The notes under the pieces: model-generated
Seen by the model: only the letters and a program-made list of their open reading frames with translations
Database searches by the model: none
Told to the model about the DNA's origin: nothing
Translations under genes and position numbers: made by a program
In this document: piece after piece, positions 1-64,000 of the stretch
Layout: each line of letters starts with the position of its first letter
Position numbering within the stretch: position 1 is the stretch's first letter
NCBI GenBank assembly: GCA_027337125.1
Contig: GCA_027337125.1_3057.1
Source: a phage
Direction: 5' to 3' (one strand)
Length of the DNA: 64,000 nucleotides

Positions 1-629
1 GCATCTAATTTAGCTGCATCAGTTGCGCCAGCATCGATTGTTACTACAGCAGAAGCCTGCAGATACACAGTACCAGTGTCCTGGAAGAAGTGAGTATAGA
101 TATCACCTACTGTGGTTTGTGTGCTAGCAGCCAGAGCTGTGAATTTCTTAGCAGCACCCTGACCAGAGAACATTGCATCTGGACCATACATTGGGTGGAA
201 TGCTTCTTTAGCACCGGCAGCGATTGGGTCTTTACCATATACTGCGCGCAGTGCGAATACCTGACCGGTCGGGCTGTTCATCGGCTGAACACCGCAAATA
301 TCGAAAGCAATCAGGTTAGGAATAGCACGACGTACCATACCCATAACAGCTGGGCCAATCTGAGTTACTGCGCCAGAAGTCTGACCAGCAGCGATGTTAG
401 TAGCGTTGTAACCATGGTCACCACCGATTTCAGCTTCTGTTAAGAAAGAACCGAATGCCTGAGCAATTTTTTCGTCTTTGTACTCTGGAGCTGTCTGGAA
501 ATCTTTTTCCTGGTTTTCAAAGATTTTAGCGATAATCGCTTGTTTGCTATTAGCAATTTCCGGTAAACCTTCACCTTCCAGTAATGGCTTCCATTTGTTC
601 AAAAGTTCAGCTTTAGTTTTGATAGTCAT
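1..629 (-). CDS. 23: Major capsid protein gp23, N-terminal ~209 codons (3' part lies beyond window start)
   Basis: Reverse complement of 600-629 reads ATGACTATCAAAACTAAAGCTGAACTT = MTIKTKAELL, the T4 gp23 N-terminus; frame open to position 1; sits downstream of gene 22 as in T4. Confidence 0.93.
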   Translation of the reverse strand, partial: MTIKTKAELLNKWKPLLEGEGLPEIANSKQAIIAKIFENQEKDFQTAPEYKDEKIAQAFGSFLTEAEIGGDHGYNATNIAAGQTSGAVTQIGPAVMGMVRRAIPNLIAFDICGVQPMNSPTGQVFALRAVYGKDPIAAGAKEAFHPMYGPDAMFSGQGAAKKFTALAASTQTTVGDIYTHFFQDTGTVYLQASAVVTIDAGATDAAKLD

Positions 630-647
630 TTGTGTTAACCTTTAAAA

Positions 648-1457
648 TTAGAAACGAGATGCGACTTTCGCATATACACTTACAATATCTTCTGCACCGG
701 GTGCAGCTTTATCTTCTACAGCTTCAGTGACGAAATTCAGTCCGGCTGCTTCAGTATCAGGAGTATTTATACCCTCAGTAATAGTGCTTTCATCTTTATT
801 AGACTTCTTCACCATTTCTACGATGGCACTCAATTTACTTGAGAATTCATCTGAATAATCCATACCTTCGACCAGAGCAGAGACTTTTTCTTTTTGAGAC
901 TCAGTCAGATCTTTAGTACTTTCGCTCAATGCCACTTCACGCTGCACATAATTGATATATGCGTCGCGCATATTGAGTTCTTCGAACAGACGAGCTGATT
1001 CTTCTTTATGTTCTTGCAGCTCTTCTTCCATTTCAGCCACAACATCAACTGATTCTTCTGGAACAACAACGTTGTGTTCAACAAAGAGCTCTTTTAATCC
1101 ACCAAGCATGGATTCAAACAGTTCGGCTTTGATGCCTTTATCAACTGCTAATTTATTTTCAGCGAGCCATTCTTTCGCAAGATGGTCGATGAATTTAGAA
1201 GCTTGCTCAGCGATTTTCTTCTCAGCTTTTTCTTCGGCTTCTTCTTTATTTTTTTCTACTTCTTCTTCTGCTTTTTCAGCAATTTTAGCGATATGAGATT
1301 CAGCTAATTTAACGGCGTGCTGCTTGACGGTAGCTTCGAATACAGTGCCGAAAGTTTCTTTTGCTTCCGGAGAAATATTAACTGATTCGAAAATACTATC
1401 AAGAGCAACGGAAGCATCAATTTTTTGCGCTTCAGCAATCAGTTGTTCTTTAAGCAT
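648..1457 (-). CDS. 22: Prohead core scaffold protein gp22
   Basis: 269 aa, ATG start, acidic coiled-coil-like sequence; same length and position as T4 gp22. Confidence 0.92.
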   Translation of the reverse strand: MLKEQLIAEAQKIDASVALDSIFESVNISPEAKETFGTVFEATVKQHAVKLAESHIAKIAEKAEEEVEKNKEEAEEKAEKKIAEQASKFIDHLAKEWLAENKLAVDKGIKAELFESMLGGLKELFVEHNVVVPEESVDVVAEMEEELQEHKEESARLFEELNMRDAYINYVQREVALSESTKDLTESQKEKVSALVEGMDYSDEFSSKLSAIVEMVKKSNKDESTITEGINTPDTEAAGLNFVTEAVEDKAAPGAEDIVSVYAKVASRF

Positions 1458-1484
1458 TTTGTAGTCCTGTTGTTTAGATAATAA

Positions 1485-1492
1485 TATTTATA
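1485..1492 (-). promoter_or_regulatory. T4-type late promoter (TATAAATA on minus strand) upstream of gene 22
   Basis: Plus-strand tatttata 28 nt upstream of the gene 22 ATG. Confidence 0.5.
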
Positions 1493-2126
1493 ACGCTTTT
1501 TTCATGGCCTCTGCGAGAGCCATATAGGCGTCATCGGCACTTGTATCGGCTTCCGCCGTCTGTGATTCGGTAATTTCCTTAGGAGTTACCCATGCATCTG
1601 GAGCACTTGGACCCCATACTGCATCAACACCTACAGTTAATTTGAATCCTTCGTTTACGATACGATAACCTTTATTTGTGTCAGTCAATGAACCTAATCC
1701 ACGAGAAGAAACTCCTGGAATCCATCCGGCACGAATATTAGCTGCTAATTTATCTCCAGGACCGTGGTCACCTTCAATAACACGAGCTCGTCCGTATACG
1801 TCATTTCCTTTCCACCACATATCTTCTATAATGATAGCGGCTTGCATCGGGTCAACATTAGCGCGTGGAGGATGATTTAATTCTCCGAGAGCTTGTTTAG
1901 TTAAAACTTGCTCATTAATATAGTCTTTTACCGCTTTTTCTAATATGCGTTTTGGATAAAGACGTTTATTTCTATTGACGACTTCTGCTTGCATGAATAT
2001 TCCTTCGATGTATAAACCCGGTTTTAAACCTAAGTCTTTTCCATCGTGGGATTCAAGCATTGGCACACCATCAATAATTTCGCCAGGTTGACCCCAAGTT
2101 TCAATTAGTAATTGGGGTTCATTCAT
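1488..2126 (-). CDS. 21: Prohead core protease gp21
   Basis: 212 aa, same length and synteny as T4 gp21. Confidence 0.92.
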   Translation of the reverse strand: MNEPQLLIETWGQPGEIIDGVPMLESHDGKDLGLKPGLYIEGIFMQAEVVNRNKRLYPKRILEKAVKDYINEQVLTKQALGELNHPPRANVDPMQAAIIIEDMWWKGNDVYGRARVIEGDHGPGDKLAANIRAGWIPGVSSRGLGSLTDTNKGYRIVNEGFKLTVGVDAVWGPSAPDAWVTPKEITESQTAEADTSADDAYMALAEAMKKAL

Positions 2127-2551
2127 TAGCTTAATCCTAATGCTTTACGGCGTTTAAGAGCTTTTTTACGCTTACGCTGAGCACGAGATTGACCTGCTGG
2201 ATTGGCAATCTTCGTTTTGGTAGCTTTGCGAGCAATTTGTCTACGTTTTGCTTTAGACAGCCCAGTGGTTTGAAATGCATTACGTTCGCGTGTTTTGCGG
2301 TCTTTAGTACGTGTAATTTCACCACGAGCTGAAACGTGCTTAACAATGAATTCATTTAACGGCATGTTTTCATTAATAGAAGCTAATGCAACTGCTAAAT
2401 CAGTTTCATCATCAAGCATATTCTCGACAATTGTATTTATATCGTCTTTATTTAAAGCAGAAGACAATTCGTCAAAGCGACCCTGTGCTTCAGGAATAAG
2501 TGCTTCGACATTCTCGAGAACTAATTCATGAGTTTCAGGGATCAGAAGCAT
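2126..2551 (-). CDS. 68: Prohead core protein gp68
   Basis: 141 aa with basic C-terminus, between genes 67 and 21 as in T4. Confidence 0.85.
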
Positions 2552-2780
2552 TATTCATCATCCTCGTCTTCGTCATCTTCGTCTTTTTTGTCGTCTTTAT
2601 CATCACCGTCTTCGTCATCATCCTCGTCTTCAGGTTCTTCACCTTCGATTAAGAAATTACGAGCGATAGCGATTTTTTCTTCTTTAATTAAATCAATCGT
2701 TCTTGCAGCCATGGCTTCAGCAAATAATTTACGAGCGGCTACGAGGTCGTTTGATTTAATAGCTTCAATTAAACCTTCCA

Positions 2781-2781
<1 letters not shown>
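2551..2781 (-). CDS. 67: Prohead core protein gp67 (acidic C-terminal tract)
   Basis: 76 aa ending in a poly-D/E tract; position between 20 and 68. Confidence 0.85.
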
Positions 2782-4406
<1,625 letters not shown>

Positions 4407-4438
4407 TTAAGCAGGATGGGGATTTCTCCCCATTCATT

Positions 4439-4930
4439 TTATTCCCAATAATCGAGAGCGAGAGTTACTTCAAAGGTTTGGATTTCATTGTTTGAATCCC
4501 AATCTAACTGAAGTTCACCCACGTTAGTAGGCCACAGGCCTTTAATTTCGACTTCTTTTGTTACAGTTTTAGCGTCACGAGCATATTGGCGTACAATAGC
4601 ACTCTTTTTATACTCTGCTGGTTTTCCACCAGTAATTTCGTTTCCTTGCCCAGCAGCAATGCTTTGCCAGTCAACAAACTTCTGGCGTGCATCATGCGCC
4701 TCATCATTCATTACTGTAATAGTCCAGTCATCGAATGTACGATCGCCTGCTACGTTAATTTTACGGTTCATAAATCCGACTGGAATTTTTTCTACAATAC
4801 CAGCTGGTAAAGCAGTGGCTTTACATTGAAACGTAAAATTTTGTCCAAGATAAGAAATTTCTACTTGGAATAAGTTAGGTCGAGCAAAATCACCAGATTC
4901 AAACGCTCGTGTTACATCATCTACAAACAT
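4439..4930 (-). CDS. 19: Tail tube protein gp19
   Basis: 163 aa, same length as T4 gp19; synteny between 18 and 20. Confidence 0.94.
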   Translation of the reverse strand: MFVDDVTRAFESGDFARPNLFQVEISYLGQNFTFQCKATALPAGIVEKIPVGFMNRKINVAGDRTFDDWTITVMNDEAHDARQKFVDWQSIAAGQGNEITGGKPAEYKKSAIVRQYARDAKTVTKEVEIKGLWPTNVGELQLDWDSNNEIQTFEVTLALDYWE

Positions 4931-4944
4931 ATTAGCCTCTGTAG

Positions 4945-4952
4945 TATTTATA
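4945..4952 (-). promoter_or_regulatory. Late promoter TATAAATA proximal to gene 19
   Basis: Plus tatttata 15 nt upstream of the gp19 ATG with a GAGG RBS between. Confidence 0.45.
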
Positions 4953-5003
4953 TCCCTATGTTTAACCTAGGGCATATAGAATTAAAGAATTAAGGATATA
5001 GTG

Positions 5004-5011
5004 TATTTATA
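5004..5011 (-). promoter_or_regulatory. Second late promoter TATAAATA, directly after the HNH-gene hairpin
   Basis: Plus tatttata at 5004-5011 adjacent to hairpin 5013-5030. Confidence 0.4.
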
Positions 5012-5012
5012 T

Positions 5013-5030
5013 GGCCTGCCGAAACAGGCC
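5013..5030 (-). terminator. GC hairpin (ggcctg-ccgaaa-caggcc) just downstream of the HNH ORF stop
   Basis: Perfect 6-bp stem read directly; no strong U-run on the minus strand, so may be a stabiliser/processing hairpin rather than a terminator. Confidence 0.35.
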
Positions 5031-5037
5031 TTTAGAA

Positions 5038-5676
5038 TCATTCTAGTAAATCCCAAAGATCTACGCTATTTCTTTTTGACTTTTCTCGGTTAGATTCCCA
5101 AGTGATTATTTCTAAATTTTTTACGCTTGCTATAATTTCCGGTGGAATTAAATTATCAAATCCATATTTGATAGATACTTTATGATCGAGTTGGTAAGCA
5201 CCTTCTACACCACACACTCCTATTTTATCAGCATTCGGCCATTTTGACCAAATTTTTCTTATTTTAGCTGACTTAGTTATAGAATGAACTCTACTAGCAT
5301 ATAATGCAAACTCTTTTCTTTTACCAGTCCATCGAGGATGTTTATCGCCTCTTTGCCATGGTCTGCTTATTCCAGATTGAACTTCCGAATTTTTAATAGC
5401 AACTTGTTTAATGCTACATTTTCTACATGCGTGGGTGGGTGTTCTATTTAAAAGCTGAATGCTTCTACTAAATTTAACACCACACAAATCGCATTTAGCG
5501 TCAACTATTTTATTACTATTCTTTGGCATTAATTCTATTGGAACAGATATTGTATCATGATATGATACTTTATATCCCAGAATTGTCGACCACATTTTTG
5601 AATGATTTCTTGGTTTTATTGTAACAAACTTAGAAATAATCACTTGTTTCCTCGATAATAGGGGCCGAAGCCCCAT
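5038..5676 (-). CDS. Free-standing HNH homing endonuclease (N-terminal Cys-rich zinc-finger-like region, C-terminal HNH)
   Basis: C-terminus AYQLDHKVSIKYGFDN...NLEIITWESNREKSKRN is HNH-like; N-terminal CDLCGVKF...HACRKCS; track ORF starts at TTG 5682, first ATG is codon 3 (5676), inside hairpin 5661-5674. Confidence 0.75.
   Translation of the reverse strand: MGLRPLLSRKQVIISKFVTIKPRNHSKMWSTILGYKVSYHDTISVPIELMPKNSNKIVDAKCDLCGVKFSRSIQLLNRTPTHACRKCSIKQVAIKNSEVQSGISRPWQRGDKHPRWTGKRKEFALYASRVHSITKSAKIRKIWSKWPNADKIGVCGVEGAYQLDHKVSIKYGFDNLIPPEIIASVKNLEIITWESNREKSKRNSVDLWDLLE
5661..5674 (-). other. GC hairpin (ggggcc-ga-ggcccc core) after the gene 18 stop, overlapping the HNH start codon
   Basis: Inverted repeat ggggccgaagcccc read directly; encodes codons MGLRP of the HNH ORF. 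Confidence 0.45.
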
Positions 5677-5686
5677 AATCAATCAA

Positions 5687-7666
5687 TTAACCTGCAAGAC
5701 CAGTCAACTCATCGAAATCTGCACCAGTAGCAGTTGCGACGAAATTAAGTTGGATATAATTTATACTACGAGCCGGTTGGATGTAGAATGTTGCAACAAA
5801 CTCATTTCTATCAATTACTGACGGAGTATTATTTGTTGTATCGCAAACTACACGATATTCATAAATTCCACCGAGAGCTTTAATTCCCTGTAAGTATTGG
5901 GCAGTTTCTGTGCGGAATGATGAACGAGTAAACGCGTTGTTTAATTCGAACAAACGATATTTTGAACTACGTCCGATATTCGTTTTCAACATATTAAACA
6001 GACGGCGAACGTTAATACGATCAAATGGAGAAGGAACAGAAGTAGCTGTTTTATCACCATACAATACGTAACCATCACCACCGGTACCAGTTACAGGGTT
6101 AATAGCTTCTTGATATAAGCGGTCACGCTGAGATTGGCGAGTTTCAATAGCAAGTTTAATAACGTTCAGAATTTGACCACGATTATAACCAGCTGGTGAC
6201 ATCCAAGTTTGAGAAACATTATCAGTTCTTGCGCACAATCCAGCAATATCAGCTGCTAATGGAACCCAACGATTCACATCATTATATTTGTCATACTGAT
6301 ATTTGTAGTTACCATCAATTGCTGCATAGGTTGAACTAATATTAAAGTTATTATCAGTATATGAACCTGCGGCAGTTCTCCAGTTAACTAAATTATCTAC
6401 TGCACGAGTTACAGGAATTCCAACTACAGTTTCACGTGGAGGAGAGCACAATACTAAGCAATCTTGACGAGCATCACCAATTGAAACAACATGTTTTTGA
6501 ACAGTAGATGCTGTTTCAAGAGATTCACCGGCACAAGAACCAGCAATAAACAACTGAACATCTACAGATTCACGGTCAGCAAAGAAGTCCCATGCTTCCA
6601 TCAAATCTCCTGCTGTTACTTCAGCATTTGATGATAACCCACCAGACAGAGTTAAAATTCCAGAGAATCCTTCTGGCCAGTTTTGTGCAGTTGCAAAAAT
6701 ATATTCTGAACCACCTTTTGCGAAAAAGTCATCGATATAGATGTTACTATCGTAAATATCTTTTTCACCACGCTTAGTTGAAAGAACAATGCTTTGAACA
6801 ATAGCATCATTTCGACGAACTATAATTGCGTACTGTGAGTCAGTCTGCGGTCCATATCCAAACACTGCCTTGGCAGTAGATGCACGAGTACCACCACCTG
6901 GATAAATTGGGAGTAATGCAGAAGCGCCTTTCGCGTAGTCAGCTTTAGATACGATTTCAATTTCAATTTTATCGCCTAATTCGCCTGGATAAAGAGCTAC
7001 TACTCCTGGAATTCCATATTTTTTAAGATTTTCCTGAAAATCAACAGCTGTTATAGCAGCTTCAGCATTTTCAATTTCAGCTAATAAAATACCAGAATCA
7101 GTAATAATTTTTCCAAGAGTTATTACTGCAGCTAAACCAGAGGAAGATGAAGAAACTTCAGCGGTCCAGTTAGAACCTAATTCCGGATATTCACCGACTT
7201 CTTTCGCTTTAGCGATAATTTTTGCAGTAGGAATATTAATTTTCTTAATTTTTCCATCAGCATCTACTTCGGTAATTTTACCTTCCGTTTCAATGTCTTC
7301 TGAAACATACTTAACTGTGATTTTATCTCCAACCGCGTAGTTACTACCTGGGGTAGAAATAGTGTATTCAATATTACCAGCAATCGGAGATGAGTTTTTA
7401 GCGGTATCTCTATCGACAGCACGCACAACTCGCAAATCATTTCCATATTGTAAGAAATTCATTGCAGACATAAAATAGTCAGCAGTTTCAGCTGTAGGTT
7501 GACCAAAAGTATTAACTAAATCTACTTCATTTGTAACCTGTTTAATTTGAAAAGCAGGACCCCACTGGAATTTACCGGCCAAAGCTGCTGTACCAGTAGA
7601 GTTATTAACCACGGTGCTTTGAACCGTAGTTTCTTTGAGCTCAATGCCCGGAGATAATAAAGTCAT
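5687..7666 (-). CDS. 18: Tail sheath protein gp18
   Basis: 659 aa, identical length to T4 gp18; synteny. Confidence 0.95.
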   Translation of the reverse strand: MTLLSPGIELKETTVQSTVVNNSTGTAALAGKFQWGPAFQIKQVTNEVDLVNTFGQPTAETADYFMSAMNFLQYGNDLRVVRAVDRDTAKNSSPIAGNIEYTISTPGSNYAVGDKITVKYVSEDIETEGKITEVDADGKIKKINIPTAKIIAKAKEVGEYPELGSNWTAEVSSSSSGLAAVITLGKIITDSGILLAEIENAEAAITAVDFQENLKKYGIPGVVALYPGELGDKIEIEIVSKADYAKGASALLPIYPGGGTRASTAKAVFGYGPQTDSQYAIIVRRNDAIVQSIVLSTKRGEKDIYDSNIYIDDFFAKGGSEYIFATAQNWPEGFSGILTLSGGLSSNAEVTAGDLMEAWDFFADRESVDVQLFIAGSCAGESLETASTVQKHVVSIGDARQDCLVLCSPPRETVVGIPVTRAVDNLVNWRTAAGSYTDNNFNISSTYAAIDGNYKYQYDKYNDVNRWVPLAADIAGLCARTDNVSQTWMSPAGYNRGQILNVIKLAIETRQSQRDRLYQEAINPVTGTGGDGYVLYGDKTATSVPSPFDRINVRRLFNMLKTNIGRSSKYRLFELNNAFTRSSFRTETAQYLQGIKALGGIYEYRVVCDTTNNTPSVIDRNEFVATFYIQPARSINYIQLNFVATATGADFDELTGLAG

Positions 7667-7694
7667 TTTTAATCCTCTTTAATATGCTTTAATA

Positions 7695-10835
<3,141 letters not shown>

Positions 10836-10876
10836 GATTTCTCCTAATCTGGGCTTTAATTAGTTTATAATATTTA

Positions 10877-13387
<2,511 letters not shown>

Positions 13388-13400
13388 TTAAAAATCCTTT

Positions 13401-13416
13401 GGGGCCTTGCGGCCCC
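13401..13416 (-). terminator. GC hairpin after the wac stop (ggggcc-ttgc-ggcccc)
   Basis: Perfect inverted repeat; a U5 run follows 6 nt downstream on the minus strand. Confidence 0.4.
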
Positions 13417-13419
13417 ATG

Positions 13420-14877
13420 TTATGCTGGTGATAAAAAGGTAGAAAGTAGTACCCATTCGCCGTCTTTACGAACGTAAGCTTGGCCATCTTTTGGAGCTTC
13501 AGGGATATAACCTGCTTCCTGTAAAGTCTGAACATCCCCCTGTAATGAAGATACATTACTTTTAATACTACGCATTTCTTGATTAATAGAAGAAATGTTA
13601 GTTTCATTAGCTTTTATTGAATTAGTTAATCCGCGCTCTTCTACCGTTGAACCATTTGGATTTGTGCCGCTTACTAGTTTATTTAGTGCAACAACTTGGC
13701 CTTTAATTCCAGTAGTGTTATTACCAATTTCAACCTGTAAGTTTTGAACATCATTGTTCAGTCTATTAACTGAAGTTTCAACAGTTGAAACCCTATTTAA
13801 AAGAGACCCAGGAGGAGAAGGCTGACCTCCACTAGAATCAGTTCCAACGATTTGGTTTAGCCATGAAACGTTTGCTCGTAGTCCAGATGAAGTGTTTTCA
13901 CCAACAATTCCATTTAAAAACTCAATTGATGTGGTATTATCTTTAATTTGACCTTTAATACTAGAAGGAATATCATCTGAGCCAATTGATGTTTCAATGA
14001 CAGTCAATCGTTGTTTAATACCTCCGCTTTTATTTAGTTCATCATTTAAAGCTGAAATTTCTCGTGTATTAGTGTTAACATCTGTGATTATTGAAGTATT
14101 TCCTGGATATCCAATAGAAGTTTTGATAGATTTAATTTCGGAACTAAGATTAATCTGCGATTGATCTAAATTATGAACACGTGAATATATGCTTTCACTG
14201 AATGAAGATGGTCTTTGTCCAAGTTCTTGTCTAAGATTTCCGACTTCAATTGTCAGTGAACCTACATCAGATTCAATAAATTTTTCTTCCAAATCACTTA
14301 GACGTATTCCTTGGGAAGTTATAGCATCTGTATTATTAATGATGCGGTGCTTCATACCCGTGCTGCTATTTCCTACAACAGGAAGACCATTAATGTCTTG
14401 CCCAGCATATTGTCCTAATTCCCTTTTAATCCATAACAAATCATTTCTAATCGTTCTATAAACTGAATTTGCTTGCGAATTAAATGGACCAATATCAGAA
14501 AGAATATTATCAACCGTAGTATTTGTACCATTTAATATATCAGTATGTTCATTCGTGAGTGTCTTTAAATTTGATATATCATTTTTATTAACACTGATCT
14601 GTGATAGCGCTTCTATATCTCCTGATACATCTAAAATGCCTTGAATGGTTTTAATATCTTCCTGAGATGTTTCAATGGCAGTTTTAAGAATTCCTACATT
14701 TTCGTCGAGAACCTCGACATTTTTAAACACAGAAACAGTTGGTCTATTCATTGACCCATCGTTTCCGTACTTAGTACTAGCTCCTAATATTTCTTCACCA
14801 TTTTTAATCCATGAAATACGTTCCTGACCTTCGCCAGGAACGCTATCAACAAAAGGTAAATCTTTTAATTCAATCAT
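13420..14877 (-). CDS. wac: Fibritin (whisker antigen control)
   Basis: 485 aa; N-terminal LKDLPFVD...[14 protein letters not shown] and C-terminal foldon [27 protein letters not shown]. Confidence 0.95.
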
Positions 14878-14886
14878 TTGTAATCC

Positions 14887-16443
14887 TTAGTAATGAATTT
14901 TAATAATATAGTTTAATGATATATTCCATGGTCTAGTTTCATAACCAATTAATCCTTCGCGATTTAACGTGCCGAACGAGTCACGAGGACCACCCATTTC
15001 AAATCCGTCATTAGTAAAGAACAAATGGTTGTCCCAGTCGGCGCTTCTACCATTGCCCAAATATCCATTGCCATTAGATGCGCCAAACGGTGCATAACCT
15101 CTGTTATTTCCATTTTCCCCCCAGGCACCAGCATGTTTATGGTATGATATTTGTTGTGCTTGAACACCACCAACATGCATTCCATCACATCCTACACCAA
15201 GTCTATCCTTCCCATAACCATCTTGTCCTCGTTGATTTAAAATATGACCGCCGGTGCCCGCTCCTCTAACAAAAAGACCTCGCATATCAGGAATCCCTGG
15301 ATTATTCCAATCCCCGCCAAATCTTGTTCCAACCGTGTTTCTATAATCAGGATATTGATCTCCTGACACGGTTCCGCCGTGGCACATAATCCAACCCGGA
15401 GGTGCTGAATCACCCGCAAACATCATAATAGTTCCAACTGGAACTCTTTCGGACGCATATCTTTCAGTGGCAACAGGTTGATCGCCATTTTTCCACATTC
15501 CGCCGCGCGACCAAATTCCGTTTGCTGTAAGATGGTCTAAATTTAAAGAACCATTAATAGTTTGTCCACCACGAGTATTAATTACATCTGCGTTCCATGC
15601 TAATGCACCAGAGCTATCACCTTCAGGGGCAATACCGGCTTGCGTCGTTAATTTAACTACTCCACGCATAGAACCAGTAGCTCCTCGACCATTTAGCGTT
15701 TCACCCGTTACTGCAACATCTCCCAAATTACTGTTAATTTCCGATTGTGTTCCTAAACGTATAACACCCTTATATTCTTGTGTTGCAACAGAATTCATAA
15801 AGGTATACGGAGAAATTGCATATCCTTCGCGGAGAGTTCCTTGACGAGTTTGCGCAACAGTAGATAATTGAACTACACCTCTCACAGATTCTGATGCAGT
15901 ATCTTCGGAAGGAGCTATTTGTGAAATTAATTTTATTGCAAGTTTTTGCGTTTTTAATGGAGTCATTGCCGTAGTATCATCAACTCCAGCTAAAGCTGCA
16001 GGTGTAGATGATATTTTAATAACCCCGTTTGATGACTCAGACGAATATCTATTTTGGAACACATCGTCAGTGTGGTATTTCAGTTTTTGCGGCGTTATTG
16101 ATGAATTATTATCTGAACCTTCTAATGTTTCTTCATTTGTTGAATAACGCGTTAAACCATATTTAGTTTCAGTAGCATTTGGATATAATAATCTTGTTGC
16201 TAATGTAGCTGGTGTAACGATTTTAGAATTATTAGTTCCATCTAAAACCTCTTGCTCTGACGCAATCATTGCTATTCCTTTAACTTCCATAGTTGCATCA
16301 GGAATACCATTTACGCCGATATTACTTATTTTTGATAATGCAGACTGCACTGTCACGACAGTGTCAGGAAAATTCGATCCAGTAGGATCGAATTTAACAT
16401 ATTTTGATTCATTTGATACGTGCTGATATGTATTGTTACTCAT
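14887..16443 (-). CDS. 12: Short tail fibre protein gp12
   Basis: 518 aa; [13 protein letters not shown]...[13 protein letters not shown] as T4 gp12. Confidence 0.95.
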
Positions 16444-17099
16444 GCTATTCTCTCAAAATAATAAAATACCGTAGGTTGTGTGTGACTATCTAGCGTGACA
16501 GTTTGCGCACCTAATAATTGCCAAGTTCCGTATCCAGGTTTAGAAGGAGAAATTATTTCTTGTTTGAAAGTAATTCCTTTATCAGAGTATTGTTCTAAGA
16601 TATGTTCTTGGTTATCTAAATACTTAACTTGTATTTTATTTCCTATGGTAGGATGGTCTTCAAATGAATCAATTGCAATAAATTTTGCAACCATTTCCTG
16701 CAGAGCTGTTCTAACGGCACTGGTAAATTCGATTGAAGTCATTCCGTTAGTAGCTTTAACAGGAATGCCAAACATGTTAACAATAACTGGGTCACCTGGT
16801 TTGGCTGAAGTATCATTGACAGTTCCTTCAAATGACCAATAGTCTGTTTGCTGCACGCCAGTAGGAGATACGCCACTTATATTAACTAATACAGCTCCAA
16901 CCTGTTGCTCTGCCATATTTCTAACATCATTGATAGCAGATTCTACATTTGGGTCATAAAAACCTTTTGCTATTTGTGAAATTGTTACAGCACCTACTGG
17001 CTGATTATTCATAACCGAAATATCATTTTTCTTAGTTCTAAAACCAAGAAAATCTGCTAAGCGGGAAATAACTCCCGCTTTATTATTAAGTAAACTCAT
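16440..17099 (-). CDS. 11: Baseplate wedge protein gp11
   Basis: Start set at Met 7 of the track ORF ([20 protein letters not shown]), giving 219 aa as in T4 and a 1-nt TAATG overlap with the gene 10 stop. Confidence 0.92.
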
Positions 17100-18904
17100 T
17101 ATGCAATCCTTATCCAACGGTATACAGTAATAGACGGTTGAATATTACTAATATTAGCAGGAGGAGTATGTGAAGAGTTTGTTGTTGCATAGTCTTCACG
17201 ATATTTTGTATATATAGGACCAGTTTCATCTGGGTCATATTGGCAACCCCCAATAATAACCGATCCATTTTCGTCTTCAATTAAAACTCTTTCGTCGGTT
17301 TTAGTCGCAGGAAGATTTGCGTTTTCAAGTGTCACCGTTGTTGTTCCAACCGTTCCACCGGCAGTATGTGAAGGATTTCCGCTAGAATCTAAATCATTAT
17401 TGTTTAAAGCAAAGTTTGGATCCGTAACATCATCATTCCATCCTACTAAAACTTGTCCTTTACCAAATAATTTCCATGAACCAAATCCCATATAAGTCAC
17501 CGGATTATTTGGATTTATAGCATTTTCATAAATTGAACCTACAGGATAAATGCTATCGAAAATAGATGATATTGAATTATACGTTCTAGTATAAGAATCA
17601 ACTTTTTCAACATTTGGCCAACCGATTTTATCAAAATCTGTTAAGGCCACATCACCAGTAACTTCAGTAGATGATCCTTTACTAACATAACGGTCATCCG
17701 TTAATTCAATAATGTCATCTTTTTCTAAAAGAGTTCCTAAATCATTATTGAACCACGTTATAACGATTATATCGCCTGATTCAAATTTTCTATCAAATAA
17801 AAGACTGATAGGTTTTCCATCTTCATATTCTATAGAATAATCTGTGTTTGATTCTTTCCATTCGCCACCAAGAGATATACATCCTTCTTGCGTATCTGAA
17901 TTAGCGCCTTCACACAAAAACAGAGGATATCCAGCGGTTCCAGCCTGCTGCTGTAAAATTCCATTAAAACGAACCTCAAGAGAATTAGGATTAATGGGTT
18001 CACCAGGAATTAATCCAAATGCAGAAAATGGAATTGATTTCATCGCCGATAAATCAGTAACATAAATGCTTCCTTCTAAAGAAGTCTTTGATGTTAGTTT
18101 TGAATCCAGTACTTTTATTTGGCGTCTTGTATATGAACTTCTCCATTGTGATACACCATCCATAAATGTTTCAATTTGAACGGTGTCACCAATATTACAA
18201 GGCTGTCTTAATCGAATATTAAATCCATCAAGAGGAACTAATTCGCCTTCATTTTCGCCCGGAGAGCCAAAGTCACTGTTTTCGCTAAATACATCACCGT
18301 AATACAATTCGTTACCACGATGTTTTACTCTGATGTTATTGACATTATAACTAGTTCCATTGAAAACATCTAAAAAGTCTGTTTGCCCTTGAACTTCAAC
18401 TAAAAATTCTTTGCGAGCTACATTACTAATGTCTGAACTAATAATTTTATCAATTTGCTTATTTTTGACATACTCCCAGCGTCCTGGAGCGCAATAAACG
18501 AGCTCTAAATCACTAAATTGAATATTAATTTCAACTGATGATGACGACCCTTTAATTGTATCTCCGGAAGCAGCTACTAGTGTAACTGGATTGATGTTCC
18601 ACGTTGCAAATACATCCCTGGCTCTAATTACCTTGTTGTAATCATTGACAGTTCCTTTAGGAAGTTGTAGAGTTACTCTTCCAGAAGAGGTATTAATAGC
18701 GTATGATTTTCCCCATTCTGCCGTTAGTGTTTGACCAGATGAAGCATCATAAGTTTTCCAGGCACCGGCTGAATATGGAACATCTCCATCACCAAGTTCA
18801 TAATAAAGCTCATCAAAGTTTTCATTTATTTTTATACCACCTTTACGCAGGTAGTCACCGGTACCATCATCAACAACATTACCGATATTAATATTTTGTT
18901 TCAT
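17099..18904 (-). CDS. 10: Baseplate wedge protein gp10
   Basis: 601 aa; size and synteny with T4 gp10. Confidence 0.92.
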
Positions 18905-19770
18905 TATTGAGCCACCCCGATTTTCTGCGTAGCGATAACTTTAACTGCTGCTCTCATACCGACAGTTGAAGAACTTATAGTCGCCGTTACATAATTTTCT
19001 TTAATACTAAATGCAATATTAGCGATTTCGTCTTCTTCGGTTTCATTCCCAACCCGCATGACAGCATATTCAGAAGAAATGACCGTTGAATTAACAGTAT
19101 CTACAAGAATATTTATTTCTGCTGTTTTAATTTTTCTTCCATCTACTGATTGGCATGTAACTAACAATTTAGCCATGTTATATTCAGTACGATGAAATAA
19201 TGGAATGTCAACTGACCCAGATGTAGAAATATTCCATGTACCTTCGACCGGTGATTCCTTTTGGCCAAACATACTTTCAATAGAATAATTCCAAACTGAC
19301 GTAGAATTATCAGATGAAATACAACGTAAAGTAACTTTACTATATGGGCTAGTTACTACCAAATTACCCGAAACACCTTTAATTGAATCAATGGCTTGAA
19401 TTGTTAAAGGATTAGTAACTGATATCGATCCGTTAGAATTAATGAATTCAACACAGTCACCGAGTTCTCCTCTTTCAATGATAACTTTAACACCTACAGT
19501 AGAGGTATCAATATCATGTCTAGTGCCAACTTTTACTGGAGTTGCGTACTCTGTGATAGAATGCTTTTGATAATATCCAGTAGCATGGATAATTTGGCCG
19601 TCAGCGCCAGTACCATTTGCTACTGCCATTTTACGCTGATCGCCAAACGCGTTATAAATTGCATTAAAATCACTATTAATTTTATTACCACCGTCGAATA
19701 AGATATCACCAGTAGAAGCGTTACCAATTTCGCCGGTATCAATCAATTTCTTTGGTTCTTGAATGAACAT
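18904..19770 (-). CDS. 9: Baseplate wedge protein gp9 (long tail fibre socket)
   Basis: 288 aa as T4 gp9. Confidence 0.92.
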   Translation of the reverse strand: MFIQEPKKLIDTGEIGNASTGDILFDGGNKINSDFNAIYNAFGDQRKMAVANGTGADGQIIHATGYYQKHSITEYATPVKVGTRHDIDTSTVGVKVIIERGELGDCVEFINSNGSISVTNPLTIQAIDSIKGVSGNLVVTSPYSKVTLRCISSDNSTSVWNYSIESMFGQKESPVEGTWNISTSGSVDIPLFHRTEYNMAKLLVTCQSVDGRKIKTAEINILVDTVNSTVISSEYAVMRVGNETEEDEIANIAFSIKENYVTATISSSTVGMRAAVKVIATQKIGVAQ

Positions 19771-19794
19771 AGCGGTTTCCTTATGAGTTTATAG

Positions 19795-19802
19795 TATTTA
19801 TA
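19795..19802 (-). promoter_or_regulatory. Late promoter TATAAATA upstream of gene 9
   Basis: Plus tatttata directly after the gp8 terminator. Confidence 0.5.
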
Positions 19803-19805
19803 AAG

Positions 19806-19828
19806 AAAAAGGGAGCCCATGGGCTCCC
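19806..19828 (-). terminator. Intrinsic terminator after gene 8 (gggagccc-atgggctccc palindrome + U5)
   Basis: Palindromic hairpin at 19811-19828 followed on the minus strand by TTTTT. Confidence 0.6.
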
Positions 19829-19833
19829 TTAAT

Positions 19834-20838
19834 TTAAAATGTAAACAGAATATTGATTTCTTCTGTTTGATCCATTGCCATAATAATAGGTGGCCTATTT
19901 TCCATATAAATCATTTCGCCCGAATGCCTCATTAAATCTTCCGGATCATAGTAATCCTTTTCAGCTTTAACGTTTGTGTCATTTGGATGAACTTTAGCTT
20001 CAAGAGGATTCGTGATTATCGATATTTGTCTAAATCCTTTATTTCCTGGCAATGCAGCTTCAGGAAAATAAACTGAATCTAAGTATGCTTTAAAACGAAT
20101 AGTATTTGCCTTAACCCGGTAAATTAATCCAAAATCATCTTGCTGCCAAGTGAGGTTATCTTCATACCCCCATCTAGTCGGATCTTCTTTTAATTCCTCA
20201 GGCCAAGGAACCACGATATATTCATTCGTGCATCTGTTTATAGATACATCAGGCGGAATCTCAAAAAGATATTCCCATACATACCCGTCTCCAGGTTCGA
20301 TTGTTCCTTCCGCGTCTCCTCGACCTTCAGGAGGAGTCATTGACCTAACAGAAGGAGTCCATTTTCCACCTAGCTTAAGGCATTCATCCTTATTAGTTAA
20401 AGACTCAATTGAGCACATTCCGGTATCAGGAACATCTAAACAACGATATACTAACCAGCCTGCGCCTGATTCGGTAGCGTTGTAAGGAGCTGAGTTACAC
20501 ACTACAATATCGTTAATTCTAAATGTGTATGGATCCGGATATCTAGTATCTCCCCAATCTCGACGAGGAATAACTGCATCAAGCATAGATGGAAGAACCT
20601 TCACGGTTCCCATCATATGAGTCCACATGTCAGTTACACCTAACACAGAATCGGTGGGATAAGGTGGGGCAAATCCCACCTCATTTTCGTTTGATGACCA
20701 CGGTTCTGATCTTCCAAATGTAATAAAGATAGTGTTTTTATCCGGACCACTTCCAATTGAATTATAAAAATTCAACATTTTTTCTGTTCTAAATTTTGAA
20801 GTAACTATCGCACGATAGATAACACTTGAATCATTCAT
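19834..20838 (-). CDS. 8: Baseplate wedge protein gp8
   Basis: 334 aa as T4 gp8. Confidence 0.92.
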   Translation of the reverse strand: MNDSSVIYRAIVTSKFRTEKMLNFYNSIGSGPDKNTIFITFGRSEPWSSNENEVGFAPPYPTDSVLGVTDMWTHMMGTVKVLPSMLDAVIPRRDWGDTRYPDPYTFRINDIVVCNSAPYNATESGAGWLVYRCLDVPDTGMCSIESLTNKDECLKLGGKWTPSVRSMTPPEGRGDAEGTIEPGDGYVWEYLFEIPPDVSINRCTNEYIVVPWPEELKEDPTRWGYEDNLTWQQDDFGLIYRVKANTIRFKAYLDSVYFPEAALPGNKGFRQISIITNPLEAKVHPNDTNVKAEKDYYDPEDLMRHSGEMIYMENRPPIIMAMDQTEEINILFTF

Positions 20839-23800
20839 CTATTTTAACCTGTGTTGGATTTTCAGGGTCTCTTGGATTTCCTATATTATCTTTTAGACGT
20901 TTATTAACTAAATCCCTAAATTGTGCAAATGTTGTTCCAGATGCATCAAATAGAGGACTCATTAATTTACGTCGTTCAGATGGCAATTGACCTTGAAATA
21001 TTGAATTATTATTTTCAGCATTATAGTCATCAGGAAGAGGATATTCTACACCAGCCATTGGGCCAGGTTCATAAATTGCTTCGCCTGTTACTGAGTCATG
21101 CTCAATTTCACCGGTTGGAGTCAATTTGGCTACTCTATCAGCATATTCAGTAGGCAATCCAGAATCCCATTTATAGTTTTTGTATTTATTAATTATAGTC
21201 TCTGTGTGTTTAAGAGTTAAACCAACATTAATAAACATTGTTAAAAGGGTAATTGCTATAAATCCAAATCCTACTGGATGAACAAAACGAATAACGTCAG
21301 ATTTCCAGCGGGAAGAAGGTAAATTGGATTTAATTTTCATTACATAATATGATCTACTTCTATTAATATAGTCTATATTATTTTGAAGCAAATCCTTTCC
21401 TTTAACCCCGCGAATAATTTCGCCTTCGAAACTAGGGAGTCTTTCTGCTTTAACTTCTTGACCGGCAATTAATCTTCCCAAAAGATTATGAATAGTTACG
21501 GTCCATTGCAATTTACCATTAGAATAGCTTCTTTCTATATAAGTAACATTACATCTTCCTGTAGCTGTATAAATCGTTTGTCCTACTAAGTCTTCGGTTA
21601 AAGAATCAGATTGAACGATTACATCATATTCAGTACCAGCTCCAGATTCAATTTCAATTTCAACTTCTTCATTATAAAGAACTTTAAAAAGAAATTTGTA
21701 TGATGCTTCAATTCCTTTAGTAGAATAAAAATCATAGCTACGTGATTCAAAAAATCTTGCAACAGCATCACGTTTATCAGCATTTAAATAAATGTTTCTT
21801 TTATATATCTCTGACCACAAATATTCCCATGCGTGCTCTTCTCGCGGATATTGGTTACGAATTAAATTTCGTAAATTATTATACTGAGTTCCATATCCAT
21901 CAGAAAGATACTGAATATATGCTTCGCAGAATGCCTCAAAATTAGAATCCTGTAGCAAATAAGAATCAGGCATCATTGTGCCAATCAATGGTCTTAAATC
22001 AGGATCAGCTAATCCATGCTCTTCTTCCGGGGACCAAGGAGTTTCACGCTCTTGGTTTTGTAAAAATGCTTTTAAAAATATTCCAGTTGGCTTCCAAATT
22101 ATTTCAACCGTGTCTCTCACTCGATAGTTAAAATCATAGTAAGAAATTATTTCACCAGAAGACTTATAAAAAAGCATCCCAGACGCGTATTTTTTAAATC
22201 CCGTGAATTTAACATTTGGCATTACTATCGTGCAATCACCATCATCCCAATATTCATGAACTAATCTATCTGGCGATGTTTCCGGAATATTTTCTATAAC
22301 TTTGGTGTATTTTAAATCAGCATAAACTACTACAGCTCTATCAGAGTTGTTTATCCAACAGCGTGTGTTAGATTTTTTAGACCAGTTAAAGAATGGTTCT
22401 GCATAGTATTTCATCGGCTGAGGCGTAAAAGTTTCCCAATCAGATTTTTCATCTGCTATAAATGCCATCATATGATAATGCTTATCAGCTAGCCATTCAC
22501 GAGGAAATTCATATTTAACAGCACCGATTAACTGATATTTCGCTGCAGTTTCAGGGTCATTAACAATGTTATCACTTAAAAATTTAAAATTACTCGAAGA
22601 CAGAGAAACTAATTTACCGTCAGTTGACATATTCGCATATCCAGGTTGAATACGTCTTCTTTCTTCTTCAGTGTTGCCAAAAACTCTTTTCCATGTTTTC
22701 GTGTCATGATTTAAAACATATATTCCTTTATCAGCAGAATCAATTATTTTTGATGTTCTAGGATTAGCATTTAATGTTTCAACTTCACCAATAATAAGAG
22801 CAAAAACTTTATCACCAATAGAATCCATTTTATAACATACTGCTTTAGGATTTCCGGTTATAGTCATTGTGTCAGGTTCAAAAAGTCTTTCCGAATATGT
22901 TGGAGATAATGGATCAGAATCTATAGGTGCATTACTCGTTTTTATGTATCTAACTTTATCTCTGGCAACAACATAGATATAATCATCCGTGCAAGTAATA
23001 GCCTCAGCTATACGGTATACATTCGCTGGTAAAGTTGCGTAAGTGGCAAAAATTTCTACATCAAATCCTAGATGTAATTGGTCGCCAAGTTTAGCGAATG
23101 TTATATCCTGTGAACTGAATCTGACATCATCGGCTGACCATCTAACATCAGTAGATTTACGGTCATAGAAAATCTTGTCGTATCCTAGAACGTATGTAGT
23201 GTTCGCGGATTGGTAATATACAGTCTTAGATAAAGGATATCCTACGCGGTCATTGAAGAGCTTTACAGCTTTCCAAGTTTGTCCTTTATCATTGGATACT
23301 TTAACTACGGGTTGATAGCGCTCAAAAAGATATAGAACCCCTTCTGATTCCATCAAATAAACTCGGTTAATATCCTTACATACTTGCTGAATAGAACCTT
23401 GTATTTCATGATACTCATTTTCACCAATAATAAAATTACTTATTGATGAAACATCGACATATGATGGGCTGAATTGAAACGATTCATTCATCAATGCAGC
23501 CATTATAGTGTCATTGTTAAAATTGACATAGTCAGAATTATTAAGAGTAAATTTTTCCTGAATGAATTTATTAGCTAATTGCATTTCAATCATGTTTTGA
23601 AATGTATAAGCGTTTGTAGCAAAAGTTTCAAACTCTTCAGTATAAATCCAATCAGACTGCTCAAAATCCTGCGCAGCTGTAGCTACTCTAATAATGTACG
23701 ATGTCAATGGATTAGCATTATCAAAAAAGAAGCTGTTATTTGCAGTATATCCTAAGTTAATCCATCTGTATTGATTACTCGGGAGATTTTCCCCCAAGTT

Positions 23801-23929
23801 TGTTTTTGTCTCAGCGATTTCTACAAAATAGTAGAAATTAGCACCAACGTCATCCCAGCGTACTTGCACCTGATTTGCGGATAACTTGGAAATTCTGAGA
23901 CTAGTGACTGAAGGTGCTTTTACTGTCAT
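20831..23929 (-). CDS. 7: Baseplate wedge initiator gp7
   Basis: 1032 aa as T4 gp7. Confidence 0.95.
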   Translation of the reverse strand: MTVKAPSVTSLRISKLSANQVQVRWDDVGANFYYFVEIAETKTNLGENLPSNQYRWINLGYTANNSFFFDNANPLTSYIIRVATAAQDFEQSDWIYTEEFETFATNAYTFQNMIEMQLANKFIQEKFTLNNSDYVNFNNDTIMAALMNESFQFSPSYVDVSSISNFIIGENEYHEIQGSIQQVCKDINRVYLMESEGVLYLFERYQPVVKVSNDKGQTWKAVKLFNDRVGYPLSKTVYYQSANTTYVLGYDKIFYDRKSTDVRWSADDVRFSSQDITFAKLGDQLHLGFDVEIFATYATLPANVYRIAEAITCTDDYIYVVARDKVRYIKTSNAPIDSDPLSPTYSERLFEPDTMTITGNPKAVCYKMDSIGDKVFALIIGEVETLNANPRTSKIIDSADKGIYVLNHDTKTWKRVFGNTEEERRRIQPGYANMSTDGKLVSLSSSNFKFLSDNIVNDPETAAKYQLIGAVKYEFPREWLADKHYHMMAFIADEKSDWETFTPQPMKYYAEPFFNWSKKSNTRCWINNSDRAVVVYADLKYTKVIENIPETSPDRLVHEYWDDGDCTIVMPNVKFTGFKKYASGMLFYKSSGEIISYYDFNYRVRDTVEIIWKPTGIFLKAFLQNQERETPWSPEEEHGLADPDLRPLIGTMMPDSYLLQDSNFEAFCEAYIQYLSDGYGTQYNNLRNLIRNQYPREEHAWEYLWSEIYKRNIYLNADKRDAVARFFESRSYDFYSTKGIEASYKFLFKVLYNEEVEIEIESGAGTEYDVIVQSDSLTEDLVGQTIYTATGRCNVTYIERSYSNGKLQWTVTIHNLLGRLIAGQEVKAERLPSFEGEIIRGVKGKDLLQNNIDYINRSRSYYVMKIKSNLPSSRWKSDVIRFVHPVGFGFIAITLLTMFINVGLTLKHTETIINKYKNYKWDSGLPTEYADRVAKLTPTGEIEHDSVTGEAIYEPGPMAGVEYPLPDDYNAENNNSIFQGQLPSERRKLMSPLFDASGTTFAQFRDLVNKRLKDNIGNPRDPENPTQVKIDE

Positions 23930-25908
23930 TGTGATATAGGCTCCAAATCGATAGTTAAGTATTGTGGACGTAAATCATTTTCAAATACAATCAGTGAACC
24001 ATCGCGTGTGAAAATAACATCGTCTATTGGATCAGAATATAGCTCAATAGTCTGAACCTCAAATTTATCGGATGTTAAATTAATTTTAGCGATATTCCAA
24101 TAAATCATGTCAGCTGGATAATTTATTTCACCGATAACATAGTATTTGTCACGTCCATCGGAACTTGCTAATTTATTAAAATCATTGCCTGTATATGGCT
24201 GAATGTTTTCATTTTCTGTAACATCGCCAGAAGCAAATGGACCAATAATAACTTTGCCAATTCCTTTAGAATCTCGGTCTGTTGATACTATACGAACGTC
24301 ATATAATACATCTTCTTCTAAACCAGTATCAGGATTTACAACCTTTCGTCCAGAATTAAATGAAAACGTATTAGATTCCATAGAACGATCTTTTATTTGA
24401 TTATTGTATTTAATACCAGCTTCAGGCGTTTTATAGAAGTTTTGTACTTCACGTACCATTTGAATTGTCGCGGATGAGCCAATGATAGAATGATCTGCAT
24501 CATCTACATATGTCAACATCTTAGATTTAGCGAAAGATGAGTTAAAAATTTCTACATCTTCGGTATAATAACGATCAATTTTATCAATTATTTGACCTTC
24601 TAGCCACTGTTCTGATTCTTGCAGTTTATTTAAAGCATATGTGACTTTTAAATTAGTCTTAACAAAAAGATAATTAGGAGAAATAATTGATGGTGTAATA
24701 GGAGCTAAATTATAATCTTTAAGATAATTTTTAATATCTTCACGTTGTACAGTAGTTAAATATAGTCCTGATTTAGGTTTAGCAGCAATAAATGCATAAC
24801 CGGGTTTAGTAGAATCAGTGAACGTCTGAACTGCTTGAATAATAGAACCAAATCTCTCTGAAACGAATGTATCATAGTCAGTCGCAGTTACGCAGCGTTG
24901 CTGGGTTTCGCGTTTAATAGTACCCAATTCGCGAATACGCTCAATATCTTCTGGATCGCCGCCGCCATCTGCCCCAACAAAATCTGGGTCATCATTTGGA
25001 TTTTCGTTAATATTGATGACAGTTATATTTGTTAATGTATCTGCGTATGAAAATCCGACTGCACCATTCGCATCTGCACCGTTAGTACTGATGTACTCAA
25101 TAACAATCGTAGAGTTCTGGGTAGGTTTAAGACCTCCAATATAATTAGCGGTCAATGCTCCTTCTGCCGCGTTAACAGAAATCTCACCTTCACCAAAATA
25201 AAATTCAGTATTTCCATCAATAGTTTCACGCATGTAGTAAATTGTTGATGTAGAACCAGCATGAACCATTGACTTTCTTGTCCAGTTAATCCATTCTGCT
25301 CCATCAACGTATAGTTTAACTTGGTTTCTATCTATATTTTTGTCATAAATGATAATAGGTGTTAATTTATCATAAATGATTTCAGTTCTTACTATACGTC
25401 CCTGGGCTAATTTTAAACGTGGAAAATACTGGTTATTTTTATCACGAATAGCAATAACATCTTCGGTAGAGACAAAGTTATAAGGATTAACAGAAGTATC
25501 TTTTGCATATGCTAAAAAGCGAGTACCACGAGGAATAGTAATGTAATTTCTATTCAATGCGTCTGTACAAGTTAGCATAATTTCAGTTTGAGCAGCTGAT
25601 TTTGAAGTAGGTAAATATCCATTATCTTGCGCCGCTTGAACTACTGAACTACGTAAGTTAGCAGTACGCATAAAGCTTTCATATACGGCAGCATTACCAA
25701 ACTGCTGAATGTATAATGTATTATAAGCTAAAAGGTCACACAGAACGTTTAATCTTGAGCCTTCAAAATCATAATCCAAAAATTCATTTTGGCCATTAAG
25801 CCATTCAATGAGGTTTTGTTTTATTTCAGCAAATGTGCCCCCGACGAATATCTCGGGAATAGCATTTGCTGTTCTTGTTAATTGATAATTTACAGGGGTA
25901 TTTGCCAT
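23926..25908 (-). CDS. 6: Baseplate wedge protein gp6
   Basis: 660 aa as T4 gp6. Confidence 0.95.
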   Translation of the reverse strand: MANTPVNYQLTRTANAIPEIFVGGTFAEIKQNLIEWLNGQNEFLDYDFEGSRLNVLCDLLAYNTLYIQQFGNAAVYESFMRTANLRSSVVQAAQDNGYLPTSKSAAQTEIMLTCTDALNRNYITIPRGTRFLAYAKDTSVNPYNFVSTEDVIAIRDKNNQYFPRLKLAQGRIVRTEIIYDKLTPIIIYDKNIDRNQVKLYVDGAEWINWTRKSMVHAGSTSTIYYMRETIDGNTEFYFGEGEISVNAAEGALTANYIGGLKPTQNSTIVIEYISTNGADANGAVGFSYADTLTNITVININENPNDDPDFVGADGGGDPEDIERIRELGTIKRETQQRCVTATDYDTFVSERFGSIIQAVQTFTDSTKPGYAFIAAKPKSGLYLTTVQREDIKNYLKDYNLAPITPSIISPNYLFVKTNLKVTYALNKLQESEQWLEGQIIDKIDRYYTEDVEIFNSSFAKSKMLTYVDDADHSIIGSSATIQMVREVQNFYKTPEAGIKYNNQIKDRSMESNTFSFNSGRKVVNPDTGLEEDVLYDVRIVSTDRDSKGIGKVIIGPFASGDVTENENIQPYTGNDFNKLASSDGRDKYYVIGEINYPADMIYWNIAKINLTSDKFEVQTIELYSDPIDDVIFTRDGSLIVFENDLRPQYLTIDLEPISQ

Positions 25909-25916
25909 TTTAAATC

Positions 25917-26210
25917 CTATTTAATGAATACTTTAGATGATGCCTGAGCCACAGTATCACCGCATGATATTGGATCAGCCATTTGAACAGCTTTCTTTCC
26001 AGTGACATATACCTTAGAAGTTCTAGGTTGTGTCACTCCGCCATGTGTTTCATATGGCTTTTTAATTTCTGTATGTTCTGTAATTGGATCGCCTTCTACG
26101 AGAACAGCAATTCCTCCGGTGAATACTTTACTTTGTGTAGCATTCACAACTGTTGGAGGCCATGCTTCATGGCCAGCAGTAACACACTTATCATAACTTA
26201 ATCCTGACAT
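25917..26210 (-). CDS. 5.4: gp5.4, PAAR-type spike tip protein
   Basis: 97 aa, [15 protein letters not shown]..., between gene 5 module and gene 6. Confidence 0.85.
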
Positions 26211-26776
26211 TATTGCCTCTCATATACGTAGCTTCTCAATTTATTAGCCCAACGACTCCAATTTCCAACTATAGTTTTTGTGTAATTTTTAACAAGAGTT
26301 TTTCTTATTGGAGCTGGAGGATCGGTTGGATCGGTTGGTTCAGTAGTATCAGAAGATGACCTAGAATTACTGCCAGAACCTCCAGATTCACTTTGTTCTT
26401 GGTAGTCATATATTAATGTTACTTCGTAAGTGAATGTCTTCTGGAGGTTTTGAGGAGCTTTCCATAGATATAACTGAGTATTAGAATCAGTTGGAAGGTC
26501 TTCCCATGAAGCAGCAGTTTTAAATTCATCATCTAAACGATATTTCAATGCGTCATTTCCAAATCCAAACACAGATTCATACGTTCCATATAAATGATTT
26601 TCTTCTACTAAAACCCCAGGAGTTTCTTCGTAACTAGTTATATTTATAGATACTAACGTTTCACCTGTTTCTAATTGAGCGGTAAAGGTGACGTCGATAG
26701 AAGAACCTTCCATGGATTCTCCTAAATCAGCGCTCATTGGAAGTATATTAGCCAATGTCAATCCTCGATCCATCAA
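26210..26776 (-). CDS. gp5.1-like protein (function unknown)
   Basis: 188-aa ORF directly downstream of gene 5; track start is TTG with ATG as codon 2; Ser/Thr/Pro-rich C-terminal half. Confidence 0.7.
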
Positions 26777-28475
26777 TTGTGTATTGACCAGATGAAATAG
26801 AACTCATAGATGCCATTTTTTCTGTCCAATCACCACCAACGTCCCAATCAACTGTCCCAGCAACTTTCCAAGAAAGATTTCCATTTACTGTATTAGTTTG
26901 ATTTCCTTCAACTAAAGTAGTAGCATCCCCTTTAACTGTAATGTCAGCATTACCTTCAACTACAATAGTAACATTACCTTTAACTAGGATAGTTCCATTA
27001 CCTTCAACTGTCTTAGTTTCATCGCCACGCACAAATATTGTGTTGCTTCCATCTATTTGGTGAAGACGATTATCCATGTTGTAATAAATTTCTGATCCAC
27101 CAACGTTAGTCTTTTTATCGCCGGCTACTAAAAAATTACCATCAGCATTTGTTATATCATACAAATTATCAACGGTTTTTCTTGTTCTTCTTCCTGATGG
27201 TGATACTTCCTCATACGTTCCAGTCGGATGAACTAATCTGTATCGTTCTTGTCCAGGGGTATCATCAAATTCCTGAATATGACCGCTTTCAGTTTCCATT
27301 GTGTGAACATACGGATATTCACCTTTATATGAAGAAACAGGTTCTTTGAATAAAATTCTCGAATCATTCGGAATAGGAGGATCGGCCGGGTCAGAAGACT
27401 TTGCTACAGTAGCAGCCATTGCTGACAAAGACCTAGCTGGCGTTTTAACTTCAATACCGTATGATTCCAAATTCCCGGTAAGAATAATCATGGTAACACG
27501 GGATGCACGGCCTTTTGTTTGTTGATACCACAATGAATCACGACCGGCTTTATATGCTTTTTCCCAATCTCCGGCTAACATAGCAGTTAACATTGTGTTA
27601 AATTTAGCTACGCCACCAACGCCCATTTGGAATGCCATATTTTCTAACGCCATTTGACGAGAACGATTAACTGCCTGCCAAACTGGGCCAACTTTAGAAT
27701 GTGATTTAATGTCACGTTGCATATCAGCCAAATCGCGTTCAAATAAAGTTACCGCTTCTTCCATTGTAATAGAACCTGGATTTCCGGTAATTTCACGACC
27801 AACTTGTTTTGATAAAACTTTATTAATTTGGGCCATATCACGAACTGGCTGCTTCATGATAAGATGACCAATACCAATTGTCGGATATCCTTCGGTATCC
27901 CAATAAACTTTTAGTCTTAATCCTTCATCACGGCGAAGCATTTCAGCCATTGACATATTTGGATTATCATCAGTTGGAATCTCTGATAGTGGTCTATCAT
28001 CGGGATTTATCGCAGTATCTAAATTACTATCTTGGATAATATTAGAAGACGAATCATATCCTACTTCTCCGCCTTGGTTTAATACGTTAGTATCATTTCC
28101 TAGACGTCTAGGATACTGTCCAGTTGGGTCAGAAAATCCTTCAAGTCTATTAGGTTTTTCGCGAACTATCCCACCATACGTGCCAAGGACAATTCCGTTA
28201 GTTTTCCATTTGTCTAAAAAATGACCATATACTCTAGTTCCTTCTACCGGACCAGTAACAGAACCTCCAATTCCAGACATTGCTGCAGAAGTTATAGGTT
28301 GAATAACTGACATCCATGGCAATTTATCGGTTGGAATACCCATTACGTCGCCTTGCGCTCTTTGGGGTGGATGCAGACCAACCACACGAACACGAACACG
28401 ACCTAATTTTAATGGGTCCATTCTATCTTCAACAACACCAACAAACCAGTTGAGGTTATTACTTATCATTTCCAT
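26748..28475 (-). CDS. 5: Baseplate hub and tail lysozyme gp5
   Basis: 575 aa; internal lysozyme domain YWDTEGYPTIGIGHL and C-terminal VxGxxxV beta-helix repeats. Confidence 0.95.
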   Translation of the reverse strand: MEMISNNLNWFVGVVEDRMDPLKLGRVRVRVVGLHPPQRAQGDVMGIPTDKLPWMSVIQPITSAAMSGIGGSVTGPVEGTRVYGHFLDKWKTNGIVLGTYGGIVREKPNRLEGFSDPTGQYPRRLGNDTNVLNQGGEVGYDSSSNIIQDSNLDTAINPDDRPLSEIPTDDNPNMSMAEMLRRDEGLRLKVYWDTEGYPTIGIGHLIMKQPVRDMAQINKVLSKQVGREITGNPGSITMEEAVTLFERDLADMQRDIKSHSKVGPVWQAVNRSRQMALENMAFQMGVGGVAKFNTMLTAMLAGDWEKAYKAGRDSLWYQQTKGRASRVTMIILTGNLESYGIEVKTPARSLSAMAATVAKSSDPADPPIPNDSRILFKEPVSSYKGEYPYVHTMETESGHIQEFDDTPGQERYRLVHPTGTYEEVSPSGRRTRKTVDNLYDITNADGNFLVAGDKKTNVGGSEIYYNMDNRLHQIDGSNTIFVRGDETKTVEGNGTILVKGNVTIVVEGNADITVKGDATTLVEGNQTNTVNGNLSWKVAGTVDWDVGGDWTEKMASMSSISSGQYTIDGSRIDIG

Positions 28476-29049
28476 AAGATTTCTCCATTATACGTATAAG
28501 GTCGTTCATAAATGAATTAATGTCTGATTTTGCTATTATTTTTATTTGACGAAGTTTTTCATTTTCAAGAACAGCAGCTTCATACGTATCGACCGCAGCA
28601 AGTGCTCCTTCGTATTGAGGATATTTTCTAGCTTTATCGCCTTTATCATACCAAACATATGGATTATCATCGTATGATATTAAATTATAAAATTTTTCAC
28701 CATTCTCATTCACATGATATACTATTTGGTCTCCACCTACATTTTTGTATTTTTGTATAGATGCTTGATAAGCAGCTTCTTGCGAAGTAATCCATCCATA
28801 ATACGGATCATAATTATCATTACACATCAATAAAACCCAATACAACTGCGGATTTCCATATATAGCATTTGCTAATTCTTCCGGGCGTGGTGAACCTTTA
28901 ATATAATAAGTACGTAAGCGATATCCCGCAAGAGCGCGTTTGAAATAGTCTTTATAGTTTCTAAAAATATCTGTCATAGGAATAGTCGGCGCGTTTTTAT
29001 TCACCGTTTTGGCCGCATATTCAATCGGATCAAAAAATGTAAAGAGCAT
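28459..29049 (-). CDS. 53: Baseplate wedge protein gp53
   Basis: 196 aa as T4 gp53; divergent from gene 4. Confidence 0.9.
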   Translation of the reverse strand: MLFTFFDPIEYAAKTVNKNAPTIPMTDIFRNYKDYFKRALAGYRLRTYYIKGSPRPEELANAIYGNPQLYWVLLMCNDNYDPYYGWITSQEAAYQASIQKYKNVGGDQIVYHVNENGEKFYNLISYDDNPYVWYDKGDKARKYPQYEGALAAVDTYEAAVLENEKLRQIKIIAKSDINSFMNDLIRIMEKSYGNDK

Positions 29050-29062
29050 GGGCCCTCCTGTT

Positions 29063-29070
29063 TATAAATA
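29063..29070 (+). promoter_or_regulatory. Late promoter TATAAATA for gene 4
   Basis: tataaata 27 nt upstream of the gp4 ATG. Confidence 0.5.
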
Positions 29071-29077
29071 TATTATC

Positions 29078-29085
29078 TATTTATA
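29078..29085 (-). promoter_or_regulatory. Late promoter TATAAATA for gene 53 (divergent)
   Basis: Plus tatttata 29 nt upstream of the gp53 ATG on the minus strand. Confidence 0.5.
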
Positions 29086-29096
29086 AGGAGAATCCA

Positions 29097-29549
29097 ATGG
29101 CATATTCTGGAAAATGGGTTCCTAAAAATATATCAAAATATAGAGGTGACCCTAAAAAAATTACGTATAGATCAAATTGGGAAAAATTCTTTTTTGAATG
29201 GTTAGATAAAAATCCAGAAATTATTGCATGGGGTAGTGAAACAGCAGTAATTCCTTATTTTTGTAATGCAGAAGGGAAAAAACGTAGATACTTCATGGAT
29301 ATTTGGATGAAAGATTCTTCTGGACAAGAATTTTTTATTGAAATAAAGCCTAAAAAAGAAACACAACCACCAGTTAAACCAGCACATCTAACAACTGCAG
29401 CGAAGAAAAGATTTATGAATGAAATTTATACATATTCCGTTAATACTGACAAATGGAAAGCAGCACAATCTTTAGCTGAAAAGCGTGGAATAAAATTTAG
29501 AATTCTAACAGAAGATGGATTACGAGCTCTTGGCTTTAAGGGGGCATAA
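29097..29549 (+). CDS. 4: Head completion protein gp4
   Basis: 150 aa as T4 gp4. Confidence 0.92.
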
Positions 29550-30376
29550 TGGCTATTTTTCAAATAATTAATGAAAGCACTCCCCAAGTTCCAAAGGTTA
29601 AGCAATCATTAAACGAAAAGAAATGGATTCAGATAGGTCTTGAATACAAAAAGGCCAAAGCAAAAGGAATGACAGGAAAGCAATTTGCTGAAGAAAGAGG
29701 AATCAAATACTCTACGTTTACTTCGGCAATGTCAAAATATGCTTCAGGAATTAAAACGGCTGAAAAGATTCAAAAGCTTGAATCAAAACCAATGAATAAA
29801 CTCAATAAGCAAGAAAGACAACTGCTTATGATAAATTCATTCAGACAAACATTGCGTGATAAAATTCGTAATGAAGGCGCAGCAATTAATAATAAAACCA
29901 GAAAGTGGTTTGCTGAAACTATTAAGCAAGTAAAAGGACATAAAGTTGTTCGCCCGCAGCCGGGACGAATATATGCTTTTGCTTACGATGCTAAACACAA
30001 AGAAACTCTTCCTTATTGGGATAAATTTCCTTTGATAATTTACCTTGGTTTAGGTAAACATAATTTAATGTATGGATTGAACTTGCACTATATTCCACCT
30101 AAAGCTCGTCAACAGTTTCTAGAAGAGCTTTTAAAGCAATATTCAAATACACCTACTATTACTAATAAAACGAAATTAAAAATTGATTGGAGTCAAGTGA
30201 AAGGATTTAGGGGTGCAGACCAAATGATTAAGGCATATATACCCGGTAATATTATGGGTAGCCTTGTTGAAATCGCCCCGAAAGACTGGGCGAACGTTGT
30301 GTTAATGCCACTCCAAAGCTTCTACTCCAAAGGAAAACGTTTCTCTGCAAACAAAGTTTGGAGCAATGTACGATGA
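29549..30376 (+). CDS. 2: DNA end protector protein gp2
   Basis: 275 aa; follows gene 4 with overlapping stop/start. Confidence 0.92.
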
Positions 30377-31032
30377 ATTATGAAAAAATTTATAATTCAC
30401 TAATTGATAGGGCTCGCAATAGAGCCCTTACTGGATATAAAGAAAGACATCATATTATTCCGAAATGTTTAGGCGGTAGTAATGATGCTTCTAACTTGGT
30501 TGATTTAACTCCAGAAGAGCATTATGTTGCACATCAGCTATTAGTAAAAATACACCCAAATTCTTTAAAATTATCTTATGCAGCCATAAAAATGACGGTT
30601 TCAACTAAATATGTTAGGAGAAATAATAAAGTTTATGGTTGGTTAAAAAGAAAACATGCAAATAATATTTCAAATACACAAACTGGACGAAAATATTATA
30701 ATAATGGTAAAAGATGTATAAAATTGCATGATGGAGATATAATTCCTGAGGGATTTATTTTAGGAAGAGGATGGAGTCCGACACAAGGAACAACTCATTC
30801 TAGAAAAAATGACACATTTAAAAACAAAAAGCTTCAATCTGCTTTAGCTAATAAACGGTGGGAAAAAGAAAAGAAAATAATGTTAGATAACTTTGGAGTT
30901 AACACTATTGATGAAGCAAAGAAAATTGTTCTTGATTTAAAATCAACTTGTCATCCAAGATATTGGCGAAAGCCAACTTTAGAAAAATTTCCATTTATGA
31001 CTTCTGCTCGTTTAAGAAGTCTAATAAATTAA
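30373..31032 (+). CDS. Mob-family HNH homing endonuclease (free-standing) between genes 2 and 3
   Basis: [14 protein letters not shown]...[34 protein letters not shown]; ATG overlaps the gene 2 TGA (ATGA). Confidence 0.85.
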
Positions 31033-31138
31033 TTCTATTATCTTCCATTCTTTTCTATTGTTTGTTCTAATTGGAATTGAATGGAAGGGACTTAGACCCA
31101 TTATACCACCAACACTTATAAAGCATTATGAGGAATAT

Positions 31139-31669
31139 ATGTCGCAAGCACTACAACAAATTTTTAACCAAGCAAATACAACTAACTTTGTAGTATCAAT
31201 ACCGCATAGCAATACTACATCTGCTTTTACTTTAAATGCTCAGTCAGTTCCTATTCCAGGAATTAGAATACCTGTTACTGATACCGTGACTGGGCCGTTT
31301 GGACTAGGCAGAGCGCAACGTCCAGGAGTTACATTTGAGTACGATCCACTCATCGTGAGATTTATAGTTGACGAAGAGCTTAAGTCGTGGATAGGAATGT
31401 ATGAATGGATGCTAGGAACTAGTAACTATCTTACAGGTGAAAATACTGCCCAAAAAACAGGTCCTGAATACATTACGCTTTACATTTTAGATAATAGTAA
31501 AACTGAAATCGTGATGTCAATAAACTTTTATAAGCCTTGGGTTTCTGACCTGTCTGAAGTAGAATTTAGCTACACAGAAGATTCAGACCCAGCTTTAGTA
31601 TGCACAGCAACGATTCCTTATACGTATTTTCAAGTAGAAAAAGATGGCAAAATTATAGCAGAAGTTTAA
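31139..31669 (+). CDS. 3: Tail completion / sheath stabiliser gp3
   Basis: Start set at Met 28 of the track ORF (MSQALQQIFNQANTTNF), giving 176 aa as in T4 gp3; GAGG RBS upstream. Confidence 0.92.
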   Translation: MSQALQQIFNQANTTNFVVSIPHSNTTSAFTLNAQSVPIPGIRIPVTDTVTGPFGLGRAQRPGVTFEYDPLIVRFIVDEELKSWIGMYEWMLGTSNYLTGENTAQKTGPEYITLYILDNSKTEIVMSINFYKPWVSDLSEVEFSYTEDSDPALVCTATIPYTYFQVEKDGKIIAEV

Positions 31670-31693
31670 TGCTTCAGTTTCATGTGTTATAAT
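31668..31693 (+). promoter_or_regulatory. Putative MotA-dependent middle promoter upstream of gene 1
   Basis: MotA-box-like aaTGCTTCA centred about 30 nt upstream of the inferred start, with tataat at 31688-31693. Confidence 0.45.
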
Positions 31694-31718
31694 CTTAACT
31701 AAATTTGAGGAGAAACAT

Positions 31719-32431
31719 ATGAAACTAATCTTTTTAAGTGGTGTAAAGCGTAGTGGAAAAGATACTACTGCAGATTTTATCATGAATAATTATTCTGCAG
31801 CTAAATATCAACTTGCTGGTCCTATTAAAGATGCATTGGCTTATGCATGGGGCGTATTTGCAGCAAACACTGACTATCCTTGCTTAACTCGTAAAGAGTT
31901 TGAAGGAATTGACTATGATCGTGAGACTAATTTAAATCTGACTAAATTAGAAGTAATTACGATTATGGAACAAGCATTTTGCTATCTTAATAGTAAAAGC
32001 CCAATTAAAGGCGTGTTTGTTTTTGATGACGCAGTTAATTTCGTAGCATTTAACAAGATTATTGACGTTATAAATAATATTGAAGATCAATGGTCAGTCC
32101 GTCGTCTGATGCAAGCCCTAGGTACGGATTTGATTGTTAATAACTTCGACCGCATGTATTGGGTAAAATTATTTGCTTTAGATTATCTTGATAAATTTAA
32201 CTCAGGTTATGATTATTATATCGTTCCTGATACTCGTCAAGATCATGAAATGGATGCGGCTAGGGCGATGGGTGCTACAGTAATTCATGTAGTTCGTCCT
32301 GGTCAAAAATCCAATGATACTCATATTACAGAAGCTGGATTGCCAATTCGTGATGGCGATTTAGTAATTACAAACGATGGTTCTCTTGAAGAACTTTTTT
32401 CTAAAATTAAAAATACACTAAAGGTACTATA

Positions 32432-32432
<1 letters not shown>
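31719..32432 (+). CDS. 1: Deoxynucleoside monophosphate kinase gp1
   Basis: 237 aa; P-loop GVKRSGKDT; synteny. Confidence 0.93.
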
Positions 32433-33129
<697 letters not shown>

Positions 33130-33141
33130 TTTCACAAAGTT

Positions 33142-33172
33142 GTTTACACGTTGATGAGGTAGTGATACTATT
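33142..33172 (+). promoter_or_regulatory. T4-type early promoter (GTTTAC -35, TAnnnT -10) upstream of the internal protein gene
   Basis: ttcacaaagttgtttaca ... gatactat; the same upstream cassette recurs at 33497 and 62935. Confidence 0.5.
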
Positions 33173-33201
33173 ATCTCATCAAAATTAATTAGGAAAATAA
33201 A

Positions 33202-33489
33202 ATGAAAACTTTCAAAGAATTTACTTCTACAACTACCCCGGTTTCTACTATTACTGAAGCTACTCTTACTTCTGAAGTTATTAAAGCAAATAAAGGACGA
33301 GAAGGTAAACCAATGATTAGTTTGGTTGATGGCGAAGAAATCAAAGGTACTGTTTACCTAGGTGATGGGTGGTCTGCTAAAAAGGATGGTGCTACAATCA
33401 TTATCTCTCCTGCTGAAGAAACTGCGTTGTTTAAAGCTAAACACATTTCTGCGGCACATCTCAAGATTATTGCTAAAAATCTTTTGTAA
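33202..33489 (+). CDS. Capsid-targeted internal protein (IPI-locus type)
   Basis: 95 aa beginning MKTFKEF, the internal-protein capsid targeting sequence pattern (T4 IPs begin MKTYQEF); located after 57B as ipI is in T4. Confidence 0.75.
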   Translation: MKTFKEFTSTTTPVSTITEATLTSEVIKANKGREGKPMISLVDGEEIKGTVYLGDGWSAKKDGATIIISPAEETALFKAKHISAAHLKIIAKNLL

Positions 33490-33507
33490 TAAATATTTCA
33501 CAAAGTT

Positions 33508-33538
33508 GTTTACAGTAGGGTAGTAGTGTGATACTATT
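33508..33538 (+). promoter_or_regulatory. T4-type early promoter
   Basis: tttcacaaagttgtttaca ... gtgatactat. Confidence 0.5.
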
Positions 33539-33565
33539 ACCCTATCAACTACTGAGGAGAATAAA

Positions 33566-33751
33566 ATGAAACGTTGTGAATTAATTCGAAATGTTGCTAT
33601 TGCAATTTCTGCTTCCGCTTTTAGTTTTTCAATGTTTGCTGGATTTATATGCGGATTATTGACTACAGCAGAAAATGTTTTTTCACTTGTAGTAGCATTT
33701 TTAATTGGTTTAATCGCTATTGTTATGGATAAAATTTCTAAAGGTGAATAA
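33566..33751 (+). CDS. Small hydrophobic membrane protein (hypothetical)
   Basis: 61 aa, two predicted TM segments, GAGG RBS. Confidence 0.6.
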   Translation: MKRCELIRNVAIAISASAFSFSMFAGFICGLLTTAENVFSLVVAFLIGLIAIVMDKISKGE

Positions 33752-34156
33752 ATGAATATTAACGAATATTATGTTTATGCTGGGGATTATGCAAATCCTT
33801 CTCATTTTGAAGGTAATTTAATACCTGATAGAGTTTTTAATACTCCTTTTGAAGCGTGGAGTTGGGTTGAAAGTAAAAATGGATTTTCTTATCGTTATGT
33901 TGAAGTAACTGATTGGAAAGGAACTAAATATCCTAAAGAGCATTATTATGTAGACCCATCTAAAGTAAATTTTCTTTTGTTCGCAGGCGATAATTACTAT
34001 CCTTGCGGTGGATATGATGATTTGATTGCGTATGCTGAAACAGAAGATGAATTACGCCAAATTATTGAAGACAATAAATCAAAACGATTTGGCGATAGTT
34101 TTGACTGGTGGCAAATCGTAAATACCCATACACATACTATTGTTGATAAAGGTTAA
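33752..34156 (+). CDS. Hypothetical protein
   Basis: 134-aa ORF with start abutting the upstream stop. Confidence 0.65.
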   Translation: MNINEYYVYAGDYANPSHFEGNLIPDRVFNTPFEAWSWVESKNGFSYRYVEVTDWKGTKYPKEHYYVDPSKVNFLLFAGDNYYPCGGYDDLIAYAETEDELRQIIEDNKSKRFGDSFDWWQIVNTHTHTIVDKG

Positions 34157-34158
34157 TA

Positions 34159-34443
34159 ATGATTCTTTATGCGAAAGTATCGTCCATTGAAAATGGATAT
34201 AAATATGATCAAGAAGCAGCTAAAGCCTTGATTGATGATTATGGCATTTTAACGTGTTTTGAAGTTGAAAAGGTTTACATTGACCGTTCATCTTCTCAAG
34301 TTAAATTAGTGAAGGAAGACCGTAAATTTAATACAGTAAATTTTGATTTCTTTATTGAAACAGAAAAAGGTCCTCTTGAATATGATATTTTCAAGAATCC
34401 TTTGGGTCTTGAATGCATCGTAAACATGTATTATCATAAATGA
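34159..34443 (+). CDS. Hypothetical protein
   Basis: 94-aa ORF; AT-rich early-gene codon usage. Confidence 0.65.
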   Translation: MILYAKVSSIENGYKYDQEAAKALIDDYGILTCFEVEKVYIDRSSSQVKLVKEDRKFNTVNFDFFIETEKGPLEYDIFKNPLGLECIVNMYYHK

Positions 34444-34448
34444 TAAAT

Positions 34449-34476
34449 ATGCTTTAAGAATTATTTGTTATTATTA
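34449..34476 (+). promoter_or_regulatory. Possible MotA-box middle promoter ahead of the tRNA cluster
   Basis: aTGCTTTAa followed ~13 nt later by tattat; weak. Confidence 0.3.
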
Positions 34477-34543
34477 ACTCATACCGCACTGATTAATACC
34501 CTCTATCATCAAGGGTTCTTATTTGAGAGCCTTTGTTAATAAT

Positions 34544-34616
34544 TGGGAATTAGCCAAGTTGGTAAGGCATAGCACTTTGACTGCTAGATGCAAAGGTTCG
34601 AGTCCTTTATTCCCAG
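34544..34616 (+). tRNA. tRNA-Gln (anticodon UUG)
   Basis: Cloverleaf folded by hand: acceptor tgggaat/attccca, anticodon stem tagca/tgcta with loop ctTTGac, T-arm aaagg-ttcgagt-ccttt. Confidence 0.85.
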
Positions 34617-34617
34617 C

Positions 34618-34704
34618 GCGAGAATGGTCAAATTGGTAAAGGCACAGCACTTAAAATGCTGCGGAATGATTTCCTTGTGGGTTCGAGTCCCACTTCTCGT
34701 ACCA
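34618..34704 (+). tRNA. tRNA-Leu (anticodon UAA), long variable arm, encoded CCA
   Basis: Acceptor gcgagaa/ttctcgt, anticodon loop ctTAAaa, T-arm tgggttcgagtccca, 3' acca. Confidence 0.8.
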
Positions 34705-34710
34705 AAGTTT

Positions 34711-34782
<72 letters not shown>

Positions 34783-34794
34783 AAATTTAATTTA

Positions 34795-34868
34795 CTCCGT
34801 GTAGCTCAGTTTGGTAGAGCGTCTGCTTTGGGAGCAGAATGTCGCAGGTTCAAATCCTGCCACGGAGA
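34795..34868 (+). tRNA. tRNA-Pro (anticodon UGG)
   Basis: Acceptor ctccgtg/cacggag, anticodon stem tctgc/gcaga with loop ttTGGga, T-arm gcagg-ttcaaat-cctgc. Confidence 0.85.
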
Positions 34869-34870
34869 CT

Positions 34871-34957
34871 GGAGGCGTGGCAGAGTGGTTTAATGCACCG
34901 GTCTTGAAAACCGGCAGTCGCTCCGGCGACTCATAGGTTCAAATCCTATCGCCTCCG
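34871..34957 (+). tRNA. tRNA-Ser (anticodon UGA), long variable arm
   Basis: Acceptor ggaggcg/cgcctcc, anticodon stem ccggt/accgg with loop ctTGAaa, T-arm ataggttcaaatcctat. Confidence 0.85.
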
Positions 34958-34964
34958 TAATTTC

Positions 34965-35037
34965 GCTGATTTAGCTCAGTAGGTAGAGCACCTCACTTGT
35001 AATGAGGATGTCGGCGGTTCGATTCCGTCAATCAGCA
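34965..35037 (+). tRNA. tRNA-Thr (anticodon UGU)
   Basis: Acceptor gctgatt/aatcagc, anticodon stem cctca/tgagg with loop ctTGTaa, T-loop ggttcgattcc. Confidence 0.85.
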
Positions 35038-35043
35038 TATCAA

Positions 35044-35115
35044 GGCCCTGTAGCTGGAAGGTTCAAGCAAGCGACTCATAATCGCCAGATGGTGGTTCAA
35101 TTCCACCCAGGGCCA
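35044..35115 (+). tRNA. tRNA-Ile (anticodon CAU, lysidine-type) or Met-like
   Basis: Acceptor ggccctg/cagggcc, anticodon loop ctCATaa, T-arm ggtgg-ttcaatt-ccacc; T4 encodes a CAU tRNA-Ile at this position. Confidence 0.75.
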
Positions 35116-35156
35116 TATTTTGAGAACATAAATACTCTTAGAAATAGGAGATATTT

Positions 35157-35822
35157 ATGTTCCATTACATTTATAAAATAACAAATAAAATTAATAATAA
35201 AATCTATATAGGCGCTCATTCTACCGAAAATTTAGATGATGGATATATGGGTTCTGGTAAATTATTAAAAAGAGCCCAAGATAAATATGGTATAGAAAAT
35301 TTTTCTAAAGAAATATTAGAGTTCTTTGACGATAAAACCTCTATGTTTGAGTCAGAAAAGAATATTGTGACTGAAGAGTTTTTAAAGCGCCCTGATGTTT
35401 ATAATTTGAAATTAGGTGGTGAAGGTGGTTGGGACCATTTAAACACTAAAGAATATTTGGATAAAAAGAAAGAAGCTTCCTTAAAAGGAGCTGCCGCTTT
35501 TAAAACCAGATTTGAGAACGACCCAGACCTTAAAGAAAAATATCGTAAAATGGGTTCAGAAAGGTTTAAACAGCTTTGGGATAATCCTAAGTATAGAGAG
35601 AAATTTTTAAATACTAAATCTTTCTTGGGTAAGACCCATACTCCTGAAACTATTAATAAAATGAAAGAATCTCACGCCAGAAATAAACACCAACAAGGTG
35701 AAAAGAATTCCCAATTTGGCATGATGTGGATTCATTCATTAGATGAAAAAGTTTCTAAACGTATTAAGAAAACTGACCCAATTCCAGAAGGATGGTTTAA
35801 AGGTCGAAAAATGAAATTTTAA
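35157..35822 (+). CDS. segB: SegB-type GIY-YIG homing endonuclease within the tRNA cluster
   Basis: 221 aa; YIYKITNKINNKIYIGAHS (GIY-YIG), YMGSG, LGGEGG; sits between tRNA-Ile and tRNA-Arg as T4 segB does. Confidence 0.88.
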   Translation: MFHYIYKITNKINNKIYIGAHSTENLDDGYMGSGKLLKRAQDKYGIENFSKEILEFFDDKTSMFESEKNIVTEEFLKRPDVYNLKLGGEGGWDHLNTKEYLDKKKEASLKGAAAFKTRFENDPDLKEKYRKMGSERFKQLWDNPKYREKFLNTKSFLGKTHTPETINKMKESHARNKHQQGEKNSQFGMMWIHSLDEKVSKRIKKTDPIPEGWFKGRKMKF

Positions 35823-35825
35823 TTA

Positions 35826-35902
<77 letters not shown>

Positions 35903-36244
35903 GACAAGAAACCGGGTCGCTACCGGTAAGTCGTCGGACTGATGTTCCCTGAGTAAGGAATTGCGTTAATAATCTTTGTGTTTATTGATGCCCTCTTACA
36001 TCACAGCAGAAACGGCGCACCGAATTATCGATTCGAGGAAATATCTTTGCCGTAAGCCGAGTAGCGTTTTTGACGGAACGTTCGGATATGGTCGAGATGT
36101 GGCCTTTTAAAAATATTGAGTAGCGTCAACTACTTAATAACCGGGTTCGAATCCCGGCGTTTCGTACAAACACTTGCCTTAGCAGGTGGAACCCGACAAG
36201 GTTGCCGCAAGGCTTAGCCCCGACCGAAAGGTTGGGGCTTTTTA
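35903..36244 (+). ncRNA. Stable small RNA region downstream of tRNA-Arg (T4 species 1/2 RNA-like; boundaries approximate)
   Basis: ~340 nt without a convincing ORF, contains a tRNA-like T-arm (gggttcgaatcccggcg) and ends in an intrinsic terminator; T4 encodes two stable RNAs here. Confidence 0.45.
36216..36244 (+). terminator. Intrinsic terminator (agcccc...ggggct + U-run)
   Basis: Hairpin agccccgaccgaaaggttggggct followed by ttttt. Confidence 0.65.
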
Positions 36245-36376
36245 GTATCTAGGCCTTTCTGGACCTCTCTAGGCATCATTTAGTTTCTACCCTTTATAAT
36301 ATATTATCTTATCTTTTAATTGTCCCTCCCTGCCCTAGAATTCCCTAAAACTTTTTAAAAATTTTTTCACAAAACT

Positions 36377-36406
36377 ATTTACATCCCTGTTCTTCCATGG
36401 TACTAT
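36377..36406 (+). promoter_or_regulatory. T4-type early promoter with conserved ggtactatacaactatcaa cassette
   Basis: -35 atttac, 18-nt spacer, -10 tactat; the track ATG at 36397 lies inside this promoter so the real start is taken at 36451. Confidence 0.55.
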
Positions 36407-36450
36407 ACAACTATCAACTACTGATACAGAAAAACAACTTGGATAATAAA

Positions 36451-36714
36451 ATGGATAATTACGGCGAACTGTTCAACTTCTTTATGAAATGTGTTTCAGA
36501 AGATTTCGGTCGTACGGTGAATGATATTAAAGTTATCGGTCCTGACCATCCGATGTTTGAAACTTACGCAGTAATGGGTAATGAAGATGGTCAGTGGTAT
36601 ACTGTAAAGGTTGTGATTAACATGTTTACTGCTGAAGGTTATGTTAAACTGTCTTCTAAAGTTTACCACGATAACGACGAAATCGCAGAAGAATATTTCA
36701 ATAATATGAAATAA
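36451..36714 (+). CDS. Hypothetical protein (e.8-like by position)
   Basis: 87 aa from the first ATG downstream of the promoter, RBS ggataa. Confidence 0.65.
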   Translation: MDNYGELFNFFMKCVSEDFGRTVNDIKVIGPDHPMFETYAVMGNEDGQWYTVKVVINMFTAEGYVKLSSKVYHDNDEIAEEYFNNMK

Positions 36715-36782
36715 ATGTGTACAAACACCAAGGACGGTGTTATTATAGATTTATCAAAACAATCACAGAAGCGGAGAAATAA

Positions 36783-36959
36783 ATGACTACTTTAACTATT
36801 TGGTTTGACGAAAATGAAGAAACATACTGCGTGAACATTGATGAAAGTCCAATGCCTGACTTTGAATCTTCAGATAAGAAGTCGGTTATATCTTGGGCTG
36901 AAGGTTATAAAGCAGCAAAAGGCGATGTTAAAATAGTTTATAAACTCTTTGAAATATAA
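36783..36959 (+). CDS. Small hypothetical protein (58 aa)
   Basis: ATG preceded by GGAG RBS; MTTLTIWFDENEETYCVNIDESPMPDFESSDKK...; below the track size cut-off. Confidence 0.5.
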   Translation: MTTLTIWFDENEETYCVNIDESPMPDFESSDKKSVISWAEGYKAAKGDVKIVYKLFEI

Positions 36960-37002
36960 TATTCTCACGGATTTTAAATCTTAATCAACCTAAGGAAATA
37001 CT

Positions 37003-37596
37003 ATGAACACACTGAAGAAAATTGTTGAGTTTATTCGCACTAAACTTGGTTCTGCTATGGCTAAAAATCTATCTGTTGAAGAACAGTATACTGCTGCAGC
37101 AGCAAAACTACTTGATAAAATTAAAGATCTAAAAACTGCTTCTGTTAAATCTATTAATGAAGAAAAACGTATTCGTGAACTTGTTATCGAAAAGAATCGA
37201 CAGGCCGAATCAAAAGAGCGTGAAATTCGTAAACTTCTTTCCGAAGGTCAAGATGTAACAATGCATGCTAAACTCGGTTTGCTATATCGTCGAACAGCTG
37301 AACAGTTGACTACTAAAGCTGATGGTTATGCTGAAATGCGAATTGAAATCGCCAAGAAAGTAGTTGAGTTAGATGATGCTCGCCAAGAACTTGCAGTTAA
37401 ATTGGAATATATCCGTGAAACTCGTGCAGCAAATGCCCTTGGAATTAGTACTGCCGATGATGTAGTTGAAATTGCAGCACTGACTAAGGTTGATATTGAA
37501 GATACTCTTGCTCGAGTTGAAACCTTTAATGGCAATATTTCTGGGGTTGAAACCACCTCTGCTGATGTTCAGGAATACATTAATTCTCTGAAATAA
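37003..37596 (+). CDS. Coiled-coil protein with PspA/IM30-like features
   Basis: 197 aa, almost entirely predicted helix with heptad pattern and a TLARVE segment resembling PspA TLARMK; assignment is tentative. Confidence 0.7.
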
Positions 37597-37601
37597 TGAT
37601 A

Positions 37602-37617
37602 AGGGGCTTCGGCCCCT
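37602..37617 (+). terminator. GC hairpin (aggggc-ttcg-gcccct) after the coiled-coil gene
   Basis: UUCG-tetraloop hairpin; weak U-tract, so possibly an RNA stabiliser. Confidence 0.4.
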
Positions 37618-37637
37618 ATTACTTGGAGTAAATAGGA

Positions 37638-38246
37638 ATGAGAATGCAAAATGATTTCAATTCAATGTTTGAAGAGTTCCAAAGACAGGTTGATGTTCCA
37701 GACCAATTACTGAATGCTCTTAAACGCATGGCAGAAGGACGTAATTACTATTGGGGGTCTTCATATGAAACTGACGAAAGTCTTTCTGGAAGATTTTATA
37801 GAGGTAAAAAGTCTTTAATACGTCCTGGAATACTTATTAACAGTATTGAATCAATTCATTCATTGACATGTGATTTTGATGTTGAATTTACTGATTTCAT
37901 TTCTCCTGAATGGACAGTTTGTTATTTAAACGACGATTATGATTATCTTGGCATTTATAGTTTAAGTGACGCATGGTTTAAGCGTAATTTACAAAAGTCA
38001 AATTTATTTTATATTGATACTACGGTAAAATTTCAAGGCAAGAAATATTTCTTTACTCTTATAGTTGACTCTGAAACAAAATATGAAAATAAGCGTATTC
38101 TTAGTAAAAAGAATATCTTGACTATTGTTGATGATCTTTTTGATAAATTCGTAGAAAATCCTAATTTTGAAAGCGATTTATTACTAGAAAAATTTGTTAA
38201 GGAATGTAGAGAATATGTCAAAGCCATCACTATACCTTCCAAGTAA
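37638..38246 (+). CDS. Hypothetical protein
   Basis: 202-aa ORF (alternative start at 37644). Confidence 0.65.
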   Translation: MRMQNDFNSMFEEFQRQVDVPDQLLNALKRMAEGRNYYWGSSYETDESLSGRFYRGKKSLIRPGILINSIESIHSLTCDFDVEFTDFISPEWTVCYLNDDYDYLGIYSLSDAWFKRNLQKSNLFYIDTTVKFQGKKYFFTLIVDSETKYENKRILSKKNILTIVDDLFDKFVENPNFESDLLLEKFVKECREYVKAITIPSK

Positions 38247-38607
38247 ACCTTTGAAGTATGAATTAAAGCGCCAGCTAATTTCTACTGATGTATTAATAGG
38301 TCCTGTTATACTCATATCATTTGTAATTCTATTGATTATTGGAGGTGTTTTAGATGTTATGACTGATATTGATTCTGGCGAAATACTTGTATTAATGCTA
38401 ATTCTTCCATTAATAGTTCCATTTTTATTAGTACCTGTAAATTGGGTAGGATACTGGTATCAAGGAAGGCATTATCGTAAACGCGTACGTGATTGGAAAG
38501 CACAGTGTAAAAAGATTAAAAAGGAATATCAGCTTAAACTTGCTGCGTATGAATTTGATGAAATTATGAAATTTGTTAAGGAATCACGATGCAAAAGCCA
38601 AAACTAA
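38215..38607 (+). CDS. Small membrane protein (two predicted TM helices)
   Basis: Start set at Met 8 of the track ORF (MSKPSLYLPSK); hydrophobic core ISTDVLIGPVILISFVILLIIGGVL...LMLILPLIVPFLLVPV, basic C-terminus. Confidence 0.6.
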   Translation: MSKPSLYLPSKPLKYELKRQLISTDVLIGPVILISFVILLIIGGVLDVMTDIDSGEILVLMLILPLIVPFLLVPVNWVGYWYQGRHYRKRVRDWKAQCKKIKKEYQLKLAAYEFDEIMKFVKESRCKSQN

Positions 38608-38951
38608 ATAAAGTCAAATATTCGCTTCCTGAGTCATTTTTAATTTTTGCTGTGGCGTTGGCTGCAGCTCTTGCGGGTAGTCTTTTTGGATTGTTAATTG
38701 ACTGTCTTATTTTAAACATCGATGGCACAGTAAATATAATAGAAGTTTGGAGTGAACTTCGCTATACTAAAATTATTTCATTATTTTCATTCTTTTGTAT
38801 CATTCTATATTTTCATTATGATAATTTTAAAATAAATTGGCAAAGAAAAAAGGATTACAAAATACAATTAAAAGAATATAATAGCTACATGTCTTATATT
38901 GAAAATGAATCAATGAAAGAGTTTGTGATTGATTGCAGGAAATTAAAATGA
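38589..38951 (+). CDS. Small membrane protein
   Basis: 120 aa; hydrophobic segments FLIFAVALAAALAGSLFGLLIDCLIL and IISLFSFFCIILYF. Confidence 0.6.
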   Translation: MQKPKLNKVKYSLPESFLIFAVALAAALAGSLFGLLIDCLILNIDGTVNIIEVWSELRYTKIISLFSFFCIILYFHYDNFKINWQRKKDYKIQLKEYNSYMSYIENESMKEFVIDCRKLK

Positions 38952-39388
38952 AAACATTATCAGCTGGTATTATCTTTATGACAGAAGATAAAGATTTATT
39001 TATGGGTCGGGTTACTGGTTCTCGTAAGCCTGGAATGATGGCACATCGCTGGGATATTCCAAAGGGCCGTGTAGAAAATTCTGATTTAAGCGCATTAGAT
39101 GCAGCACGAAGAGAATGCTTAGAAGAGACTGGTTTTAGCAATTATAATCCAGACCTTCTAGAAGACCTAGGTGTATTTAAATATTCTAGTAATAAAGACT
39201 TACAGTTATTTTATTATACGATTCCAGTAGAGCATGAGATGTTTAGAAATTGCCATTGCGAGTCTTATTTTGAAAATAAAGATGGTGTTATGATTCCAGA
39301 GATGGATGCTTTTGCTCTTATTCCTCGTACTCAGTGGCAATATGTGATGGGTCCTTCACTTTACCGAATAATGAACAGCCTCTTTTAA
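38933..39388 (+). CDS. nudE: Nudix hydrolase
   Basis: Nudix box GRVENSDLSALDAARRECLEETG; immediately upstream of lysozyme e as in T4; alternative start at 38948 (ATGA overlap with the upstream stop). Confidence 0.85.
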   Translation: MQEIKMKTLSAGIIFMTEDKDLFMGRVTGSRKPGMMAHRWDIPKGRVENSDLSALDAARRECLEETGFSNYNPDLLEDLGVFKYSSNKDLQLFYYTIPVEHEMFRNCHCESYFENKDGVMIPEMDAFALIPRTQWQYVMGPSLYRIMNSLF

Positions 39389-40308
<920 letters not shown>

Positions 40309-40310
40309 TA

Positions 40311-40331
40311 AGGCCTATACTTAGGCCTATT
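40311..40331 (+). terminator. Hairpin aggccta-tact-taggcct after the IPIII-like gene
   Basis: 7-bp perfect stem followed by attt; weak terminator. Confidence 0.35.
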
Positions 40332-40455
40332 TACATTCAAATAACATGGGAACAAGCTGGACCTCATGATTCTGTGAGGGATTCCCGCCAACCTGTAATA
40401 AGGTCGAGCCCAAGTGCGGTAATGGGTAAATACAGAAACGGACAATTCATGCGCC

Positions 40456-41028
40456 ATGGAATGGCCCAAATTTAGAGATAACAAAATGAAAACATTTTTA
40501 ACTGGTCCTTATCTATCCCTGATGAATGCTTTTACACACCATTCTGATGCTAGAGTAGAAGAAATTTGTAATAGTGGATTTTATGTACCTGATTCGCCAC
40601 ATTTATTTAAAGAATACTGCACACTTCGACTAGATGGTGGACGTCAATCCGGTAAATCAACTGCAGTAACTAATTTTGCCGCTAATTGGTTGTATGACGG
40701 TGGAACAGTTATTGTTCTTTCTAATACTTCAGCTTACGCTAAAATTTCTGCGGGCCACATTAAAAAAGAATTTTCACGCTATTCTAATGATGATATTCGA
40801 TTCCGTTTATTTACTGATTCTGTCCGTAGTTTTGTTGGTAATAGAGGTAGCAAGTTCAGAGGTTTATCGCTTTCGCGGATTTTGTATATAATCGATGAGC
40901 CTGTTAAATCTCCTGATATGGATAAAATTTATGATATTCATATTGAAACTGTGCAACACTGCTGCAATAGTAAATGTTGCATTGGTGGTATTACTCGTCC
41001 ACAGTTTTTCGTAATCGGAATGCAATGA
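40456..41028 (+). CDS. P-loop NTPase-like protein (hypothetical)
   Basis: Walker A GGRQSGKST and Walker B-like ILYIIDE; alternative start at 40486 (MKTFLTG). Confidence 0.65.
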   Translation: MEWPKFRDNKMKTFLTGPYLSLMNAFTHHSDARVEEICNSGFYVPDSPHLFKEYCTLRLDGGRQSGKSTAVTNFAANWLYDGGTVIVLSNTSAYAKISAGHIKKEFSRYSNDDIRFRLFTDSVRSFVGNRGSKFRGLSLSRILYIIDEPVKSPDMDKIYDIHIETVQHCCNSKCCIGGITRPQFFVIGMQ

Positions 41029-41354
41029 TGACAGACACACAGCTTTTCGAATATCTTTATTTTTCGCCAAAAACTATTAAAAATAAATTGGTGAATCATT
41101 TTGAAATTTTGGCAAATAACAACGTCTTGAGCGAATTTTATCCTAAGCAGTATAAACTACAAAAAGGTGTATTCAAAGGATGTAGAGTTTTGTGTACTGC
41201 TCCTAATGCACGGTTAATGAATAAAATTCCATATTTTACAATGGAATTTATTGATGGACCTTTTAAAGGACTAATTACCCAGAGTTTAATGGCATATGAT
41301 TCTGAGCCATTTTTAATTAAAGAACAATCTTGGATAAATTTATTTTCTAATTGA
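41025..41354 (+). CDS. Hypothetical protein
   Basis: 109 aa from ATGATG overlapping the upstream TGA. Confidence 0.55.
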
Positions 41355-41361
41355 GGTTTAT

Positions 41362-41724
41362 ATGAAAGCATATCAAATTCTTGAAGGCACGCACAAAGGT
41401 ACTATTTATTTTGAAGATGGTATTCAAGCACGAATTATCGTTTCTAAAACCTTTAAAGAGGACTCTTTTGTAGACCCAGAAATTTTCTATGGTTTGCATG
41501 CCCGTGAAATTGAAATTGAGCCACAGCCTACAGTTAAAATTGAAGGTGGTCAGCACCTGAACGTTAACGTTCTGCGTCGTGAAACTCTGGAAGATGCAGT
41601 TAAGCATCCGGAAAAATATCCGCAGCTGACCATCCGTGTCTCCGGTTATGCAGTTCGCTTTAACTCTCTGACTCCGGAACAGCAGCGCGACGTTATCGCT
41701 CGTACCTTTACCGAGAGTTTGTAA
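41362..41724 (+). CDS. Autonomous glycyl-radical cofactor (GrcA/YfiD-like spare part)
   Basis: C-terminal [26 protein letters not shown] carries the glycyl-radical signature; 120 aa. Confidence 0.85.
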
Positions 41725-41945
41725 TGGCAAAGATAATTATTGAAGGTTCTAAAGATGTGCTAAATGCTTTCGCCGAATGGTTTAGTAATTCAGGCGAACA
41801 GCAATTTAATGAAGCATGGAACATGGGTGATATTAGTGGAATTTATCCTACGACAGAAATTTCTGTTCAGGGATATGGCATTCATGAACCTATTCGTTTA
41901 GTTGAATATGATTTGGGTACTGGTGAGGAAGTAAAATATGATTGA
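41724..41945 (+). CDS. Hypothetical protein
   Basis: 73-aa ORF, overlapping start/stop with neighbours. Confidence 0.55.
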   Translation: MAKIIIEGSKDVLNAFAEWFSNSGEQQFNEAWNMGDISGIYPTTEISVQGYGIHEPIRLVEYDLGTGEEVKYD

Positions 41946-42204
41946 AGATATTAAGGGTTATAAGCCACATACTGACGATAAAATCAGTAAAGTGAATGCT
42001 ATTAAAGATGCTGAAGTTCGTTTAGGACTTATCTTTGACGCTTTATATGATGAATTCTGGGAAGCACTAGATAATTGTGAAGACTGTGAATTCGCGAAGA
42101 ATTATGCTGAAAGCCTCGATCAGTTAACTATTGCTAAAACGAAACTCAAAGAAGCCAGTATGTGGGCTTGTCGTGCTGTGTTCCAACCAGAGGAAAAATA
42201 TTAA
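41938..42204 (+). CDS. Hypothetical protein at the vs.4 position (candidate Acb2-type cyclic-nucleotide sponge)
   Basis: 88-aa acidic helical protein, second ORF upstream of regB; assignment is by synteny and size only. Confidence 0.5.
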
Positions 42205-42482
42205 TGGCTCAATTAAGCGCAGGGTTTGGTTATGAGTATTATACTGCCCCTCGTCGTGTATCTGTTGCTCCTAAGAAAATTCAAAGTCTTGATGACTTCC
42301 AGGAAGTAGTTCGTAAAGCTTTCCATGACTATGCGAGTTATCTTAAAGAAGATTCACAGGACTGTCTCGAAGAAGATGAAATTGCTTACTATGAGCAGCG
42401 TCTTGAACAGCTTAAAAACCTACATGAGGTTCGTGCAGAAGTTTCAAAGTCTATGAATAAATTGATTAGATTTAAAGAATAA
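42204..42482 (+). CDS. Hypothetical protein (vs.3 position)
   Basis: Start set at Met 15 of the track ORF ([13 protein letters not shown]), TAATG overlap, GAGG RBS. Confidence 0.55.
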
Positions 42483-42484
42483 CT

Positions 42485-42514
42485 GTTTACTTTTCCTCTT
42501 GACTGTGGTATAAT
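42485..42514 (+). promoter_or_regulatory. T4-type early promoter upstream of regB
   Basis: -35 gtttac, 18-nt spacer, -10 tataat; AGGAG RBS follows. Confidence 0.6.
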
Positions 42515-42541
42515 TTTTCTATCAGTTAAGAGGAGAATAAC

Positions 42542-43003
42542 ATGACTATCAACACAGAAGTTTTTATCCGTCGAAATAAGCTCCGTCGTCACTTTGAGTC
42601 GGAGTTTCGTCAAATTAACAATGAGATTCGTGAGGCATCAAAAGCAGCAGGGGTCTCATCGTTTCATCTAAAATATTCTCAACATCTTCTTGATCGTGCA
42701 ATTCAACGGGAGATTGATGAGACATATGTTTTTGAATTATTCCATAAAATAAAAGACCATGTTTTAGAAGTTAATGAATTCCTAAGTATGCCTCCGCGTC
42801 CTGACATTAATGAGGATTTTATTGATGGGGTTGAATATCGTCCTGGGCGTTTAGAAATCACCGATGGAAATCTTTGGCTTGGATTTACAGTTTGTAAACC
42901 TAACGAGAAGTTCAAAGACCCGTCACTTCAGTGCAGGATGGCAATTATCAACAGTCGTCGTTTACCGGGAAAGGCTTCTAAAGCAGTAATTAAAACTCAA
43001 TGA
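42542..43003 (+). CDS. regB: RegB endoribonuclease
   Basis: 153 aa, MTINTEVFIRRNKLRRHFESEFRQINNEIREASK..., same length as T4 RegB. Confidence 0.92.
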   Translation: MTINTEVFIRRNKLRRHFESEFRQINNEIREASKAAGVSSFHLKYSQHLLDRAIQREIDETYVFELFHKIKDHVLEVNEFLSMPPRPDINEDFIDGVEYRPGRLEITDGNLWLGFTVCKPNEKFKDPSLQCRMAIINSRRLPGKASKAVIKTQ

Positions 43004-43010
43004 GGTAAGC

Positions 43011-43556
43011 ATGAGAAAAGCACTACTCGCTGGTCTATTGGCCATTTCAATGATGGCACATAGCTCCGAGCATACTTTCAGTAATGTCCAACTCGATAAC
43101 ATGCGTTACGCGTATCAATTCGGGGAACAATTTTCTAAGGATGGAAAATATAAAACACACAAAAATATCCACAAGAGCGGATTAGGTCATATAATGGCTG
43201 CTATTTTATGGCAAGAAAGCTCTGCCGGAGTTAATTTAAAATCTAAACCAAAGCATCACGCTTATGGAATGTTCCAAAATTATTTGCCTACTATGCGAGC
43301 AAGAGTTAAGGAACTTGGTTATAATATGACCGATGCTGAAATAAAAAGAATGTTGAATAAACGATCCAATTCAGCTTCATGGGCGTACATTGAACTTTCT
43401 TATTGGTTAAATATACATAAGGGTGATATAAGAAAAGCAATATCCTCTTATAATTCGGGATGGAATGTTAAAGCAGGTTCTAAATATGCTTCTGAAGTCC
43501 TAGAAAAGGCTAATTACCTTAAAAATAATAAACTTTTGGAAATAGTAAATGACTAA
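43011..43556 (+). CDS. vs.1: Vs.1-like secreted protein (lysozyme-like/transglycosylase fold suspected)
   Basis: 181 aa with N-terminal signal peptide MRKALLAGLLAISMMAHS; position after regB. Confidence 0.75.
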   Translation: MRKALLAGLLAISMMAHSSEHTFSNVQLDNMRYAYQFGEQFSKDGKYKTHKNIHKSGLGHIMAAILWQESSAGVNLKSKPKHHAYGMFQNYLPTMRARVKELGYNMTDAEIKRMLNKRSNSASWAYIELSYWLNIHKGDIRKAISSYNSGWNVKAGSKYASEVLEKANYLKNNKLLEIVND

Positions 43557-43896
43557 AATTTTGGTTTTATGTATAGGATTAATTTCATTTTCTGCTTATG
43601 CGTCAGCAGATACATCATATACTGAAATTAGAGAGTATGTAAACCGTACTGCCGCGGATTATTGCGGGAAAAATAAAGCATGCCAAGCTGAATTTGCGCA
43701 GAAATTAATATATGCATATAAAGACGGAGAAAGAGATAAATCAAGCAGATACAAAAATGATACTTTATTAAAACGATATGCTAAAAAGTGGAATACCTTA
43801 GAATGTTCAGTTGCGGAGGAGAAAGATAAAGCCGCTTGTCATTCAATGGTTGACCGTTTGGTAGATTCTTATAATCGAGGATTGAGTACTAGATGA
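43549..43896 (+). CDS. Vs-like protein with signal peptide (by position)
   Basis: 115 aa, signal-peptide-like N-terminus, four Cys; naming by synteny only. Confidence 0.6.
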   Translation: MTKILVLCIGLISFSAYASADTSYTEIREYVNRTAADYCGKNKACQAEFAQKLIYAYKDGERDKSSRYKNDTLLKRYAKKWNTLECSVAEEKDKAACHSMVDRLVDSYNRGLSTR

Positions 43897-44372
43897 TTGT
43901 AAAATATATCAAGGGCGATATTGTCGCCCTATTTCTTCAAGGTAATATTATTGCGCATGGGTGCAACTGCTTTCATACTATGGGTTCAGGTGTAGCAGGT
44001 CAATTAGCAAGGGCCTATCCTAAAATTTTAGAAATAGATAAAACCACAACTGAATATGGTTCGCGTGAAAAACTTGGTGATATGTCTATTGTTTTTAAAC
44101 ATAATCCTACAGGATTTGGTATATGCTATAACCTGTATACACAATACGAACCAGGTCCTAATCTTGATTATGGTGCTTTAGTAAACTGCATGATAGAATT
44201 AAATCTACAGGCAGAAACCCTTTTGTTTAAACCAGTAATTTACATTCCACGCATAGGTTGTGGTATTGCTGGCGGTGATTGGGATAAGGTTTCTAAATTA
44301 ATCGACATGTTTACTCCTGATATTGATTTAATAGTGGTGGATTATGAAAGCACATTACCCGCATCCGTTTGA
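43893..44372 (+). CDS. Macro-domain protein (ADP-ribose binding/hydrolase fold)
   Basis: KGDIVALFLQGNIIAHGCNCFHTMGSGVAGQL and IPRIGCGIAGGDW match the macro-domain N-terminal Gly-rich and C-terminal G-x-G-x-x-G motifs (compare E. coli YmdB). Confidence 0.75.
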   Translation: MIVKYIKGDIVALFLQGNIIAHGCNCFHTMGSGVAGQLARAYPKILEIDKTTTEYGSREKLGDMSIVFKHNPTGFGICYNLYTQYEPGPNLDYGALVNCMIELNLQAETLLFKPVIYIPRIGCGIAGGDWDKVSKLIDMFTPDIDLIVVDYESTLPASV

Positions 44373-44556
44373 TCCTAAAAACAAAGCAGAAATTATTCGT
44401 CAATGGGAACGCATTTGCCGTACTAAATGCCCAATTAATAGTCCACATGATGTAGATAAAGACTATATTGGAACATTCGTTGAATATACCTTTATTGATA
44501 AGAAAGGTCGTAAACAGCATGTAGAAGAATATTGCTTAAAGGTTACATGGTTATGA
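44344..44556 (+). CDS. Hypothetical protein
   Basis: 70-aa ORF. Confidence 0.5.
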   Translation: MKAHYPHPFDPKNKAEIIRQWERICRTKCPINSPHDVDKDYIGTFVEYTFIDKKGRKQHVEEYCLKVTWL

Positions 44557-44738
44557 GTTTAAGTAAAGAACAGAAAGATAAATTGTTTGAGCTTATCCAT
44601 GAACTTCTAGATGAGCATACAGAAGCAAACACCTTTTATGATGAATACGGCCCGCTATCTCCCGAACAGCAGGAAGAATTTGCTGAACGGTTTGATAAGA
44701 AAGAAAATGAATTAATAGCTTATGTGAATACACTTTAA
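44532..44738 (+). CDS. Hypothetical acidic protein
   Basis: 68-aa ORF; probable start at 44553 (ATGA overlap). Confidence 0.5.
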   Translation: MLKGYMVMSLSKEQKDKLFELIHELLDEHTEANTFYDEYGPLSPEQQEEFAERFDKKENELIAYVNTL

Positions 44739-44747
44739 GAAGGTGAT

Positions 44748-45329
44748 ATGGCGAGTTTAATTTTTACTTATGCAGCAATGAATGCTGGAAAATCTGCTTC
44801 TCTTTTGACTGCTGCGCATAATTATAAAGAACGTGGAATGAGTGTATTAGTTCTTAAGCCTGCTATTGATATTCGCGATTCTGTCTGTGAAGTTGTTTCT
44901 CGCATTGGAATTAAACAGGAAGCGAATATTATTACAGATGATATGGATATTTTCGAGTTCTATAAATGGGCTGAAGCACAAAAAGATATTCATTGCGTAT
45001 TTGTAGATGAAGCTCAGTTTTTAAAAACTGAACAAGTACACCAATTAAGCCGGATTGTTGATACATATAATGTTCCTGTTATGGCTTATGGATTAAGAAC
45101 TGATTTCGCTGGAAAATTATTTGAAGGTTCTAAAGAACTTTTGGCGATTGCTGATAAACTTATTGAGCTTAAAGCGGTTTGTCACTGTGGTAAAAAAGCT
45201 ATTATGACCGCTCGATTAATGGAAGATGGAACCCCAGTTAAAGAAGGCGATCAAATTTGTATTGGTGATGAAATTTACGTATCTTTATGTAGAAAACATT
45301 GGAACGAATTAACTAAAAAGCTAGATTAG
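44748..45329 (+). CDS. tk: Thymidine kinase
   Basis: 193 aa; P-loop AAMNAGKSASLL, C-terminal zinc ribbon CHCGKK...CIGDE...C. Confidence 0.95.
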   Translation: MASLIFTYAAMNAGKSASLLTAAHNYKERGMSVLVLKPAIDIRDSVCEVVSRIGIKQEANIITDDMDIFEFYKWAEAQKDIHCVFVDEAQFLKTEQVHQLSRIVDTYNVPVMAYGLRTDFAGKLFEGSKELLAIADKLIELKAVCHCGKKAIMTARLMEDGTPVKEGDQICIGDEIYVSLCRKHWNELTKKLD

Positions 45330-45338
45330 CGCAAAAGT

Positions 45339-45346
45339 TATAAATA
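45339..45346 (+). promoter_or_regulatory. Late promoter TATAAATA upstream of the rI-region genes
   Basis: tataaata 26 nt upstream of the 45372 ATG. Confidence 0.4.
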
Positions 45347-45371
45347 GGTTTATCTAACTAAAGGGGTATAT

Positions 45372-45584
45372 ATGCTACAATTAACTGAAAAGCAACTTCG
45401 CAATCTTACTGTGCTTCAATTAGATGAAATTCGTAGAGAAGTTGGAAATGTTATTTCAGCTTTGCGTCGAGAAGTATCAATCAACCAATCTCCGGCAGAC
45501 TATACCAGATTGCGAAATTTTGAAAAATACCTTGATAAAGTTAAGGCCGTACATCGGCATAAAGTAAATACAGGACAAAAATGA
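45372..45584 (+). CDS. Hypothetical protein (rI.1 position)
   Basis: 70 aa, AAGGGG RBS. Confidence 0.6.
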
Positions 45585-45596
45585 TAGGAGGCCTTT

Positions 45597-45890
45597 ATGG
45601 CCTTAAAAGCAACGGCACTATTTGCCATGCTAGGATTGTCATTTGTTTTATCTCCATCTATTGAAGCGAATGTCAATCCTCATTTTGATAAATTTATGGA
45701 ATCTGGTATTAGGCATGTTTATACACTTTTTGAAAACAAAAGCGTAGAATCGTCTGAACAATTCTATAGTTTTATGAGAACGACCTATAAAAATGACCCG
45801 TGCTCTTCTGATTTTGAATGTATAGAACGAGGCGCGGAGATGGCACAATCATACGCTAGAATTATGAACATTAAATTGGAGACTGAATGA
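45597..45890 (+). CDS. rI: Lysis inhibition regulator RI (antiholin)
   Basis: 97 aa; MALKATALFAMLGLSFVLSPSIEANVNPHFDKFMESGIRHVY... with signal-anchor N-terminus. Confidence 0.9.
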   Translation: MALKATALFAMLGLSFVLSPSIEANVNPHFDKFMESGIRHVYTLFENKSVESSEQFYSFMRTTYKNDPCSSDFECIERGAEMAQSYARIMNIKLETE

Positions 45891-46273
45891 AATTCAGCGA
45901 CTTTTCACAAAGTGGAAAACCTTCGAAGGCAGATGAATACTTAGGTTTATTAATGGCTGCACAAGCTTATTTTCATTCTGCACATTTTGAAACTAAAAGT
46001 TATGCTAGACACAAAGCATACGATTTTATTTTTTCCGAGTTACCAGATTTGATTGACAAATTTGGTGAGCAGTATTTGGGGTATTCTGGTAGAAAATACA
46101 CTCCTTCAATTCCAGATGCTAGTAAACTTCCTACCGATACAATTAAAATGATTGATCACATACTAGACCAATCTAACAGCATTTATAAAGAAATGCCTCC
46201 AGCCATTCAAAGCACGATAGATGATATTACTGGAATGTTTTATCAAAGTAAATATCTTCTTTCCCTCGAATAA
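45887..46273 (+). CDS. Hypothetical protein (rI.-1 position)
   Basis: 128 aa, ATGA overlap with rI. Confidence 0.65.
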
Positions 46274-46277
46274 CATT

Positions 46278-46300
46278 AGTCTCCTTCGGGAGACTTTTTT
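46278..46300 (+). terminator. Intrinsic terminator (agtctcc-ttcg-ggagact + U6)
   Basis: Perfect hairpin then tttttt. Confidence 0.75.
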
Positions 46301-46310
46301 CATTTTACCA

Positions 46311-46340
46311 GTTTACTTTTCGTTTGAGCCGTGGTACTAT
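46311..46340 (+). promoter_or_regulatory. T4-type early promoter with conserved ggtactatacaactatcaa cassette
   Basis: -35 gtttac, 18-nt spacer, -10 tactat. Confidence 0.6.
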
Positions 46341-46368
46341 ACAACTATCAAATAAAGAGGAGAACATC

Positions 46369-46557
46369 ATGAAAATTGAAGCACTCAATCAAGAAGGAAA
46401 TATCTATGTCATCATTAATGGTGATTTTTTCGTCGACATGGATGAAGTCACTAGTGAAGAACTTGTAGAATTTCTTAAGAAACGCTATAATATGTGTGAT
46501 GAAGCTGCAACTCACATGGCGTGTGCAATATTCTCTCTTTCATATGTGGTGGAATAA
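46369..46557 (+). CDS. Small hypothetical protein
   Basis: 62 aa ([10 protein letters not shown]...) from the first ATG after the promoter, GAGGAG RBS. Confidence 0.6.
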
Positions 46558-46760
46558 TGATTAGTATCGAACAAGCGGATAAGATTAAAGAATTGGTGGC
46601 TTTAATTCGTAAAGCAGATGAGGAACTTAGTGACTTTGGTTGGTTTTCGTCAGGCATTGCAAATAAAGGTATTGATGAATTTGAAGCTAAAGTTGATAAT
46701 GCTATGGAAGCTTTAGATAGGTTTCTTGATGAAATTATCGATCACAATACGAGAGTTTAA
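46557..46760 (+). CDS. Small hypothetical protein
   Basis: 67 aa; TAATG overlap with the upstream ORF. Confidence 0.55.
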   Translation: MISIEQADKIKELVALIRKADEELSDFGWFSSGIANKGIDEFEAKVDNAMEALDRFLDEIIDHNTRV

Positions 46761-46762
46761 GT

Positions 46763-46957
46763 ATGCTGACACACGAACAGTTTGAAAAAATCATTAAATT
46801 AGCACGTGATGTTGAAATAGATTCATATCAATTAGCAGTTGAGCATTGCGAAGGATATTCATACGAAGGTATAGCAGCAGCTAAAAAGGATTTGGATAAA
46901 TCTAAAGCTAAGTTAGTTCAATATCTTGAAATGATTAGGTGGAATAATGAAAACTGA
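46763..46957 (+). CDS. Small hypothetical protein
   Basis: 64-aa ORF. Confidence 0.55.
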   Translation: MLTHEQFEKIIKLARDVEIDSYQLAVEHCEGYSYEGIAAAKKDLDKSKAKLVQYLEMIRWNNEN

Positions 46958-47120
46958 AAAGCAGATGTTTTTAATGAAGCTAATTGAAGAATATGCTAAT
47001 GCAGTTTCTGACTATGAGTATTCTTCTCGTGAAAGAGGTACAGCTTTCGCCAAAGAAGAAATGAAAATCATGGTTGATGCTCATACAAAGCTTCAAAATT
47101 TTATTGAAAACAACATTTAA
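46947..47120 (+). CDS. Small hypothetical protein (57 aa)
   Basis: ATG overlaps the upstream ORF end; MKTEKQMFLMKLIEEYANAVSDYEY...; below the track cut-off. Confidence 0.45.
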   Translation: MKTEKQMFLMKLIEEYANAVSDYEYSSRERGTAFAKEEMKIMVDAHTKLQNFIENNI

Positions 47121-47122
47121 CG

Positions 47123-47152
47123 GTTTACAAGTTGGCAAGGTTATGGTATAGT
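47123..47152 (+). promoter_or_regulatory. T4-type early promoter
   Basis: -35 gtttac, 18-nt spacer, -10 tatagt. Confidence 0.55.
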
Positions 47153-47287
47153 AATCTTGTCAACTGCCAAGGAGAAGAGAATGAAAGTTTTGTTTGTTGT
47201 GTATGTGATGATTCAATATAATTACCCAATGTTTACTTATAATCTAGTGAACAACATTATTGATATTATTCAAAGGAGTATGTAACT

Positions 47288-47611
47288 GTGAGTGAGTCGA
47301 AGAGAATCAATATGAAACGATTAGTACTAGAAGTTAGTTCACTTTTTGGTGAATTGGCTATAGAAAAAGTAAATAACATGTATCGTTTGACGCAAGAAGA
47401 CGATATGCTATATTTTACGCCTAGCGAAATTATTCATTTAACCCAAATTGAAAAACCTTACACTGATAAAATTGTAAGCATTAATGATGAGCATAAAATT
47501 CATTTTTATTCTTTATGCCCAGGATTTAATATTGAAAGCGAGTCAATATGCTTATCAATTAATAATTGGGATAATTTTATAGCTAAGATTAAATATTTTC
47601 TATTATTCTAA
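47288..47611 (+). CDS. Hypothetical protein
   Basis: 107-aa ORF; start is GTG (AGGAG 9-10 nt upstream) or the ATG at 47312. Confidence 0.5.
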   Translation: MSESKRINMKRLVLEVSSLFGELAIEKVNNMYRLTQEDDMLYFTPSEIIHLTQIEKPYTDKIVSINDEHKIHFYSLCPGFNIESESICLSINNWDNFIAKIKYFLLF

Positions 47612-47843
47612 TGAAAGAAAACATGGTTTAAAATGGTTTAAAAATTGCAATGCTATTATTACTAACGCTTGTAATCAAAATTATGAAACTGTTTTAAATG
47701 TATCAAAATGCTATGAAGAGGGAGATGTCTTAACTATTCGTCAATCGGTAAATGATGTTAATGCTGTTGTATTAAACAAAGAAGAAGCTGTTTTATTAAA
47801 GACTTATCTTGATTCTGTCATTCCAACTATGATTTCAAAGTGA
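47612..47843 (+). pseudogene. ~75-codon open frame without any start codon, following the 47288 ORF in a different frame (possible frameshifted remnant)
   Basis: Frame runs through 47843 (...VIPTMISK*) with no in-frame ATG/GTG/TTG near its 5' end. Confidence 0.25.
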
Positions 47844-47917
47844 GGAAATATGTTTATTTCAAGTGGAACAGACCTGTGTTATAAATGCAAAGCAAAATTA
47901 AATGAGACGAAGAACCA

Positions 47918-48697
47918 ATGAATTATACTAAAGTATATAATAATTTAATTAAGAAAGGAAAACTCAGAAAATTAGATAAATCTAAATTAAATTTTTATAC
48001 GGAAAAGCATCATATTATTCCATCTTGTATTGGTGGTAATGATGATTCTGATAATCTAGTTTTATTAACAGCTAGAGAGCATTTTATAGCCCATTGGCTT
48101 TTAGCTAAAATTCATTATAATTCGCCTGGATTAATTTATGCATGGTGGTCATTTTATAATTTTGGAGAAGATTCTTTAGGAAGAAATCTCAAATTAACTT
48201 CAAGAGGATATCAGTTAGTTAGAGAAAAATTTTCAAAAATACATTCTAATACAATGAAAGAAATGTGGAAGTCTAATGAATACAGAGAAAAACGTTCGAT
48301 AACATTAAGTCTTCCTGAAATAAGGGCTAAAATTTCAGAATCCCAGTTAGAAGCACAAAACAAACCGGAAGTTAAAGAAAAAATATCTAAAGGGGTGAAA
48401 GCTGCTTTTAAACGACCGGGAGTTAAAGAAAAACACTCTGCTGCAGTCAAAAAATCTTTGAATAATTTTGAAACTAAAAAGAAACAATCAAATTCATCTA
48501 AAATTAGACAAAGAACTGGTAAACATTGGCAAGACTATGACTTACTTTATAAGTTATGGATTAAATTAAATAGACCTAAACGCGGGTCATTCGGAACTTA
48601 TATAAGTAAATTAGGATATCCAAAATCTAATTATCATCGATTGATTGTACAATTTAATGAAGATTATGAAAGGTCTAATAATGAAAACTGTAGTTAA
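47918..48697 (+). CDS. mobD: Mob-family HNH homing endonuclease
   Basis: MNYTKVYNNL...EKHHIIPSCIGGNDDSDNLVLLTAREHFIAHWLL plus repeated KPEVKEK modules; located between the rI block and the nrdC.x block as T4 mobD is. Confidence 0.85.
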   Translation: MNYTKVYNNLIKKGKLRKLDKSKLNFYTEKHHIIPSCIGGNDDSDNLVLLTAREHFIAHWLLAKIHYNSPGLIYAWWSFYNFGEDSLGRNLKLTSRGYQLVREKFSKIHSNTMKEMWKSNEYREKRSITLSLPEIRAKISESQLEAQNKPEVKEKISKGVKAAFKRPGVKEKHSAAVKKSLNNFETKKKQSNSSKIRQRTGKHWQDYDLLYKLWIKLNRPKRGSFGTYISKLGYPKSNYHRLIVQFNEDYERSNNENCS

Positions 48698-49691
48698 GTC
48701 TTATTTTGGTAGTCATCTTTATGGAACTTCTACCCCAGAATCTGATGTAGATTTTAAAGAAATCTTTGTTCCTCCTGCTCGTGATATTCTTATCGGAAAT
48801 GTTAAAGAGCATATGAGTAAAAATACCAACAACACATCATCTAAAAACACTAAAGATGATATTGACCATGAACTATACAGTCTTAAATATTTCTTTAAAT
48901 TAGCAGCAGATGCTGAAACTGTAGCATTGGATATGCTCCATACTCCACCTGAGTTAGTGGTTAAATCTGATTTGCCTGATGTATGGAAGTTTATTCAAGA
49001 CAATCGTTCTCGTTTTTATACGACTAACATGAAATCCTATTTAGGATATGTTCGCAAGCAAGCTTCTAAATACGGCGTCAAGGGTTCTCGTTTGGCCGCA
49101 TTACGTGATGTATTGAAAGTAGTTAATCAAATCCCTGATCAGTGGGTTGATTATCAAGAAGACGGTTCTATTAAGCAGCGTCGTACTAAAGTTGAAGATA
49201 TTAAGCATCGTCTTCCAGAGAACGAATTCTGTGAATGGGTGTTCCATAATCATGAGAAAACAGGCCCACAAACGTTCTATACAGTGTTGGGTCGTAAATA
49301 TCAGACAACGCTTTCTCTTATTGAGCTTAAGCAGTCACTGAACAAATTAGATGCTGAATACGGCGAACGCGCTCGTAAGGCTGAAGCGAATGAAGGTATT
49401 GACTGGAAAGCTCTGAGTCATGCTTGTCGTGGTGGACTTCAATTATTGGAAATTTACAAAACTGGTGACTTAGTTTATCCACTTCAAGACGCTCCATTTA
49501 TTCTCGACGTGAAGCTGGGTAAACACCCATTTAAAACTGTTCAAGAGTTTTTGGAAGATGTGGTCGATCAAGTAGAAGCAGCATCCATTGAAGCTTCTAA
49601 GAATGGTATGCAGCAAAAAGTAGACATGAGTTTCTGGGATGACTTCCTTGAAAGGGTGTATCTCGAAAACCACCGAAGTTATTATAAATGA
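48681..49691 (+). CDS. Nucleotidyltransferase-fold protein (pol-beta-like NTase motif)
   Basis: Start set at Met 13 of the track ORF; N-terminal GSHLYGTSTPESDVDF fits the G[SG]-x(9-13)-D-h-[DE] NTase signature; 336 aa. Confidence 0.7.
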   Translation: MKTVVKSYFGSHLYGTSTPESDVDFKEIFVPPARDILIGNVKEHMSKNTNNTSSKNTKDDIDHELYSLKYFFKLAADAETVALDMLHTPPELVVKSDLPDVWKFIQDNRSRFYTTNMKSYLGYVRKQASKYGVKGSRLAALRDVLKVVNQIPDQWVDYQEDGSIKQRRTKVEDIKHRLPENEFCEWVFHNHEKTGPQTFYTVLGRKYQTTLSLIELKQSLNKLDAEYGERARKAEANEGIDWKALSHACRGGLQLLEIYKTGDLVYPLQDAPFILDVKLGKHPFKTVQEFLEDVVDQVEAASIEASKNGMQQKVDMSFWDDFLERVYLENHRSYYK

Positions 49692-49693
49692 TA

Positions 49694-49718
49694 GGGAGCC
49701 TTCGGGCTCCCTTTTTTT
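49694..49718 (+). terminator. Strong intrinsic terminator (gggagcc-ttcg-ggctccc + U7)
   Basis: Perfect 7-bp GC stem, UUCG loop, ttttttt. Confidence 0.8.
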
Positions 49719-49742
49719 ATTTCAAAATTTTTTCATAAAACA

Positions 49743-49772
49743 GTTTACAAACATAAAGCTTTATGGTACTAT
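49743..49772 (+). promoter_or_regulatory. T4-type early promoter with conserved ggtactatacaactatcaa cassette
   Basis: -35 gtttac, 18-nt spacer, -10 tactat; the track ORF start at 49639 would read through terminator and promoter, so the start is taken at 49807. Confidence 0.6.
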
Positions 49773-49806
49773 ACAACTATCAACTGATACGGATTTGGAG
49801 AACAAA

Positions 49807-50775
49807 ATGAAAACTGTAACTATCAATAAGGGTATCTACTTCGGTAAAGAAATCTCTGGAACTTTTGAGCTCTTAGGCGAATGGTTCCCAGATAATGCTC
49901 CGGTAGATGCACAAGGAGATGGTAAAGTTTTTGTTGAAATTGACGGTAAACGTCGCGGTGTTTGGGTTTACAAATCAGACATTTCATATGATGGTGTAAA
50001 AGTTGAAGAAGTTAAAGAATCATATGAAGATATGAAAACCCGCATTAATAAAAGATTTAATGTTATGGGAATGATGACGAATGGTATTATTAACGGAAAT
50101 ATTCGTTCATTAATTATCTCTGGTGCGGCGGGTATTGGTAAAACGTATTCTTTAGATAAAGCTTTAAATAAAGCAAATGATATTGGATACATTGAGTATA
50201 AAAGCATTAACGGTAAAATCTCTGGTATCGGTCTTTATGAACAGCTTTGGAATAATCGTGAAGAGAATTCTGTCCTTTTGATTGATGATGTGGATGTTTT
50301 CTCTGATATGGACATTCTTAATCTTCTAAAAGCTGCTCTGGACACTGGAGAGACCCGTAAAGTCTGCTGGAGCACTGCATCTTCTTACTTAGAAGAAAAA
50401 GGCATTGAGCGTGAGTTTGAATTTAAAGGAACGATTGTTTTTATCACAAACGTTGATATTGACCACGAATTAGACCGTGGTACTAAACTTGCTCCACATT
50501 TACAAGCATTAGTGTCCCGCTCAGTTTATTTAGATTTGGGTGTTCACACTAATGAAGAAATTATGGTCAGGGTTGAAGATGTTATTCTTTCAACTGACAT
50601 GATGCAAAAGCGCGGTCTTTCTGATGAAGAAACTTATAAAGCATTATCATGGATGAAAGTCAATGTTAATCGTTTACGCAATGTTTCACTGCGTACTGCA
50701 CTTTATCTTGCTGACTTTATTATGACCGACAAAAACGGTTGGGAAGAAATCGCTGAAACGGTATTGTTAAAATGA
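49807..50775 (+). CDS. AAA+ ATPase (hypothetical function)
   Basis: Walker A GAAGIGKT, Walker B LLIDDVD, sensor-1-like FITNVD; 322 aa from the first ATG after the promoter. Confidence 0.8.
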   Translation: MKTVTINKGIYFGKEISGTFELLGEWFPDNAPVDAQGDGKVFVEIDGKRRGVWVYKSDISYDGVKVEEVKESYEDMKTRINKRFNVMGMMTNGIINGNIRSLIISGAAGIGKTYSLDKALNKANDIGYIEYKSINGKISGIGLYEQLWNNREENSVLLIDDVDVFSDMDILNLLKAALDTGETRKVCWSTASSYLEEKGIEREFEFKGTIVFITNVDIDHELDRGTKLAPHLQALVSRSVYLDLGVHTNEEIMVRVEDVILSTDMMQKRGLSDEETYKALSWMKVNVNRLRNVSLRTALYLADFIMTDKNGWEEIAETVLLK

Positions 50776-51491
50776 AAAAATATTTTACTATCTATAAAAC
50801 TGAAATATTAAATTTAAAGACTGGCATTAAGAAATATTATTATGGTCGACATATAACTAATAATATCAATGATTCGTATGTTGGTAGTGGAAATTATATA
50901 GAACGCGTAAAAGTGTCAAATGACCATATATTATCAAAAACTGTTTTAGAAGTTTTTGATAATTATGATAAAATGGTACAATCTGAAATATTATATATCA
51001 TGGCAGGCAAATTAAAATATGGTAAAAACTGTGTTAATCTGTCGTATGGGGGTGAAGGAGGAAAAGTTGCGGATGAAACTAGGATAAAATGTAAAAAGCA
51101 TTCCATAAATTTATGGAAAAATCCTAATCATATACAGCATATGAAGAAAAAGATGAAAGAGGTCACATCTACACCAGAAGCTAAATTAAACACTTCAATA
51201 AAAACTTCACAACGATATAAGGACCCAGTTTTTGTTAGAAAAGTTAGTAATATTATTAAAAAGGCACTAAGCAATCCTACGGTAAAAGAAAAGCATATTA
51301 ATGGAATTAAAGCTGCAAAGCGTTCTCATTTAACTATATGGCAGTATGAAGATGAATTATTCGAGCTTTGGAAAGAAACTAAATATGGATGGAGAAAATT
51401 TACAAAGGAAGCTATAAAACACGGGTATCCAAATGAACCGTATCGTAGTATGGTATCAACTTTTCAGAAAAGACATTTAGAAGAATCGTAA
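50772..51491 (+). CDS. Seg-like GIY-YIG homing endonuclease (free-standing)
   Basis: YFTIYKTEILNLKTGIKKYYYG (GIY-YIG-like), YVGSG, LSYGGEGG; resembles the segB product in this window; basic C-terminal half. Confidence 0.78.
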   Translation: MKKYFTIYKTEILNLKTGIKKYYYGRHITNNINDSYVGSGNYIERVKVSNDHILSKTVLEVFDNYDKMVQSEILYIMAGKLKYGKNCVNLSYGGEGGKVADETRIKCKKHSINLWKNPNHIQHMKKKMKEVTSTPEAKLNTSIKTSQRYKDPVFVRKVSNIIKKALSNPTVKEKHINGIKAAKRSHLTIWQYEDELFELWKETKYGWRKFTKEAIKHGYPNEPYRSMVSTFQKRHLEES

Positions 51492-51573
51492 GACAAAAAG
51501 GCAGTTCAGAAATAGATTATATGGACTGCCATCAAAAAGATGACTAGAATTAAACTGGTAAATGGAGGTAGTG

Positions 51574-51876
51574 ATGTTATACTCAAAGGCTCGTGAAATT
51601 TACGAAACTAAAATTAAAGAAGCAGTATTTCAGTTCGCAACAACAATGCGATGGACAAATGATTGGGAATATTCAAAAAATCATAAGAAGCCCCTGGTGA
51701 CAAGAAAGACTCATATGTTAGTGTTAATAGACCGTGAGCAGATTAAAGCCCGAGAAGCCCTCCAGAATCATAAAAAGGCTGCCTTTGAATGGTTTATGGA
51801 TAACACTGCTCCTGAGACTAAGAAAGCAGTGAGCGCTTGGTTCAGTGGAAAAAATTGTGAAAGAAGTTTCTTTTAG
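51574..51876 (+). CDS. Hypothetical protein
   Basis: Start set at Met 5 of the track ORF (GGAGG RBS 6 nt upstream); 100 aa. Confidence 0.6.
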   Translation: MLYSKAREIYETKIKEAVFQFATTMRWTNDWEYSKNHKKPLVTRKTHMLVLIDREQIKAREALQNHKKAAFEWFMDNTAPETKKAVSAWFSGKNCERSFF

Positions 51877-51878
51877 TG

Positions 51879-51908
51879 GTTTACAAGACTGTTCCTCTGT
51901 GGTACTAT
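51879..51908 (+). promoter_or_regulatory. T4-type early promoter with conserved ggtactatacaactatcaa cassette
   Basis: -35 gtttac, 18-nt spacer, -10 tactat. Confidence 0.6.
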
Positions 51909-51936
51909 ACAACTATCAACTACGGAGGAACACAAA

Positions 51937-52464
51937 ATGAACGCTAAAGATATTTTCAACCTGGTAAATTACAACGACGGTAAATTTAAATCTGAAGCAC
52001 AAAGCAAGTTCTTTAATGACATCTCAATCGGAGGTGAAATCACGGTTGATGGAGGACAAATTTACAAATCCCGTTGGAATTGGATCGTTATTATTGATGA
52101 GATTGGTATTATAGAAATTTATAAGAATACGAATAAAAATCGTACATTACACTGGTCTCGTGATACTAACGAACAGTACAAAAAGGATAAAGCATCTAAA
52201 TTATCTCGTGTAACTCAAGAAGATATTGAGTTCATCAAGAAAGATATTTTGATGTATGATAACTTAATTGCTGAAGAGCAAGCTGTTATTGATAAATTTG
52301 ATGAGATTAAAGCTTCTCGTGAAATTCCTGATTTTATGAAAGAATCAGTAAATGAACGATACACTCTCATTTCAGAGCGTATTGAAACTTACAAAAAGCA
52401 AAGAGCTGAACGCCAAAATACTCTTCGGAAGTTTGAAGAACGGTTAAAGACGGTACTCGCATAA
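51937..52464 (+). CDS. Hypothetical protein
   Basis: 175 aa, GGAGG RBS, helical C-terminal half. Confidence 0.7.
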   Translation: MNAKDIFNLVNYNDGKFKSEAQSKFFNDISIGGEITVDGGQIYKSRWNWIVIIDEIGIIEIYKNTNKNRTLHWSRDTNEQYKKDKASKLSRVTQEDIEFIKKDILMYDNLIAEEQAVIDKFDEIKASREIPDFMKESVNERYTLISERIETYKKQRAERQNTLRKFEERLKTVLA

Positions 52465-52465
52465 C

Positions 52466-52490
52466 CGCTTTATACCAAGGATGGTATAAT
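52466..52490 (+). promoter_or_regulatory. Putative MotA-dependent middle promoter
   Basis: cCGCTTTAt MotA-box-like element about 13 nt upstream of an extended -10 tggtataat. Confidence 0.45.
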
Positions 52491-52519
52491 GGTTCTAAGC
52501 CCTTTTAATTGAGATTATT

Positions 52520-52858
52520 ATGAAACAGTTGATAATTAAAAGATTGAATTTATTGATATGTTGTTTATGTATAGTAATTGCATATGGTTATTATGCTATT
52601 AATGATTATATGCATTATAAAGATTATGATGTTACTGTAGTTAATACCCTTACAGGAACTCAAGGAAAGGGGTCTAGTTTATCGTTTATTGCTGTATATG
52701 AACTAAATGACGGTTATAGATTTAGTGAATATATTTCCCCAGAGATGTATTCTTCAATAGAAAAAGGTGATAATATTACTGTAAGTTTACGTCCTTTCGA
52801 CGTAAAACAGACATGGTTTGATAATATTGTTTGGTTCTTTGGAATGGTATTAGTTTAA
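52520..52858 (+). CDS. Membrane-anchored protein (N-terminal TM helix)
   Basis: 112 aa; LNLLICCLCIVIAYGYYAI hydrophobic anchor plus C-terminal hydrophobic tail. Confidence 0.65.
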   Translation: MKQLIIKRLNLLICCLCIVIAYGYYAINDYMHYKDYDVTVVNTLTGTQGKGSSLSFIAVYELNDGYRFSEYISPEMYSSIEKGDNITVSLRPFDVKQTWFDNIVWFFGMVLV

Positions 52859-52934
52859 TCTGTGTGTGGTGCTTATGTAGTCTGTTCAATCATATTCTGT
52901 GTATTTAGTAAAATTGAAATTGAGTGAGGAAAAT

Positions 52935-53825
52935 ATGTCAGTGGTAATTAATAATGTCAATGCAGTAATTAAATCTTTAGTTAATAAAAAAATGATGAAT
53001 GAATGGACTGTATTTCGTCGTGGAGAGCCAGATAAATTTTTTCATAGATTTAACCCAACTTTGGATTTGAATGTTATTGACAGAGATGTTCATGCCGAAA
53101 TTTTAGATAAGTTTAAAGTTGATATTGGCTTTGGATTAGAAAAACATTTACAGCGAACAAATGGGTCTGGAATGAGTTTATCTAATCGCATTATGAAAGC
53201 CCTTAATAAAATTGGAGCATTGTCTCGTATTAATGCGAGTGAAATCCTTCGCAATTATAATAAAGGATATGACCTTTATGATCGACTAATGCCGAAGTTA
53301 TCATTTGACCAAATGATAGCAGATTTGTGGGAAAATCAACGACGATTATTAGCATTAGGCGCTCGATTAGCTAAAGGTCTAGATAAACAAATGATTTTTA
53401 AGACCAATAATACAGAAGACCTTAAATGCTTTAAATTTAGTATTCGCGGAGATGATTATTATATCAGAGCTCGCTCTACAGATTATGTTAATATGGGGCA
53501 TCATCTCTGTTTAGCTTTTGAAGTTTTAAAAGAAGCTGGAACATTAGAATATTCATCTGGTGCAAAATGTCCAATTGGTTCAAGTTGTATTTTAATTTAT
53601 CGCCCTGATGAATCCAGTTCATCTAAATTACCTACAAAACCTGTACCAGTTCGTAGTAACGAAAAACATTCTGAACAAATTGATTATTTTAATAAGCAGA
53701 TTGAAGAGCTGAATATTTCTATTCAACAATATGATGATGAAATTTTTAGACTATCTGGATTGAGTAGTAAAGCTAAATCTGAGCGTGAAAAGTTAATTAA
53801 AATTGTTGATTTACTTAAATCTTAA
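52935..53825 (+). CDS. Hypothetical protein with C-terminal coiled coil
   Basis: Start set at Met 13 of the track ORF (GAGGA RBS); 296 aa. Confidence 0.7.
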   Translation: MSVVINNVNAVIKSLVNKKMMNEWTVFRRGEPDKFFHRFNPTLDLNVIDRDVHAEILDKFKVDIGFGLEKHLQRTNGSGMSLSNRIMKALNKIGALSRINASEILRNYNKGYDLYDRLMPKLSFDQMIADLWENQRRLLALGARLAKGLDKQMIFKTNNTEDLKCFKFSIRGDDYYIRARSTDYVNMGHHLCLAFEVLKEAGTLEYSSGAKCPIGSSCILIYRPDESSSSKLPTKPVPVRSNEKHSEQIDYFNKQIEELNISIQQYDDEIFRLSGLSSKAKSEREKLIKIVDLLKS

Positions 53826-53833
53826 GGAATACT

Positions 53834-54862
53834 ATGAAAACTCGTTCTCAAATTGAAGATATTGTTCGTAATGCCAGTTATACTCGTGATGCTATGACAT
53901 TTTTGTGCGAAAATAATTTAGACCTTGGTAAAGTTAATTGTTCCATTCATGCCTTTAAGCATCTGAATAGCAGTGAATGGTTACGTCATTTTAGTAAAGC
54001 GGGGTATATTACACAAATGACTGCTCGTGAACAACTCGTTGATTTCTGTAAAACTATTGATTATAAAAATCCTCTATTTGTTCAAGGTGTTGGTCAAAGT
54101 AAGGTCGATTTATCATCTGGATTTTTCAATCCAAATCATTATCGTATTGAATGGAGATTTATTGCTCTATTTCGTAAACAACTAAAACAAATTTTGTCCA
54201 CAGCAAGTCGATTAAAAGGTTCTGATATCAACTTAAAGAATCTGAAATTTGATGGTTATACTCTTCAGATGGAAGTAAGACCATTAAAAGAAAATAATAG
54301 AACTGCACGAATTAGCTTTAAACCTAATACAAAAAATTCTCTTTCAATTTGCGAATGCCTTAAATCGCAGTTGACAGAAGCATTTAAGTATATGGATGTT
54401 GTTGCTGGTGTTCAGTCTAAGATTTCACAGCATTTCGAACGATTTAAATTAGACACAACAACATATGAACTTGATATGATCGTTTCATTTAAATATGATT
54501 TTTTGAGAAAGGACGAAGTCACGCAAGAGAAAAAGCAGGAAGTGCAAGATAACTTAAATTTAAATTTATCCAATTACTCATCAAACGATCCTAAATTTTG
54601 GATGTATAGTTCAGGTAATAAGGATGCATGGAAATTCAATAAAGTGAATTTTCTTCCTGTTGAAAATCCGAGTCTTAAACCTGTTGAAAAATGGCATGCT
54701 GATGCGATTGAGAAGTCTATCAAGGCAGTAGATGATGAACTCGTTAAAGCAACTAATGAAGTGTTAGAAGCTGAAAAGATGTTAGAAAAAGCTCAAGAAA
54801 AAGTCAAAAATCTCACGAAGCAACGTTCTAAACTGAACAATGCACTAAATGCACTGAACTAG
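53834..54862 (+). CDS. Hypothetical protein with C-terminal coiled coil
   Basis: 342 aa; C-terminal VLEAEKMLEKAQEKVKNLTKQRSKLNNALNALN. Confidence 0.7.
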   Translation: MKTRSQIEDIVRNASYTRDAMTFLCENNLDLGKVNCSIHAFKHLNSSEWLRHFSKAGYITQMTAREQLVDFCKTIDYKNPLFVQGVGQSKVDLSSGFFNPNHYRIEWRFIALFRKQLKQILSTASRLKGSDINLKNLKFDGYTLQMEVRPLKENNRTARISFKPNTKNSLSICECLKSQLTEAFKYMDVVAGVQSKISQHFERFKLDTTTYELDMIVSFKYDFLRKDEVTQEKKQEVQDNLNLNLSNYSSNDPKFWMYSSGNKDAWKFNKVNFLPVENPSLKPVEKWHADAIEKSIKAVDDELVKATNEVLEAEKMLEKAQEKVKNLTKQRSKLNNALNALN

Positions 54863-54891
54863 TTTACTTTACCACAAGGATGTGGTATAAT
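54862..54891 (+). promoter_or_regulatory. T4-type early promoter
   Basis: -35 gtttac, 18-nt spacer, -10 tataat. Confidence 0.6.
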
Positions 54892-54919
54892 GTTCTTACT
54901 TTCTACTGAGGAGATTAAT

Positions 54920-55921
54920 ATGACTCGTAACGAATATATCAAATCATTCAACAGCGTTATTGATGATAAAGCTATACCGATGTTTGGCCAAAATAGCGTT
55001 ATTTCTATTATCAATCAATGGCTCAATAGCGTTGACGCAAGTATTGTTTCTTCTGTTAAATTTATTCATGAAATTCGTAAAATTTCTAGCCGTGTAGATA
55101 AAGATGTTATCAAGAAAACCTTTAAAGAGTCTCGTCTTCTTTCATATTTGGTTAATCGGGATATTCTTGGTAATTTTGGGAAAGAAATTAAACGAACCAA
55201 AGATGTAGTAGGATATAATTGGTTCGGTGATGTTAATTCTTATCATCTTAATGTCAAAGAAGACCCCGAGAATATTTTTACTCGTCGTTGGATTAGTAAT
55301 TTCAGACTTTTCAAAGGACAGATTCTAAAATCAGCTTCTAAATTATGTTATGGTGATTATCGTCAAATTCATCCTTTGGCTTCTGATATGATTATCGTAA
55401 AAGAATATGAGCTTGATAAAAATAAAGTAGCTATTTTTGTGAATTATGAATTTTTTACACCAGAAACTAATCAAAAGAATATTAATAAATTTTTCTCAAT
55501 TGCTAGCACTATAACTCGTCAATTAGAAACCGCATTACTTTGTATGGAAACGGTAGAAAATATTCATACTTATCCTTTTAAGAATATGTGCGGTTGGGAA
55601 GGATATAAAATTGTAGTTAGTCTTCGTGAAGTGAAATGTGCTTATTCACCGACTGATAAAGAAATTTACCAACAAAAATGTGATGAAATTGTGAATACTC
55701 CTAAAGAAGAAACCACCCTTGAGGAACTAATGGATAATCTTAATGATTCGCCTGAACCAGTAGAAATTCGTCCAGAAGTTATTGCACTAGAAAAAGCTTA
55801 TAAAGAAGCTCTAGAAATTTCTAATAAAGCACAGAAAGAATATGTGCAGGCTAAAAGGATTTGGGAAGAATCTGTTAATCGCCTGGATCGTCTTGAACAA
55901 GCTTTACAGTTAATTAAGTAA
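54920..55921 (+). CDS. Hypothetical protein with C-terminal coiled coil
   Basis: Start set at Met 11 of the track ORF (GAGGAG RBS; the upstream ATG lies inside the promoter -10); 333 aa. Confidence 0.7.
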   Translation: MTRNEYIKSFNSVIDDKAIPMFGQNSVISIINQWLNSVDASIVSSVKFIHEIRKISSRVDKDVIKKTFKESRLLSYLVNRDILGNFGKEIKRTKDVVGYNWFGDVNSYHLNVKEDPENIFTRRWISNFRLFKGQILKSASKLCYGDYRQIHPLASDMIIVKEYELDKNKVAIFVNYEFFTPETNQKNINKFFSIASTITRQLETALLCMETVENIHTYPFKNMCGWEGYKIVVSLREVKCAYSPTDKEIYQQKCDEIVNTPKEETTLEELMDNLNDSPEPVEIRPEVIALEKAYKEALEISNKAQKEYVQAKRIWEESVNRLDRLEQALQLIK

Positions 55922-55973
55922 TTTAAAGCCAAGGATGGCTCGGAGCATAAATCATTAACCAAGTGAGAAGAAA

Positions 55974-56216
55974 ATGACCAAGCGTAAAGAATATATGGAG
56001 ATTGCTGAAAAGGCAGTCCGTGAATTAGCAATAGCGTATTATAATGAACACGGTAAATTTCCTGATAGATACAGCGTGCTTAAATCTGCTTTAACTCGTT
56101 CATATAAAAATATGCTATCAGAAGTAAGTGATATTATATACAAACATAAAGAACAAACAGGTCAAAGTCTTGATTACGACGAGACTTTTAAACAAGTACT
56201 AGGAATTAAGGAATAA
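55974..56216 (+). CDS. Hypothetical protein
   Basis: 80-aa ORF just upstream of nrdC. Confidence 0.6.
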
Positions 56217-56217
56217 T

Positions 56218-56481
56218 ATGTTTAAAGTATATGGTTATGATAGCAACATCCACAAATGTGTGTATTGCGATAATGCAAAACGTCTCTTGACTGTGAAGAA
56301 ACAGCCGTTTGAATTTATCAACATTATGCCGGAAAAAGGTGTTTTTGATGATGAGAAAATTGCTGAGCTTCTGACGAAACTAGGTCGTGATACTCAAATC
56401 GGATTGACGATGCCTCAGGTATTTGCTCCTGATGGAAGTCATATTGGTGGATTTGACCAATTGCGGGAATACTTTAAATGA
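56218..56481 (+). CDS. nrdC: Glutaredoxin (T4 thioredoxin) NrdC
   Basis: 87 aa, MFKVYGYDSNIHKCVYCDNAKRLLTVKKQPFEFINIMPEKG..., CVYC active site. Confidence 0.95.
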   Translation: MFKVYGYDSNIHKCVYCDNAKRLLTVKKQPFEFINIMPEKGVFDDEKIAELLTKLGRDTQIGLTMPQVFAPDGSHIGGFDQLREYFK

Positions 56482-56693
56482 TGCTCGAAGGAACTGATTA
56501 TATCCATGACTACCGCGGAAGCGCGGTATATGTGGGTGATGAGGTTGCAGTTTATTATGGTTATGGAACTTTGATGACAGCAAAGGTTATTCAAATTAAA
56601 AATGGCCGCGCTAAACTCGAAGTTTATTATTCTAATGGTGAAAAGTCTATTTCTAAATGGAAATACGGCGATTGTATCGTCAAATTGGGGTAA
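56478..56693 (+). CDS. Hypothetical protein
   Basis: 71-aa ORF, ATGA overlap with nrdC. Confidence 0.55.
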   Translation: MMLEGTDYIHDYRGSAVYVGDEVAVYYGYGTLMTAKVIQIKNGRAKLEVYYSNGEKSISKWKYGDCIVKLG

Positions 56694-56695
56694 AT

Positions 56696-56866
56696 ATGAT
56701 TTACGATATTAGTGTATCAAGAACTCCGTCAATGGTTACTATTCCAGCTGAAGAATTAGATCGTCTTCAGAAAATTGAAGAGCTTCTTTGGGAAATTGAA
56801 TCTGATTTGCCATCAGGATTAGAATCCTGGATTGATTATGAAGAACTTAATAAATTGCGAAATTAA
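56696..56866 (+). CDS. Small acidic hypothetical protein
   Basis: Start set at Met 14 of the track ORF, RBS GGGG; 56 aa. Confidence 0.5.
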   Translation: MIYDISVSRTPSMVTIPAEELDRLQKIEELLWEIESDLPSGLESWIDYEELNKLRN

Positions 56867-56876
56867 GTGGTGACAA

Positions 56877-57197
56877 ATGACTATTGAAAATAAATTAGAT
56901 GTTGATGCAGTTCTGAGTGAAATCATCGAAGACCATGATGCATTTTCAGAAAACTATGATTTCGATTTTTCCGATTATCTTAAACCTGTCGAAATAGAAG
57001 ACTGGGTGCAAGATGGTAAATGCCAATATCGTCAGTGTGTTTATTTTAGCCCAAAACATAATGTACATGTTTCCGTAAATGAATGCCGTTCAGGTTCTTA
57101 TCATTCTGACTGGTATTATGCAGTTCCGACTGTTGAATTAGTCGAGCCCCGTGAACGTGTAGTAACCCAGACAGTACGAGAATGGATTACGCTATAA
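56877..57197 (+). CDS. Hypothetical Cys-containing acidic protein
   Basis: 106 aa; four Cys (CQYRQC...C) could bind metal. Confidence 0.6.
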   Translation: MTIENKLDVDAVLSEIIEDHDAFSENYDFDFSDYLKPVEIEDWVQDGKCQYRQCVYFSPKHNVHVSVNECRSGSYHSDWYYAVPTVELVEPRERVVTQTVREWITL

Positions 57198-57320
57198 AAC
57201 CCTGGTGGGCGGCTAGATGGGAAACTGTAGAGCCAGAGCCGGAAGAACCGGTTTACACTGATGAAGAAACAGTATATAATGAACCAACGATAAACGACTT
57301 AATTGATATGGAGATGGGAT

Positions 57321-57704
57321 ATGATTGCAGTAGATAAGTGGTTTAGAATTAATCGTGCTGATATAGGGTTGTGTAATTACTGGCCGGAACTTAGTGCAGG
57401 TATTGTCTTTAAAGTTCGTGAACTTGTAAAAGAATGTGAAGATGACATAGAACCTGATATTGGAATTATTGAAATTGAACTTTCTGATGGAAAGATTATT
57501 AACATCTACGATAAGCCAATTACCTATTGGTGCTTGTGGAATACTGAATCAGTAGAAAATGGCGAAATTGAAGAAGTTGTAGAACGAGCTGATCAAGCTC
57601 TTCATAAACCTAAAGCCGCTTTTCAAGGTGAACGCATTTCATACGCATTAGCTAAATTAGCTGCACAAGAAAATAACGATGGTTATGAAGGAAATTTGAT
57701 GTAA
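57321..57704 (+). CDS. Hypothetical acidic protein
   Basis: Start set at Met 7 of the TTG-initiated track ORF, RBS GGAG; 127 aa. Confidence 0.6.
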   Translation: MIAVDKWFRINRADIGLCNYWPELSAGIVFKVRELVKECEDDIEPDIGIIEIELSDGKIINIYDKPITYWCLWNTESVENGEIEEVVERADQALHKPKAAFQGERISYALAKLAAQENNDGYEGNLM

Positions 57705-57816
57705 GCTGCGGCAGAATATATTGAATGGCTTGAAACTCAAATTTCTTTTTCTGACCGAGCGTTTTAATACTTGAAAATAATAAATACCCTTATCTATTCA
57801 AGGTAAGGGTTTTATT

Positions 57817-58290
57817 ATGTTATTGACTGGCAAATTATATAAAGAAGAAAAACAGAAATTTTATGATGCACAAAACGGTAAATGCTTAATTTGCCAACGA
57901 GAATTAAATCCTGATGTTCAAGCTAATCACCTTGACCATGACCATGAATTAAATGGACCGAAAGCTGGAAAGGTACGTGGGTTGCTTTGTAATCTCTGTA
58001 ATGCGGCAGAAGGTCAAATGAAACATAAATTTAATCGTTCTGGCTTAAAAGGACAAGGCGTTGATTATCTTGAATGGTTAGAAAATTTACTTACTTATTT
58101 AAAATCCGATTACACCCAAAATAATATTCACCCTAACTTTGTTGGAGATAAATCAAAGGAATTTTCTCGTTTAGGAAAAGAGGAAATGATGGCCGAGATG
58201 CTTCAAAGAGGATTTGAATATAATGAATCTGACACCAAAACACAGTTAATAGCTTCATTTAAGAAGCAGCTTAGAAAGAGTTTAAAATGA
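57817..58290 (+). CDS. 49: Endonuclease VII (Holliday junction resolvase) gp49
   Basis: 157 aa; MLLTGKLYKEEKQKFYDAQNGKCLICQRELNPDVQANHLDHDHELNGPKAG...; zinc-binding Cys plus H-N-H-like core. Confidence 0.95.
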   Translation: MLLTGKLYKEEKQKFYDAQNGKCLICQRELNPDVQANHLDHDHELNGPKAGKVRGLLCNLCNAAEGQMKHKFNRSGLKGQGVDYLEWLENLLTYLKSDYTQNNIHPNFVGDKSKEFSRLGKEEMMAEMLQRGFEYNESDTKTQLIASFKKQLRKSLK

Positions 58291-59108
58291 ATGTAGTATA
58301 TAAACTATCATTTGTTAATAGAATTAATGCTAAAACCCCGCCATATTATTACATTGGAAGTAAAACTAATTGCACTTTTGATGGAACGAATATTATTGAT
58401 AAAAATGGTAAATTTTATTATTCGTCTTCGTCATCTTCTGAATTTCAAAACGCTCTATTGAAAGAAACGCCGAAAGTTGAAATATTATATTTTCAATTAG
58501 TCGGAGATGAACAAATAACTAGCATTGAAGCTGAATTTCAAAAGAATGTAGAAAAAGATGTATGGAATAAAGAGTATTTTAATTTAGCATATGCTGATGG
58601 CCAATTTACGACATATGGTATTTCTCCTTCTAAAGAAACTAGAGAAAAGCAATCAATAACCATGATTAAAAGAAATCGTAATAAAGGCAAAAATCATGGA
58701 TTTTATGGAAAGCATCATACTAATTTAGCCAGAAAGAAAATATCAGAAGCTTCTAAAAAATACTGGAAAGAAAATCCACATCGTGGATTTTCGCATACAA
58801 AGGAAGCTAAAATTAAAATTGGAATTTCATCTTCTATCAGGCATAAAGGAAGTGGAAATCCGATGTATGGTGTAAAACCTTGGAAAACTCCGAGAGCAAT
58901 TAAATCTGGTACTTGTATATTATGGTTAAAATACGCAGAAATTTTATATGATTATTTAGGTCCAGATTTTAAAAGTAAATCATCTGTTTTTGTGGATTTA
59001 AACTTACCGAAATTTAGAATTGATAATTTCATCAAAAGGTTTAAAATGGGTTGGAACCCATATTTAGACGAAGAATTTCAAAAGGATAAATTAGAATTAT
59101 GTCTTTAG
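58287..59108 (+). CDS. GIY-YIG-type homing endonuclease (free-standing) between gene 49 and nrdD
   Basis: VYKLSFVNRINAKTPPYYYIGSK (GIY-YIG-like) plus C-terminal repeated basic modules (KGKNHGFYGKHHT, KGSGNPMYGVKPW); ATGA overlap with gene 49 and 10-nt overlap with nrdD. Confidence 0.75.
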   Translation: MNVVYKLSFVNRINAKTPPYYYIGSKTNCTFDGTNIIDKNGKFYYSSSSSSEFQNALLKETPKVEILYFQLVGDEQITSIEAEFQKNVEKDVWNKEYFNLAYADGQFTTYGISPSKETREKQSITMIKRNRNKGKNHGFYGKHHTNLARKKISEASKKYWKENPHRGFSHTKEAKIKIGISSSIRHKGSGNPMYGVKPWKTPRAIKSGTCILWLKYAEILYDYLGPDFKSKSSVFVDLNLPKFRIDNFIKRFKMGWNPYLDEEFQKDKLELCL

Positions 59109-60916
59109 AGAAAGATGTTTTAAATTTTATTTCAAATAAAGATAAAGAATTAAATACCGAAAATGCCAACAAAGATTCTCGTGTCTTTCCAACAAAAAGA
59201 GATTTAATGGCCGGTATTGTTTCTAAACATATCGCTTGTAGTATTCTTCCAAGCCATATTGTAAATGCTCATAATGCCGGGTTAATTCATTTTCATGATT
59301 TAGATTACAGTATATCATTGCCTTTTACTAATTGTTGTTTAGTAGATTTAAAAGGAATGCTTGAGAACGGATTTAAGCTTGGTAATGCACAGATTGAAAC
59401 TCCTAAATCAATCGGTGTTGCTACTGCAATTATGGCACAAATTACTGCACAGGTTGCTTCCCATCAATACGGCGGAACGACTTTTGCTAATGTAGATAAA
59501 GTACTTTCTCCTTATGTTAAACGCACCTATGCAAAACATATTGAGGATGCAGAAAAATGGCAAATCGCTGATGCGTTAAATTATGCTCAATCTAAAACAG
59601 AAAAAGACGTATACGATGCATTCCAAGCTTATGAATATGAAGTAAATACTCTCTTTAGTTCAAACGGACAAACGCCTTTTGTAACAATTACATTTGGTAC
59701 GGGAACTGACTGGACTGAACGAATGATTCAGAAAGCAATTCTGAAAAATCGTATTAAAGGTCTTGGTCGTGATGGGATAACTCCTATTTTCCCTAAGCTT
59801 GTTATGTTTGTTGAAGAAGGTGTTAATCTTTATAAAGACGATCCGAACTATGATATTAAGCAGCTTGCTTTAGAGTGTGCAAGCAAAAGGATGTATCCTG
59901 ATATTATTTCAGCTAAGAACAATAAAGCTATCACTGGTTCATCTGTTCCTGTTTCTCCAATGGGTTGTCGTAGTTTCTTGAGCATATGGAAAGATTCGAC
60001 TGGCAATGAAATTCTTGATGGACGTAATAATCTCGGTGTTGTAACACTGAATCTTCCTCGTATTGCGTTAGATTCTTATATTGGAACACAGTTCAATGAA
60101 CAGAAATTTACTGAATTATTCAATGAACGAATGGATTTGTGTTTTGAAGCTTTGATGTGTAGAATTAGTTCCTTAAAAGGAGTTAAAGCGACTGTTGCTC
60201 CTATTCTTTACCAAGAAGGCGCATTCGGGGTTCGTCTTAAACCTGATGACGACATAATTGAGTTATTTAAAAACGGTAGAAGTTCAGTGTCTTTAGGATA
60301 CATTGGTATTCACGAATTGAATATTCTTGTCGGTCGTGATATTGGACGAGAAATTTTAACTAAAATGAATGCTCATCTTAAACAGTGGACTGAAAGAACC
60401 GGATTTGCTTTTAGTTTATATTCGACTCCTGCTGAAAACCTTTGTTATCGCTTCTGTAAACTTGATACAGAGAAATATGGAAGTGTAAAAGATGTTACCG
60501 ATAAAGGCTGGTACACTAACAGTTTCCATGTTTCAGTAGAAGAAAATATTACTCCGTTTGAAAAGATTTCTCGTGAAGCTCCATATCATTTCATTGCGAC
60601 AGGTGGTCACATTTCTTATGTTGAACTTCCTGATATGAAAAATAACTTAAAAGGTCTTGAGGCCGTGTGGGATTATGCCGCACAACATTTAGATTATTTT
60701 GGTGTTAATATGCCAGTAGATAAATGTTTTACATGTGGAAGTACCCATGAAATGACTCCTACTGAAAACGGATTTGTTTGTTCTATTTGCGGAGAAACTG
60801 ATCCTAAAAAGATGAACACAATAAGAAGAACGTGTGGTTATTTGGGAAATCCGAACGAACGCGGATTTAATCTCGGTAAAAATAAAGAAATCATGCATAG
60901 GGTTAAACACCAATGA
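59099..60916 (+). CDS. nrdD: Anaerobic ribonucleoside-triphosphate reductase NrdD (glycyl radical enzyme)
   Basis: 605 aa uninterrupted; C-terminal zinc ribbon CFTCGS...CSICGE and glycyl radical motif RRTCGYLG. Confidence 0.95.
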   Translation: MSLEKDVLNFISNKDKELNTENANKDSRVFPTKRDLMAGIVSKHIACSILPSHIVNAHNAGLIHFHDLDYSISLPFTNCCLVDLKGMLENGFKLGNAQIETPKSIGVATAIMAQITAQVASHQYGGTTFANVDKVLSPYVKRTYAKHIEDAEKWQIADALNYAQSKTEKDVYDAFQAYEYEVNTLFSSNGQTPFVTITFGTGTDWTERMIQKAILKNRIKGLGRDGITPIFPKLVMFVEEGVNLYKDDPNYDIKQLALECASKRMYPDIISAKNNKAITGSSVPVSPMGCRSFLSIWKDSTGNEILDGRNNLGVVTLNLPRIALDSYIGTQFNEQKFTELFNERMDLCFEALMCRISSLKGVKATVAPILYQEGAFGVRLKPDDDIIELFKNGRSSVSLGYIGIHELNILVGRDIGREILTKMNAHLKQWTERTGFAFSLYSTPAENLCYRFCKLDTEKYGSVKDVTDKGWYTNSFHVSVEENITPFEKISREAPYHFIATGGHISYVELPDMKNNLKGLEAVWDYAAQHLDYFGVNMPVDKCFTCGSTHEMTPTENGFVCSICGETDPKKMNTIRRTCGYLGNPNERGFNLGKNKEIMHRVKHQ

Positions 60917-61752
60917 ATTATGATAGATTTTATCCTTGCGATTTTGTGAATGATAAATTATCTTTAATATTTGAAGAAAATAATGATTTACTATTGTCAT
61001 ATGTTGATTTGATAACAAAAAATTATAATAATCCTAAAATAAAAGGAAAAACGGAAGCACATCACGTGCTTCCCAAATCTATATTTCCTGAATATAAAAC
61101 AGATAAATGGAATATTGTTAATTTGTCATATTATGACCACGCGTTAGCTCATTACTATTTAGCTAAAACAAGTAATAGTAAAATGTGTTATGCCTTTCAT
61201 AGAATGATAAACTCGAATACCGATAGATTTAATACAAATGAATTGGATGAAATTCTTAAATTGTATTCCAGCGAAAAGGAATTATTTCACCGCTCTATGT
61301 CAAAATTATCGAAAAATATATGGAAGGATGACGATTTTAGAAAAAGACATAGAGAACTAACTAAGTTAGCAATGCAAAAACCTGAAGTTAGAAATAAAAC
61401 TTTATTAAATTTGTCAAATGCAATGAAAACTGATGAAGTTAGAAATAAAATTTCCAGGCTAACTAAGTTAGCAATGCAAAAACCTGAAGTAAAAGAAAAA
61501 CATAGAAATTCATTGAAGTTGGCGTATGCAAATCCTGAGGTTATGAAAAGGAAACATCAGCGTCTTCGAGAAAAATATACTCTTAATTTATTTGGCGCAT
61601 ATAAAGATGGTGTTCTTTTAAAAACATTTAATTATATACCAGACGCAGCAAAATATTTTAATATTTCTAGCAAAGGAAATATTTTAAAATGTTTAAATGG
61701 CGAACGTAAAAGTGTTGAAGGCTATAATTGGAAATATATAAATGAATTATGA
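60913..61752 (+). CDS. mobC: Mob-family HNH homing endonuclease between nrdD and nrdG
   Basis: HNH core TEAHHVLPKS...NLSYYDHALAHYYL; N-terminus MNYDRFYPCDFVND copies the nrdG start; internal 32-bp perfect direct repeat. Confidence 0.85.
   Translation: MNYDRFYPCDFVNDKLSLIFEENNDLLLSYVDLITKNYNNPKIKGKTEAHHVLPKSIFPEYKTDKWNIVNLSYYDHALAHYYLAKTSNSKMCYAFHRMINSNTDRFNTNELDEILKLYSSEKELFHRSMSKLSKNIWKDDDFRKRHRELTKLAMQKPEVRNKTLLNLSNAMKTDEVRNKISRLTKLAMQKPEVKEKHRNSLKLAYANPEVMKRKHQRLREKYTLNLFGAYKDGVLLKTFNYIPDAAKYFNISSKGNILKCLNGERKSVEGYNWKYINEL
61357..61490 (+). repeat. Perfect 32-bp direct repeat (two copies, 102 bp apart, in frame) inside mobC
   Basis: ctaactaagttagcaatgcaaaaacctgaagt at 61357-61388 and 61459-61490, each encoding LTKLAMQKPEV. 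Confidence 0.85.
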
Positions 61753-62212
61753 CAGAATATACCCGTGCTGCTTCGTGAATGGCCCTGGATGCAGGACCGT
61801 TCTTTTCGTTACAGGTTGTTTGCATAAATGTGAAGGGTGTTATAATAAATCAACATGGAATGCTAGAAATGGTATTCCATTCACTGGTGAAACACTAGAA
61901 CAATTGATTGAATGTTTGAATAATGATTATATAGAAGGATTAACTATAACCGGAGGTGACCCTCTTTATCCTGATAACAGAGACGTGATTCACTCTGTGG
62001 TTCAAACTATTAAAAATCTTTATCCCAATAAAAGCATTTGGTTGTGGACAGGATATAAGTTTGAAGATATTAAACAACTAGAAATGCTTAAATATGTTGA
62101 TGTTATTATTGATGGGAAGTATGAGAAAAATCTTCCGACCAAAAAGCTGTGGCGAGGTTCAGATAATCAGCGACTTTGGTCAAATACCGATGGGGTGTGG
62201 AAACATGATTAA
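61742..62212 (+). CDS. nrdG: Anaerobic ribonucleotide reductase activating protein NrdG (radical SAM)
   Basis: MNYDRIYPCCFVNGPGCRTVLFVTGCLHKCEGCYNKSTW: NrdG N-terminal signature and CxxxCxxC cluster. Confidence 0.93.
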   Translation: MNYDRIYPCCFVNGPGCRTVLFVTGCLHKCEGCYNKSTWNARNGIPFTGETLEQLIECLNNDYIEGLTITGGDPLYPDNRDVIHSVVQTIKNLYPNKSIWLWTGYKFEDIKQLEMLKYVDVIIDGKYEKNLPTKKLWRGSDNQRLWSNTDGVWKHD

Positions 62213-62326
62213 ATTGAATTATATTATGGACACTATAAATGATATGATTTTTCATTTTGGTCCAGAATTTTATTCGCAATATAGTTTAGTGCTTATCAAT
62301 GCTTGGTTAATCAATTAAGGGTAAAT

Positions 62327-62539
62327 ATGTATAAATTTCGTAAAGGTTTAGCTGATTTTCTTACAACCGTAACGTTCTTTTTGTTTATGGCAGTTGGTGC
62401 TATTTTTCTTATTCCTTTTATTGCTATATTTTTCGTGATTAGTTTGATTTCTCCAGAAAAAGGACTGTCTTCTAGCGAATTCAATGAGCGTCTGGATAAA
62501 ATTACTAACAAGCTGAATGCTGCTCTTAGTAAGGAATAG
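62327..62539 (+). CDS. Small membrane protein
   Basis: Start set at Met 9 of the track ORF; FLTTVTFFLFMAVGAIFLIPFIAIFFVISLI hydrophobic core. Confidence 0.55.
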   Translation: MYKFRKGLADFLTTVTFFLFMAVGAIFLIPFIAIFFVISLISPEKGLSSSEFNERLDKITNKLNAALSKE

Positions 62540-62541
62540 TT

Positions 62542-62850
62542 GTGAAACAAAACAAGATTGAAGTCTATGGAATTCCAGATGAAGTAGGTCGTTGTCCTGG
62601 ATGTCAATCAGTTACAAAACTTCTAAAGGAGCTCAATGCTCCTTTTACTTTCTATAAAGTTCTTACAAATAATGGTAAGATTGAGTATGATCGTCCACTG
62701 ATTGTATCTCTTGCTAAACGAGCTGGATTCACATCTCTTAACATTCGTTATCCAGTCATTTTCATCAATGATTCTAGACAAAAGAACATTAAACACTTCA
62801 AAGAAACTCTCATTTCACTTGGATATGATAGAGATATCATAGAAGACTAA
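62542..62850 (+). CDS. Thioredoxin-fold redoxin (NrdH/glutaredoxin-like, CPGC motif)
   Basis: 102 aa, GTG start with AAGGA RBS; VYGIPDEVGRCPGCQS; directly downstream of nrdG. Confidence 0.7.
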   Translation: MKQNKIEVYGIPDEVGRCPGCQSVTKLLKELNAPFTFYKVLTNNGKIEYDRPLIVSLAKRAGFTSLNIRYPVIFINDSRQKNIKHFKETLISLGYDRDIIED

Positions 62851-62854
62851 GACG

Positions 62855-62875
62855 GGCCCTCTGGGCCTTTCTTTC
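62855..62875 (+). terminator. Intrinsic terminator (ggccc-tct-gggcc + U-rich)
   Basis: Hairpin then tttctttct. Confidence 0.6.
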
Positions 62876-62946
62876 TCGCATTCTGTATATTACCATTCTA
62901 AGCTATCGTTCCCTTCTTATCATTCCCTAAAAATTTTCACAAAGTT

Positions 62947-62976
62947 GTTTACAAGAAGTTCAAACTGTGGTATTAT
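62947..62976 (+). promoter_or_regulatory. T4-type early promoter
   Basis: ttttcacaaagttgtttaca upstream cassette, 18-nt spacer, -10 tattat. Confidence 0.55.
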
Positions 62977-63006
62977 TGACATATGAATTGCCTTTGAGGA
63001 ATTGAT

Positions 63007-63189
63007 ATGGTTGTGGTTGATAAAGAAATTAAAAAGGGACAATATTATCTTATTAATGGTAATGTTGTTCGTGTTACTTATGTAAACGGTTTTGAAGTTT
63101 ATTATCTTATACTTAAGTTAAATAAACAGATGATTTGTGACCGTGCTGTATTTAGTTCAGTTGCTAAGGAAATTAAACTCCATGGGTAA
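63007..63189 (+). CDS. Small hypothetical protein
   Basis: 60 aa, GAGGAA RBS. Confidence 0.5.
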   Translation: MVVVDKEIKKGQYYLINGNVVRVTYVNGFEVYYLILKLNKQMICDRAVFSSVAKEIKLHG

Positions 63190-63475
63190 AACGTATCGTC
63201 GTAAAGACTTGAAAGTTCGTGATTATGACTATTTCGGAAAGCGTAAAGCTCCTGATGGCGTAAGTCATAAAGATATGGTTGAAAACATTTTTCGCTCAGA
63301 TAAATGGCGTAGAATGAAAGGCATTGATTCAGAAGTTAAAGATGAGCTAAATCGCCAATTACGTGGTGAAGTAAGAAAGTTGAAAAAATCAGTTTACATT
63401 GATGATGATTTTGATTATAATACTTCTCAACGAGTTGCTAAACGTAAATCAAACGAGTGCTATCGTTACAGCTGA
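63182..63475 (+). CDS. Small basic hypothetical protein
   Basis: Start set at Met 16 of the track ORF; MGKTYRRKDLKVRDYDYFGKRK..., very Lys/Arg-rich (possible nucleic-acid binder). Confidence 0.55.
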   Translation: MGKTYRRKDLKVRDYDYFGKRKAPDGVSHKDMVENIFRSDKWRRMKGIDSEVKDELNRQLRGEVRKLKKSVYIDDDFDYNTSQRVAKRKSNECYRYS

Positions 63476-63482
63476 GGAAAAT

Positions 63483-63614
63483 ATGAATATCAAACGCATG
63501 CTTTTTAAACAAGGATTATACACTTTAAATGTTACTCCAAAAGGTGATACAACTAAGTGGTCAGTAAATGACTGGATTAAATTTATTGATGAAAACGGTA
63601 ACTGGAAAATTTAA
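63483..63614 (+). CDS. Small hypothetical protein (43 aa)
   Basis: Start set at Met 29 of the track ORF, GAGGAAAATATG RBS. Confidence 0.45.
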   Translation: MNIKRMLFKQGLYTLNVTPKGDTTKWSVNDWIKFIDENGNWKI

Positions 63615-63815
63615 ATGAATCCTGAATCTAAATTATCGCAACGAATTGCTGAAGCTCGTCGCCAGTTCTTTGAAAATATGATAGCCCAAGGTATTGATGA
63701 CGAAGTTTTTCTGAACTGGTTTTGGAATCACAAATATTCAAGTTGCTCAGGAGCAATATTAATATCAGCCGCAATGATGTACGAAGGCTGGAAGGGCGCC
63801 AAAAAGTTTAGCTAA
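63615..63815 (+). CDS. Small hypothetical protein
   Basis: 66-aa ORF followed by a terminator. Confidence 0.55.
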   Translation: MNPESKLSQRIAEARRQFFENMIAQGIDDEVFLNWFWNHKYSSCSGAILISAAMMYEGWKGAKKFS

Positions 63816-63832
63816 GGGCTTCGGCCCTTTTT
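63816..63832 (+). terminator. Intrinsic terminator (gggc-ttcg-gccc + U5)
   Basis: Hairpin gggcttcggccc then ttttt. Confidence 0.7.
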
Positions 63833-63867
63833 GGATAATAAAATTTTAACGTAATTGGGAATAATGT

Positions 63868-64000
63868 ATGACTATTCAAATTAAAAACGCCATTAATTCT
63901 TATGCATATGATAAAGTAGTTTCTTTGCTAGAAAAAGGCGATATTGTAACTCCTCAAATTTTGGATAACTGGGAAAAAGAGCTTCATCAGACGATGAAAC
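63868..64000 (+). CDS. Hypothetical protein, 5' part (continues beyond window end)
   Basis: ATG at 63868 with GGGA RBS; open through the window end (MTIQIKNAINSYAYDKVVSLLEKGD...). Confidence 0.5.
   Translation, partial: MTIQIKNAINSYAYDKVVSLLEKGDIVTPQILDNWEKELHQTMK

Follow-up and report, generated by a model that had tools for sequence, protein, structure and literature searches.

In T4-type phages, a group widely used in phage therapy, localised marker exclusion and mosaicism are driven by free-standing homing endonucleases. MobE of T4 has been shown to be active, and the enzymes of the I-HmuI type combine an Asp-His ... Asn ... Asn active site with NUMOD modules. In relatives of T4, SegH and Hef reportedly replace mobC and mobE. 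The HNH protein of phage GVE2 works together with the terminase. Promoter-less cassettes of free-standing homing endonuclease genes (HEGs) have been described in T4-type phages; I-TevI, segB and mobE of Aeh1 are controlled by sequestration of the ribosome binding site (RBS) or of the start, and seg43(25) of Aeromonas phage 25 has a very stable hairpin just before the RBS, which it leaves accessible (PMC2988022). For T6, Petrov et al. (2010) counted only one "other HNH", which may be gp19.1, and our literature searches found no paper on gp19.1 or on an endonuclease between genes 18 and 19.

The window, i.e. the whole stretch of 64,000 nucleotides of phage DNA that was analysed, carries a small ORF between the genes of the tail sheath (gene 18) and the tail tube (gene 19). 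We consider it probable that positions 5039-5686 are a free-standing putative homing-endonuclease cassette of the gp19.1 family (T6, VR7) in the 18-19 region of a Tequatrovirus. A selfish nuclease gene is an ordinary kind of mobile element for T4-like phages, and this putative one belongs to a family that is always located behind the sheath gene. Gene 18, the ORF, gene 19, the hairpins and the late-promoter boxes all lie on the minus strand, where an earlier sequence-only reading of this DNA had placed them:

5687..7666, minus strand: gene 18, tail sheath, 659 aa, upstream neighbour (ORF list and annotated T4-type matches)
5735..5776, minus strand: patch within gene 18 with densely packed, mainly synonymous changes, codons A-R-S-I-N-Y-I-Q-L-N-F-V
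5039..5686, minus strand: inserted cassette, 648 nt, with TTGA repeats, hairpin 1, Shine-Dalgarno and ORF (junction comparison)
5677..5686, minus strand: short TTGA repeat, TTGATTGATT, directly 3' of the gene 18 stop
5661..5674, minus strand: hairpin 1, GGGGC-UUCG-GCCCC, a cassette element, fold of -10.8 kcal/mol
5646..5652, minus strand: Shine-Dalgarno GAGGAAA, its GAGG core 6 nt upstream of the GTG start
5038..5643, minus strand: ORF of the putative homing endonuclease, T6 gp19.1 family, 201 aa when started at GTG, the range covering the stop codon too
5416..5493, minus strand: CxxC..CxxC zinc-finger core (C51, C54, C73, C76), conserved Cys columns
5080..5196, minus strand: HNH-like beta-beta-alpha-metal core, residues 150-188, YQLDH...NLEIITWESNREK
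5013..5030, minus strand: hairpin 2, GGCCUGU-UUCG-GCAGGCC, native to the 18-19 intergenic region and identical in T4
5004..5011, minus strand: distal late-promoter box TATAAATA, native, present in T4
4945..4952, minus strand: late-promoter box TATAAATA nearest gene 19, native, present in T4
4439..4930, minus strand: gene 19, tail tube, 163 aa, downstream neighbour (annotated T4-type matches)

Comparison with T4, T6, RB6 and the empty-site loci showed that the cassette stands in place of the TACGGTGC found at an unoccupied T4-type junction. At the corresponding position, TAA-TACGGTGC-ATTCTAAAGG was read in T4 and in all empty-site loci, and the boundaries (TAA, then cassette, then ATTCTAAAGG) are clean and the same in Tequatrovirus and Karamvirus, the genera examined at the junction; CC31 and KMB17 gave for Karamvirus the same insertion point as in Tequatrovirus. 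The TTGA repeat at the upstream end differs in copy number by phage, being TTGATTGATT in the window and in one further locus (L028), TTGATT in T6 and others and TTGAT in RB6. Occupied and empty members were found in three genera, Tequatrovirus, Karamvirus and Dhakavirus (in the last one JS98 is empty and Bp7 occupied), and RB69 has an empty site. Among 502 Tequatrovirus records, 382 had an empty site and about 120 an occupied one, the latter with two alleles, T6-type (about 70-79 records) and RB3-type (48 records). The junction comparison bears out the statement of the sequence-only reading that T4 has no gene here, and the record counts contradict what that reading had named as evidence against mobility, namely that all T4-like phages carry the ORF. 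Pattern scans of IMG/VR and of JGI metagenomes returned few loci, with an empty site in all five from IMG/VR and the T6-type gene in one (L019) of the five from metagenomes. Homologues directly behind the sheath gene were found in 10 lineages, and such sheath-adjacent copies are those of VR7, KMB17, S16, CHI14, Roth21, Bp7, Aeromonas phage AS-zj and Sinorhizobium phage phiM12. The S16 gp100.1 is a truncated annotation and the copies of RB6, RB7, RB9 and RB10 are unannotated. Family members are mostly labelled "hypothetical", with doubtful labels such as "holin", "type II restriction endonuclease" and "head morphogenesis protein", the last of which found no support in any search.

The open frame spans positions 5682 to 5038 and gives 212 aa from an ATG at 5676-5674, within hairpin 1, or 201 aa from an in-frame GTG at 5643-5641. 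The 213-aa HNH ORF of the sequence-only reading stands as an HNH-type ORF absent from T4, and its length has to be corrected to these values. In the window sequence no Shine-Dalgarno was found upstream of the hairpin ATG; GAGGAAA instead precedes the GTG. Nearly all of 43 aligned homologues begin with MIISK, that is at the GTG position, the exceptions including P0013, which represents the RB3 type and whose start was called at the hairpin ATG, and two proteins with longer N-termini (P0021 and P0047). For P0001 (212 aa) too, the gene caller put the start at this ATG, and the PHROG 5104 alignment (E 1.5e-81) begins at residue 12 of the ATG-started version. The arrangement of a Shine-Dalgarno followed by GTG-ATT-ATT was found again in T6, RB6, VR7, KMB17, S16 and Roth21; the Shine-Dalgarno is conserved among the Tequatrovirus copies and has a purine-rich counterpart before the GTG in VR7, KMB17 and Roth21. 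Furthermore, in two loci, L019 and L028, a GTG stands in place of the hairpin ATG, and if the stretch from there to the downstream GTG were translated, each of its three variable positions would be non-synonymous. Along the ORF proper, 19 synonymous versus 5 non-synonymous variable codons were counted in the 15 HEG+ Tequatrovirus loci, and the copy was intact in all 15. These patterns indicate that translation starts at GTG 5643-5641, with the ATG inside the hairpin predicted to be non-initiating, and that the ORF is a functional gene under purifying selection. The weak GUG start probably keeps the level of endonuclease low.

Of 200 shuffled sequences, 6 folded as well as hairpin 1, and none of 200 as well as hairpin 2 (-12.8 kcal/mol, z -4.0), which confirms the second hairpin recognised earlier at 5013-5030. 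The stem and loop of hairpin 1 were unchanged in 15 of 15 HEG+ Tequatrovirus loci and absent at all empty sites; of the two hairpins, it is this one that travels with the ORF. In other genera analogous hairpins of differing sequence occur. The stem of hairpin 1 (5674-5661) ends 8 nt before the Shine-Dalgarno (5652-5646), and only a weak, non-significant extension (z -1.1 to -1.8) reaches the first Shine-Dalgarno bases. Neither the RBS nor the functional start lies inside the stem, unlike the sequestered arrangement of I-TevI, segB and Aeh1 mobE. No U-tract was found after hairpin 1, so it is not a canonical terminator. Most likely it would act as a stable 3' end or insulator for the gene 18 mRNA, taking over the role that hairpin 2 would have in T4. 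Hairpin 2 is identical in HEG-less T4 and in every empty-site locus read, and in T4 the whole 108-nt stretch running from ATTCTAAAGG up to gene 19 is the same as in the window.

Both TATAAATA boxes ahead of gene 19 (5011-5004 and 4952-4945) were confirmed. Since hairpin 2 and the two boxes are identical in HEG-less T4, they were not brought by the insertion, and the suggestion that the cassette had introduced or duplicated them is refuted. The motif occurs 16 times in the window against 10.9 expected, so that the count alone is unremarkable; seven boxes fall in positions 1-8000, all of them on the coding strand, and those at 4945-4952, 5004-5011, 4384-4391 and 7695-7702 are just upstream of genes 19, 20 and 18. 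No TATAAATA was found in the window between 5644 and 5700, inside or beside hairpin 1, and there is no late promoter placed to remove the 5' arm of the hairpin from late transcripts in the way of I-TevI. In VR7 a TATAAATA is present in the loop of its own hairpin. A sigma70-like TTGATT-16-TATTAT over hairpin 1 (5682-5655) was rejected, its 9/12 score being reached at chance frequency in so AT-rich a region (18 found, 11.5 expected) and its position being such that transcription would begin inside the Shine-Dalgarno. The idea that TATAAATT in the gene 18 patch is a late promoter linked to the cassette was also discarded, since it does not hold generally, VR7, KMB17 and S16 having GATAAATT. These motif searches gave no convincing promoter belonging to the Tequatrovirus cassette itself. 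Probably the cassette is transcribed by read-through of gene 18 late transcripts; gene 19 keeps its native hairpin and two late promoters unchanged.

The predicted protein has two domains with a low-confidence linker between them. The sequence-only reading had noticed a Cys-rich N-terminus, which was borne out as a CxxC..CxxC arrangement (C51, C54, C73 and C76) in conserved Cys columns, with weak matches to the DUF4379 treble-clef in 14 of the 43 members. This zinc finger would be the DNA-binding and specificity module. In the C-terminal part, D153-H154...N176...N185 are invariant in 43/43 close homologues, and the equivalent D, H, N and N in 60/60 distant relatives. The motif is located on a beta-beta-alpha element modelled with confidence (pLDDT 89), and the model shows the beta-hairpin plus alpha-helix metal finger and the His/Asn/Asn residues that characterise the HNH superfamily. 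A C-terminal HNH motif with a catalytic His had been proposed earlier, with the absence of this His named as evidence against it; the His is invariant. Structural neighbours in BFVD bear the names HNH or homing endonuclease, and in related proteins the nuclease domain is joined to NUMOD3, HTH, DUF7487 or DUF4379 modules, fusions with NUMOD3 and HTH being familiar from established homing endonucleases. Profile libraries gave little: no curated HNH profile was matched above threshold, no Pfam HNH family was found at E<1 for the window protein, and HNH_4 matched just one of the 43 members (E 0.078) and two of the 60 relatives (E 3.5e-4). No NCBIfam profile matched the protein. PDB profile searches returned zinc fingers and spurious LRR repeats only, with no significant HNH match; the LRR match (E 4e-4) reflects a repeated "IPxEIGxLxNLxxL" resemblance and not homology. 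Foldseek comparison of the whole model with PDB gave no match with E<0.38, and the family assignment is PHROG 5104, "unknown function", with no PHROG "mob" assignment. Model and conserved residues together identify the C-terminal domain as a divergent HNH (beta-beta-alpha-metal) domain with a putative active site at D153/H154, N176 and N185.

The relationships of the gene do not follow those of the sheath. T6 and RB6 have sheaths that are 99% identical and HEG N-terminal domains that are 39% identical, and in VR7 and Bp7 the sheaths are 93% identical and the HEGs 30%. Identity matrices showed three HEG subfamilies spread against the sheath relationships. The T6-type and RB3-type alleles have exchanged N-terminal domains, and their C-terminal 75 aa are about 89% identical in DNA. 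Such incongruence with the sheath gene fits horizontal movement, and the locus combines the traits of a homing gene, namely presence or absence at a fixed site, incongruence with the flanks and a modular architecture of nuclease and DNA-binding domains.

The patch in gene 18 reads CGT AGT ATA AAT TAT ATC CAA CTT AAT TTC GTC in the window. Differences per 42 nt amounted to 14 between T4 and T6, 11 between T4 and RB6, 13 between CC31 and KMB17 and 9 between JS98 and Bp7, against a background elsewhere of about 1-3 per 42-nt bin. The window version was carried by 11 of 11 unique T6-type loci read and by every T6-type record sampled by database search, and in three genera the patch goes with the T6-type allele and with subfamily A. 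That a T4-type patch never occurs beside a HEG was falsified for the RB3-type allele with a chimeric query; in Shigella phage sb1 an intact RB3-type gene adjoins a T4-type patch, so the putative immunity patch is not obligatory. Some empty sites carry "HEG-linked" patches, and neither the final 48 nt of gene 18 nor gene 19 showed a fixed nucleotide difference that marks HEG+ genomes. The patch may be a target, an immunity site or a co-conversion tract, for all of which it is a candidate. A tentative and rather doubtful extension is that gp19.1 represents a one-target lineage of homing endonucleases, spread through the whole superfamily and acting on the P-A-R-S-I-N-Y-I-T-L-N-F-V-A sheath codons, with subfamily A made self-immune by recoding. 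The target would be nearly invariant and lie 50-90 bp before the insertion site, and the three subfamilies, with their exchanged zinc-finger modules, may compete for the same slot. About ten consecutive codons may have been recoded synonymously together with a Thr to Gln or Val change, and phages without a HEG, like RB69, and about a quarter of the empty Tequatroviruses may carry "resistant" footprints of past invasions. If the patch were the target, immunity by synonymous recoding would be clearly exemplified here.

In the homing reading that we prefer, the enzyme would, during mixed infection, nick or cut the 18-19 region of a co-infecting relative that lacks the HEG, and repair by recombination from the HEG+ genome would copy the cassette and some flanking gene 18 into the empty site. 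The same gene could be seen as an accessory gene that the tail module had ancestrally, with a conventional phage role such as DNA processing or one linked to assembly, and that T4 and many relatives have lost by deletion. Very distant phages keep it in the place behind the sheath, it is under purifying selection with decay being rare, and the same short filler at all empty sites could be a single old deletion scar. We nevertheless regard this history as quite unlikely, given relationships strongly incongruent with the sheath gene, alleles so divergent in the N-terminal domain despite 99% identical flanks, occupied and empty states in three genera with the same clean boundaries in Tequatrovirus and Karamvirus, relatives that join a modular nuclease with NUMOD or HTH, and the unsupported "head morphogenesis protein" label.

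The strong purifying selection, the nearly always intact copies and the very large size of the family would also suit a HEG-derived nuclease domesticated for competition, excluding or degrading co-infecting relatives or parasites, and HEG-derived defence genes are known in phages, e.g. odn of ICP1 (PMC10448857). However, a gene kept by only about a quarter of the Tequatroviruses, at a single locus and with HEG-like turnover of alleles, makes domestication unlikely, and exclusion and homing usually coincide. Very improbable is the mechanism of the sequence-only reading, in which an ATG start within the hairpin throttles a 212/213-aa endonuclease and the insertion brought or duplicated hairpin 2 and a late promoter so that gene 19 expression is kept up. 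In its favour, the in-frame ATG lies within a stable C(UUCG)G hairpin, some gene callers start there, and sequestration is known for I-TevI, segB and Aeh1 mobE (PMC2988022); but the Shine-Dalgarno precedes the GTG, where nearly all homologues start, and the hairpin covers neither of them, the ATG is itself GTG in two loci with all intervening changes non-synonymous, and the supposedly imported elements are those of HEG-less T4.

The gp19.1 family, putatively one of homing endonucleases, occurs in roughly one in four Tequatrovirus genomes as well as in many other genera, and is missed by the Pfam HNH models. Its recognition corrects annotation (the GTG start, the truncated S16 protein and the overlooked RB copies) and predicts that inheritance of genes 18-19 is biased when phages infect together or are combined in cocktails. 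A further use is as a compact scaffold of zinc finger and HNH with natural specificity variants.

Among described systems, T4 mobA-mobE are likewise small intergenic ORFs between conserved essential genes, sporadic among close relatives, promoter-less and transcribed from host promoters further upstream, and they join an HNH-type nuclease to a DNA-binding module (PMC2988022); the gp19.1 family differs in the 18-19 locus and in having the nuclease C-terminal and the zinc finger N-terminal. With I-HmuI it shares the DH..N..N motif on a beta-beta-alpha element and relatives that carry NUMOD3, but the domain order is reversed. The Gme HNH nicking endonuclease (4h9d) and the GVE2 HNH (5h0o) have only 8-17% identity, are single-domain proteins and are not homing enzymes. 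As in I-TevI, segB and Aeh1 mobE, a hairpin lies close to the start of the gene, but those hairpins are sequestering, with an internal late promoter, whereas the stem in the window is clear of the Shine-Dalgarno and the start. The order of hairpin, Shine-Dalgarno and GTG in the window and in the VR7, KMB17 and Roth21 homologues is rather that of seg43(25), which is a GIY-YIG gene at another locus. Finally, as with SegH and Hef, alternative endonuclease genes (T6-type and RB3-type) occupy one locus in close relatives, but in this case it is the presumed DNA-binding domain that differs between the alleles, whose nuclease domain and cassette ends are shared.

The window belongs to Tequatrovirus (closest matches WL-3, ECML-134, T6 and PST, at 97-98% identity). 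The ORF, the two hairpins and the two TATAAATA boxes reported by the sequence-only reading were all found where it had placed them. The locus is organized as follows:

5687-7666, minus strand: gene 18 (tail sheath)
End at 5038, minus strand: inserted ORF, with possible starts at TTG 5682, ATG 5676 (212 aa) and GTG 5643 (201 aa)
5674-5661, minus strand: hairpin 1, GGGGC-UUCG-GCCCC (-10.8 kcal/mol)
5030-5013, minus strand: hairpin 2, GGCCUGU-UUCG-GCAGGCC (-12.8 kcal/mol, z -4.0)
5011-5004 and 4952-4945, minus strand: two late-promoter boxes, TATAAATA
4439-4930, minus strand: gene 19 (tail tube)

In T4 the 18-19 spacer is 116 nt long and reads TAA-TACGGTGC-ATTCTAAAGG, followed by hairpin 2, TATAAATA, more spacer, a second TATAAATA and gene 19; from ATTCTAAAGG to gene 19 it is identical to the window, T6 and RB6. 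Every empty locus read had the 8-nt filler and the empty site as in T4, and homology to this site picks up again at the A of the TGA stop of the ORF. From this comparison the insertion therefore covers 5039-5686 (648 nt), a cassette with TTGA repeats, hairpin 1, a Shine-Dalgarno sequence and the ORF. Hairpin 2 and the two late-promoter boxes had been thought to be brought or duplicated by the insertion, but both are native, being identical in T4, which has no homing endonuclease gene (HEG) here. The sole structured element moving with the ORF is hairpin 1, which restores a stable hairpin immediately 3' of gene 18. The number of TTGA units right after the gene 18 stop (window 5677-5686) differs among near-identical phages (TTGATTGATT, TTGATT or TTGAT), which might be explained by slippage or by a scar left at the junction. 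The 19-20 spacer has the same punctuation as the native 18-19 spacer: 3' of gene 19 (window 4384-4435) there is a GGGGAGAAATCCCC hairpin, then TATAAATA at 4384-4391, then gene 20.

Comparison of the 18-19 junction across T4-like genomes bore out the view of the ORF as an insertion not carried by all of them, since 382 records with the Tequatrovirus junction were uninterrupted versus about 120 that were split. Two alleles occupy the site, the T6-type (about 70-79 records) and the RB3/RB6-type (48 records). They have in common the 5' leader, the 17 opening codons and roughly the final 75 (89% DNA identity), and differ in their N-terminal domains. Occupancy is also sporadic in Karamvirus (CC31 empty; in KMB17 the cassette fills the position precisely between TAA and TTCTAAGAC) and Dhakavirus (JS98 empty, Bp7 occupied), and the site is empty in RB69. 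In all lineages examined, among them Aeromonas AS-zj and Sinorhizobium phiM12, the sheath gene lies directly 5' of the homologue. Identity matrices separated three HEG subfamilies, A (T6, VR7, KMB17), B (RB6, S16, Roth21 and locus L042) and C (CHI14, Bp7), that cut across sheath relationships: T6 and RB6 have sheaths 99% identical and HEG N-terminal domains only 39% identical, while in VR7 and Bp7 the values are 93% for the sheaths and 30% for the HEGs. On these comparisons, the occupancy pattern and the incongruence with the sheath are the signature expected of a site-specific mobile gene, and not of vertical inheritance with loss. The interest of the system lies mainly in this superfamily-wide fidelity to the sheath gene, the allele turnover and a recoded patch in gene 18.

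The homologues of the ORF product are all unnamed and without Pfam assignment. Their alignment confirmed the Cys-rich N-terminus (CxxC..CxxC) and the C-terminal HNH motif noticed before, the latter as an invariant YQLDH..S...G....NL....W..NR.K. AlphaFold gave a confident two-domain model (pLDDT 89.4) with the motif on a beta-beta-alpha element (strands 150-154 and 177-181, helix 182-188). Foldseek of the model against the PDB was uninformative; viral structure neighbours outside the gp19.1 family were labelled HNH, homing or intron-encoded endonuclease. A profile search with the C-terminal domain retrieved 4133 cluster representatives (50% clustering), of which 1500 had E<=1e-10, and in a sample of 60 relatives D, H, N and N were invariant. 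Relatives have this domain fused to NUMOD3, several HTH types, DUF7487 or DUF4379, at least five kinds of DNA-binding module, and such a predicted nuclease domain with exchangeable modules is the architecture typical of homing endonucleases. No curated HNH profile reached threshold for the ORF product and no Pfam HNH model reliably detects the family, so that within the HNH superfamily tests structure and motif agreed and curated profiles did not; the domain is thus best described as a putative divergent HNH-like domain, by fold and motif rather than by family model. The ORF was intact in 15/15 copies read, with 19 synonymous versus 5 non-synonymous variable codons, indicating that the gene is maintained.

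Translation had been proposed to start at the ATG inside hairpin 1, with the hairpin as a gate. Four lines of evidence point to the GTG at 5643-5641 as the start. It is preceded at ideal spacing by the Shine-Dalgarno GAGGAAA (5652-5646), and no purine-rich stretch was found 5' of the hairpin ATG in the window sequence. The PHROG 5104 alignment begins at residue 12 of the ATG-started protein, and MIISK is the N-terminus at the GTG position in nearly all of 43 aligned homologues. T6, RB6, VR7, KMB17, S16 and Roth21 have GTG-ATT-ATT with a Shine-Dalgarno sequence 5', and CHI14, Bp7 and phiM12 have ATG at this position. Finally, the hairpin ATG is changed to GTG in two loci, L019 (metagenome) and L028, and the variable positions of the ATG-GTG interval would all be non-synonymous if coding, against the 19:5 ratio inside the ORF. 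Hairpin 1 ends 8 nt short of the Shine-Dalgarno sequence, which is reached only by a weak, statistically unremarkable fold extension. With the start at GTG and the hairpin clear of the Shine-Dalgarno sequence, a hairpin-gated ATG is therefore not supported.

Phages with and without the HEG differ densely in a patch of gene 18 located 49-90 nt before its stop (window 5735-5776). Differences per 42 nt were 14 for T4/T6, 11 for T4/RB6, 13 for CC31/KMB17 and 9 for JS98/Bp7, against a background of about 1-3 outside the patch. Its peptide, A-R-S-I-N-Y-I-T-L-N-F-V, is nearly invariant in the T4 superfamily and almost all changes are synonymous, the exception being Thr to Gln (T6-type phages) or Val (KMB17, VR7). 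The T6-type patch was present in all T6-type loci read (11 unique) and all T6-type records sampled in database searches, the T4-type patch in roughly 290 empties, and "HEG-linked" versions in about 110 empties plus RB69. Subfamily A enzymes may recognize this patch, or it may be a co-conversion tract hitch-hiking with the cassette; alternatively, the real target may be the empty junction, destroyed by the insertion itself. A chimeric-query test retrieved 3-4 RB3-type phages (sb1, sb3, Ec_YwIITB1) with an intact gene beside the T4-type patch; in subfamily B, immunity therefore cannot depend strictly on the patch.

The HEG-linked recoding AGT ATA AAT TAT creates TATAAATT at window 5761-5768 (minus strand, in gene 18), one base from the T4 late-promoter box and about 115 nt 5' of the endonuclease start. 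It is found in T6-type, RB3-type and Roth21 phages; VR7, KMB17 and S16 have GATAAATT instead. RB69, counted without homing endonuclease genes (Petrov et al. 2010), has TCG ATA AAT TAT ATT in gene 18 (L122 about 18130-18170), a codon choice otherwise tied to HEG+ phages, despite its empty site. These codons may mark a site that was once occupied, or one that is resistant.

The ORF is already public as "gp19.1" (T6, VR7, vB_SsoM_113), mostly labelled hypothetical protein; one "other HNH" gene was counted in T6 (Petrov et al. 2010), and a literature search found no functional study of gp19.1 or an 18-19 endonuclease. Other records call it "holin", "putative head morphogenesis protein" or "type II restriction endonuclease". 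S16 gp100.1 (L006 1596-2216) is annotated as 106 aa, although translation from the conserved GTG gives an intact reading frame of 206 aa, and an intact 205-aa copy is unannotated in RB6 (L003 1107-1724), RB7, RB9 and RB10; these are public annotation errors. Pseudomonas phage PsgM02F (H49/H108) and Staphylococcus phage SAJK-IND (H213/H296) have Tequatrovirus 18-19 sequence (98-99% identity), and these records are probably mislabelled or contaminated. Bp7 (L010 3769-4350) and KMB17 (L005 2748-3329) have a second, different ORF of 193 aa between genes 19 and 20, annotated "HNH endonuclease" in Bp7, where the annotation splits gene 20 in two. One gene downstream, the 19-20 spacer thus looks to be a further slot for sporadic endonuclease genes; that of the window has no ORF of this type.

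The homologous cassettes of VR7 (L004 1441-1490), KMB17 (L005 1442-1491) and Roth21 (L008 1527-1590) contain 10-of-12 sigma70-like promoters just 3' of the gene 18 stop, with a -10 box that overlaps the 5' arm of the strong hairpin found immediately before the Shine-Dalgarno sequence. AAGG in the Shine-Dalgarno sequence of Roth21 is base-paired in the fold, and the VR7 hairpin loop also contains TATAAATA. Transcripts from these promoters would be without the hairpin and gene 18 read-through would form it, a layout that may act as a temporal switch and is absent from the Tequatrovirus cassette. The only sigma70-like match for the window cassette was at chance level. In this it fits the seven T4 free-standing endonuclease genes that are promoter-less cassettes (PMC2988022, review of T4 mobile elements). 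The window cassette does not show the features of hairpin-sequestered translational control; it resembles seg43(25), the unusual case of a strong hairpin directly 5' of the RBS that does not sequester it (PMC2988022), as hairpin 1 also adjoins the RBS without sequestering it. In its comparative features the gene belongs with the free-standing homing endonuclease genes of the mob and seg types in T-even phages and, by analogy, its predicted product would work like theirs.

Follow-up and report, generated by a model that had tools for sequence, protein, structure and literature searches.

Which internal protein does a T4-like phage carry at its ipI locus, and which host nucleases could that allele help it to evade? 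We addressed this question in a 64,000-nt stretch of phage DNA (hereafter, the window), in which positions 33142–33489 had been flagged as the ipI locus. The source of the window is a T4-like phage (Tequatrovirus), and its + strand runs in reverse orientation with respect to the standard T4 map. In nucleotide comparison, the segment 32674–34156 shows 95.4% identity with T4 and 99.1% with Escherichia phage vB_EcoM-UFV13 (UFV13). Genes around the flagged ORF are arranged in the order gene 3, gene 1, 57A, 57B, ipI, trna.4, trna.3, trna.2, eight tRNA genes and segB. The T4T annotation gives the same order, with ipI at the syntenic place.

The flagged ORF begins at 33202 with MKTFKEF, as first reported, and lies on the + strand. 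It comprises 95 codons plus TAA (33202–33489), and the ORF list, Pfam, PHROG, identity to T4 and synteny all assign it to ipI. Pfam profile PF11634 (IPI_T4, ‘Nuclease inhibitor from bacteriophage T4’) matched the product with an E-value of 2e-53 and a score of 178.7 bits (cut-off 25), residues 20–95 covering profile positions 1–76 of 76, end to end. PHROG 4363, an internal virion protein family, matched with an E-value of 3.7e-48. The same residues 20–95 align over the full length of PDB 2JUB chain A (‘Internal protein I’, the mature IPI*), with 75 of 76 positions identical. Compared with T4T IPI, 94 of 95 residues are identical, the sole change being V67I; the propeptide is unchanged at all 19 residues. 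The UFV13 counterpart is identical at every position (95/95). At the DNA level, the gene differs from that of T4 at six positions, five of which are synonymous. The exact 95-aa product is found on 131 public contigs and carries the name of the IPI internal head protein of phage HY01; V67I is the common form in public data. These comparisons establish the identity of the gene. The capsid-targeted internal protein proposed for this locus is IPI itself, and the flagged ORF reads as an ordinary T4-type ipI allele of an already known gene. Two small reverse-strand ORFs overlie ipI (33189–33344 and 33358–33501; 47–51 aa); we found no support for either and take them as spurious.

The start of the interval at 33142 also has an explanation, as it coincides with a T4 early-type promoter. 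A promoter scan placed this element on the + strand at 33143–33171 (TTTACA-N17-TACTAT, with an extended –10 TG). Seven sites of this form were found in the window, all on the + strand, versus 0.31 expected. A ribosome-binding site, AGGA, is evident in the sequence 7 nt before the ipI ATG (33191–33194, + strand). Taken together, these features make it almost certain that the interval 33142–33489 comprises the gene encoding T4 internal protein I (Ip1), along with its ribosome-binding site and early promoter; T4-type processing and GmrSD inhibition are extrapolated from T4.

In T4, an N-terminal targeting sequence brings internal proteins into the prohead, where the prohead protease cleaves them. 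The capsid-targeting sequence of the ipI product, MKTFKEF (residues 1–7), is the same as that of T4 IPI. Scanning all six frames of the 64-kb window with the pattern MKT[YFW]x[ED][FYL] gave two sites only, both at ORF starts (33202 and 39910). By a rough estimate from residue frequencies, well under 0.1 chance matches are expected in ∼128,000 codon positions, so the two sites are not attributable to chance. A gp21-type site downstream of the targeting sequence was also sought, and one is present. The site pattern of gp21 is (L/I)-x-E, which I17-T18-E19|A20 fits. Because the IPI_T4 profile and the 2JUB chain both begin at residue 20, A20 being residue 1 of the mature chain, we place cleavage at ITE19|A20. 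The predicted products are a propeptide of residues 1–19 (MKTFKEFTSTTTPVSTITE; 33202–33258, + strand), which carries the targeting sequence and would be removed by gp21, and a mature IPI* of 76 aa (33259–33486, + strand), the predicted injected inhibitor of GmrSD. The protease itself is encoded in the window: gene 21, for the prohead serine protease acting on internal proteins, occupies 1488–2126 on the – strand (Pfam Peptidase_S77, E-value 1.5e-111), adjoined by the gp22 scaffold gene (648–1457).

We then considered the sequences flanking ipI. A 20-nt element, ATTTCACAAAGTTGTTTACA, is found upstream of the gene at 33129–33148 (+ strand), where it overlaps the –35 hexamer, and is repeated exactly and in direct orientation at 33495–33514. 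The two exact copies thus lie on either side of ipI. Altogether, the window contains three matches to this element, versus 0.02 expected. The same 20 nt precede the ipI locus in T4, UFV13 and JLBYU31. An inverted repeat at 33151–33182 (+ strand; 11-nt arms, 91% complementary) forms a predicted stem-loop across the –10 region upstream of ipI, with a predicted folding energy of –15.5 kcal/mol (z = –5.3). Promoter and repeat scans identified a similar unit downstream (33495–33544, + strand), made up of the second 20-nt copy, a promoter at 33509–33537 and a stem-loop at 33516–33544 that again spans the –10 region (–17.8 kcal/mol, z = –3.3). This second stem-loop lacks a T-run and was rejected as an intrinsic terminator; a terminator scan of 32900–33800 found none.

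Arrangements of this kind have been described as PeSLs (promoter-early stem-loop), mobile regulatory cassettes found in T4-type phages (Arbiol et al. 2010, PMC2839356; Comeau et al. 2014, PMC4122927). As in those cassettes, an early promoter and a stable stem-loop recur here at either border of a variable gene within a hyperplastic region. A role for PeSLs in modular gene shuffling has been proposed, the first example cited being the T4 IP locus, and the ipI promoter fits TTTACW-N17-TAYWAT, the consensus of PeSL promoters in the PST/T4 pair (PMC4122927). Here, ipI forms a cassette between two near-identical PeSL-like units, of which the downstream one would drive trna.4 and mark the cassette border. 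In relatives, replacement or loss of the whole gene occurs exactly between the repeats, and this comparison suggests recombination at these sites. Elsewhere in the window, a third copy of the 20-nt element with one mismatch is followed by an early-promoter-like site (62934–62976, + strand); this may be another PeSL-type cassette border.

The ipI locus had been described as hypervariable, and comparison with relatives bears this out, since other ip genes, or none, occupy the slot between the same flanks. In JLBYU31 and PYps32T, an upstream unit nearly the same as here is followed by two different genes, each beginning with MKTFKEF and otherwise unrelated to IPI. In Jbel, only one promoter/stem-loop unit stands between these flanks, and the ip gene is absent. 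A homolog of IPI is present in ∼292 of the 802 phage records that match the region, and the identities fall mostly into two groups, at least 95% and 80–90%. Might the flagged ORF, then, be a new ipI-locus allele with another target, evading a different nuclease from T4? Such a reading draws on the occurrence at this locus of unrelated genes with targeting sequences (encoding the 85-aa and 77/99-aa proteins of JLBYU31 and PYps32T) and on the identity bands of IPI homologs, which extend down to ∼83% and ∼50%. Against it stand the 94/95 identity to T4 IPI and the 75/76 identity to the solved IPI*, with a V to I substitution as the sole change, as well as the wide distribution of the identical sequence. 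The 94/95 match leads us to reject a new allele at the sequence level, and we regard this reading as extremely improbable. The T4-type assignment is reinforced by shared context: the locus, the 19-residue propeptide, the position of ITE|A, the 76-aa mature length and the flanking promoter units are all those of T4 IPI (IPI*, PDB 2JUB, PF11634). Relative to T4, this phage's copy differs by the conservative V67I and five synonymous changes, and a functional difference is not expected.

What would this protein do? As the earlier note stated, T4 IPI is injected to counter modification-dependent restriction; it is published as an inhibitor of the type IV enzyme GmrSD (PMC4437046, PMC12373910). Co-expression of IPI* abolishes both the restriction and the toxicity of the CT596 GmrSD, and ∼360 copies of IPI* are ejected per T4 virion (PMC4437046). 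A 2025 study of T4 found that Ip1 blocks the CT596 GmrSD, Ip2 acts against ECOR21/BrxU and Ip3 against ECOR17, with no cross-protection (PMC12373910). From this published T4 work, we infer packaging, injection and GmrSD inhibition for the present phage. The 95-aa precursor would enter the assembling prohead by means of its N-terminal targeting sequence (MKTFKEF...), and gp21, encoded in the same window, would cleave it after I-T-E19. The resulting 76-aa IPI* would be kept in the head, in T4 at ∼360 copies, and ejected with the DNA. In the cell, IPI* would neutralize a GmrSD-type modification-dependent (type IV) nuclease that otherwise cuts glucosyl-hydroxymethylcytosine DNA. The DNA-modification genes (gene 42, a-gt and b-gt) map outside the 64-kb window, so the substrate side of this scheme is assumed from close kinship to T4. 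Because a single conservative difference (V to I) separates this IPI* from that of T4, T4 Ip1 specificity is expected: by analogy, the protein should act on the CT596 GmrSD and Eco94GmrSD, and not on the ECOR21 or ECOR17 variants. Thus, the suggestion that the allele here sets which nucleases the phage evades holds insofar as comparison yields an allele, that of T4; it is not a new one, and its target (CT596/Eco94 GmrSD) was already published.

The surroundings of ipI contain other genes of interest. Directly upstream, 57B (acb1; 32674–33129, + strand) matches the anti-CBASS Acb1 family (Pfam PF23474, E-value 2.6e-60), and hence two counter-defense genes, 57B and ipI, lie side by side. In many phage records, 57B is annotated as ‘RNA ligase’ or hypothetical. 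Further upstream, a 224-aa ORF of the HNH homing-endonuclease type (30358–31032, + strand) separates gene 2 (DNA end protector) from gene 3. T4 and most relatives lack this insertion of ∼660 bp; it is covered by 37 of 513 matching records, phage Elenatom being 99% identical.

The second site with the targeting motif, at 39910, had been put forward as another internal-protein gene after lysozyme. Its targeting motif is indeed present; the gene is not an ordinary ip gene, being instead a deletion-made hybrid of ipX and ipIII. This ORF (39910–40308, + strand) encodes 132 aa and begins 4 bases before the stop of the lysozyme gene (e, 39425–39913); the ORF listing extends it upstream to a TTG at 39895. 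Alignments to phage Nami P0023, Ip3 and PHROG 5341 resolve it into ipX codons 1–31 followed by ipIII codons ∼92–192. Residues 1–31 match the 93-aa ip of phage Nami (P0023) without a difference, and residues 32–132 align with Ip3 residues 92–192. Similarly, residues 15–132 match positions 75–192 of the PHROG 5341 profile, and over residues 18–132 the hybrid is 87.8% identical to T4 Ip3. A precomputed match to PF26861 (Phage_T4_IpIII) covers the retained part. Downstream of the hybrid lies a 190-aa ORF (40456–41028, + strand) with a P-loop-like GGRQSGKST and no meaningful Pfam match, which is conserved in relatives and annotated there as hypothetical.

Each parent is thus represented in part. 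Like ipX, a 93-aa ‘internal head protein’ gene after e in many Tequatrovirus (PHROG 3499; for example, Nami and CHD94UKE2), the hybrid follows e and overlaps the lysozyme stop; unlike ipX, it lacks the C-terminal 62 residues. With T4 Ip3 (IPIII, PF26861), an inhibitor of GmrS1/GmrSD2 of E. coli ECOR17, the hybrid shares the predicted C-terminal domain. It differs in that 31 residues from another ip protein stand in place of the first ∼91 residues of Ip3, which include its targeting sequence and conserved N-terminal half. Full-length members of the Ip3 family have ∼186–193 aa and a conserved N-terminal half, whereas only Ip3 residues ∼92–192 are present here. Ip3's own targeting sequence, MKTY(Q/K)EFIAE, is absent, and that of the hybrid is ipX-derived: equivalent in type, different in origin. 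In a separate comparison, ipX (93-aa ip after lysozyme; positions 986–1267 of locus L003) was found to be 48% identical to one alternative ipI-locus allele of JLBYU31 (positions 1129–1386 of locus L006), indicating that one ip paralog family is present at both ip loci in different phages.

To define the deletion, we used phage CHD94UKE2, where the order is e, ipX, denV, an 84-aa ip-like gene and ipIII. The window aligns with the e–ipIII region of this phage as two segments and lacks the 1,264 bp that separate them in CHD94UKE2. A three-way alignment with CHD94UKE2 ipX and ipIII placed the crossover in a core, AAGCCGA, at 39998–40004 (+ strand), the last ipX-specific base being 39997 and the first ipIII-specific base 40005. 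This core sits within 21 bases that are alike at 19 of 21 positions between ipX and ipIII, and the 21-base segment encodes similar peptides in both parents, one of them LDAAFVKADS. The deletion took out the remainder of ipX, denV, the 84-aa ip-like gene and the first ∼91 codons of ipIII. Consistent with this, tblastn of the 64-kb window found no ipII, denV, full ipX or 84-aa ip. The 84-aa gene of CHD94UKE2, between denV and ipIII (L003, 1752–2006), starts with MYQEFIAE, a targeting sequence without the usual MKT; it may have been mis-started in annotation or be a decayed ip gene.

The hybrid junction is rare. It was found in one piece in none of 50,697 phage records, CT01 and ECO07P3 covering it as two separate pieces. 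The exact hybrid protein is encoded by one contig alone, of 170,267 bp and filed under E. coli (EKH7476144.1). A separate Logan assembly of run SRR22893651, probably built from the same reads, agrees with the window at every one of 4,674 bases spanning the junction. The hybrid is therefore known from one sample only (SRR22893651/EKH7476144.1). We considered an assembly artefact as the origin of the deletion and judged it unlikely, given that the shared core is only 7 nt and that the Logan assembly, probably of the same reads, is identical.

Is the hybrid a working protein, or the scar of a deletion? One possibility, which we hold to be doubtful, is that it is a working injected protein: the ipX targeting sequence would load it into the head, and the C-terminal domain of Ip3 would keep or alter activity against the ECOR17 GmrSD. 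The reading frame is intact, and both the MKTY..EF start and the translational coupling of ipX to e are kept. Moreover, the crossover falls in a segment that is homologous between ipX and ipIII. The ipX-derived targeting sequence contains LSE|S and LNE|A sites. What the hybrid has in common with IPI is confined to the N-terminal 23 residues, and within these LNE|A aligns with ITE|A, which makes packaging and cleavage of the hybrid plausible. Structure prediction also bears on this reading. In AlphaFold2, the confident part of Ip3 is ∼105–192 (pLDDT 74–93), and the model of the hybrid has the same secondary-structure elements. Yet these models are of moderate quality (mean pLDDT 66 for full-length Ip3 and 71 for the hybrid) and derive from shallow alignments. 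Foldseek returned no match of the hybrid model to the PDB at E ≤ 0.001; by this test, the Ip3 fold is without a solved relative. Finally, Ip3 is active in the cytoplasm without its targeting sequence (PMC9391042), and it blocks the ECOR17 GmrSD (PMC12373910). A working protein is harder to reconcile with the conservation of the family. Ip3 has seven cluster representatives among 5.8 billion clusters; every one of them is 186–193 aa long with the conserved N-terminal half (GINKDEW...APIERYLATK...AWEGL), suggesting that this half is probably needed. The occurrence of the hybrid in one sample only also speaks against a working protein.

That uniqueness is what would be expected of a scar left by a recent spontaneous deletion of non-essential genes, with no selected function, and with Ip3 activity and denV UV repair lost. 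We consider a scar of this kind somewhat more likely than not. A 7-nt core within 19/21 similar bases is typical of illegitimate or homeologous recombination, and a search of the 64-kb window turned up neither denV nor ipII. Deletions that eliminate ipIII arise readily in laboratory T4 (PMC9391042). A separate deletion in the same region of ECO07P3 truncates denV and ipIII, leaving 78-aa denV and 81-aa ipIII fragments (L005, 1842–2356), and the e–ipIII interval appears prone to deletions. Nothing stands directly against a scar. The intact frame and targeting sequence might seem to, yet both are expected of a crossover between homologous codons.

What do these results mean for the phage? With T4-type Ip1 present, resistance to GmrSD of the CT596/Eco94 type is predicted, and Ip1 type could be useful for predicting the host range of T4-like phages, for example in therapy cocktails. 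Whichever account of the hybrid applies, this phage is without an intact Ip3, a T4-type Ip2 (at least within the window) and denV, the last lost in the same deletion event. Unless Ip3 activity survives in the hybrid, the phage may consequently be vulnerable to UV and to the GmrSD variants of ECOR21 and ECOR17. The ipI result itself adds little that is new; the ipX::ipIII hybrid matters more. It is conceivable, if rather unlikely, that the hybrid is a natural in-frame ipX/ipIII recombinant, still packaged via ipX targeting and delivering only the C-terminal domain of Ip3. If so, it would be a natural example of how recombination between ip paralogs can rebuild injected anti-restriction proteins, and it would offer a ready-made truncation for learning which half of Ip3 acts against the GmrSD system of ECOR17.

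Follow-up and report, generated by a model that had tools for sequence, protein, structure and literature searches.

The early promoters of phage T4 are of the 'UP/-35/TGn/-10' type with additional conserved regions (PMC2988021), and their GTTTAC occupies positions -36 to -31 (PMC1524935). Promoter cassettes of this kind were proposed as recombination joints in the PeSL hypothesis (Arbiol 2010, PMC2839356; Comeau 2014, PMC4122927), a PeSL consisting of a terminator stem-loop, an AT-rich region, an early promoter and an SD with its ATG (PMC2839356; PMC4122927). In RB49/phi1, PeSL mini-circles were sequenced via inverse PCR and had crossovers between the -10 and the ATG; mutual PeSL recombination within an infection has been demonstrated solely in these phages (PMC2839356). 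The polymorphic ipI locus of the T-even phages was described by Repoila et al. (1994), as cited in PMC4122927.

The window, the whole 64,000-nt stretch of DNA that was analyzed, belongs to a T4-like phage (Tequatrovirus) and is 95–96% identical to many Tequatrovirus genomes across the tk-e-nrdC early region. The phage is an isolate distinct from T4, about 95% identical to deposited genomes. A sequence-only reading had claimed an identical 19-nt block at four promoters, here termed P36.4, P46.3, P49.7 and P51.9. The claim was borne out: GGTACTATACAACTATCAA occurred exactly at 36399–36417, 46333–46351, 49765–49783 and 51901–51919, all on the + strand, and had no match in 100 dinucleotide shuffles, while a scan of both strands of the window allowing up to three mismatches returned nothing further. 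Because a T precedes all four copies, the common block is the 20-mer TGGTACTATACAACTATCAA, which spans -15 to about +5 and covers the TGn, the -10 TACTAT, the discriminator ACAACT and the predicted first transcribed bases ATCAA. The spacers of the four sites were mutually unrelated. Some details of the earlier description needed correction. Its coordinates 36377, 46311, 49743 and 51879 are the first bases of the -35 hexamers, and the GTTTAC ascribed to all four sites is present at the last three, but P36.4 has ATTTAC. The 18-nt spacer is right if counted from GTTTAC, but with the -35 read as TTTACA/TTTACT the TGG-TACTAT of all four sites follows at the canonical 17 nt.

P36.4 (36330–36453, + strand) has its T4 orthologue at 70.7 kb, before e.8. 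It consists of an A/T-rich UP block containing TTTTTTCACAAAAC, the -35 (36377–36382), a site-specific spacer, the 20-mer (36398–36417) with the -10 at 36401–36406, and a leader before the ATG at 36451; the putative +1, placed by the usual 7-nt distance, is A 36413. A terminator hairpin lies about 140 bp 5' of this promoter (36213–36248, + strand, stem 36216–36239), and in RB18 and Kha5h a 519-bp ORF insertion is bounded on both sides by direct copies of this 36-mer. P46.3 and its terminator hairpin (46278–46371, + strand; T4 orthologue at 58.8 kb, before mobD.5) comprise a stem-loop at 46278–46295 with a T-run, GTTTAC at 46311–46316, the 20-mer at 46332–46351, the -10 at 46335–46340, a predicted +1 at 46347 and the ATG at 46369. 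The same order is found in P49.7 and its hairpin (49693–49809, + strand; T4 orthologue at 55.4 kb, before nrdC.10), with the stem-loop at 49693–49712, GTTTAC at 49743–49748, the 20-mer at 49764–49783, the -10 at 49767–49772, the probable +1 at 49779 and the ATG at 49807. In P51.9 (51835–51939, + strand; T4 orthologue at 53.9 kb, before nrdC.8), the GTTTAC (51879–51884) is followed by the 20-mer (51900–51919), the -10 (51903–51908), a likely +1 at 51915 and the ATG at 51937; no terminator was found upstream of it.

All four sites had an A/T-rich UP region between -40 and -60, clearest at P36.4 (ttttaaaaattttttcacaaaac) and P49.7 (tttcaaaattttttcataaaac), with aaaaaattgtgaaagaagtttcttttag at P51.9 and the terminator T-run plus cattttacc at P46.3. 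They lie in early-gene orientation, with an SD and ATG about 30–50 nt downstream (34–50 nt from the -10 to the ATG), and in the fPS-2 record the positions aligned to P46.3 are annotated as terminator and 'predicted early promoter'. This architecture and spacing, together with positional orthology to T4 and the fPS-2 annotation of one site, support the proposal that the four sites probably head separate early transcription units. A generic sigma-70 scan gave 81 sites vs 80.4 in shuffled sequence, no excess; it is the extended T4-specific pattern that carries the promoter calls. Promoter activity and +1 positions are predictions from sequence and orthology. Among the open-access papers searched, none was found that prints these sites.

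For annotation, such cassettes mark true gene starts and the heads of transcription units, and they reveal that the ORFs called at 36397, 46324, 49639 and 54890 are too long. The longest ORF had been said to start inside the cassette in three cases. Two cases agreed, at P36.4 (ATG 36397) and P46.3 (TTG 46324), but at P49.7 the longest in-frame ORF begins upstream (ATG 49639) and runs through the cassette, and at P51.9 there is no ORF-start artefact. An ORF also starts inside a non-focal promoter, at ATG 54890 within TATAATG.

Comparison with T4 revealed six exact copies of the 20-mer, all in early orientation, and other T4-like genomes (IMG/VR) had five to six copies at the same sites. Three of the exact T4 copies are syntenic with P36.4, P49.7 and P51.9, and at the P46.3 site T4 has a copy with three mismatches. 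Each site-specific spacer matched its own T4 orthologue and not the other focal spacers. The four copies are therefore T4 positional orthologues, not recent duplicates within this genome. The focal sites share with T4 early promoters the UP/GTTTAC/TGn/TAnnnT build, conserved start positions, orientation and gene contexts, and three of the four 20-mers match their T4 orthologues at every base; apart from ATTTAC at P36.4 and the three positions at P46.3, nothing of substance differs. The repeated blocks are real and are the core of a known T4 early-promoter class, of low novelty. Among five aligned relatives, the 20-mer was invariant at P49.7 and P51.9, while the spacers varied at three to four positions. 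P46.3 showed an allele series at +4/+5 (GG, AG, AA); two point changes explain the perfect copy in the window, which does not count as evidence of conversion.

The block does not amount to a consensus shared by every early promoter, which would have refuted the sequence-only reading: it is carried by only 4 of the about 12–13 early promoters of the window and by 6 of 34 in T4. A position-independent model of the 34 T4 promoters predicts 0.004 exact copies vs the six observed, a set that includes the motA promoter. In T4, the 20-mer is linked to an upstream block, CAYAAAACnGTTTAC (6/6 vs 3/28, p = 6e-5). The block therefore sets its carriers apart as one discrete paralogous subfamily, and this subfamily is conserved throughout Tequatrovirus.

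A second block, TTCACAAAGTTGTTTACA, had been placed at 33131, 33497 and 62935; it matches exactly at three sites, the first two as given and the third beginning at 62936. A relative with three mismatches occurs at 36366. The block opens three + strand early promoters: P33.1, before ipI (33131–33204; block at 33131–33148, -10 block TGATACTAT), P33.5, 3' of ipI (33497–33568; block at 33497–33514, -10 block TGATACTATTACCCTATCAAC), and P63.0 (62936–63009; block at 62936–62953, -10 TGGTATTAT), whose T4 orthologue lies at 41.7 kb. The T-even ipI locus is hence flanked by this second motif, and what it shows concerns that family, not the 19-mer family. Only 171 of 562 genomes were collinear across the ipI promoters, the ATG of ipI was the alignment end in about 70% of genomes, and in relatives with other internal-protein genes homology picks up again at the -10 of P33.5 (33528). 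In Lv5cm, BF15, RB18 and a Mosigvirus, ipI is replaced by different internal-protein genes between conserved cassettes. The ipI-flanking promoters are a genuine exchange boundary.

The suggestion that the cassettes are recombination substrates and module boundaries was upheld in part. Besides the ipI promoters, it applies to P49.7, where 480 of about 501 genomes were collinear, while a two-ORF module sits inserted directly after the ...CTATCAA of the cassette in EC.W1-1 and two IMG/VR genomes, and in Ozark a one-ORF module is joined to the cassette at the -35. On the other hand, homology runs uninterrupted through P46.3 and P51.9 in 499 of 503 deposited genomes each, and P63.0 was collinear in 505 of 506. 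Against the five relatives, no breakpoint fell inside a focal cassette, breakpoints in the region were no commoner at promoter-bearing junctions than at other gene junctions (4/12 vs 19/56, p = 1), and 4 breakpoint edges fell in cassette spans vs 2.85 expected, which is no enrichment.

Other comparisons point to exchange between cassettes. Different paralogues group together according to whether the UP, the spacer or the leader is compared, so the segments of the cassettes are mosaic. Chimeric cassettes that join the e.8 spacer to the imm.1 leader exist. P36.4 in BF15 and in a Mosigvirus carries ATCAATATCAA, the allele of the T4 6.6-kb paralogue, and the T4 site at 166.8 kb has a TACCC block in T4 and the focal block in another genome. 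The positions of the junctions, like the mosaic segments, are indirect evidence that cassettes may recombine with each other during infection.

The focal sites fit the T4/PST consensus of the PeSL model (TTTACW-N17-TAYWAT). P46.3 and P49.7 have its exact layout, with the stem-loop immediately upstream, and P49.7 and the ipI promoters likewise show module exchange at the cassette. They depart from it in that P51.9 has no stem-loop, the hairpin of P36.4 is distant, and three of the four focal copies are not associated with indels, either across about 500 genomes or in the five aligned relatives. The idea of the cassette as recombination joint is already published as PeSL and holds here for some sites only, and the present data are a modest quantified check of it within the T4 genus: cassettes can be exchange joints, and most copies of the subfamily are stable over hundreds of genomes.

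Taken together, the four sites are probably early promoters of one subfamily, conserved through selection and occasional exchange, with some acting as module joints. They would be sigma-70-dependent early promoters (Pe), transcribed immediately upon infection by host RNA polymerase in its unmodified form, and built of an A/T-rich UP, a -35 G/ATTTAC(a), a 17-nt spacer, TGn and TACTAT, with a start about 7 nt on, a leader, an SD and the ATG. Since orthologous sites keep the block unchanged as spacer and leader drift, its identity may be maintained mainly by purifying selection on promoter function, to which occasional exchange of segments between paralogous promoters would add. As conserved UP/-35 and -10/+1 blocks flank a site-specific spacer, the cassettes could serve as short homology patches for module insertion or swap, as in the PeSL model. 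Such events are demonstrable at P49.7 and the ipI promoters and have not occurred at P46.3 and P51.9, so most copies are stable promoters rather than active module borders. Twenty bases of identity are short for homologous recombination, and the cassette-edge junctions could also stem from illegitimate events, of which selection kept those that left promoters working and genes intact. For the focal copies, the case for a role in recombination is weak.

Function may alone be responsible, each base of the 20-mer being needed for an optimal or specially tuned promoter, through RNA polymerase contacts at the TGn, -10, discriminator and start, and the junctions being surviving viable rearrangements, so that there would be no recombination role. 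We regard this as possible, if rather doubtful. The invariance of the block against drifting flanks agrees with it, as do the collinearity of at least 99% at P46.3, P51.9 and P63.0, the lack of breakpoint enrichment at promoters and the P46.3 allele series, which indicates point mutation towards the family sequence. However, the -10/+1 blocks of other strong T4 early promoters are quite unlike this one, which shows that promoter function does not demand any single sequence. Blocks have also been exchanged between subfamilies, one locus carrying different blocks from genome to genome, and the cassette segments are mosaic. The insertion junctions fall exactly at block edges, and the RB49/phi1 mini-circles have their crossovers between the -10 and the ATG (PMC2839356).

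It is improbable, but of interest for T4 regulation, that the exact-copy promoters, with the upstream block CAYAAAACnGTTTAC plus the 20-mer, are a separately controlled subclass, in which a phage factor or ADP-ribosylated polymerase would recognize the block from -6 to +5 or the RNA 5' end (AUCAACUAC...), resulting in differential stimulation or shut-off. Conservation reaches beyond the classical -35/-10 contacts, the linkage of CAYAAAACnGTTTAC to the 20-mer in T4 holds across unrelated spacers, and the motA promoter is in the exact-copy set. According to a review, it is known neither what determines Alt stimulation nor why early promoters are shut off, and promoters identical in -35/TGn/-10 differ in their Alt response (PMC2988021); if true, the subclass would bear on these questions of Alt-stimulated promoter choice and shut-off. 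Yet the orthologous promoters of a Mosigvirus with the same host carry other blocks, +4/+5 are free to vary at P46.3, and common descent with exchange accounts equally well for the linkage. Chance repetition or recent local duplication, for which the bare identity alone would speak, is rejected as next to impossible given the empty shuffles, spacers and flanks that differ from copy to copy and match the T4 orthologues, and the presence of the block at the same sites in T4 and IMG/VR genomes.

The preferred reading, a conserved promoter subfamily with occasional exchange, leaves current understanding unchanged, and the only leads for a specialist are the subfamily structure and hairpins around the -10. 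At P51.9, spacer and SD region are complementary in sequence (GTTCCTCTG and CGGAGGAAC).

Scanning the window for the 19-mer GGTACTATACAACTATCAA gave exactly four matches, on the + strand at 36399, 46333, 49765 and 51901, with no further copies on either strand up to three mismatches. There were no matches in 100 shuffles, ruling out chance repetition. These exact matches bear out the four identical 19-nt blocks described in the sequence-only reading and, as every copy is preceded by a T, the shared block is 20 nt long (TGGTACTATACAACTATCAA). The positions reported for the four promoters (36377, 46311, 49743 and 51879; hereafter P36.4, P46.3, P49.7 and P51.9, after their position in kb) are those of the -35 hexamers. 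The -35 sequence GTTTAC, said to be common to all four, was present at three sites, with ATTTAC at 36377, and the spacer given as 18 nt is the canonical 17 nt from TTTACa to the -10 TACTAT. The 15-nt spacers of the four sites were unrelated to one another. With +1 placed by a 7-nt rule, the 20-mer would extend from -15 to about +5, taking in TGn, the TACTAT of the -10, ACAACT as discriminator and ATCAA as the start of the transcript. A second block, TTCACAAAGTTGTTTACA, was exact, as proposed, at three other promoters: 33131 and 33497, which flank ipI (P33.1 and P33.5), and 62936 (P63.0; given as 62935). The suggestion that over-long ORFs start inside the cassettes was essentially right, applying at 36397 and 46324; at P49.7 the ORF starts upstream, at 49639, and reads through the cassette, and P51.9 had no artefactual ORF start.

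The window was 95–96% identical to many deposited genomes over the nrdC-tk-regB-e-tRNA-ipI early region, placing it with the T4-like phages of the genus Tequatrovirus, and its + strand corresponds to the early (minus) strand of T4. Early promoters of T4 are of the ‘UP/-35/TGn/-10’ type with additional conserved regions (PMC2988021), and their GTTTAC lies at -36 to -31 (PMC1524935). About 12–13 sites on the + strand between 31 and 64 kb had the full pattern (GTTTAC-like, 17/18 nt, TGnTAnnnT), each followed by an SD and ATG at a distance of 30–50 nt. The focal sites display every sequence feature of the T4 early-promoter class and are assigned to it. A generic sigma-70 scan was uninformative for promoter calls (81 sites vs 80.4 in shuffles), and no known RNA family covered the focal sites, the only hits above Rfam thresholds being eight tRNAs at 34.5–35.9 kb. 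Literature searches found no published experimentally mapped starts printing these promoters, and a literal sequence search found no papers containing the 13- or 15-mer.

The exact 20-mer occurred six times in T4, always in early orientation (167.06, 163.65, 70.67, 55.36, 53.92 and 27.06 kb), with near copies at 146.85, 58.76 and 6.6 kb. Each focal site was collinear in alignment with a T4 counterpart: P36.4, in front of e.8, with 70.7 kb; P46.3, in front of mobD.5, with 58.8 kb; P49.7, in front of nrdC.10, with 55.4 kb; and P51.9, in front of nrdC.8, with 53.9 kb. Site-specific spacers were common to each window site and its T4 orthologue, and were not shared among the focal sites. At P49.7 and P51.9 the 20-mer was invariant in five Tequatrovirus relatives, with the adjacent spacers varying at 3–4 positions, and complete T4-like contigs in IMG/VR carried 5–6 exact 20-mers at the same sites. 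The focal repeats are thus real, non-random and orthologous to T4 promoters, with complete early-promoter anatomy, and the conserved sites and spacers indicate old, vertically inherited promoters. A recent local duplication was ruled out, since the spacers follow the T4 orthologues and T4 carries the block at orthologous sites; positional orthology and the T4-matching spacers likewise ruled out a cassette newly spread within this genome.

Another reading is that the block is simply the early-promoter consensus, present with equal identity at every early promoter. In a position-independent frequency model built from 34 T4 early promoters, the focal copies themselves included, the exact 20-mer had a probability of 1.2e-4, corresponding to 0.004 expected copies against the six observed in T4; with its family left out of the model, the probability fell to 6e-8. 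The T4 early promoters moreover fell into discrete -10/+1 groups (TGGTACTAT-ACAACTATCAA, TGATACTAT-TACCCTATCAA, TGGTATAGT-AATCTTGTC, TGTTATAGT-AGTCTTACT and others). The model and the discrete groups together rule out a consensus shared everywhere, and the focal promoters form a discrete, genus-wide subfamily. In T4, the upstream block CAYAAAACnGTTTAC was linked to the focal block (6/6 vs 3/28, p = 6e-5), the second block AAAGTTGTTTAC accompanied other -10 blocks, and the upstream/-10 linkage persisted across unrelated spacers. Two UP/-35 ‘haplotypes’ could be distinguished among T4 early promoters, with instances in the window at 36368 and 49734. In the Mosigvirus vB_VIPECOMC06, the orthologues of P49.7 and P51.9 carried different blocks (TGTTATTATAGACCTATC...). 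A -10/+1 block peculiar to this phage, TGTTAYTATAGACCTRTC, recurred among its early promoters (23813, 30853 and 32329), these two orthologues included, so that block families look genus-specific.

The cassettes had also been proposed as recombination substrates marking module borders, a claim that held for the ipI pair and, in a minority of genomes, for P49.7, and was not borne out at P46.3, P51.9 and P63.0, which were collinear in nearly all records. Chained alignments of 30–64 kb against T4, Lv5cm, BF15, Kha5h and RB18 gave 57 distinct indel/replacement edges, none inside a focal cassette (0/57). Promoter-bearing junctions were not enriched in edges (4/12 vs 19/56 other junctions, p = 1), and cassette spans held 4 edges vs 2.85 expected. 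The Mosigvirus was kept outside these statistics because many of its ‘edges’ were mere loss of nucleotide similarity. When 800-bp queries centred on each -10 were compared with 50,697 phage records, collinearity was found in 499/503 records at P46.3, 499/503 at P51.9 (95–99% identity band), 505/506 at P63.0, 480/~501 at P49.7 and 440/736 at P36.4. Sampled partial alignments at P36.4 ended outside the cassette, at 36202, 36301 and 36714. For the positive control P33.1, 171/562 records were collinear, and most alignments stopped at the ipI ATG. At P49.7, EC.W1-1 and two IMG/VR genomes had a two-ORF module directly after ...ACAACTATCAA, leaving the promoter intact and carrying at its end, before nrdC.10, a second promoter, one of the TACCC subfamily; Ozark had a one-ORF module joined at the -35. 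Some cassettes, those of ipI and P49.7, are junctions of inserted or replaced modules, and others are stable.

Different segments of the T4 cassettes grouped different paralogous copies together: the UP block at 163.6 equalled that at 146.9, the spacer at 146.9 that at 55.4, and the leaders at 167.1 and 70.7 matched those at 27.1 and 6.6, respectively. One locus may bear blocks of different subfamilies in different genomes, and chimeric spacer/leader combinations exist. The perfect P46.3 copy of the window was found in no other record. P46.3 formed an allele series at +4/+5 (GG, AG, AA), and gene conversion as the origin of the perfect copy was rejected in favor of two substitutions because the intermediate allele is present in fPS-2. 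The blocks would stay identical mainly because selection acts on promoter function; occasional exchange among paralogous cassettes may contribute, presumably through crossovers within the UP/-35 and -10/+1 blocks that they conserve.

Terminator/early-promoter (PeSL) cassettes have been proposed to recombine in hyperplastic regions of T4-type genomes, and inverse PCR in RB49/phi1 demonstrated mini-circles whose crossovers lay between the -10 and ATG (PMC2839356). Later work applied the hypothesis to T4/PST, giving TTTACW-N17-TAYWAT as consensus (PMC4122927). P46.3 and P49.7 share this layout, with a terminator hairpin directly upstream; the hairpin of P36.4 lies 140 bp upstream, and P51.9 has none upstream. 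Of the four focal sites one, together with the ipI pair, behaved in evolution as PeSLs are expected to. The finding is not new, since published work covers both this class of promoters and their proposed recombination; the statistics on the subfamily, and the negative outcome for most copies in the large sample, are minor refinements. The terminator hairpin at 36213–36248, which follows the small stable RNAs, occurs once in the window and in T4; RB18 and Kha5h have it as a direct repeat of 36 bp on either side of a 519-bp ORF insertion, an indel attributable to the stem-loop rather than the promoter.

In many T4-type early promoters the site-specific spacer was complementary to the start, leader or SD region of the same promoter, placing the -10 in a hairpin loop. 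Such hairpins occurred in the window at 42485–42545 (P42.5, in front of regB), 51879–51940 (P51.9), 33142–33190, 33508–33550 and 47123–47165; in the focal leaders, an AUCA/UGAU hairpin at the 5' end was rejected as too weak (-0.6 kcal/mol). In computed read-through RNA the SD was fully paired (dG -22.4 for P42.5 and -20.8 kcal/mol for P51.9, z = -5.4), and in computed transcripts starting at their own promoter both SDs were free. Across 32 T4 promoters, pairing between own spacer and own downstream sequence was stronger than in mismatched combinations (-9.9 vs -6.3 kcal/mol, permutation p = 1e-4), the own combination ranking first in 9/32. Translation may possibly be coupled to local promoter use, and spacer-leader/SD pairing would explain the per-site conservation of spacers. 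The arrangement is reminiscent of T4 e, soc and I-TevI, which are controlled by hairpins around late promoters.

Gene content also differed from T4. The window lacked denV and ipII (by tblastn), which sit between e and vs.8 in T4, as well as e.7, e.2, tk.1, nrdC.2, nrdC.3 and the nrdD intron with I-TevII. At 36714–36986 a promoter (GTGTAC...TGTTATTAT, -10 at 36741), its 5' edge exactly at the left junction, and a 58-aa ORF with no Pfam match stood in place of e.7 and its downstream promoter, as they do in Lv5cm and Kha5h. The ORF at 39910–40308 matched only residues 78–192 of T4 IpIII, its N-terminus differing; relatives have 0.9–1.3 kb more in this region (39910–40348), flanked by a 41-bp repeat (39968–40008), suggesting that DNA was deleted between repeated 5' portions of genes for internal proteins. 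Extra mob/NUMOD-type, endonuclease-like ORFs were also present. Between genes 2 and 3 (30373–31032) lay an ORF of 219 aa that was missing in 6/6 relatives compared and had no Pfam match at 1e-3. Over 75 aa its N-terminus resembled (53%) the HNH homing endonucleases MobD/MobC of T4, and the ORF probably encodes a freestanding homing endonuclease that occupies a new site. Inserted or replaced relative to T4 were an ORF with NUMOD3 (58287–59108), lying between gene 49 and nrdD, and a 239-aa ORF between nrdC.10 and nrdC.9 (50772–51491), the latter with a same-size, same-position gene annotated ‘DNA endonuclease’ in Lv5cm and a counterpart annotated ‘site-specific intron-like DNA endonuclease’ in BF15. 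A mob-like ORF (60913–61752) lies where T4 has mobC.

What the first reader, a model, noticed from the sequence alone, without database searches (positions are those of the whole stretch)
37003..37596. PspA/IM30-like coiled-coil protein in the lysozyme-proximal early block
The 197-aa protein is almost entirely heptad-patterned helix with a central segment ([23 protein letters not shown]...TLARVE) reminiscent of the PspA/Vipp1/ESCRT-III family. A phage copy could buffer membrane stress during infection or tune holin timing; two small membrane proteins follow at 38215 and 38589. The similarity is impressionistic.
Basis: inference. Interest (0 to 1): 0.4.

Follow-up and report, generated by a model that had tools for sequence, protein, structure and literature searches.

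The report
Phage T4-type PspA/Vipp1-like membrane protein
The 197-residue early protein (gene e.6 of a T4-like phage, so far of unknown function) is a very diverged, phage-borne relative of the bacterial membrane-repair protein PspA/Vipp1, so this lytic phage probably brings its own tool for keeping the host's inner membrane intact during infection.

Summary
The ORF at 37003-37596 (+) is real. It is the ortholog of T4 gene e.6 (98.5% identical to T4) and has homologs in about 1,100 phage genomes. In T4 its RNA appears early and the protein is detected by mass spectrometry.

The window protein alone hits no Pfam model. Three family-level results support the link:
- A 42-sequence family profile puts cyanobacterial Vipp1/IM30 chains first among PDB sequences (E 1.3e-4), collinear from residue 1 to about 146.
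- hhalign against a PspA/Vipp1 alignment gives 93.8% probability (E 1.7e-7), against 1.0-1.7% for reversed-sequence controls.
- Two Ackermannviridae members of the same family (same PHROG 1203) pass Pfam's curated PF04012 threshold (39.0 and 35.1 bits; cut-off 33.9).

The AlphaFold2 model (pLDDT 80.9) has five helices in the PspA order, and Foldseek ranks 11 Vipp1 chains first. There are three caveats:
- The last ~50 residues show no significant PspA similarity.
- No conserved partner gene exists.

The function proposed is peripheral binding to the inner membrane, polymerisation and preservation of proton-motive force. This is inferred, not shown, and T4 knock-down gave no fitness defect in the laboratory. 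I class it as a new, diverged phage member of a known family, of moderately high interest.

The parts
37003..37596 (+). Coding sequence of the 197-aa protein, ortholog of T4 e.6 and a diverged PspA/IM30-family protein
   Evidence: ORF. 98.5-100% identical to Tequatrovirus e.6. PHROG 1203. Family profile to Vipp1/PspA. Pfam PF04012 hit in family members.
37006..37068 (+). Residues 2-22: N-terminal amphipathic, basic helix, the alpha0 equivalent and putative membrane-binding helix
   Evidence: Helix 2-22 in model ma9d541a9ea07. Aligns with alpha0 of Vipp1/PspA from residue 1. Hydrophobic moment 0.45 and net charge +3, against 0.42 for PspA and 0.57 for Vipp1. pLDDT is only about 60.
37075..37437 (+). 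Residues 25-145: long helical hairpin (alpha1 25-80, tip 81-85, alpha2/3 86-145), the core ESCRT-III/PspA hairpin
   Evidence: pLDDT 79-98. Collinear HMMER and hhalign alignments place the hairpin tip (EGQDV...HAKLGLL) opposite that of Vipp1 (NGEENLAREAL). Foldseek 6zvs_A: rmsd 3.0 over 121 columns.
37438..37593 (+). Residues 146-197: family-specific C-terminal region with two predicted helices (152-173, 187-196). Equivalence to alpha4/alpha5 of PspA is not shown.
   Evidence: Conserved within the e.6 family (GI..ADDV..A.L.KVDV.D.L.RVETF.G...T..D...YL.SLK). Helices at low pLDDT (46-74). On its own it shows no significant similarity to the PspA C-terminus (hhalign probability 1.1%).
36992..36997 (+). 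Shine-Dalgarno-like AAGGAA, 5 nt upstream of the ATG
   Evidence: Read directly from the sequence.
36378..36406 (+). Sigma-70-type promoter-like site (TTTACA-17-TACTAT with an upstream TG) ahead of e.8-e.7-e.6. Likely early promoter of the transcription unit.
   Evidence: Consensus scan. It follows a strong terminator at 36216-36239. There is no TATAAATA late box or MotA box between 36240 and 39390 on the + strand. T4 e.6 RNA is classed as early.
37599..37619 (+). G+C-rich hairpin with a UUCG loop immediately after the e.6 stop codon. Possible RNA-stability element or weak terminator.
   Evidence: Some GenBank relatives annotate a 'terminator' here. No T-run follows on the + strand, so it is not a canonical intrinsic terminator.
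37638..38246 (+). Context: e.5 (202 aa, soluble, PHROG 2607, unknown function), immediately downstream
   Evidence: Not homologous to the downstream genes of e.6 homologs in RB43 or FEC14.
38194..38951 (+). Context: e.4 (38194 or 38359 to 38607) and e.3 (38589-38951), small predicted inner-membrane proteins
   Evidence: Hydropathy segments. PHROGs 2604 and 2330. Any partnership with e.6 is pure speculation.

Best explanation
The gene is e.6 of a Tequatrovirus. It encodes a compact (197 aa), very diverged, phage-specific member of the PspA/IM30(Vipp1) family, which is the bacterial branch of the ESCRT-III superfamily.

Shown here:
- Homology of residues 1 to about 145 to alpha0-alpha3 of PspA/Vipp1.
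- The same helix order and the same hairpin position.
- A basic amphipathic N-terminal helix and no transmembrane segment.
- An early-type promoter context.
- From published T4 omics: early RNA and a detectable protein.

Inferred mechanism. Soon after infection the protein accumulates in the cytoplasm and binds the inner membrane peripherally through alpha0. It then polymerises through its hairpin into a coat, ring or rod that seals or stabilises stressed bilayer, so proton-motive force is kept up until programmed lysis. The stress could come from tail-tube penetration, superinfection, lysis from without, or phage and host membrane proteins.

The rationale rests on established T4 biology, not on tests done here. 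T4 shuts off host transcription, so the sigma-54/PspF-dependent host psp operon cannot be induced to do this job.

My confidence that it is a PspA/IM30 homolog is about 0.85. My confidence that it works as a membrane-integrity effector is about 0.45.
For: Identity of the gene:
- T4 e.6 ortholog.
- PHROG 1203.

Homology:
- A2 profile against PDB sequences: the top 7 hits are all Vipp1/IM30 (E 1.3e-4 to 8e-4), collinear 1-146 against 1-147. E. coli PspA 4whe is collinear at E 1.2.
- hhalign probability 93.0% with E 3.5e-7, and 93.8% with E 1.7e-7 over 143 columns from residue 1. Reversed-sequence controls give 1.0-1.7%.
- PF04012 is hit by 5 of 42 family members. P0186 scores 39.0 bits and P0185 35.1 bits, above the curated cut-off of 33.9, over residues 6-146 against profile positions 2-143. 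Reversed controls give no hit.
- These members are tied to the window protein by the A1 profile (E 1e-21 to 6e-20, full length) and by shared PHROG 1203.
- The top NCBIfam hit of P0186 is LiaH, collinear, E 0.005.

Structure:
- Five helices in the PspA order, pLDDT 80.9.
- Foldseek against PDB: ranks 1-11 are all Vipp1 (best E 6.3e-5, probability 1.00), then CdvB. PspA and CHMP2A-CHMP3 appear further down.

Alpha0 amphipathicity. No transmembrane segment.

Timing:
- Promoter-like site and absence of late or MotA boxes.
- T4 e.6 is 'early-RNA_middle-Protein' (PMC9697503 supplement).

Consistent background:
- The host psp operon is only weakly induced by T4 but strongly by phiX174 (PMC12795941).
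- PspA binds membranes and repairs proton leakage (Kobayashi 2007, as cited).
- Vipp1 binds membrane through alpha0 and needs the hairpin and alpha5 for assembly (PMC8281802).
Against: - The window protein alone gives no PF04012 hit at E<=10. It also shows no signal against a single PspA sequence. The link needs a deep family profile or intermediate sequences.
- Coiled-coil proteins also appear at E of about 1e-3 to 1e-2 in the PDB profile search (prefoldin, Cluap1), so those E-values are inflated by composition.
- The family hallmark linker KAEDP is replaced by KN-x-S-x-E-D.
- The C-terminal 50 residues, where PspA/Vipp1 carry the alpha5 polymer interface, have no significant similarity and low pLDDT.
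- Alpha0 amphipathicity is not statistically exceptional (6.8% of shuffles reach it).
- No Psp partner genes are present, and no partner is conserved next to e.6 homologs.
- dCas13d knock-down of T4 e.6 was scored 'Not Fit', meaning no fitness defect, under laboratory conditions (PMC11879866 supplement).
- Membrane binding, polymerisation and any effect on proton-motive force are untested.
Confidence: 0.6

Rival explanations
1. Decoy or regulator rather than effector. The phage PspA-like protein mimics host PspA in order to bind host partners. Candidates are PspF, PspB/PspC, host PspA polymers, or immune components that use PspA as a platform. It would thereby silence or hijack host envelope-stress signalling or a defence pathway, without repairing membrane itself.
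For: - The conserved part is alpha0-alpha3. In E. coli PspA the 1-144 fragment is the crystallised regulatory fragment (4whe appears collinear).
- The C-terminal polymer interface is not recognisably conserved.
- A CBASS cyclase is held on PspA by Cap2 conjugation in B. subtilis (PMC11153139), so PspA can be an immune hub.
- Dispensability in a defence-poor laboratory host is typical of counter-defence genes.
Against: - Identity to host PspA is only about 10-13%. The closest solved relatives are cyanobacterial Vipp1, not E. coli PspA, which argues against molecular mimicry of the host protein.
- T4 shuts off host transcription anyway (established knowledge), so blocking PspF would gain little.
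- No PADLOC or anti-defence evidence was obtained.
Confidence: 0.15
2. Active membrane remodelling or lysis-timing factor. The polymer shapes inner membrane for a phage process, or modulates the holin/antiholin clock and lysis inhibition. Candidate processes are membrane-bound head assembly sites, vesiculation, or exclusion of superinfecting DNA. This contrasts with passive repair.
For: - ESCRT-III/Vipp1/PspA polymers deform and tubulate membranes (PMC8281802).
- The gene lies in a block with small membrane proteins e.4 and e.3 and near lysozyme e.
- In Kuttervirus FEC14 the gene immediately downstream encodes a membrane protein.
Against: - e.6 RNA is early, whereas lysis genes are late. Lysozyme e has its own TATAAATA late promoters.
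- Neighbouring genes are not conserved between phage groups.
- No fitness effect on knock-down.
- The only lysis-related hit (Rz-like spanin PHROG, E 0.24) is noise.
Confidence: 0.15
3. Unrelated coiled-coil or helical-hairpin protein, for example a BAR-like, SMC-like or scaffold-like adaptor. On this reading the resemblance to PspA comes from convergent heptad composition.
For: - Individual family members collect many weak coiled-coil Pfam hits.
- Coiled-coil chains appear at E of about 1e-3.
Against: - Reversed-sequence controls abolish both the hhalign signal (93.8% falls to 1.0-1.7%) and the PF04012 hits.
- Two members exceed Pfam's curated gathering score.
- Every alignment is collinear from residue 1 with coincident hairpin loops.
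- Foldseek's first 11 hits out of 350,542 chains are one family.
Confidence: 0.1

Closest known systems
Vipp1/IM30 of cyanobacteria and chloroplasts (Synechocystis sll0617, Nostoc Vipp1; PDB 7o3w, 6zvr, 8qfv)
   Same: - Best sequence-profile and Foldseek matches.
- Collinear alpha0, alpha1 and alpha2/3, with the hairpin tip at the same position.
- Amphipathic N-terminal helix.
- Soluble or peripheral, with no transmembrane segment.
   Different: - About 15-17% identity.
- The e.6 protein is 197 aa, against 260-270 aa for Vipp1.
- It lacks the Vipp1-specific C-terminal alpha6 extension.
- The KAEDP linker is not conserved.
- The alpha4/alpha5 region is shorter and not significantly similar.
- It is encoded by a virulent phage and expressed early in infection.
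PspA of E. coli and other bacteria (Pfam PF04012; LiaH of Bacillus)
   Same: - Same Pfam family at the level of e.6-family members.
- hhalign probability about 94% over 140-170 columns.
- Similar length (197 against 222 aa).
- Presumed role in inner-membrane integrity.
   Different: - No PspF, PspB or PspC (or LiaI/LiaF) partners are encoded nearby.
- About 10-13% identity to host PspA, so it is not a recent capture from the host.
- The window protein itself is below Pfam detection.
- Canonical PspA is virtually absent from phage genomes: 2 metagenomic hits in 50,697 records.
Archaeal and eukaryotic ESCRT-III (CdvB/CdvB2, CHMP1B, CHMP2A-CHMP3, Snf7)
   Different: No sequence-profile match to Snf7-type families was seen. 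ESCRT-III proteins lack alpha0 in this form and work with Vps4 and ESCRT-I/II partners, which are absent here.
T4 membrane-protection functions Imm, Sp and rI/rIII (superinfection immunity, resistance to lysis from without, lysis inhibition)
   Same: Early or middle T4 accessory genes that act at the envelope of the infected cell and are dispensable in standard laboratory growth. This rests on established T4 knowledge and was not tested here.
   Different: These proteins are unrelated in sequence and fold. Imm and rI are membrane-anchored or periplasmic proteins, not soluble ESCRT-III-like polymers.

Membership tests
PspA/IM30 (Pfam PF04012; bacterial ESCRT-III) | The query protein itself matches the family model above the curated threshold | tested here: not met
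   hmmscan of the window protein gives no PF04012 hit at E<=10. The same holds for all 30 close homologs of alignment A1.
PspA/IM30 (Pfam PF04012; bacterial ESCRT-III) | The protein's family is linked to the PspA/IM30 family by profile or intermediate-sequence search, with controls | tested here: met
   - P0186 (39.0 bits) and P0185 (35.1 bits) exceed the gathering score of 33.9. Both lie in the same PHROG 1203 and are hit by the A1 profile at E of about 1e-20.
- The A2 profile puts Vipp1 first in the PDB at E 1.3e-4.
- hhalign gives 93-94% probability and E of about 2e-7, against 1-2% for reversed controls.
- Reversed sequences lose the Pfam hit.
PspA/IM30 (Pfam PF04012; bacterial ESCRT-III) | Helix order alpha0, then alpha1/alpha2+3 hairpin, then alpha4 and alpha5, with the hairpin tip near residue 80-85 | tested here: met
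PspA/IM30 (Pfam PF04012; bacterial ESCRT-III) | N-terminal amphipathic helix alpha0 that binds membrane | tested here: inconclusive
   The helix is predicted and aligns with alpha0. Its hydrophobic moment is 0.45 and net charge +3, comparable with PspA (0.42) and Vipp1 (0.57). However, 6.8% of shuffles reach that moment and pLDDT is about 60. Membrane binding was not tested.
PspA/IM30 (Pfam PF04012; bacterial ESCRT-III) | Conserved alpha4/alpha5 region that forms the inter-subunit polymer interface | tested here: inconclusive
   Two helices are predicted at low confidence. A permissive or global hhalign alignment runs end to end (probability 95.6% in global mode). The C-terminal 58 residues alone give probability 1.1% and E 0.047, against 0.24 for the reversed control.
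PspA/IM30 (Pfam PF04012; bacterial ESCRT-III) | Homo-oligomerisation into rings, rods or carpets, and membrane remodelling or repair of proton leaks | not testable with these tools
   This needs purified protein, electron microscopy and liposome assays. No multimer prediction was available.
Psp / Lia envelope-stress systems (operon level) | Genomic association with PspF/PspB/PspC, LiaI/LiaF or another conserved membrane partner | tested here: not met
   No such genes lie in the e.8-nudE block. The genes downstream of e.6 homologs in T4-like phages, RB43 and Kuttervirus belong to different PHROGs and are not similar by BLASTP. The protein is therefore a stand-alone PspA-like gene, not a Psp system.
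Eukaryotic/archaeal ESCRT-III (Snf7 family) | Sequence-profile match to Snf7/CHMP/CdvB families | tested here: not met
   No Snf7-type Pfam hit appeared. There are only fold-level hits. The relationship is at superfamily level, through PspA/Vipp1.

The most novel reading that the evidence does not exclude
T4-like (Straboviridae) and ViI-like (Ackermannviridae) virulent phages carry their own ESCRT-III-type polymer. They deploy it early to take over control of inner-membrane integrity or shape. For example, it could reseal injection or superinfection lesions, or neutralise membrane-depolarising abortive-infection effectors. This would make it the first viral ESCRT-III/PspA homolog with a role in infection. 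It would be the reverse of the classic situation, in which a phage protein induces the host's 'phage shock' protein.
Probability: 0.3. Interest if true: 0.8.

Novelty: new member of a known kind. Interest (0 to 1): 0.6.

Why it matters
T4 is the best-studied virulent phage, yet e.6 is still listed as 'conserved hypothetical, unknown function' in a 2025 genome-wide re-annotation and in PHROGs. Placing it in the PspA/Vipp1/ESCRT-III superfamily has several consequences.
- It gives a concrete, testable function to a gene present in more than 1,000 sequenced T4-like and ViI-like phages, many of them used for therapy.
- It extends the ESCRT-III superfamily to bacterial viruses. Canonical PspA is essentially absent from phage genomes.
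- It bears on an old question in T4 physiology: how the infected cell keeps its membrane energised after tail penetration and superinfection, once host stress responses are shut off.
- A minimal 197-aa PspA-like protein with a different C-terminus could also help to show which parts of the fold are needed for membrane binding and which for polymerisation.

Tried and rejected
**Searches that gave nothing or were unspecific**
- Direct Pfam, PDB-sequence and single-sequence hhalign searches with the window protein gave nothing. The shallow A1 profile gave Vipp1 only at E 1.8-4.4. The signal appeared only after distant family members from the 1.84-billion-protein search were added.
- The AFDB50 fold library was not available.
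- NCBIfam gave only a weak collinear LiaH hit for P0186.

**Workarounds**
- The homolog search with E. coli PspA returned only relatives above 86% identity. I therefore built a more diverse gamma-proteobacterial PspA set from genome contigs and added two Vipp1 sequences read.
- The search for related loci with A2 failed because no stretch was conserved enough. I mapped the distribution with tblastn instead.

**Ideas considered and rejected**
- A conserved partner gene: rejected. The genes downstream of e.6 homologs in RB43 and FEC14 are unrelated to e.5.
- A recent capture of host pspA: rejected, given about 10-13% identity and closer matches to Vipp1 and LiaH.
- A late, lysis or virion role: rejected. 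There is no late promoter, RNA is early, and the spanin PHROG hit at E 0.24 is noise.
- The GenBank names 'host specificity protein' (e.6) and 'phosphoserine phosphatase' (e.5): rejected as unsupported.

**Literature**
- Searches for e.6 or for phage-encoded PspA/ESCRT-III found no paper making this link. The library is incomplete, so prior notice elsewhere cannot be excluded.

Full report
**1. What is there**

The window is a Tequatrovirus (T4-like) genome segment. A 3.65-kb stretch around the finding is 96-98% identical to many Escherichia, Shigella and Yersinia T4-like phages. The ORF at 37003-37596 (+) encodes 197 aa. It is the ortholog of T4 gene e.6, 98.5% identical to T4 itself and 100% identical to several phages.

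The local order is the T4 one:
- a tRNA cluster at 34544-35902, with a GIY-YIG segB-like ORF inside it;
- a strong terminator at 36216-36239;
- a sigma-70-type promoter-like site at 36378-36406;
- e.8, e.7 and e.6;
- a G+C-rich UUCG hairpin at 37599-37619;
- e.5, then e.4 and e.3, both with hydrophobic segments;
- the Nudix gene nudE;
- two TATAAATA late-promoter boxes at 39391 and 39404;
- lysozyme e.

No late box or MotA box lies between the terminator and nudE on the coding strand.

**2. The gene is real and expressed**

tblastn finds homologs in 1,100 of 50,697 phage records, almost all full length, at identities from under 60% to 100%. PHROGs places it in family 1203, 'unknown function'. 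Published T4 data class e.6 (T4p129) as early at the RNA level and middle at the protein level, so the protein is detected (PMC9697503 supplement). A dCas13d knock-down screen lists it as 'conserved hypothetical, unknown function', with prior essentiality unknown and knock-down 'Not Fit', meaning no measurable fitness cost (PMC11879866 supplement).

**3. Testing the PspA idea by sequence**

The protein alone gives only coiled-coil noise in Pfam. It gives nothing against PDB sequences and nothing in hhalign against a single E. coli PspA sequence. A 30-sequence alignment of close homologs (A1) placed Synechocystis Vipp1 in the PDB list, but only at E 1.8-4.4. That alignment was, however, collinear from the N-terminus.

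An exhaustive profile search of 1.84 billion representative proteins found just 45 relatives. The full-length ones are about 200 aa, the rest are fragments, and none is a canonical PspA. Adding the distant members gave a 42-sequence alignment (A2) and changed the picture:

- *PDB sequences.* The top seven hits are all Vipp1/IM30 (E 1.3e-4 to 8e-4), aligned 1-146 against 1-147 with the hairpin loops opposite each other. E. coli PspA(1-144) is also collinear, at E 1.2.
- *Pfam on individual members.* Scanning each A2 member showed PF04012 (PspA_IM30) hits in 5 of 42. P0186 (39.0 bits, E 8.9e-10) and P0185 (35.1 bits) are above Pfam's curated cut-off of 33.9, over residues 6-146 against profile positions 2-143. 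P0187 scores 22.3 bits.
- *Who these members are.* They are the e.6 counterparts of Ackermannviridae such as Kuttervirus FEC14 and SJ3. They belong to the same PHROG 1203 and are matched full length by the A1 profile at E 1e-21 to 6e-20.
- *Profile against profile.* Against E. coli-type PspA plus two Vipp1 sequences, hhalign gives probability 93.0% and E 3.5e-7. Against a broader gamma-proteobacterial PspA set taken from genome contigs, it gives 93.8% and E 1.7e-7 over 143 columns starting at residue 1.

**4. Controls for coiled-coil bias**

Reversing either alignment drops hhalign to 1.0-1.7% probability, while reversing both restores 93%. Reversed P0185, P0186 and P0187 give no PF04012 hit at E<=10. 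I conclude that residues 1 to about 145 of the e.6 family are homologous to alpha0-alpha3 of PspA/IM30.

**5. Testing by structure**

The AlphaFold2 model built with A2 has mean pLDDT 80.9. It reaches 90-98 along the hairpin, about 60 in the first 20 residues and 46-74 in the last 50. Its helices lie at 2-22, 25-80, 86-145, 152-173 and 187-196, which is the alpha0 to alpha5 order of PspA/Vipp1.

Foldseek against 350,542 PDB chains ranks Vipp1 chains 1-11 (best E 6.3e-5, probability 1.00). Archaeal ESCRT-III CdvB follows, with PspA and CHMP2A-CHMP3 further down.

**6. What is and is not conserved**

- The N-terminal helix is basic and amphipathic (hydrophobic moment 0.45, net charge +3), like alpha0 of PspA (0.42) and Vipp1 (0.57). 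This is not statistically exceptional, because 6.8% of shuffles reach the same moment.
- The hallmark KAEDP linker is replaced by KN-x-S-x-E-D.
- The last ~50 residues are strongly conserved within the e.6 family. On their own they are not significantly similar to the PspA C-terminus (probability 1.1%). A permissive or global alignment does run end to end and pairs '...[10 protein letters not shown]' with '...ISEQLAQLKAK'.
- The protein has no transmembrane segment.

**7. Distribution and context**

The family is confined, in these databases, to two families of phages that infect Enterobacterales and Aeromonas:
- Straboviridae: Tequatrovirus, the RB43 and GAP161 types, and Klebsiella, Aeromonas and Serratia T4-likes;
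- Ackermannviridae: Kuttervirus, the phiEa2809/Bue1 group and the phiMAM1/3M group.

Canonical E. coli PspA finds only two metagenomic 'Bacteriophage sp.' contigs among 50,697 phage records.

There is no conserved neighbour. The gene downstream is e.5 in T4-likes, an unrelated 306-aa protein in RB43, and an unrelated membrane protein in FEC14. No PspF, PspB, PspC or LiaI-like genes are present.

**8. Mechanism**

Shown: homology to the membrane-binding, polymer-forming core of PspA/Vipp1, early expression, solubility, and dispensability in the laboratory.

Inferred: the protein binds the inner membrane by alpha0 and polymerises by its hairpin to stabilise or reseal stressed membrane and keep proton-motive force. 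It would thereby replace the host Psp response, which a T4-infected cell cannot induce because host transcription is shut off (established T4 knowledge). One transcriptome study reports only weak psp induction by T4 against strong induction by phiX174 (PMC12795941). That is compatible with either shut-off or mitigation of stress.

Three rivals remain:
- a decoy or regulator acting on host Psp or PspA-linked immunity (compare the CBASS cyclase-PspA conjugation in PMC11153139);
- an active membrane-remodelling or lysis-timing role;
- a convergent coiled coil, which the controls make unlikely.

**9. Comparison and novelty**

This is not a Psp system and not an equivalog of PspA, Vipp1 or LiaH. 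It is a stand-alone, shortened, highly diverged phage branch of the PspA/IM30 family, with its own C-terminal region. None of the searches I could run found a paper linking e.6, or any phage gene, to PspA/ESCRT-III, and a 2025 re-annotation still calls it unknown. The literature library is incomplete. Ackermannviridae members that pass the Pfam threshold may already carry an automatic PspA_IM30 label in protein databases. I therefore rate it 'new member of a known kind', with interest 0.6. It gives a testable function to a widespread gene of the model phage and a first candidate viral ESCRT-III/PspA homolog. The function itself remains unproven, and the laboratory knock-down phenotype is null.

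Noticed in passing
window 35157-35822 (+), inside the tRNA cluster 34544-35902: A 221-aa GIY-YIG-type ORF (segB-like homing endonuclease, judged by position and by the motif 'YIYKITN...YIGAH') sits between tRNA-Met(cat) and tRNA-Arg. ARAGORN finds 8 tRNA genes, whereas the relative HMD-9 has 10 annotated.
   Followed up: partly
window 37599-37619: A G+C-rich hairpin with a UUCG tetraloop lies directly after the e.6 stop codon. No T-run follows on the coding strand. Some GenBank relatives annotate it as a terminator. It may be an RNA-stability or processing element between e.6 and e.5.
   Followed up: partly
window 38194-38607 (+): The start of e.4 is ambiguous. With the ATG at 38359 (82 aa) the protein matches only positions 49-130 of PHROG 2604. 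The TTG at 38194 gives 137 aa with two hydrophobic segments and overlaps the 3' end of e.5 by 53 nt. The long form looks like the real gene.
   Followed up: partly
window about 38951 (e.3/nudE junction), compared with L001 5150-5638: The relatives W143 and HMD-9 carry an extra gene of about 490 bp, annotated 'membrane protein' (probably e.2), between e.3 and nudE. The window lacks it, and their alignments to the window are split into two pieces.
   Followed up: no
L001 (PV287714.1) and other GenBank records: Several annotations in relatives have no Pfam support here and look like propagated errors: 'host specificity protein' (e.6), 'putative phosphoserine phosphatase' (e.5), 'sulfurtransferase' (e.3) and 'putative RNA ligase 2' (e.8).
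   Followed up: partly
L082 4647-5225 (Escherichia phage FEC14, Kuttervirus): In this Ackermannviridae phage the e.6 homolog is followed 38 bp later by a 192-aa protein with an N-terminal transmembrane helix (PHROG 11433, 'membrane protein'). It is unrelated to T4 e.5 and could be a lineage-specific membrane partner.
   Followed up: partly
window 28000-32000: GC skew changes sign from negative to positive at about 28-30 kb. This coincides with a switch in the predominant coding strand, and TATAAATA boxes change from the - strand to the + strand there.
   Followed up: no
phage records MT835668.1 and MT839532.1: These are the only phage-collection hits to canonical E. coli PspA (28-32% identity, full length). 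Both are unannotated metagenomic 'Bacteriophage sp.' contigs from human faeces. They could be genuine phage-borne canonical PspA or mis-binned bacterial DNA.
   Followed up: no

Follow-up and report, generated by a model that had tools for sequence, protein, structure and literature searches.

The 120-residue open reading frame (ORF) at positions 41362 to 41724 (+ strand) of the window, by which we mean the whole 64,000-nucleotide stretch of phage DNA that was analysed, is identified by sequence identity and gene order as the ortholog of T4 vs.6 (Y06I). In the explanation that we consider likely as a whole, the gene encodes a glycyl-radical spare part for the pyruvate formate-lyase (PFL) of the host, and its 3' ~170 nt have been overwritten by host grcA through homologous recombination. 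The sequence identity, the domain structure and the mosaicism are direct observations. What is central to the finding was known before, both from T4 vs.6/Y06I and from the GrcA annotation in many of the more than 1,500 matching phage records, and it brings no new function; the host-matched mosaic alone may not have been reported before.

In the list of ORFs the gene opens with ATG and closes with TAA. A Shine-Dalgarno sequence read directly from the DNA, GAGG (41353 to 41356, + strand), stands 5 nt ahead of the start codon. The stop codon shares bases with the ATG of the downstream vs.5-like gene (TAATG). A scan for promoters and terminators around the gene gave 10 promoter-like sites versus 10.9 expected, and no promoter is assigned here. 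The 127-residue antisense ORF at 41347 to 41730 (- strand) was set aside as a shadow ORF without support.

The protein has the same length as the product of T4 vs.6 (NC_000866 63557-63919; NP_049730) and shares 119 of its 120 residues; the sole change is at residue 73, which is Arg here, as in E. coli GrcA, and His in T4 Y06I. At the nucleotide level the two genes are 97% identical (~3% synonymous differences). The 2.2 kb around the gene are 96-97.5% identical to many Tequatrovirus (T4-like) genomes, and the gene order is that of phages IME340 and T4: denV/internal-protein genes, vs.8, vs.7, the vs.6 ortholog, vs.5, vs.4, vs.3, regB, vs.1, vs and tk. As in T4, the gene sits between vs.7 and vs.5/vs.4/regB. 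Both Acb2 (vs.4) and RegB were identified downstream of it in the window, and this position upstream of vs.5, vs.4 (Acb2) and regB, together with the near-identity to T4 vs.6, places the gene in the T4 vs.6 orthologous group of the Straboviridae. The window is a Tequatrovirus. We equate vs.6 with the ~14 kDa Y06I of Wagner et al. 2001 because the grcA radical-domain block matches T4 at a single place, within vs.6. RefSeq labels T4 vs.6 as 'autonomous glycyl radical cofactor GrcA'.

Further observations concern the immediate neighbors. Upstream, the longest vs.8-like ORF (190 aa, 40456-41028, + strand) and the longest vs.7-like ORF (40974-41354, + strand) overlap by ~55 nt; the start of vs.7 differs between records (54 aa in IME340, 109 aa in T4), and the start of the vs.7-like gene is uncertain here. 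Two genes downstream of the vs.6 ortholog, the 88-residue ORF at 41938-42204 (+ strand) matches the Acb2/Tad1-hairpin model (PF24729, E 1.2e-19); it corresponds to T4 vs.4, the anti-CBASS cyclic-nucleotide sponge, and is called 'anti-CBASS protein 2' in one related phage record.

The preliminary description of this DNA had taken the 120-residue protein for a GrcA/YfiD-like autonomous cofactor ending in a GrcA-type glycyl-radical signature, and both profile searches and an alignment with E. coli GrcA and T4 Y06I bear this out. The Pfam model Gly_radical (PF01228) matches with 66.8 bits (E 2.8e-18; cut-off 22.2 bits). Among 33 PDB matches found with phmmer, the NMR structure of GrcA comes first (6owr, E 8.6e-42, residues 22-120 aligned) and PFL next (E 5e-26). 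Residues 61-120 and E. coli GrcA 68-127 have the same sequence (100% identity), and dN is 0 in the C-half in comparisons with both the E. coli and the Mosigvirus homologs. The context of the radical glycine is conserved: Gly95 within RVSGYAV (GGT codon at 41644 to 41646, + strand), the predicted radical glycine, is the counterpart in the alignment of GrcA G102 and of PFL G734, which is the PFL radical site (PMC8683613).

The features that define the GrcA/YfiD family (TIGR04365, IPR011140) are found in the protein as follows: (i) It is a stand-alone product of 120 residues, with its own ribosome-binding site and stop codon and no glycyl-radical-enzyme barrel. (ii) It has the RVSGYAV loop, and its Gly_radical match lies above the gathering score. 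(iii) Its N-half is homologous to the disordered, PFL-recognition half of GrcA; a profile of 13 phage N-halves, compared by hhalign with one of 67 host GrcA N-halves, gave a probability of 94.9% (E 4.4e-8, 59 columns, 27% identity). The GrcA equivalog model itself (NCBIfam TIGR04365, spare_glycyl) aligns residues 20-120 with positions 25-126 of its 126 at 153.3 bits (E 3.7e-45), short of the equivalog cut-off of 170 bits because the N-half is diverged (27% identity to bacterial GrcA). The models for the short GrcA2/GrcA3 proteins (NF008341 and NF038360; E 6.8e-27 and 5.6e-31) also gave scores below their family cut-offs; these proteins of ~80 aa have the radical domain in common with the vs.6 ortholog but, unlike it, no N-terminal half. 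The protein is predicted to function like GrcA/YfiD, all testable defining features being present except the equivalog score.

Like E. coli GrcA (YfiD, PDB 6OWR), the phage protein is a stand-alone product of ~14 kDa with the RVSGYAV loop, the same 60 C-terminal residues and an N-half that is homologous over its whole length. The differences from GrcA lie in this N-half, which shares only 27% identity with its counterpart, is shorter by 7 residues and has the AT-rich composition of phage DNA. The C-terminal domain of PflB (693-759) shares 49 of 63 residues (78%) with it, including the entire Gly loop, but the phage radical domain, unlike that of PflB, is not joined to a 10-stranded barrel.

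Homologs are present in ~1,540 of 50,697 phage records, T5-like Demerecviridae among them, and many carry the annotation GrcA or pyruvate formate-lyase. GrcA-like genes were seen in the T5-like phage AKFV33 (L089 320-688), in RB49 (L090 269-685) and in Aeromonas phage 44RR (L091 317-685); in the C-half these genes reach only 70-80% identity with any of the host grcA sequences in our panel. The GrcA-like genes of T5-like Demerecviridae and of distant T4-like phages have a phage-type N-terminus (MKAYQ.L...) in common, which suggests that one phage-borne grcA lineage has been exchanged between unrelated phage families.

The idea that such a protein could rescue host PFL, also put forward in the preliminary description, is supported by published biochemistry on T4 Y06I. 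As related in PMC8683613, T4 Y06I and E. coli YfiD both acquire a glycyl radical from the PFL activase, and O2-cleaved PFL regains activity with them (Wagner et al. 2001); YfiD and Y06I are described there as the only two validated spare-part proteins. YfiD 61-127, which carries the radical, adopts the fold of PFL 693-759, and YfiD 1-60 is disordered and dispensable for catalysis and aids binding to cleaved PFL and installation of the radical (PMC8683613). Nolan et al. 2006 reported a Gly_radical match for vs.6 and its presence in all six of the six T4-like genomes that they compared (PMC1524935). With Y06I one residue apart from the window protein, activation by PflA and rescue of cleaved PFL may be expected of the latter by analogy.

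In the proposed mechanism, oxygen would cut host PFL at its radical glycine, G734, and the phage protein would dock on the cleaved enzyme, its C-domain (61-120) replacing the lost PFL segment 693-759. Host PflA, a radical SAM enzyme, would then put the radical on Gly95, and PFL turnover (pyruvate + CoA -> acetyl-CoA + formate) would come back. Activation would have to use host PflA because the phage is without a PFL-type activase, which agrees with the reported activation by PFL-AE. What the phage gains might be that fermentative ATP/acetyl-CoA and the supply of formate are kept up when the infected cell is exposed to a little oxygen. The literature searched yielded no in vivo phenotype for vs.6. 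The host's own GrcA already has the identical C-domain, and the added value of the phage copy might possibly lie in supply after host gene shut-off. The phage protein may also differ quantitatively from YfiD, since the N-half matters for binding of cleaved PFL and is here so different in sequence.

The strong divergence and shortening of the half that in YfiD recognizes cleaved PFL, as well as the presence of a host GrcA with the same C-domain, could also be taken to mean that the protein is a decoy or modulator, which sequesters PflA or occupies cleaved PFL and thereby damps or redirects host fermentation or radical-SAM capacity (e.g., freeing SAM/flavodoxin for NrdG). However, T4 Y06I is reported, in the account given by PMC8683613, to reconstitute PFL activity and not to inhibit it, and a pure decoy would not need a radical glycine together with an entire catalytic domain identical to that of the host (dN = 0). 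We therefore judge a decoy to be improbable and retain the reading of the protein as a spare part for PFL.

At the DNA level the gene is a mosaic. Its 5' half (codons 1-59; 41362 to 41538, + strand) is phage-type, with a GC content of 0.35 and ~50% nt identity to E. coli grcA in a codon alignment. Codons 61-117 (41542 to 41712, + strand; GC 0.51) form a host-derived block that corresponds approximately to GrcA residues 68-124, in the structured glycyl-radical domain that mimics PFL 693-759; the start of the block, at GrcA residue 68, lies a few residues inside the structured half of YfiD (61-127). Over this block 169 of 171 nt (98.8%) are identical to E. coli grcA, and identity drops again in the last three codons, whereas K. 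pneumoniae and Salmonella grcA differ from it at 19 and 30 of the 171 positions, respectively. In a blastn comparison with 5,426 complete E. coli genomes, only 41540-41724 gave a match (97.3%), in all of the genomes and always to grcA, and within positions 25001-50000 of the window no segment matches any of the E. coli genomes better than the grcA block does. No match to the 5' 199 nt of E. coli grcA was found in the 50,697 phage records; the 3' 185 nt match 1,537 of these records, 629 of them at 95-99%.

The block is also distinct in composition (GC z = 3.3), only 0.3% of the 170-nt segments in the 64 kb being equally GC-rich. The highest GC peak of the window is a cluster of eight tRNA genes at 34544-35902 (+ strand; Gln, Leu, Gly, Pro, Ser, Thr, Met and Arg, as in T4), and further GC peaks lie at 127-296, 15248-15417 and 36123-36292.

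The phage N-half aligns over its full length to bacterial GrcA N-halves, and the gene therefore appears to descend from an old grcA homolog of full length that had adapted to an AT-rich composition and later had its 3' part exchanged. The donor was grcA rather than pflB, which was considered and rejected because its DNA is ~80% identical to the block, compared with 98.8% for grcA. Differences from E. coli within the block are mostly G->A and C->T, a bias that would be expected for drift towards the AT-rich composition of the phage. No earlier report of the mosaic or of gene conversion was found in the searchable literature; the host-identical C-terminus could have been noted in PMC150520, a review of the T4 genome, or in PMC6754787, on YfiD by NMR.

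Comparison with other T4-like phages indicates that the block matches the host genus. Differences were counted over the 171-nt block (codons 61-117) with a limited panel of hosts and one lineage of Klebsiella phages. In these counts the window and T4, which have the mosaic DNA in common, each differ from E. coli grcA at 2 positions, and Mosigvirus ST0 differs at 3. E. coli grcA itself is 3 differences away from that of another Escherichia species, 12 from Citrobacter, 20 from K. pneumoniae and 28 from Salmonella. The blocks of the Klebsiella phages Kp122 and KP01 (Jiaodavirus) differ at 7 and 10 positions, respectively, from K. pneumoniae grcA (taken from a chromosome mis-filed among plasmids), versus 20 and 21 from E. 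coli grcA and likewise 20 and 21 from the window. The Jiaodavirus block encodes the Klebsiella-type residues LLDAVE, and the 5' half of the gene is still phage-type, with 73% nt identity to the window and a GC content of 0.36. A neighbor-joining tree of the block places Jiaodavirus next to K. pneumoniae with 83% bootstrap support, and Escherichia together with Tequatrovirus and Mosigvirus; under stricter resampling the separation was kept in 63-74%. The tracts also end at different places on the 3' side, near codon 112 in Jiaodavirus and near codon 117 in Tequatrovirus. Host-matching is not claimed for Slopekvirus, Pseudotevenvirus, Karamvirus, RB49, 44RR and the T5-like phages, which are 70-84% identical to any host grcA in the panel. 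The two halves of the Karamvirus gene are equally diverged and intermediate in GC (0.43), and this allele looks like an unconverted one.

Synonymous divergence gives an indication of the age of the block. When the window is compared with Mosigvirus, dS values are 0.18 for the C-block, 0.6-0.8 for the 5' half of vs.6 and 1.1-3.7 for the flanking genes, and the contrast between the C-block and the 5' half in synonymous changes is significant (Fisher p = 0.0015). It follows that the block arose after Tequatrovirus and Mosigvirus had separated. The 5' half, for its part, also has a lower dS than the neighboring genes.

Because the block is short (171 nt), the counts small and the bootstrap values moderate (83% for K. 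pneumoniae with Jiaodavirus; strict separation in 63-74% of resamples), we also weighed an explanation without recent recombination, in which the host-like 3' half is a single old acquisition held under nucleotide-level constraint, or else an artefact of assembly or contamination. Several observations speak against it. Among the host orthologs, synonymous positions are free to change (20/171 differences for E. coli and K. pneumoniae, 28/171 for E. coli and Salmonella), so there is no nucleotide-level constraint on the block; 629 independent phage records show the pattern, the T4 reference being one of them; each phage block fits its own host genus; and dS between Tequatrovirus and Mosigvirus is far lower in the block than in the 5' half and the flanks. 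We regard this explanation as quite unlikely.

The simplest reading is that of repeated patch recombination from host to phage, with the conserved ends of the radical domain as anchors. It is known that T4 recombines with homologous DNA in the host cell, as in marker rescue from plasmids. On balance, we favor the view that phage grcA is repeatedly converted and so stays matched to its host, the 3' ~170 nt having been independently overwritten by grcA of the host genus in at least two, probably three, lineages of Tevenvirinae (Tequatrovirus and Mosigvirus on Escherichia, Jiaodavirus on Klebsiella), with the disordered N-half retained. The patches may have been fixed because an exact fit to host PFL/PflA matters, or the conversion may alternatively have been neutral.

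The preliminary description also noted NrdD and its activase NrdG 18 kb downstream and credited the phage with a full anaerobic toolkit. Both genes are indeed in the window. The class III ribonucleotide reductase gene nrdD (59099 to 60916, + strand) has no intron and encodes 605 residues with Gly580 in RRTCGYLG, a motif with a single occurrence in the window (60824-60846; chance would give 0), and its product scores 896 bits with NCBIfam NF006732 (cut-off 657). The product of nrdG (61742 to 62212, + strand) scores 197 bits with NCBIfam TIGR02491 (cut-off 126). From the vs.6 ortholog it is 17.4 kb to the start of nrdD and 20 kb to nrdG, so the distance given was approximately right. The toolkit, however, is not self-contained, as a PFL-type activase is missing from it: NrdG reaches only 50 bits with the PflA family model TIGR02493, the cut-off of which is 232.

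A further suggestion was that the protein might be a spare part for the phage's own NrdD, which oxygen would cleave at Gly580; the protein would take the place of the lost C-terminus and be re-radicalised by NrdG. The presence of nrdD and nrdG in the same window fits this idea, as do the 25-residue tail that follows the radical glycine in both proteins, the speculation that spare parts exist for other glycyl radical enzymes (PMC8683613) and the role in nucleotide metabolism that was guessed for vs.6 (PMC1524935). The C-terminus of NrdD (T4 Gly580) also resembles the phage protein in its radical chemistry and its liability to oxygen cleavage. In sequence, however, the two have no significant similarity: BLASTP of the vs.6 ortholog against the NrdD of the window gave E 2.4 with the Gly loops unaligned, and the 33 PDB matches include no NrdD chain even though PDB has structures of T4 NrdD. 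The Gly loop is of the PFL type, RVSGYAV, and not an RxxCGY loop such as RRTCGYLG. The vs.6 ortholog has no cysteine and thus no Zn-binding element, whereas the NrdD of the window has CFTC...CSIC, a CxxC...CxxC Zn site of the Zn-ribbon, before RRTCGYLG. NrdD has an activase of its own in NrdG, and the C-domain of the vs.6 ortholog is, as DNA, a copy of host grcA, a gene whose product fits PFL (78% identity). The PFL-type loop, the BLASTP result and the absence of cysteine exclude an NrdD-type glycyl-radical domain, and we consider rescue of phage NrdD by this protein to be very improbable.

The tie between the vs.6 ortholog and nrdD/nrdG is probably metabolic, through formate, rather than one of direct repair. 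Formate is the reductant of class III ribonucleotide reductases, the T4 NrdD subtype included (PMC4493059), and formate from rescued PFL would feed phage NrdD in this capacity.

Two mobile-endonuclease-like genes flank nrdD. Between nrdD and nrdG, the 279-residue ORF at 60913-61752 (+ strand) has weak NUMOD-like matches only and is probably a free-standing homing endonuclease. It begins MNYDRFYPCDFVN, a near-copy of the start of NrdG, MNYDRIYPCCFVN (61742-61780; ~31/40 nt identical), which suggests that the insertion duplicated the nrdG 5' end and took over its start signals. The second such gene, a 273-residue ORF at 58287-59108 (+ strand) between the endonuclease VII gene (57817-58290) and nrdD, matches NUMOD3 (E 6.5e-7) and, weakly, a group-I-intron-endonuclease model.

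With regard to the biology of these phages, the idea of NrdD repair can be dropped on sequence grounds, and a testable metabolic link, from PFL repair to formate to the reductant of NrdD, takes its place. The mosaic indicates that a strictly lytic phage that destroys host DNA nevertheless repeatedly recombines with a host gene, and it sets apart the half of the spare part that apparently needs to fit the host from the half customised by the phage. If true, the repeated conversion would be a clear natural example of patch recombination from a host to a lytic phage.
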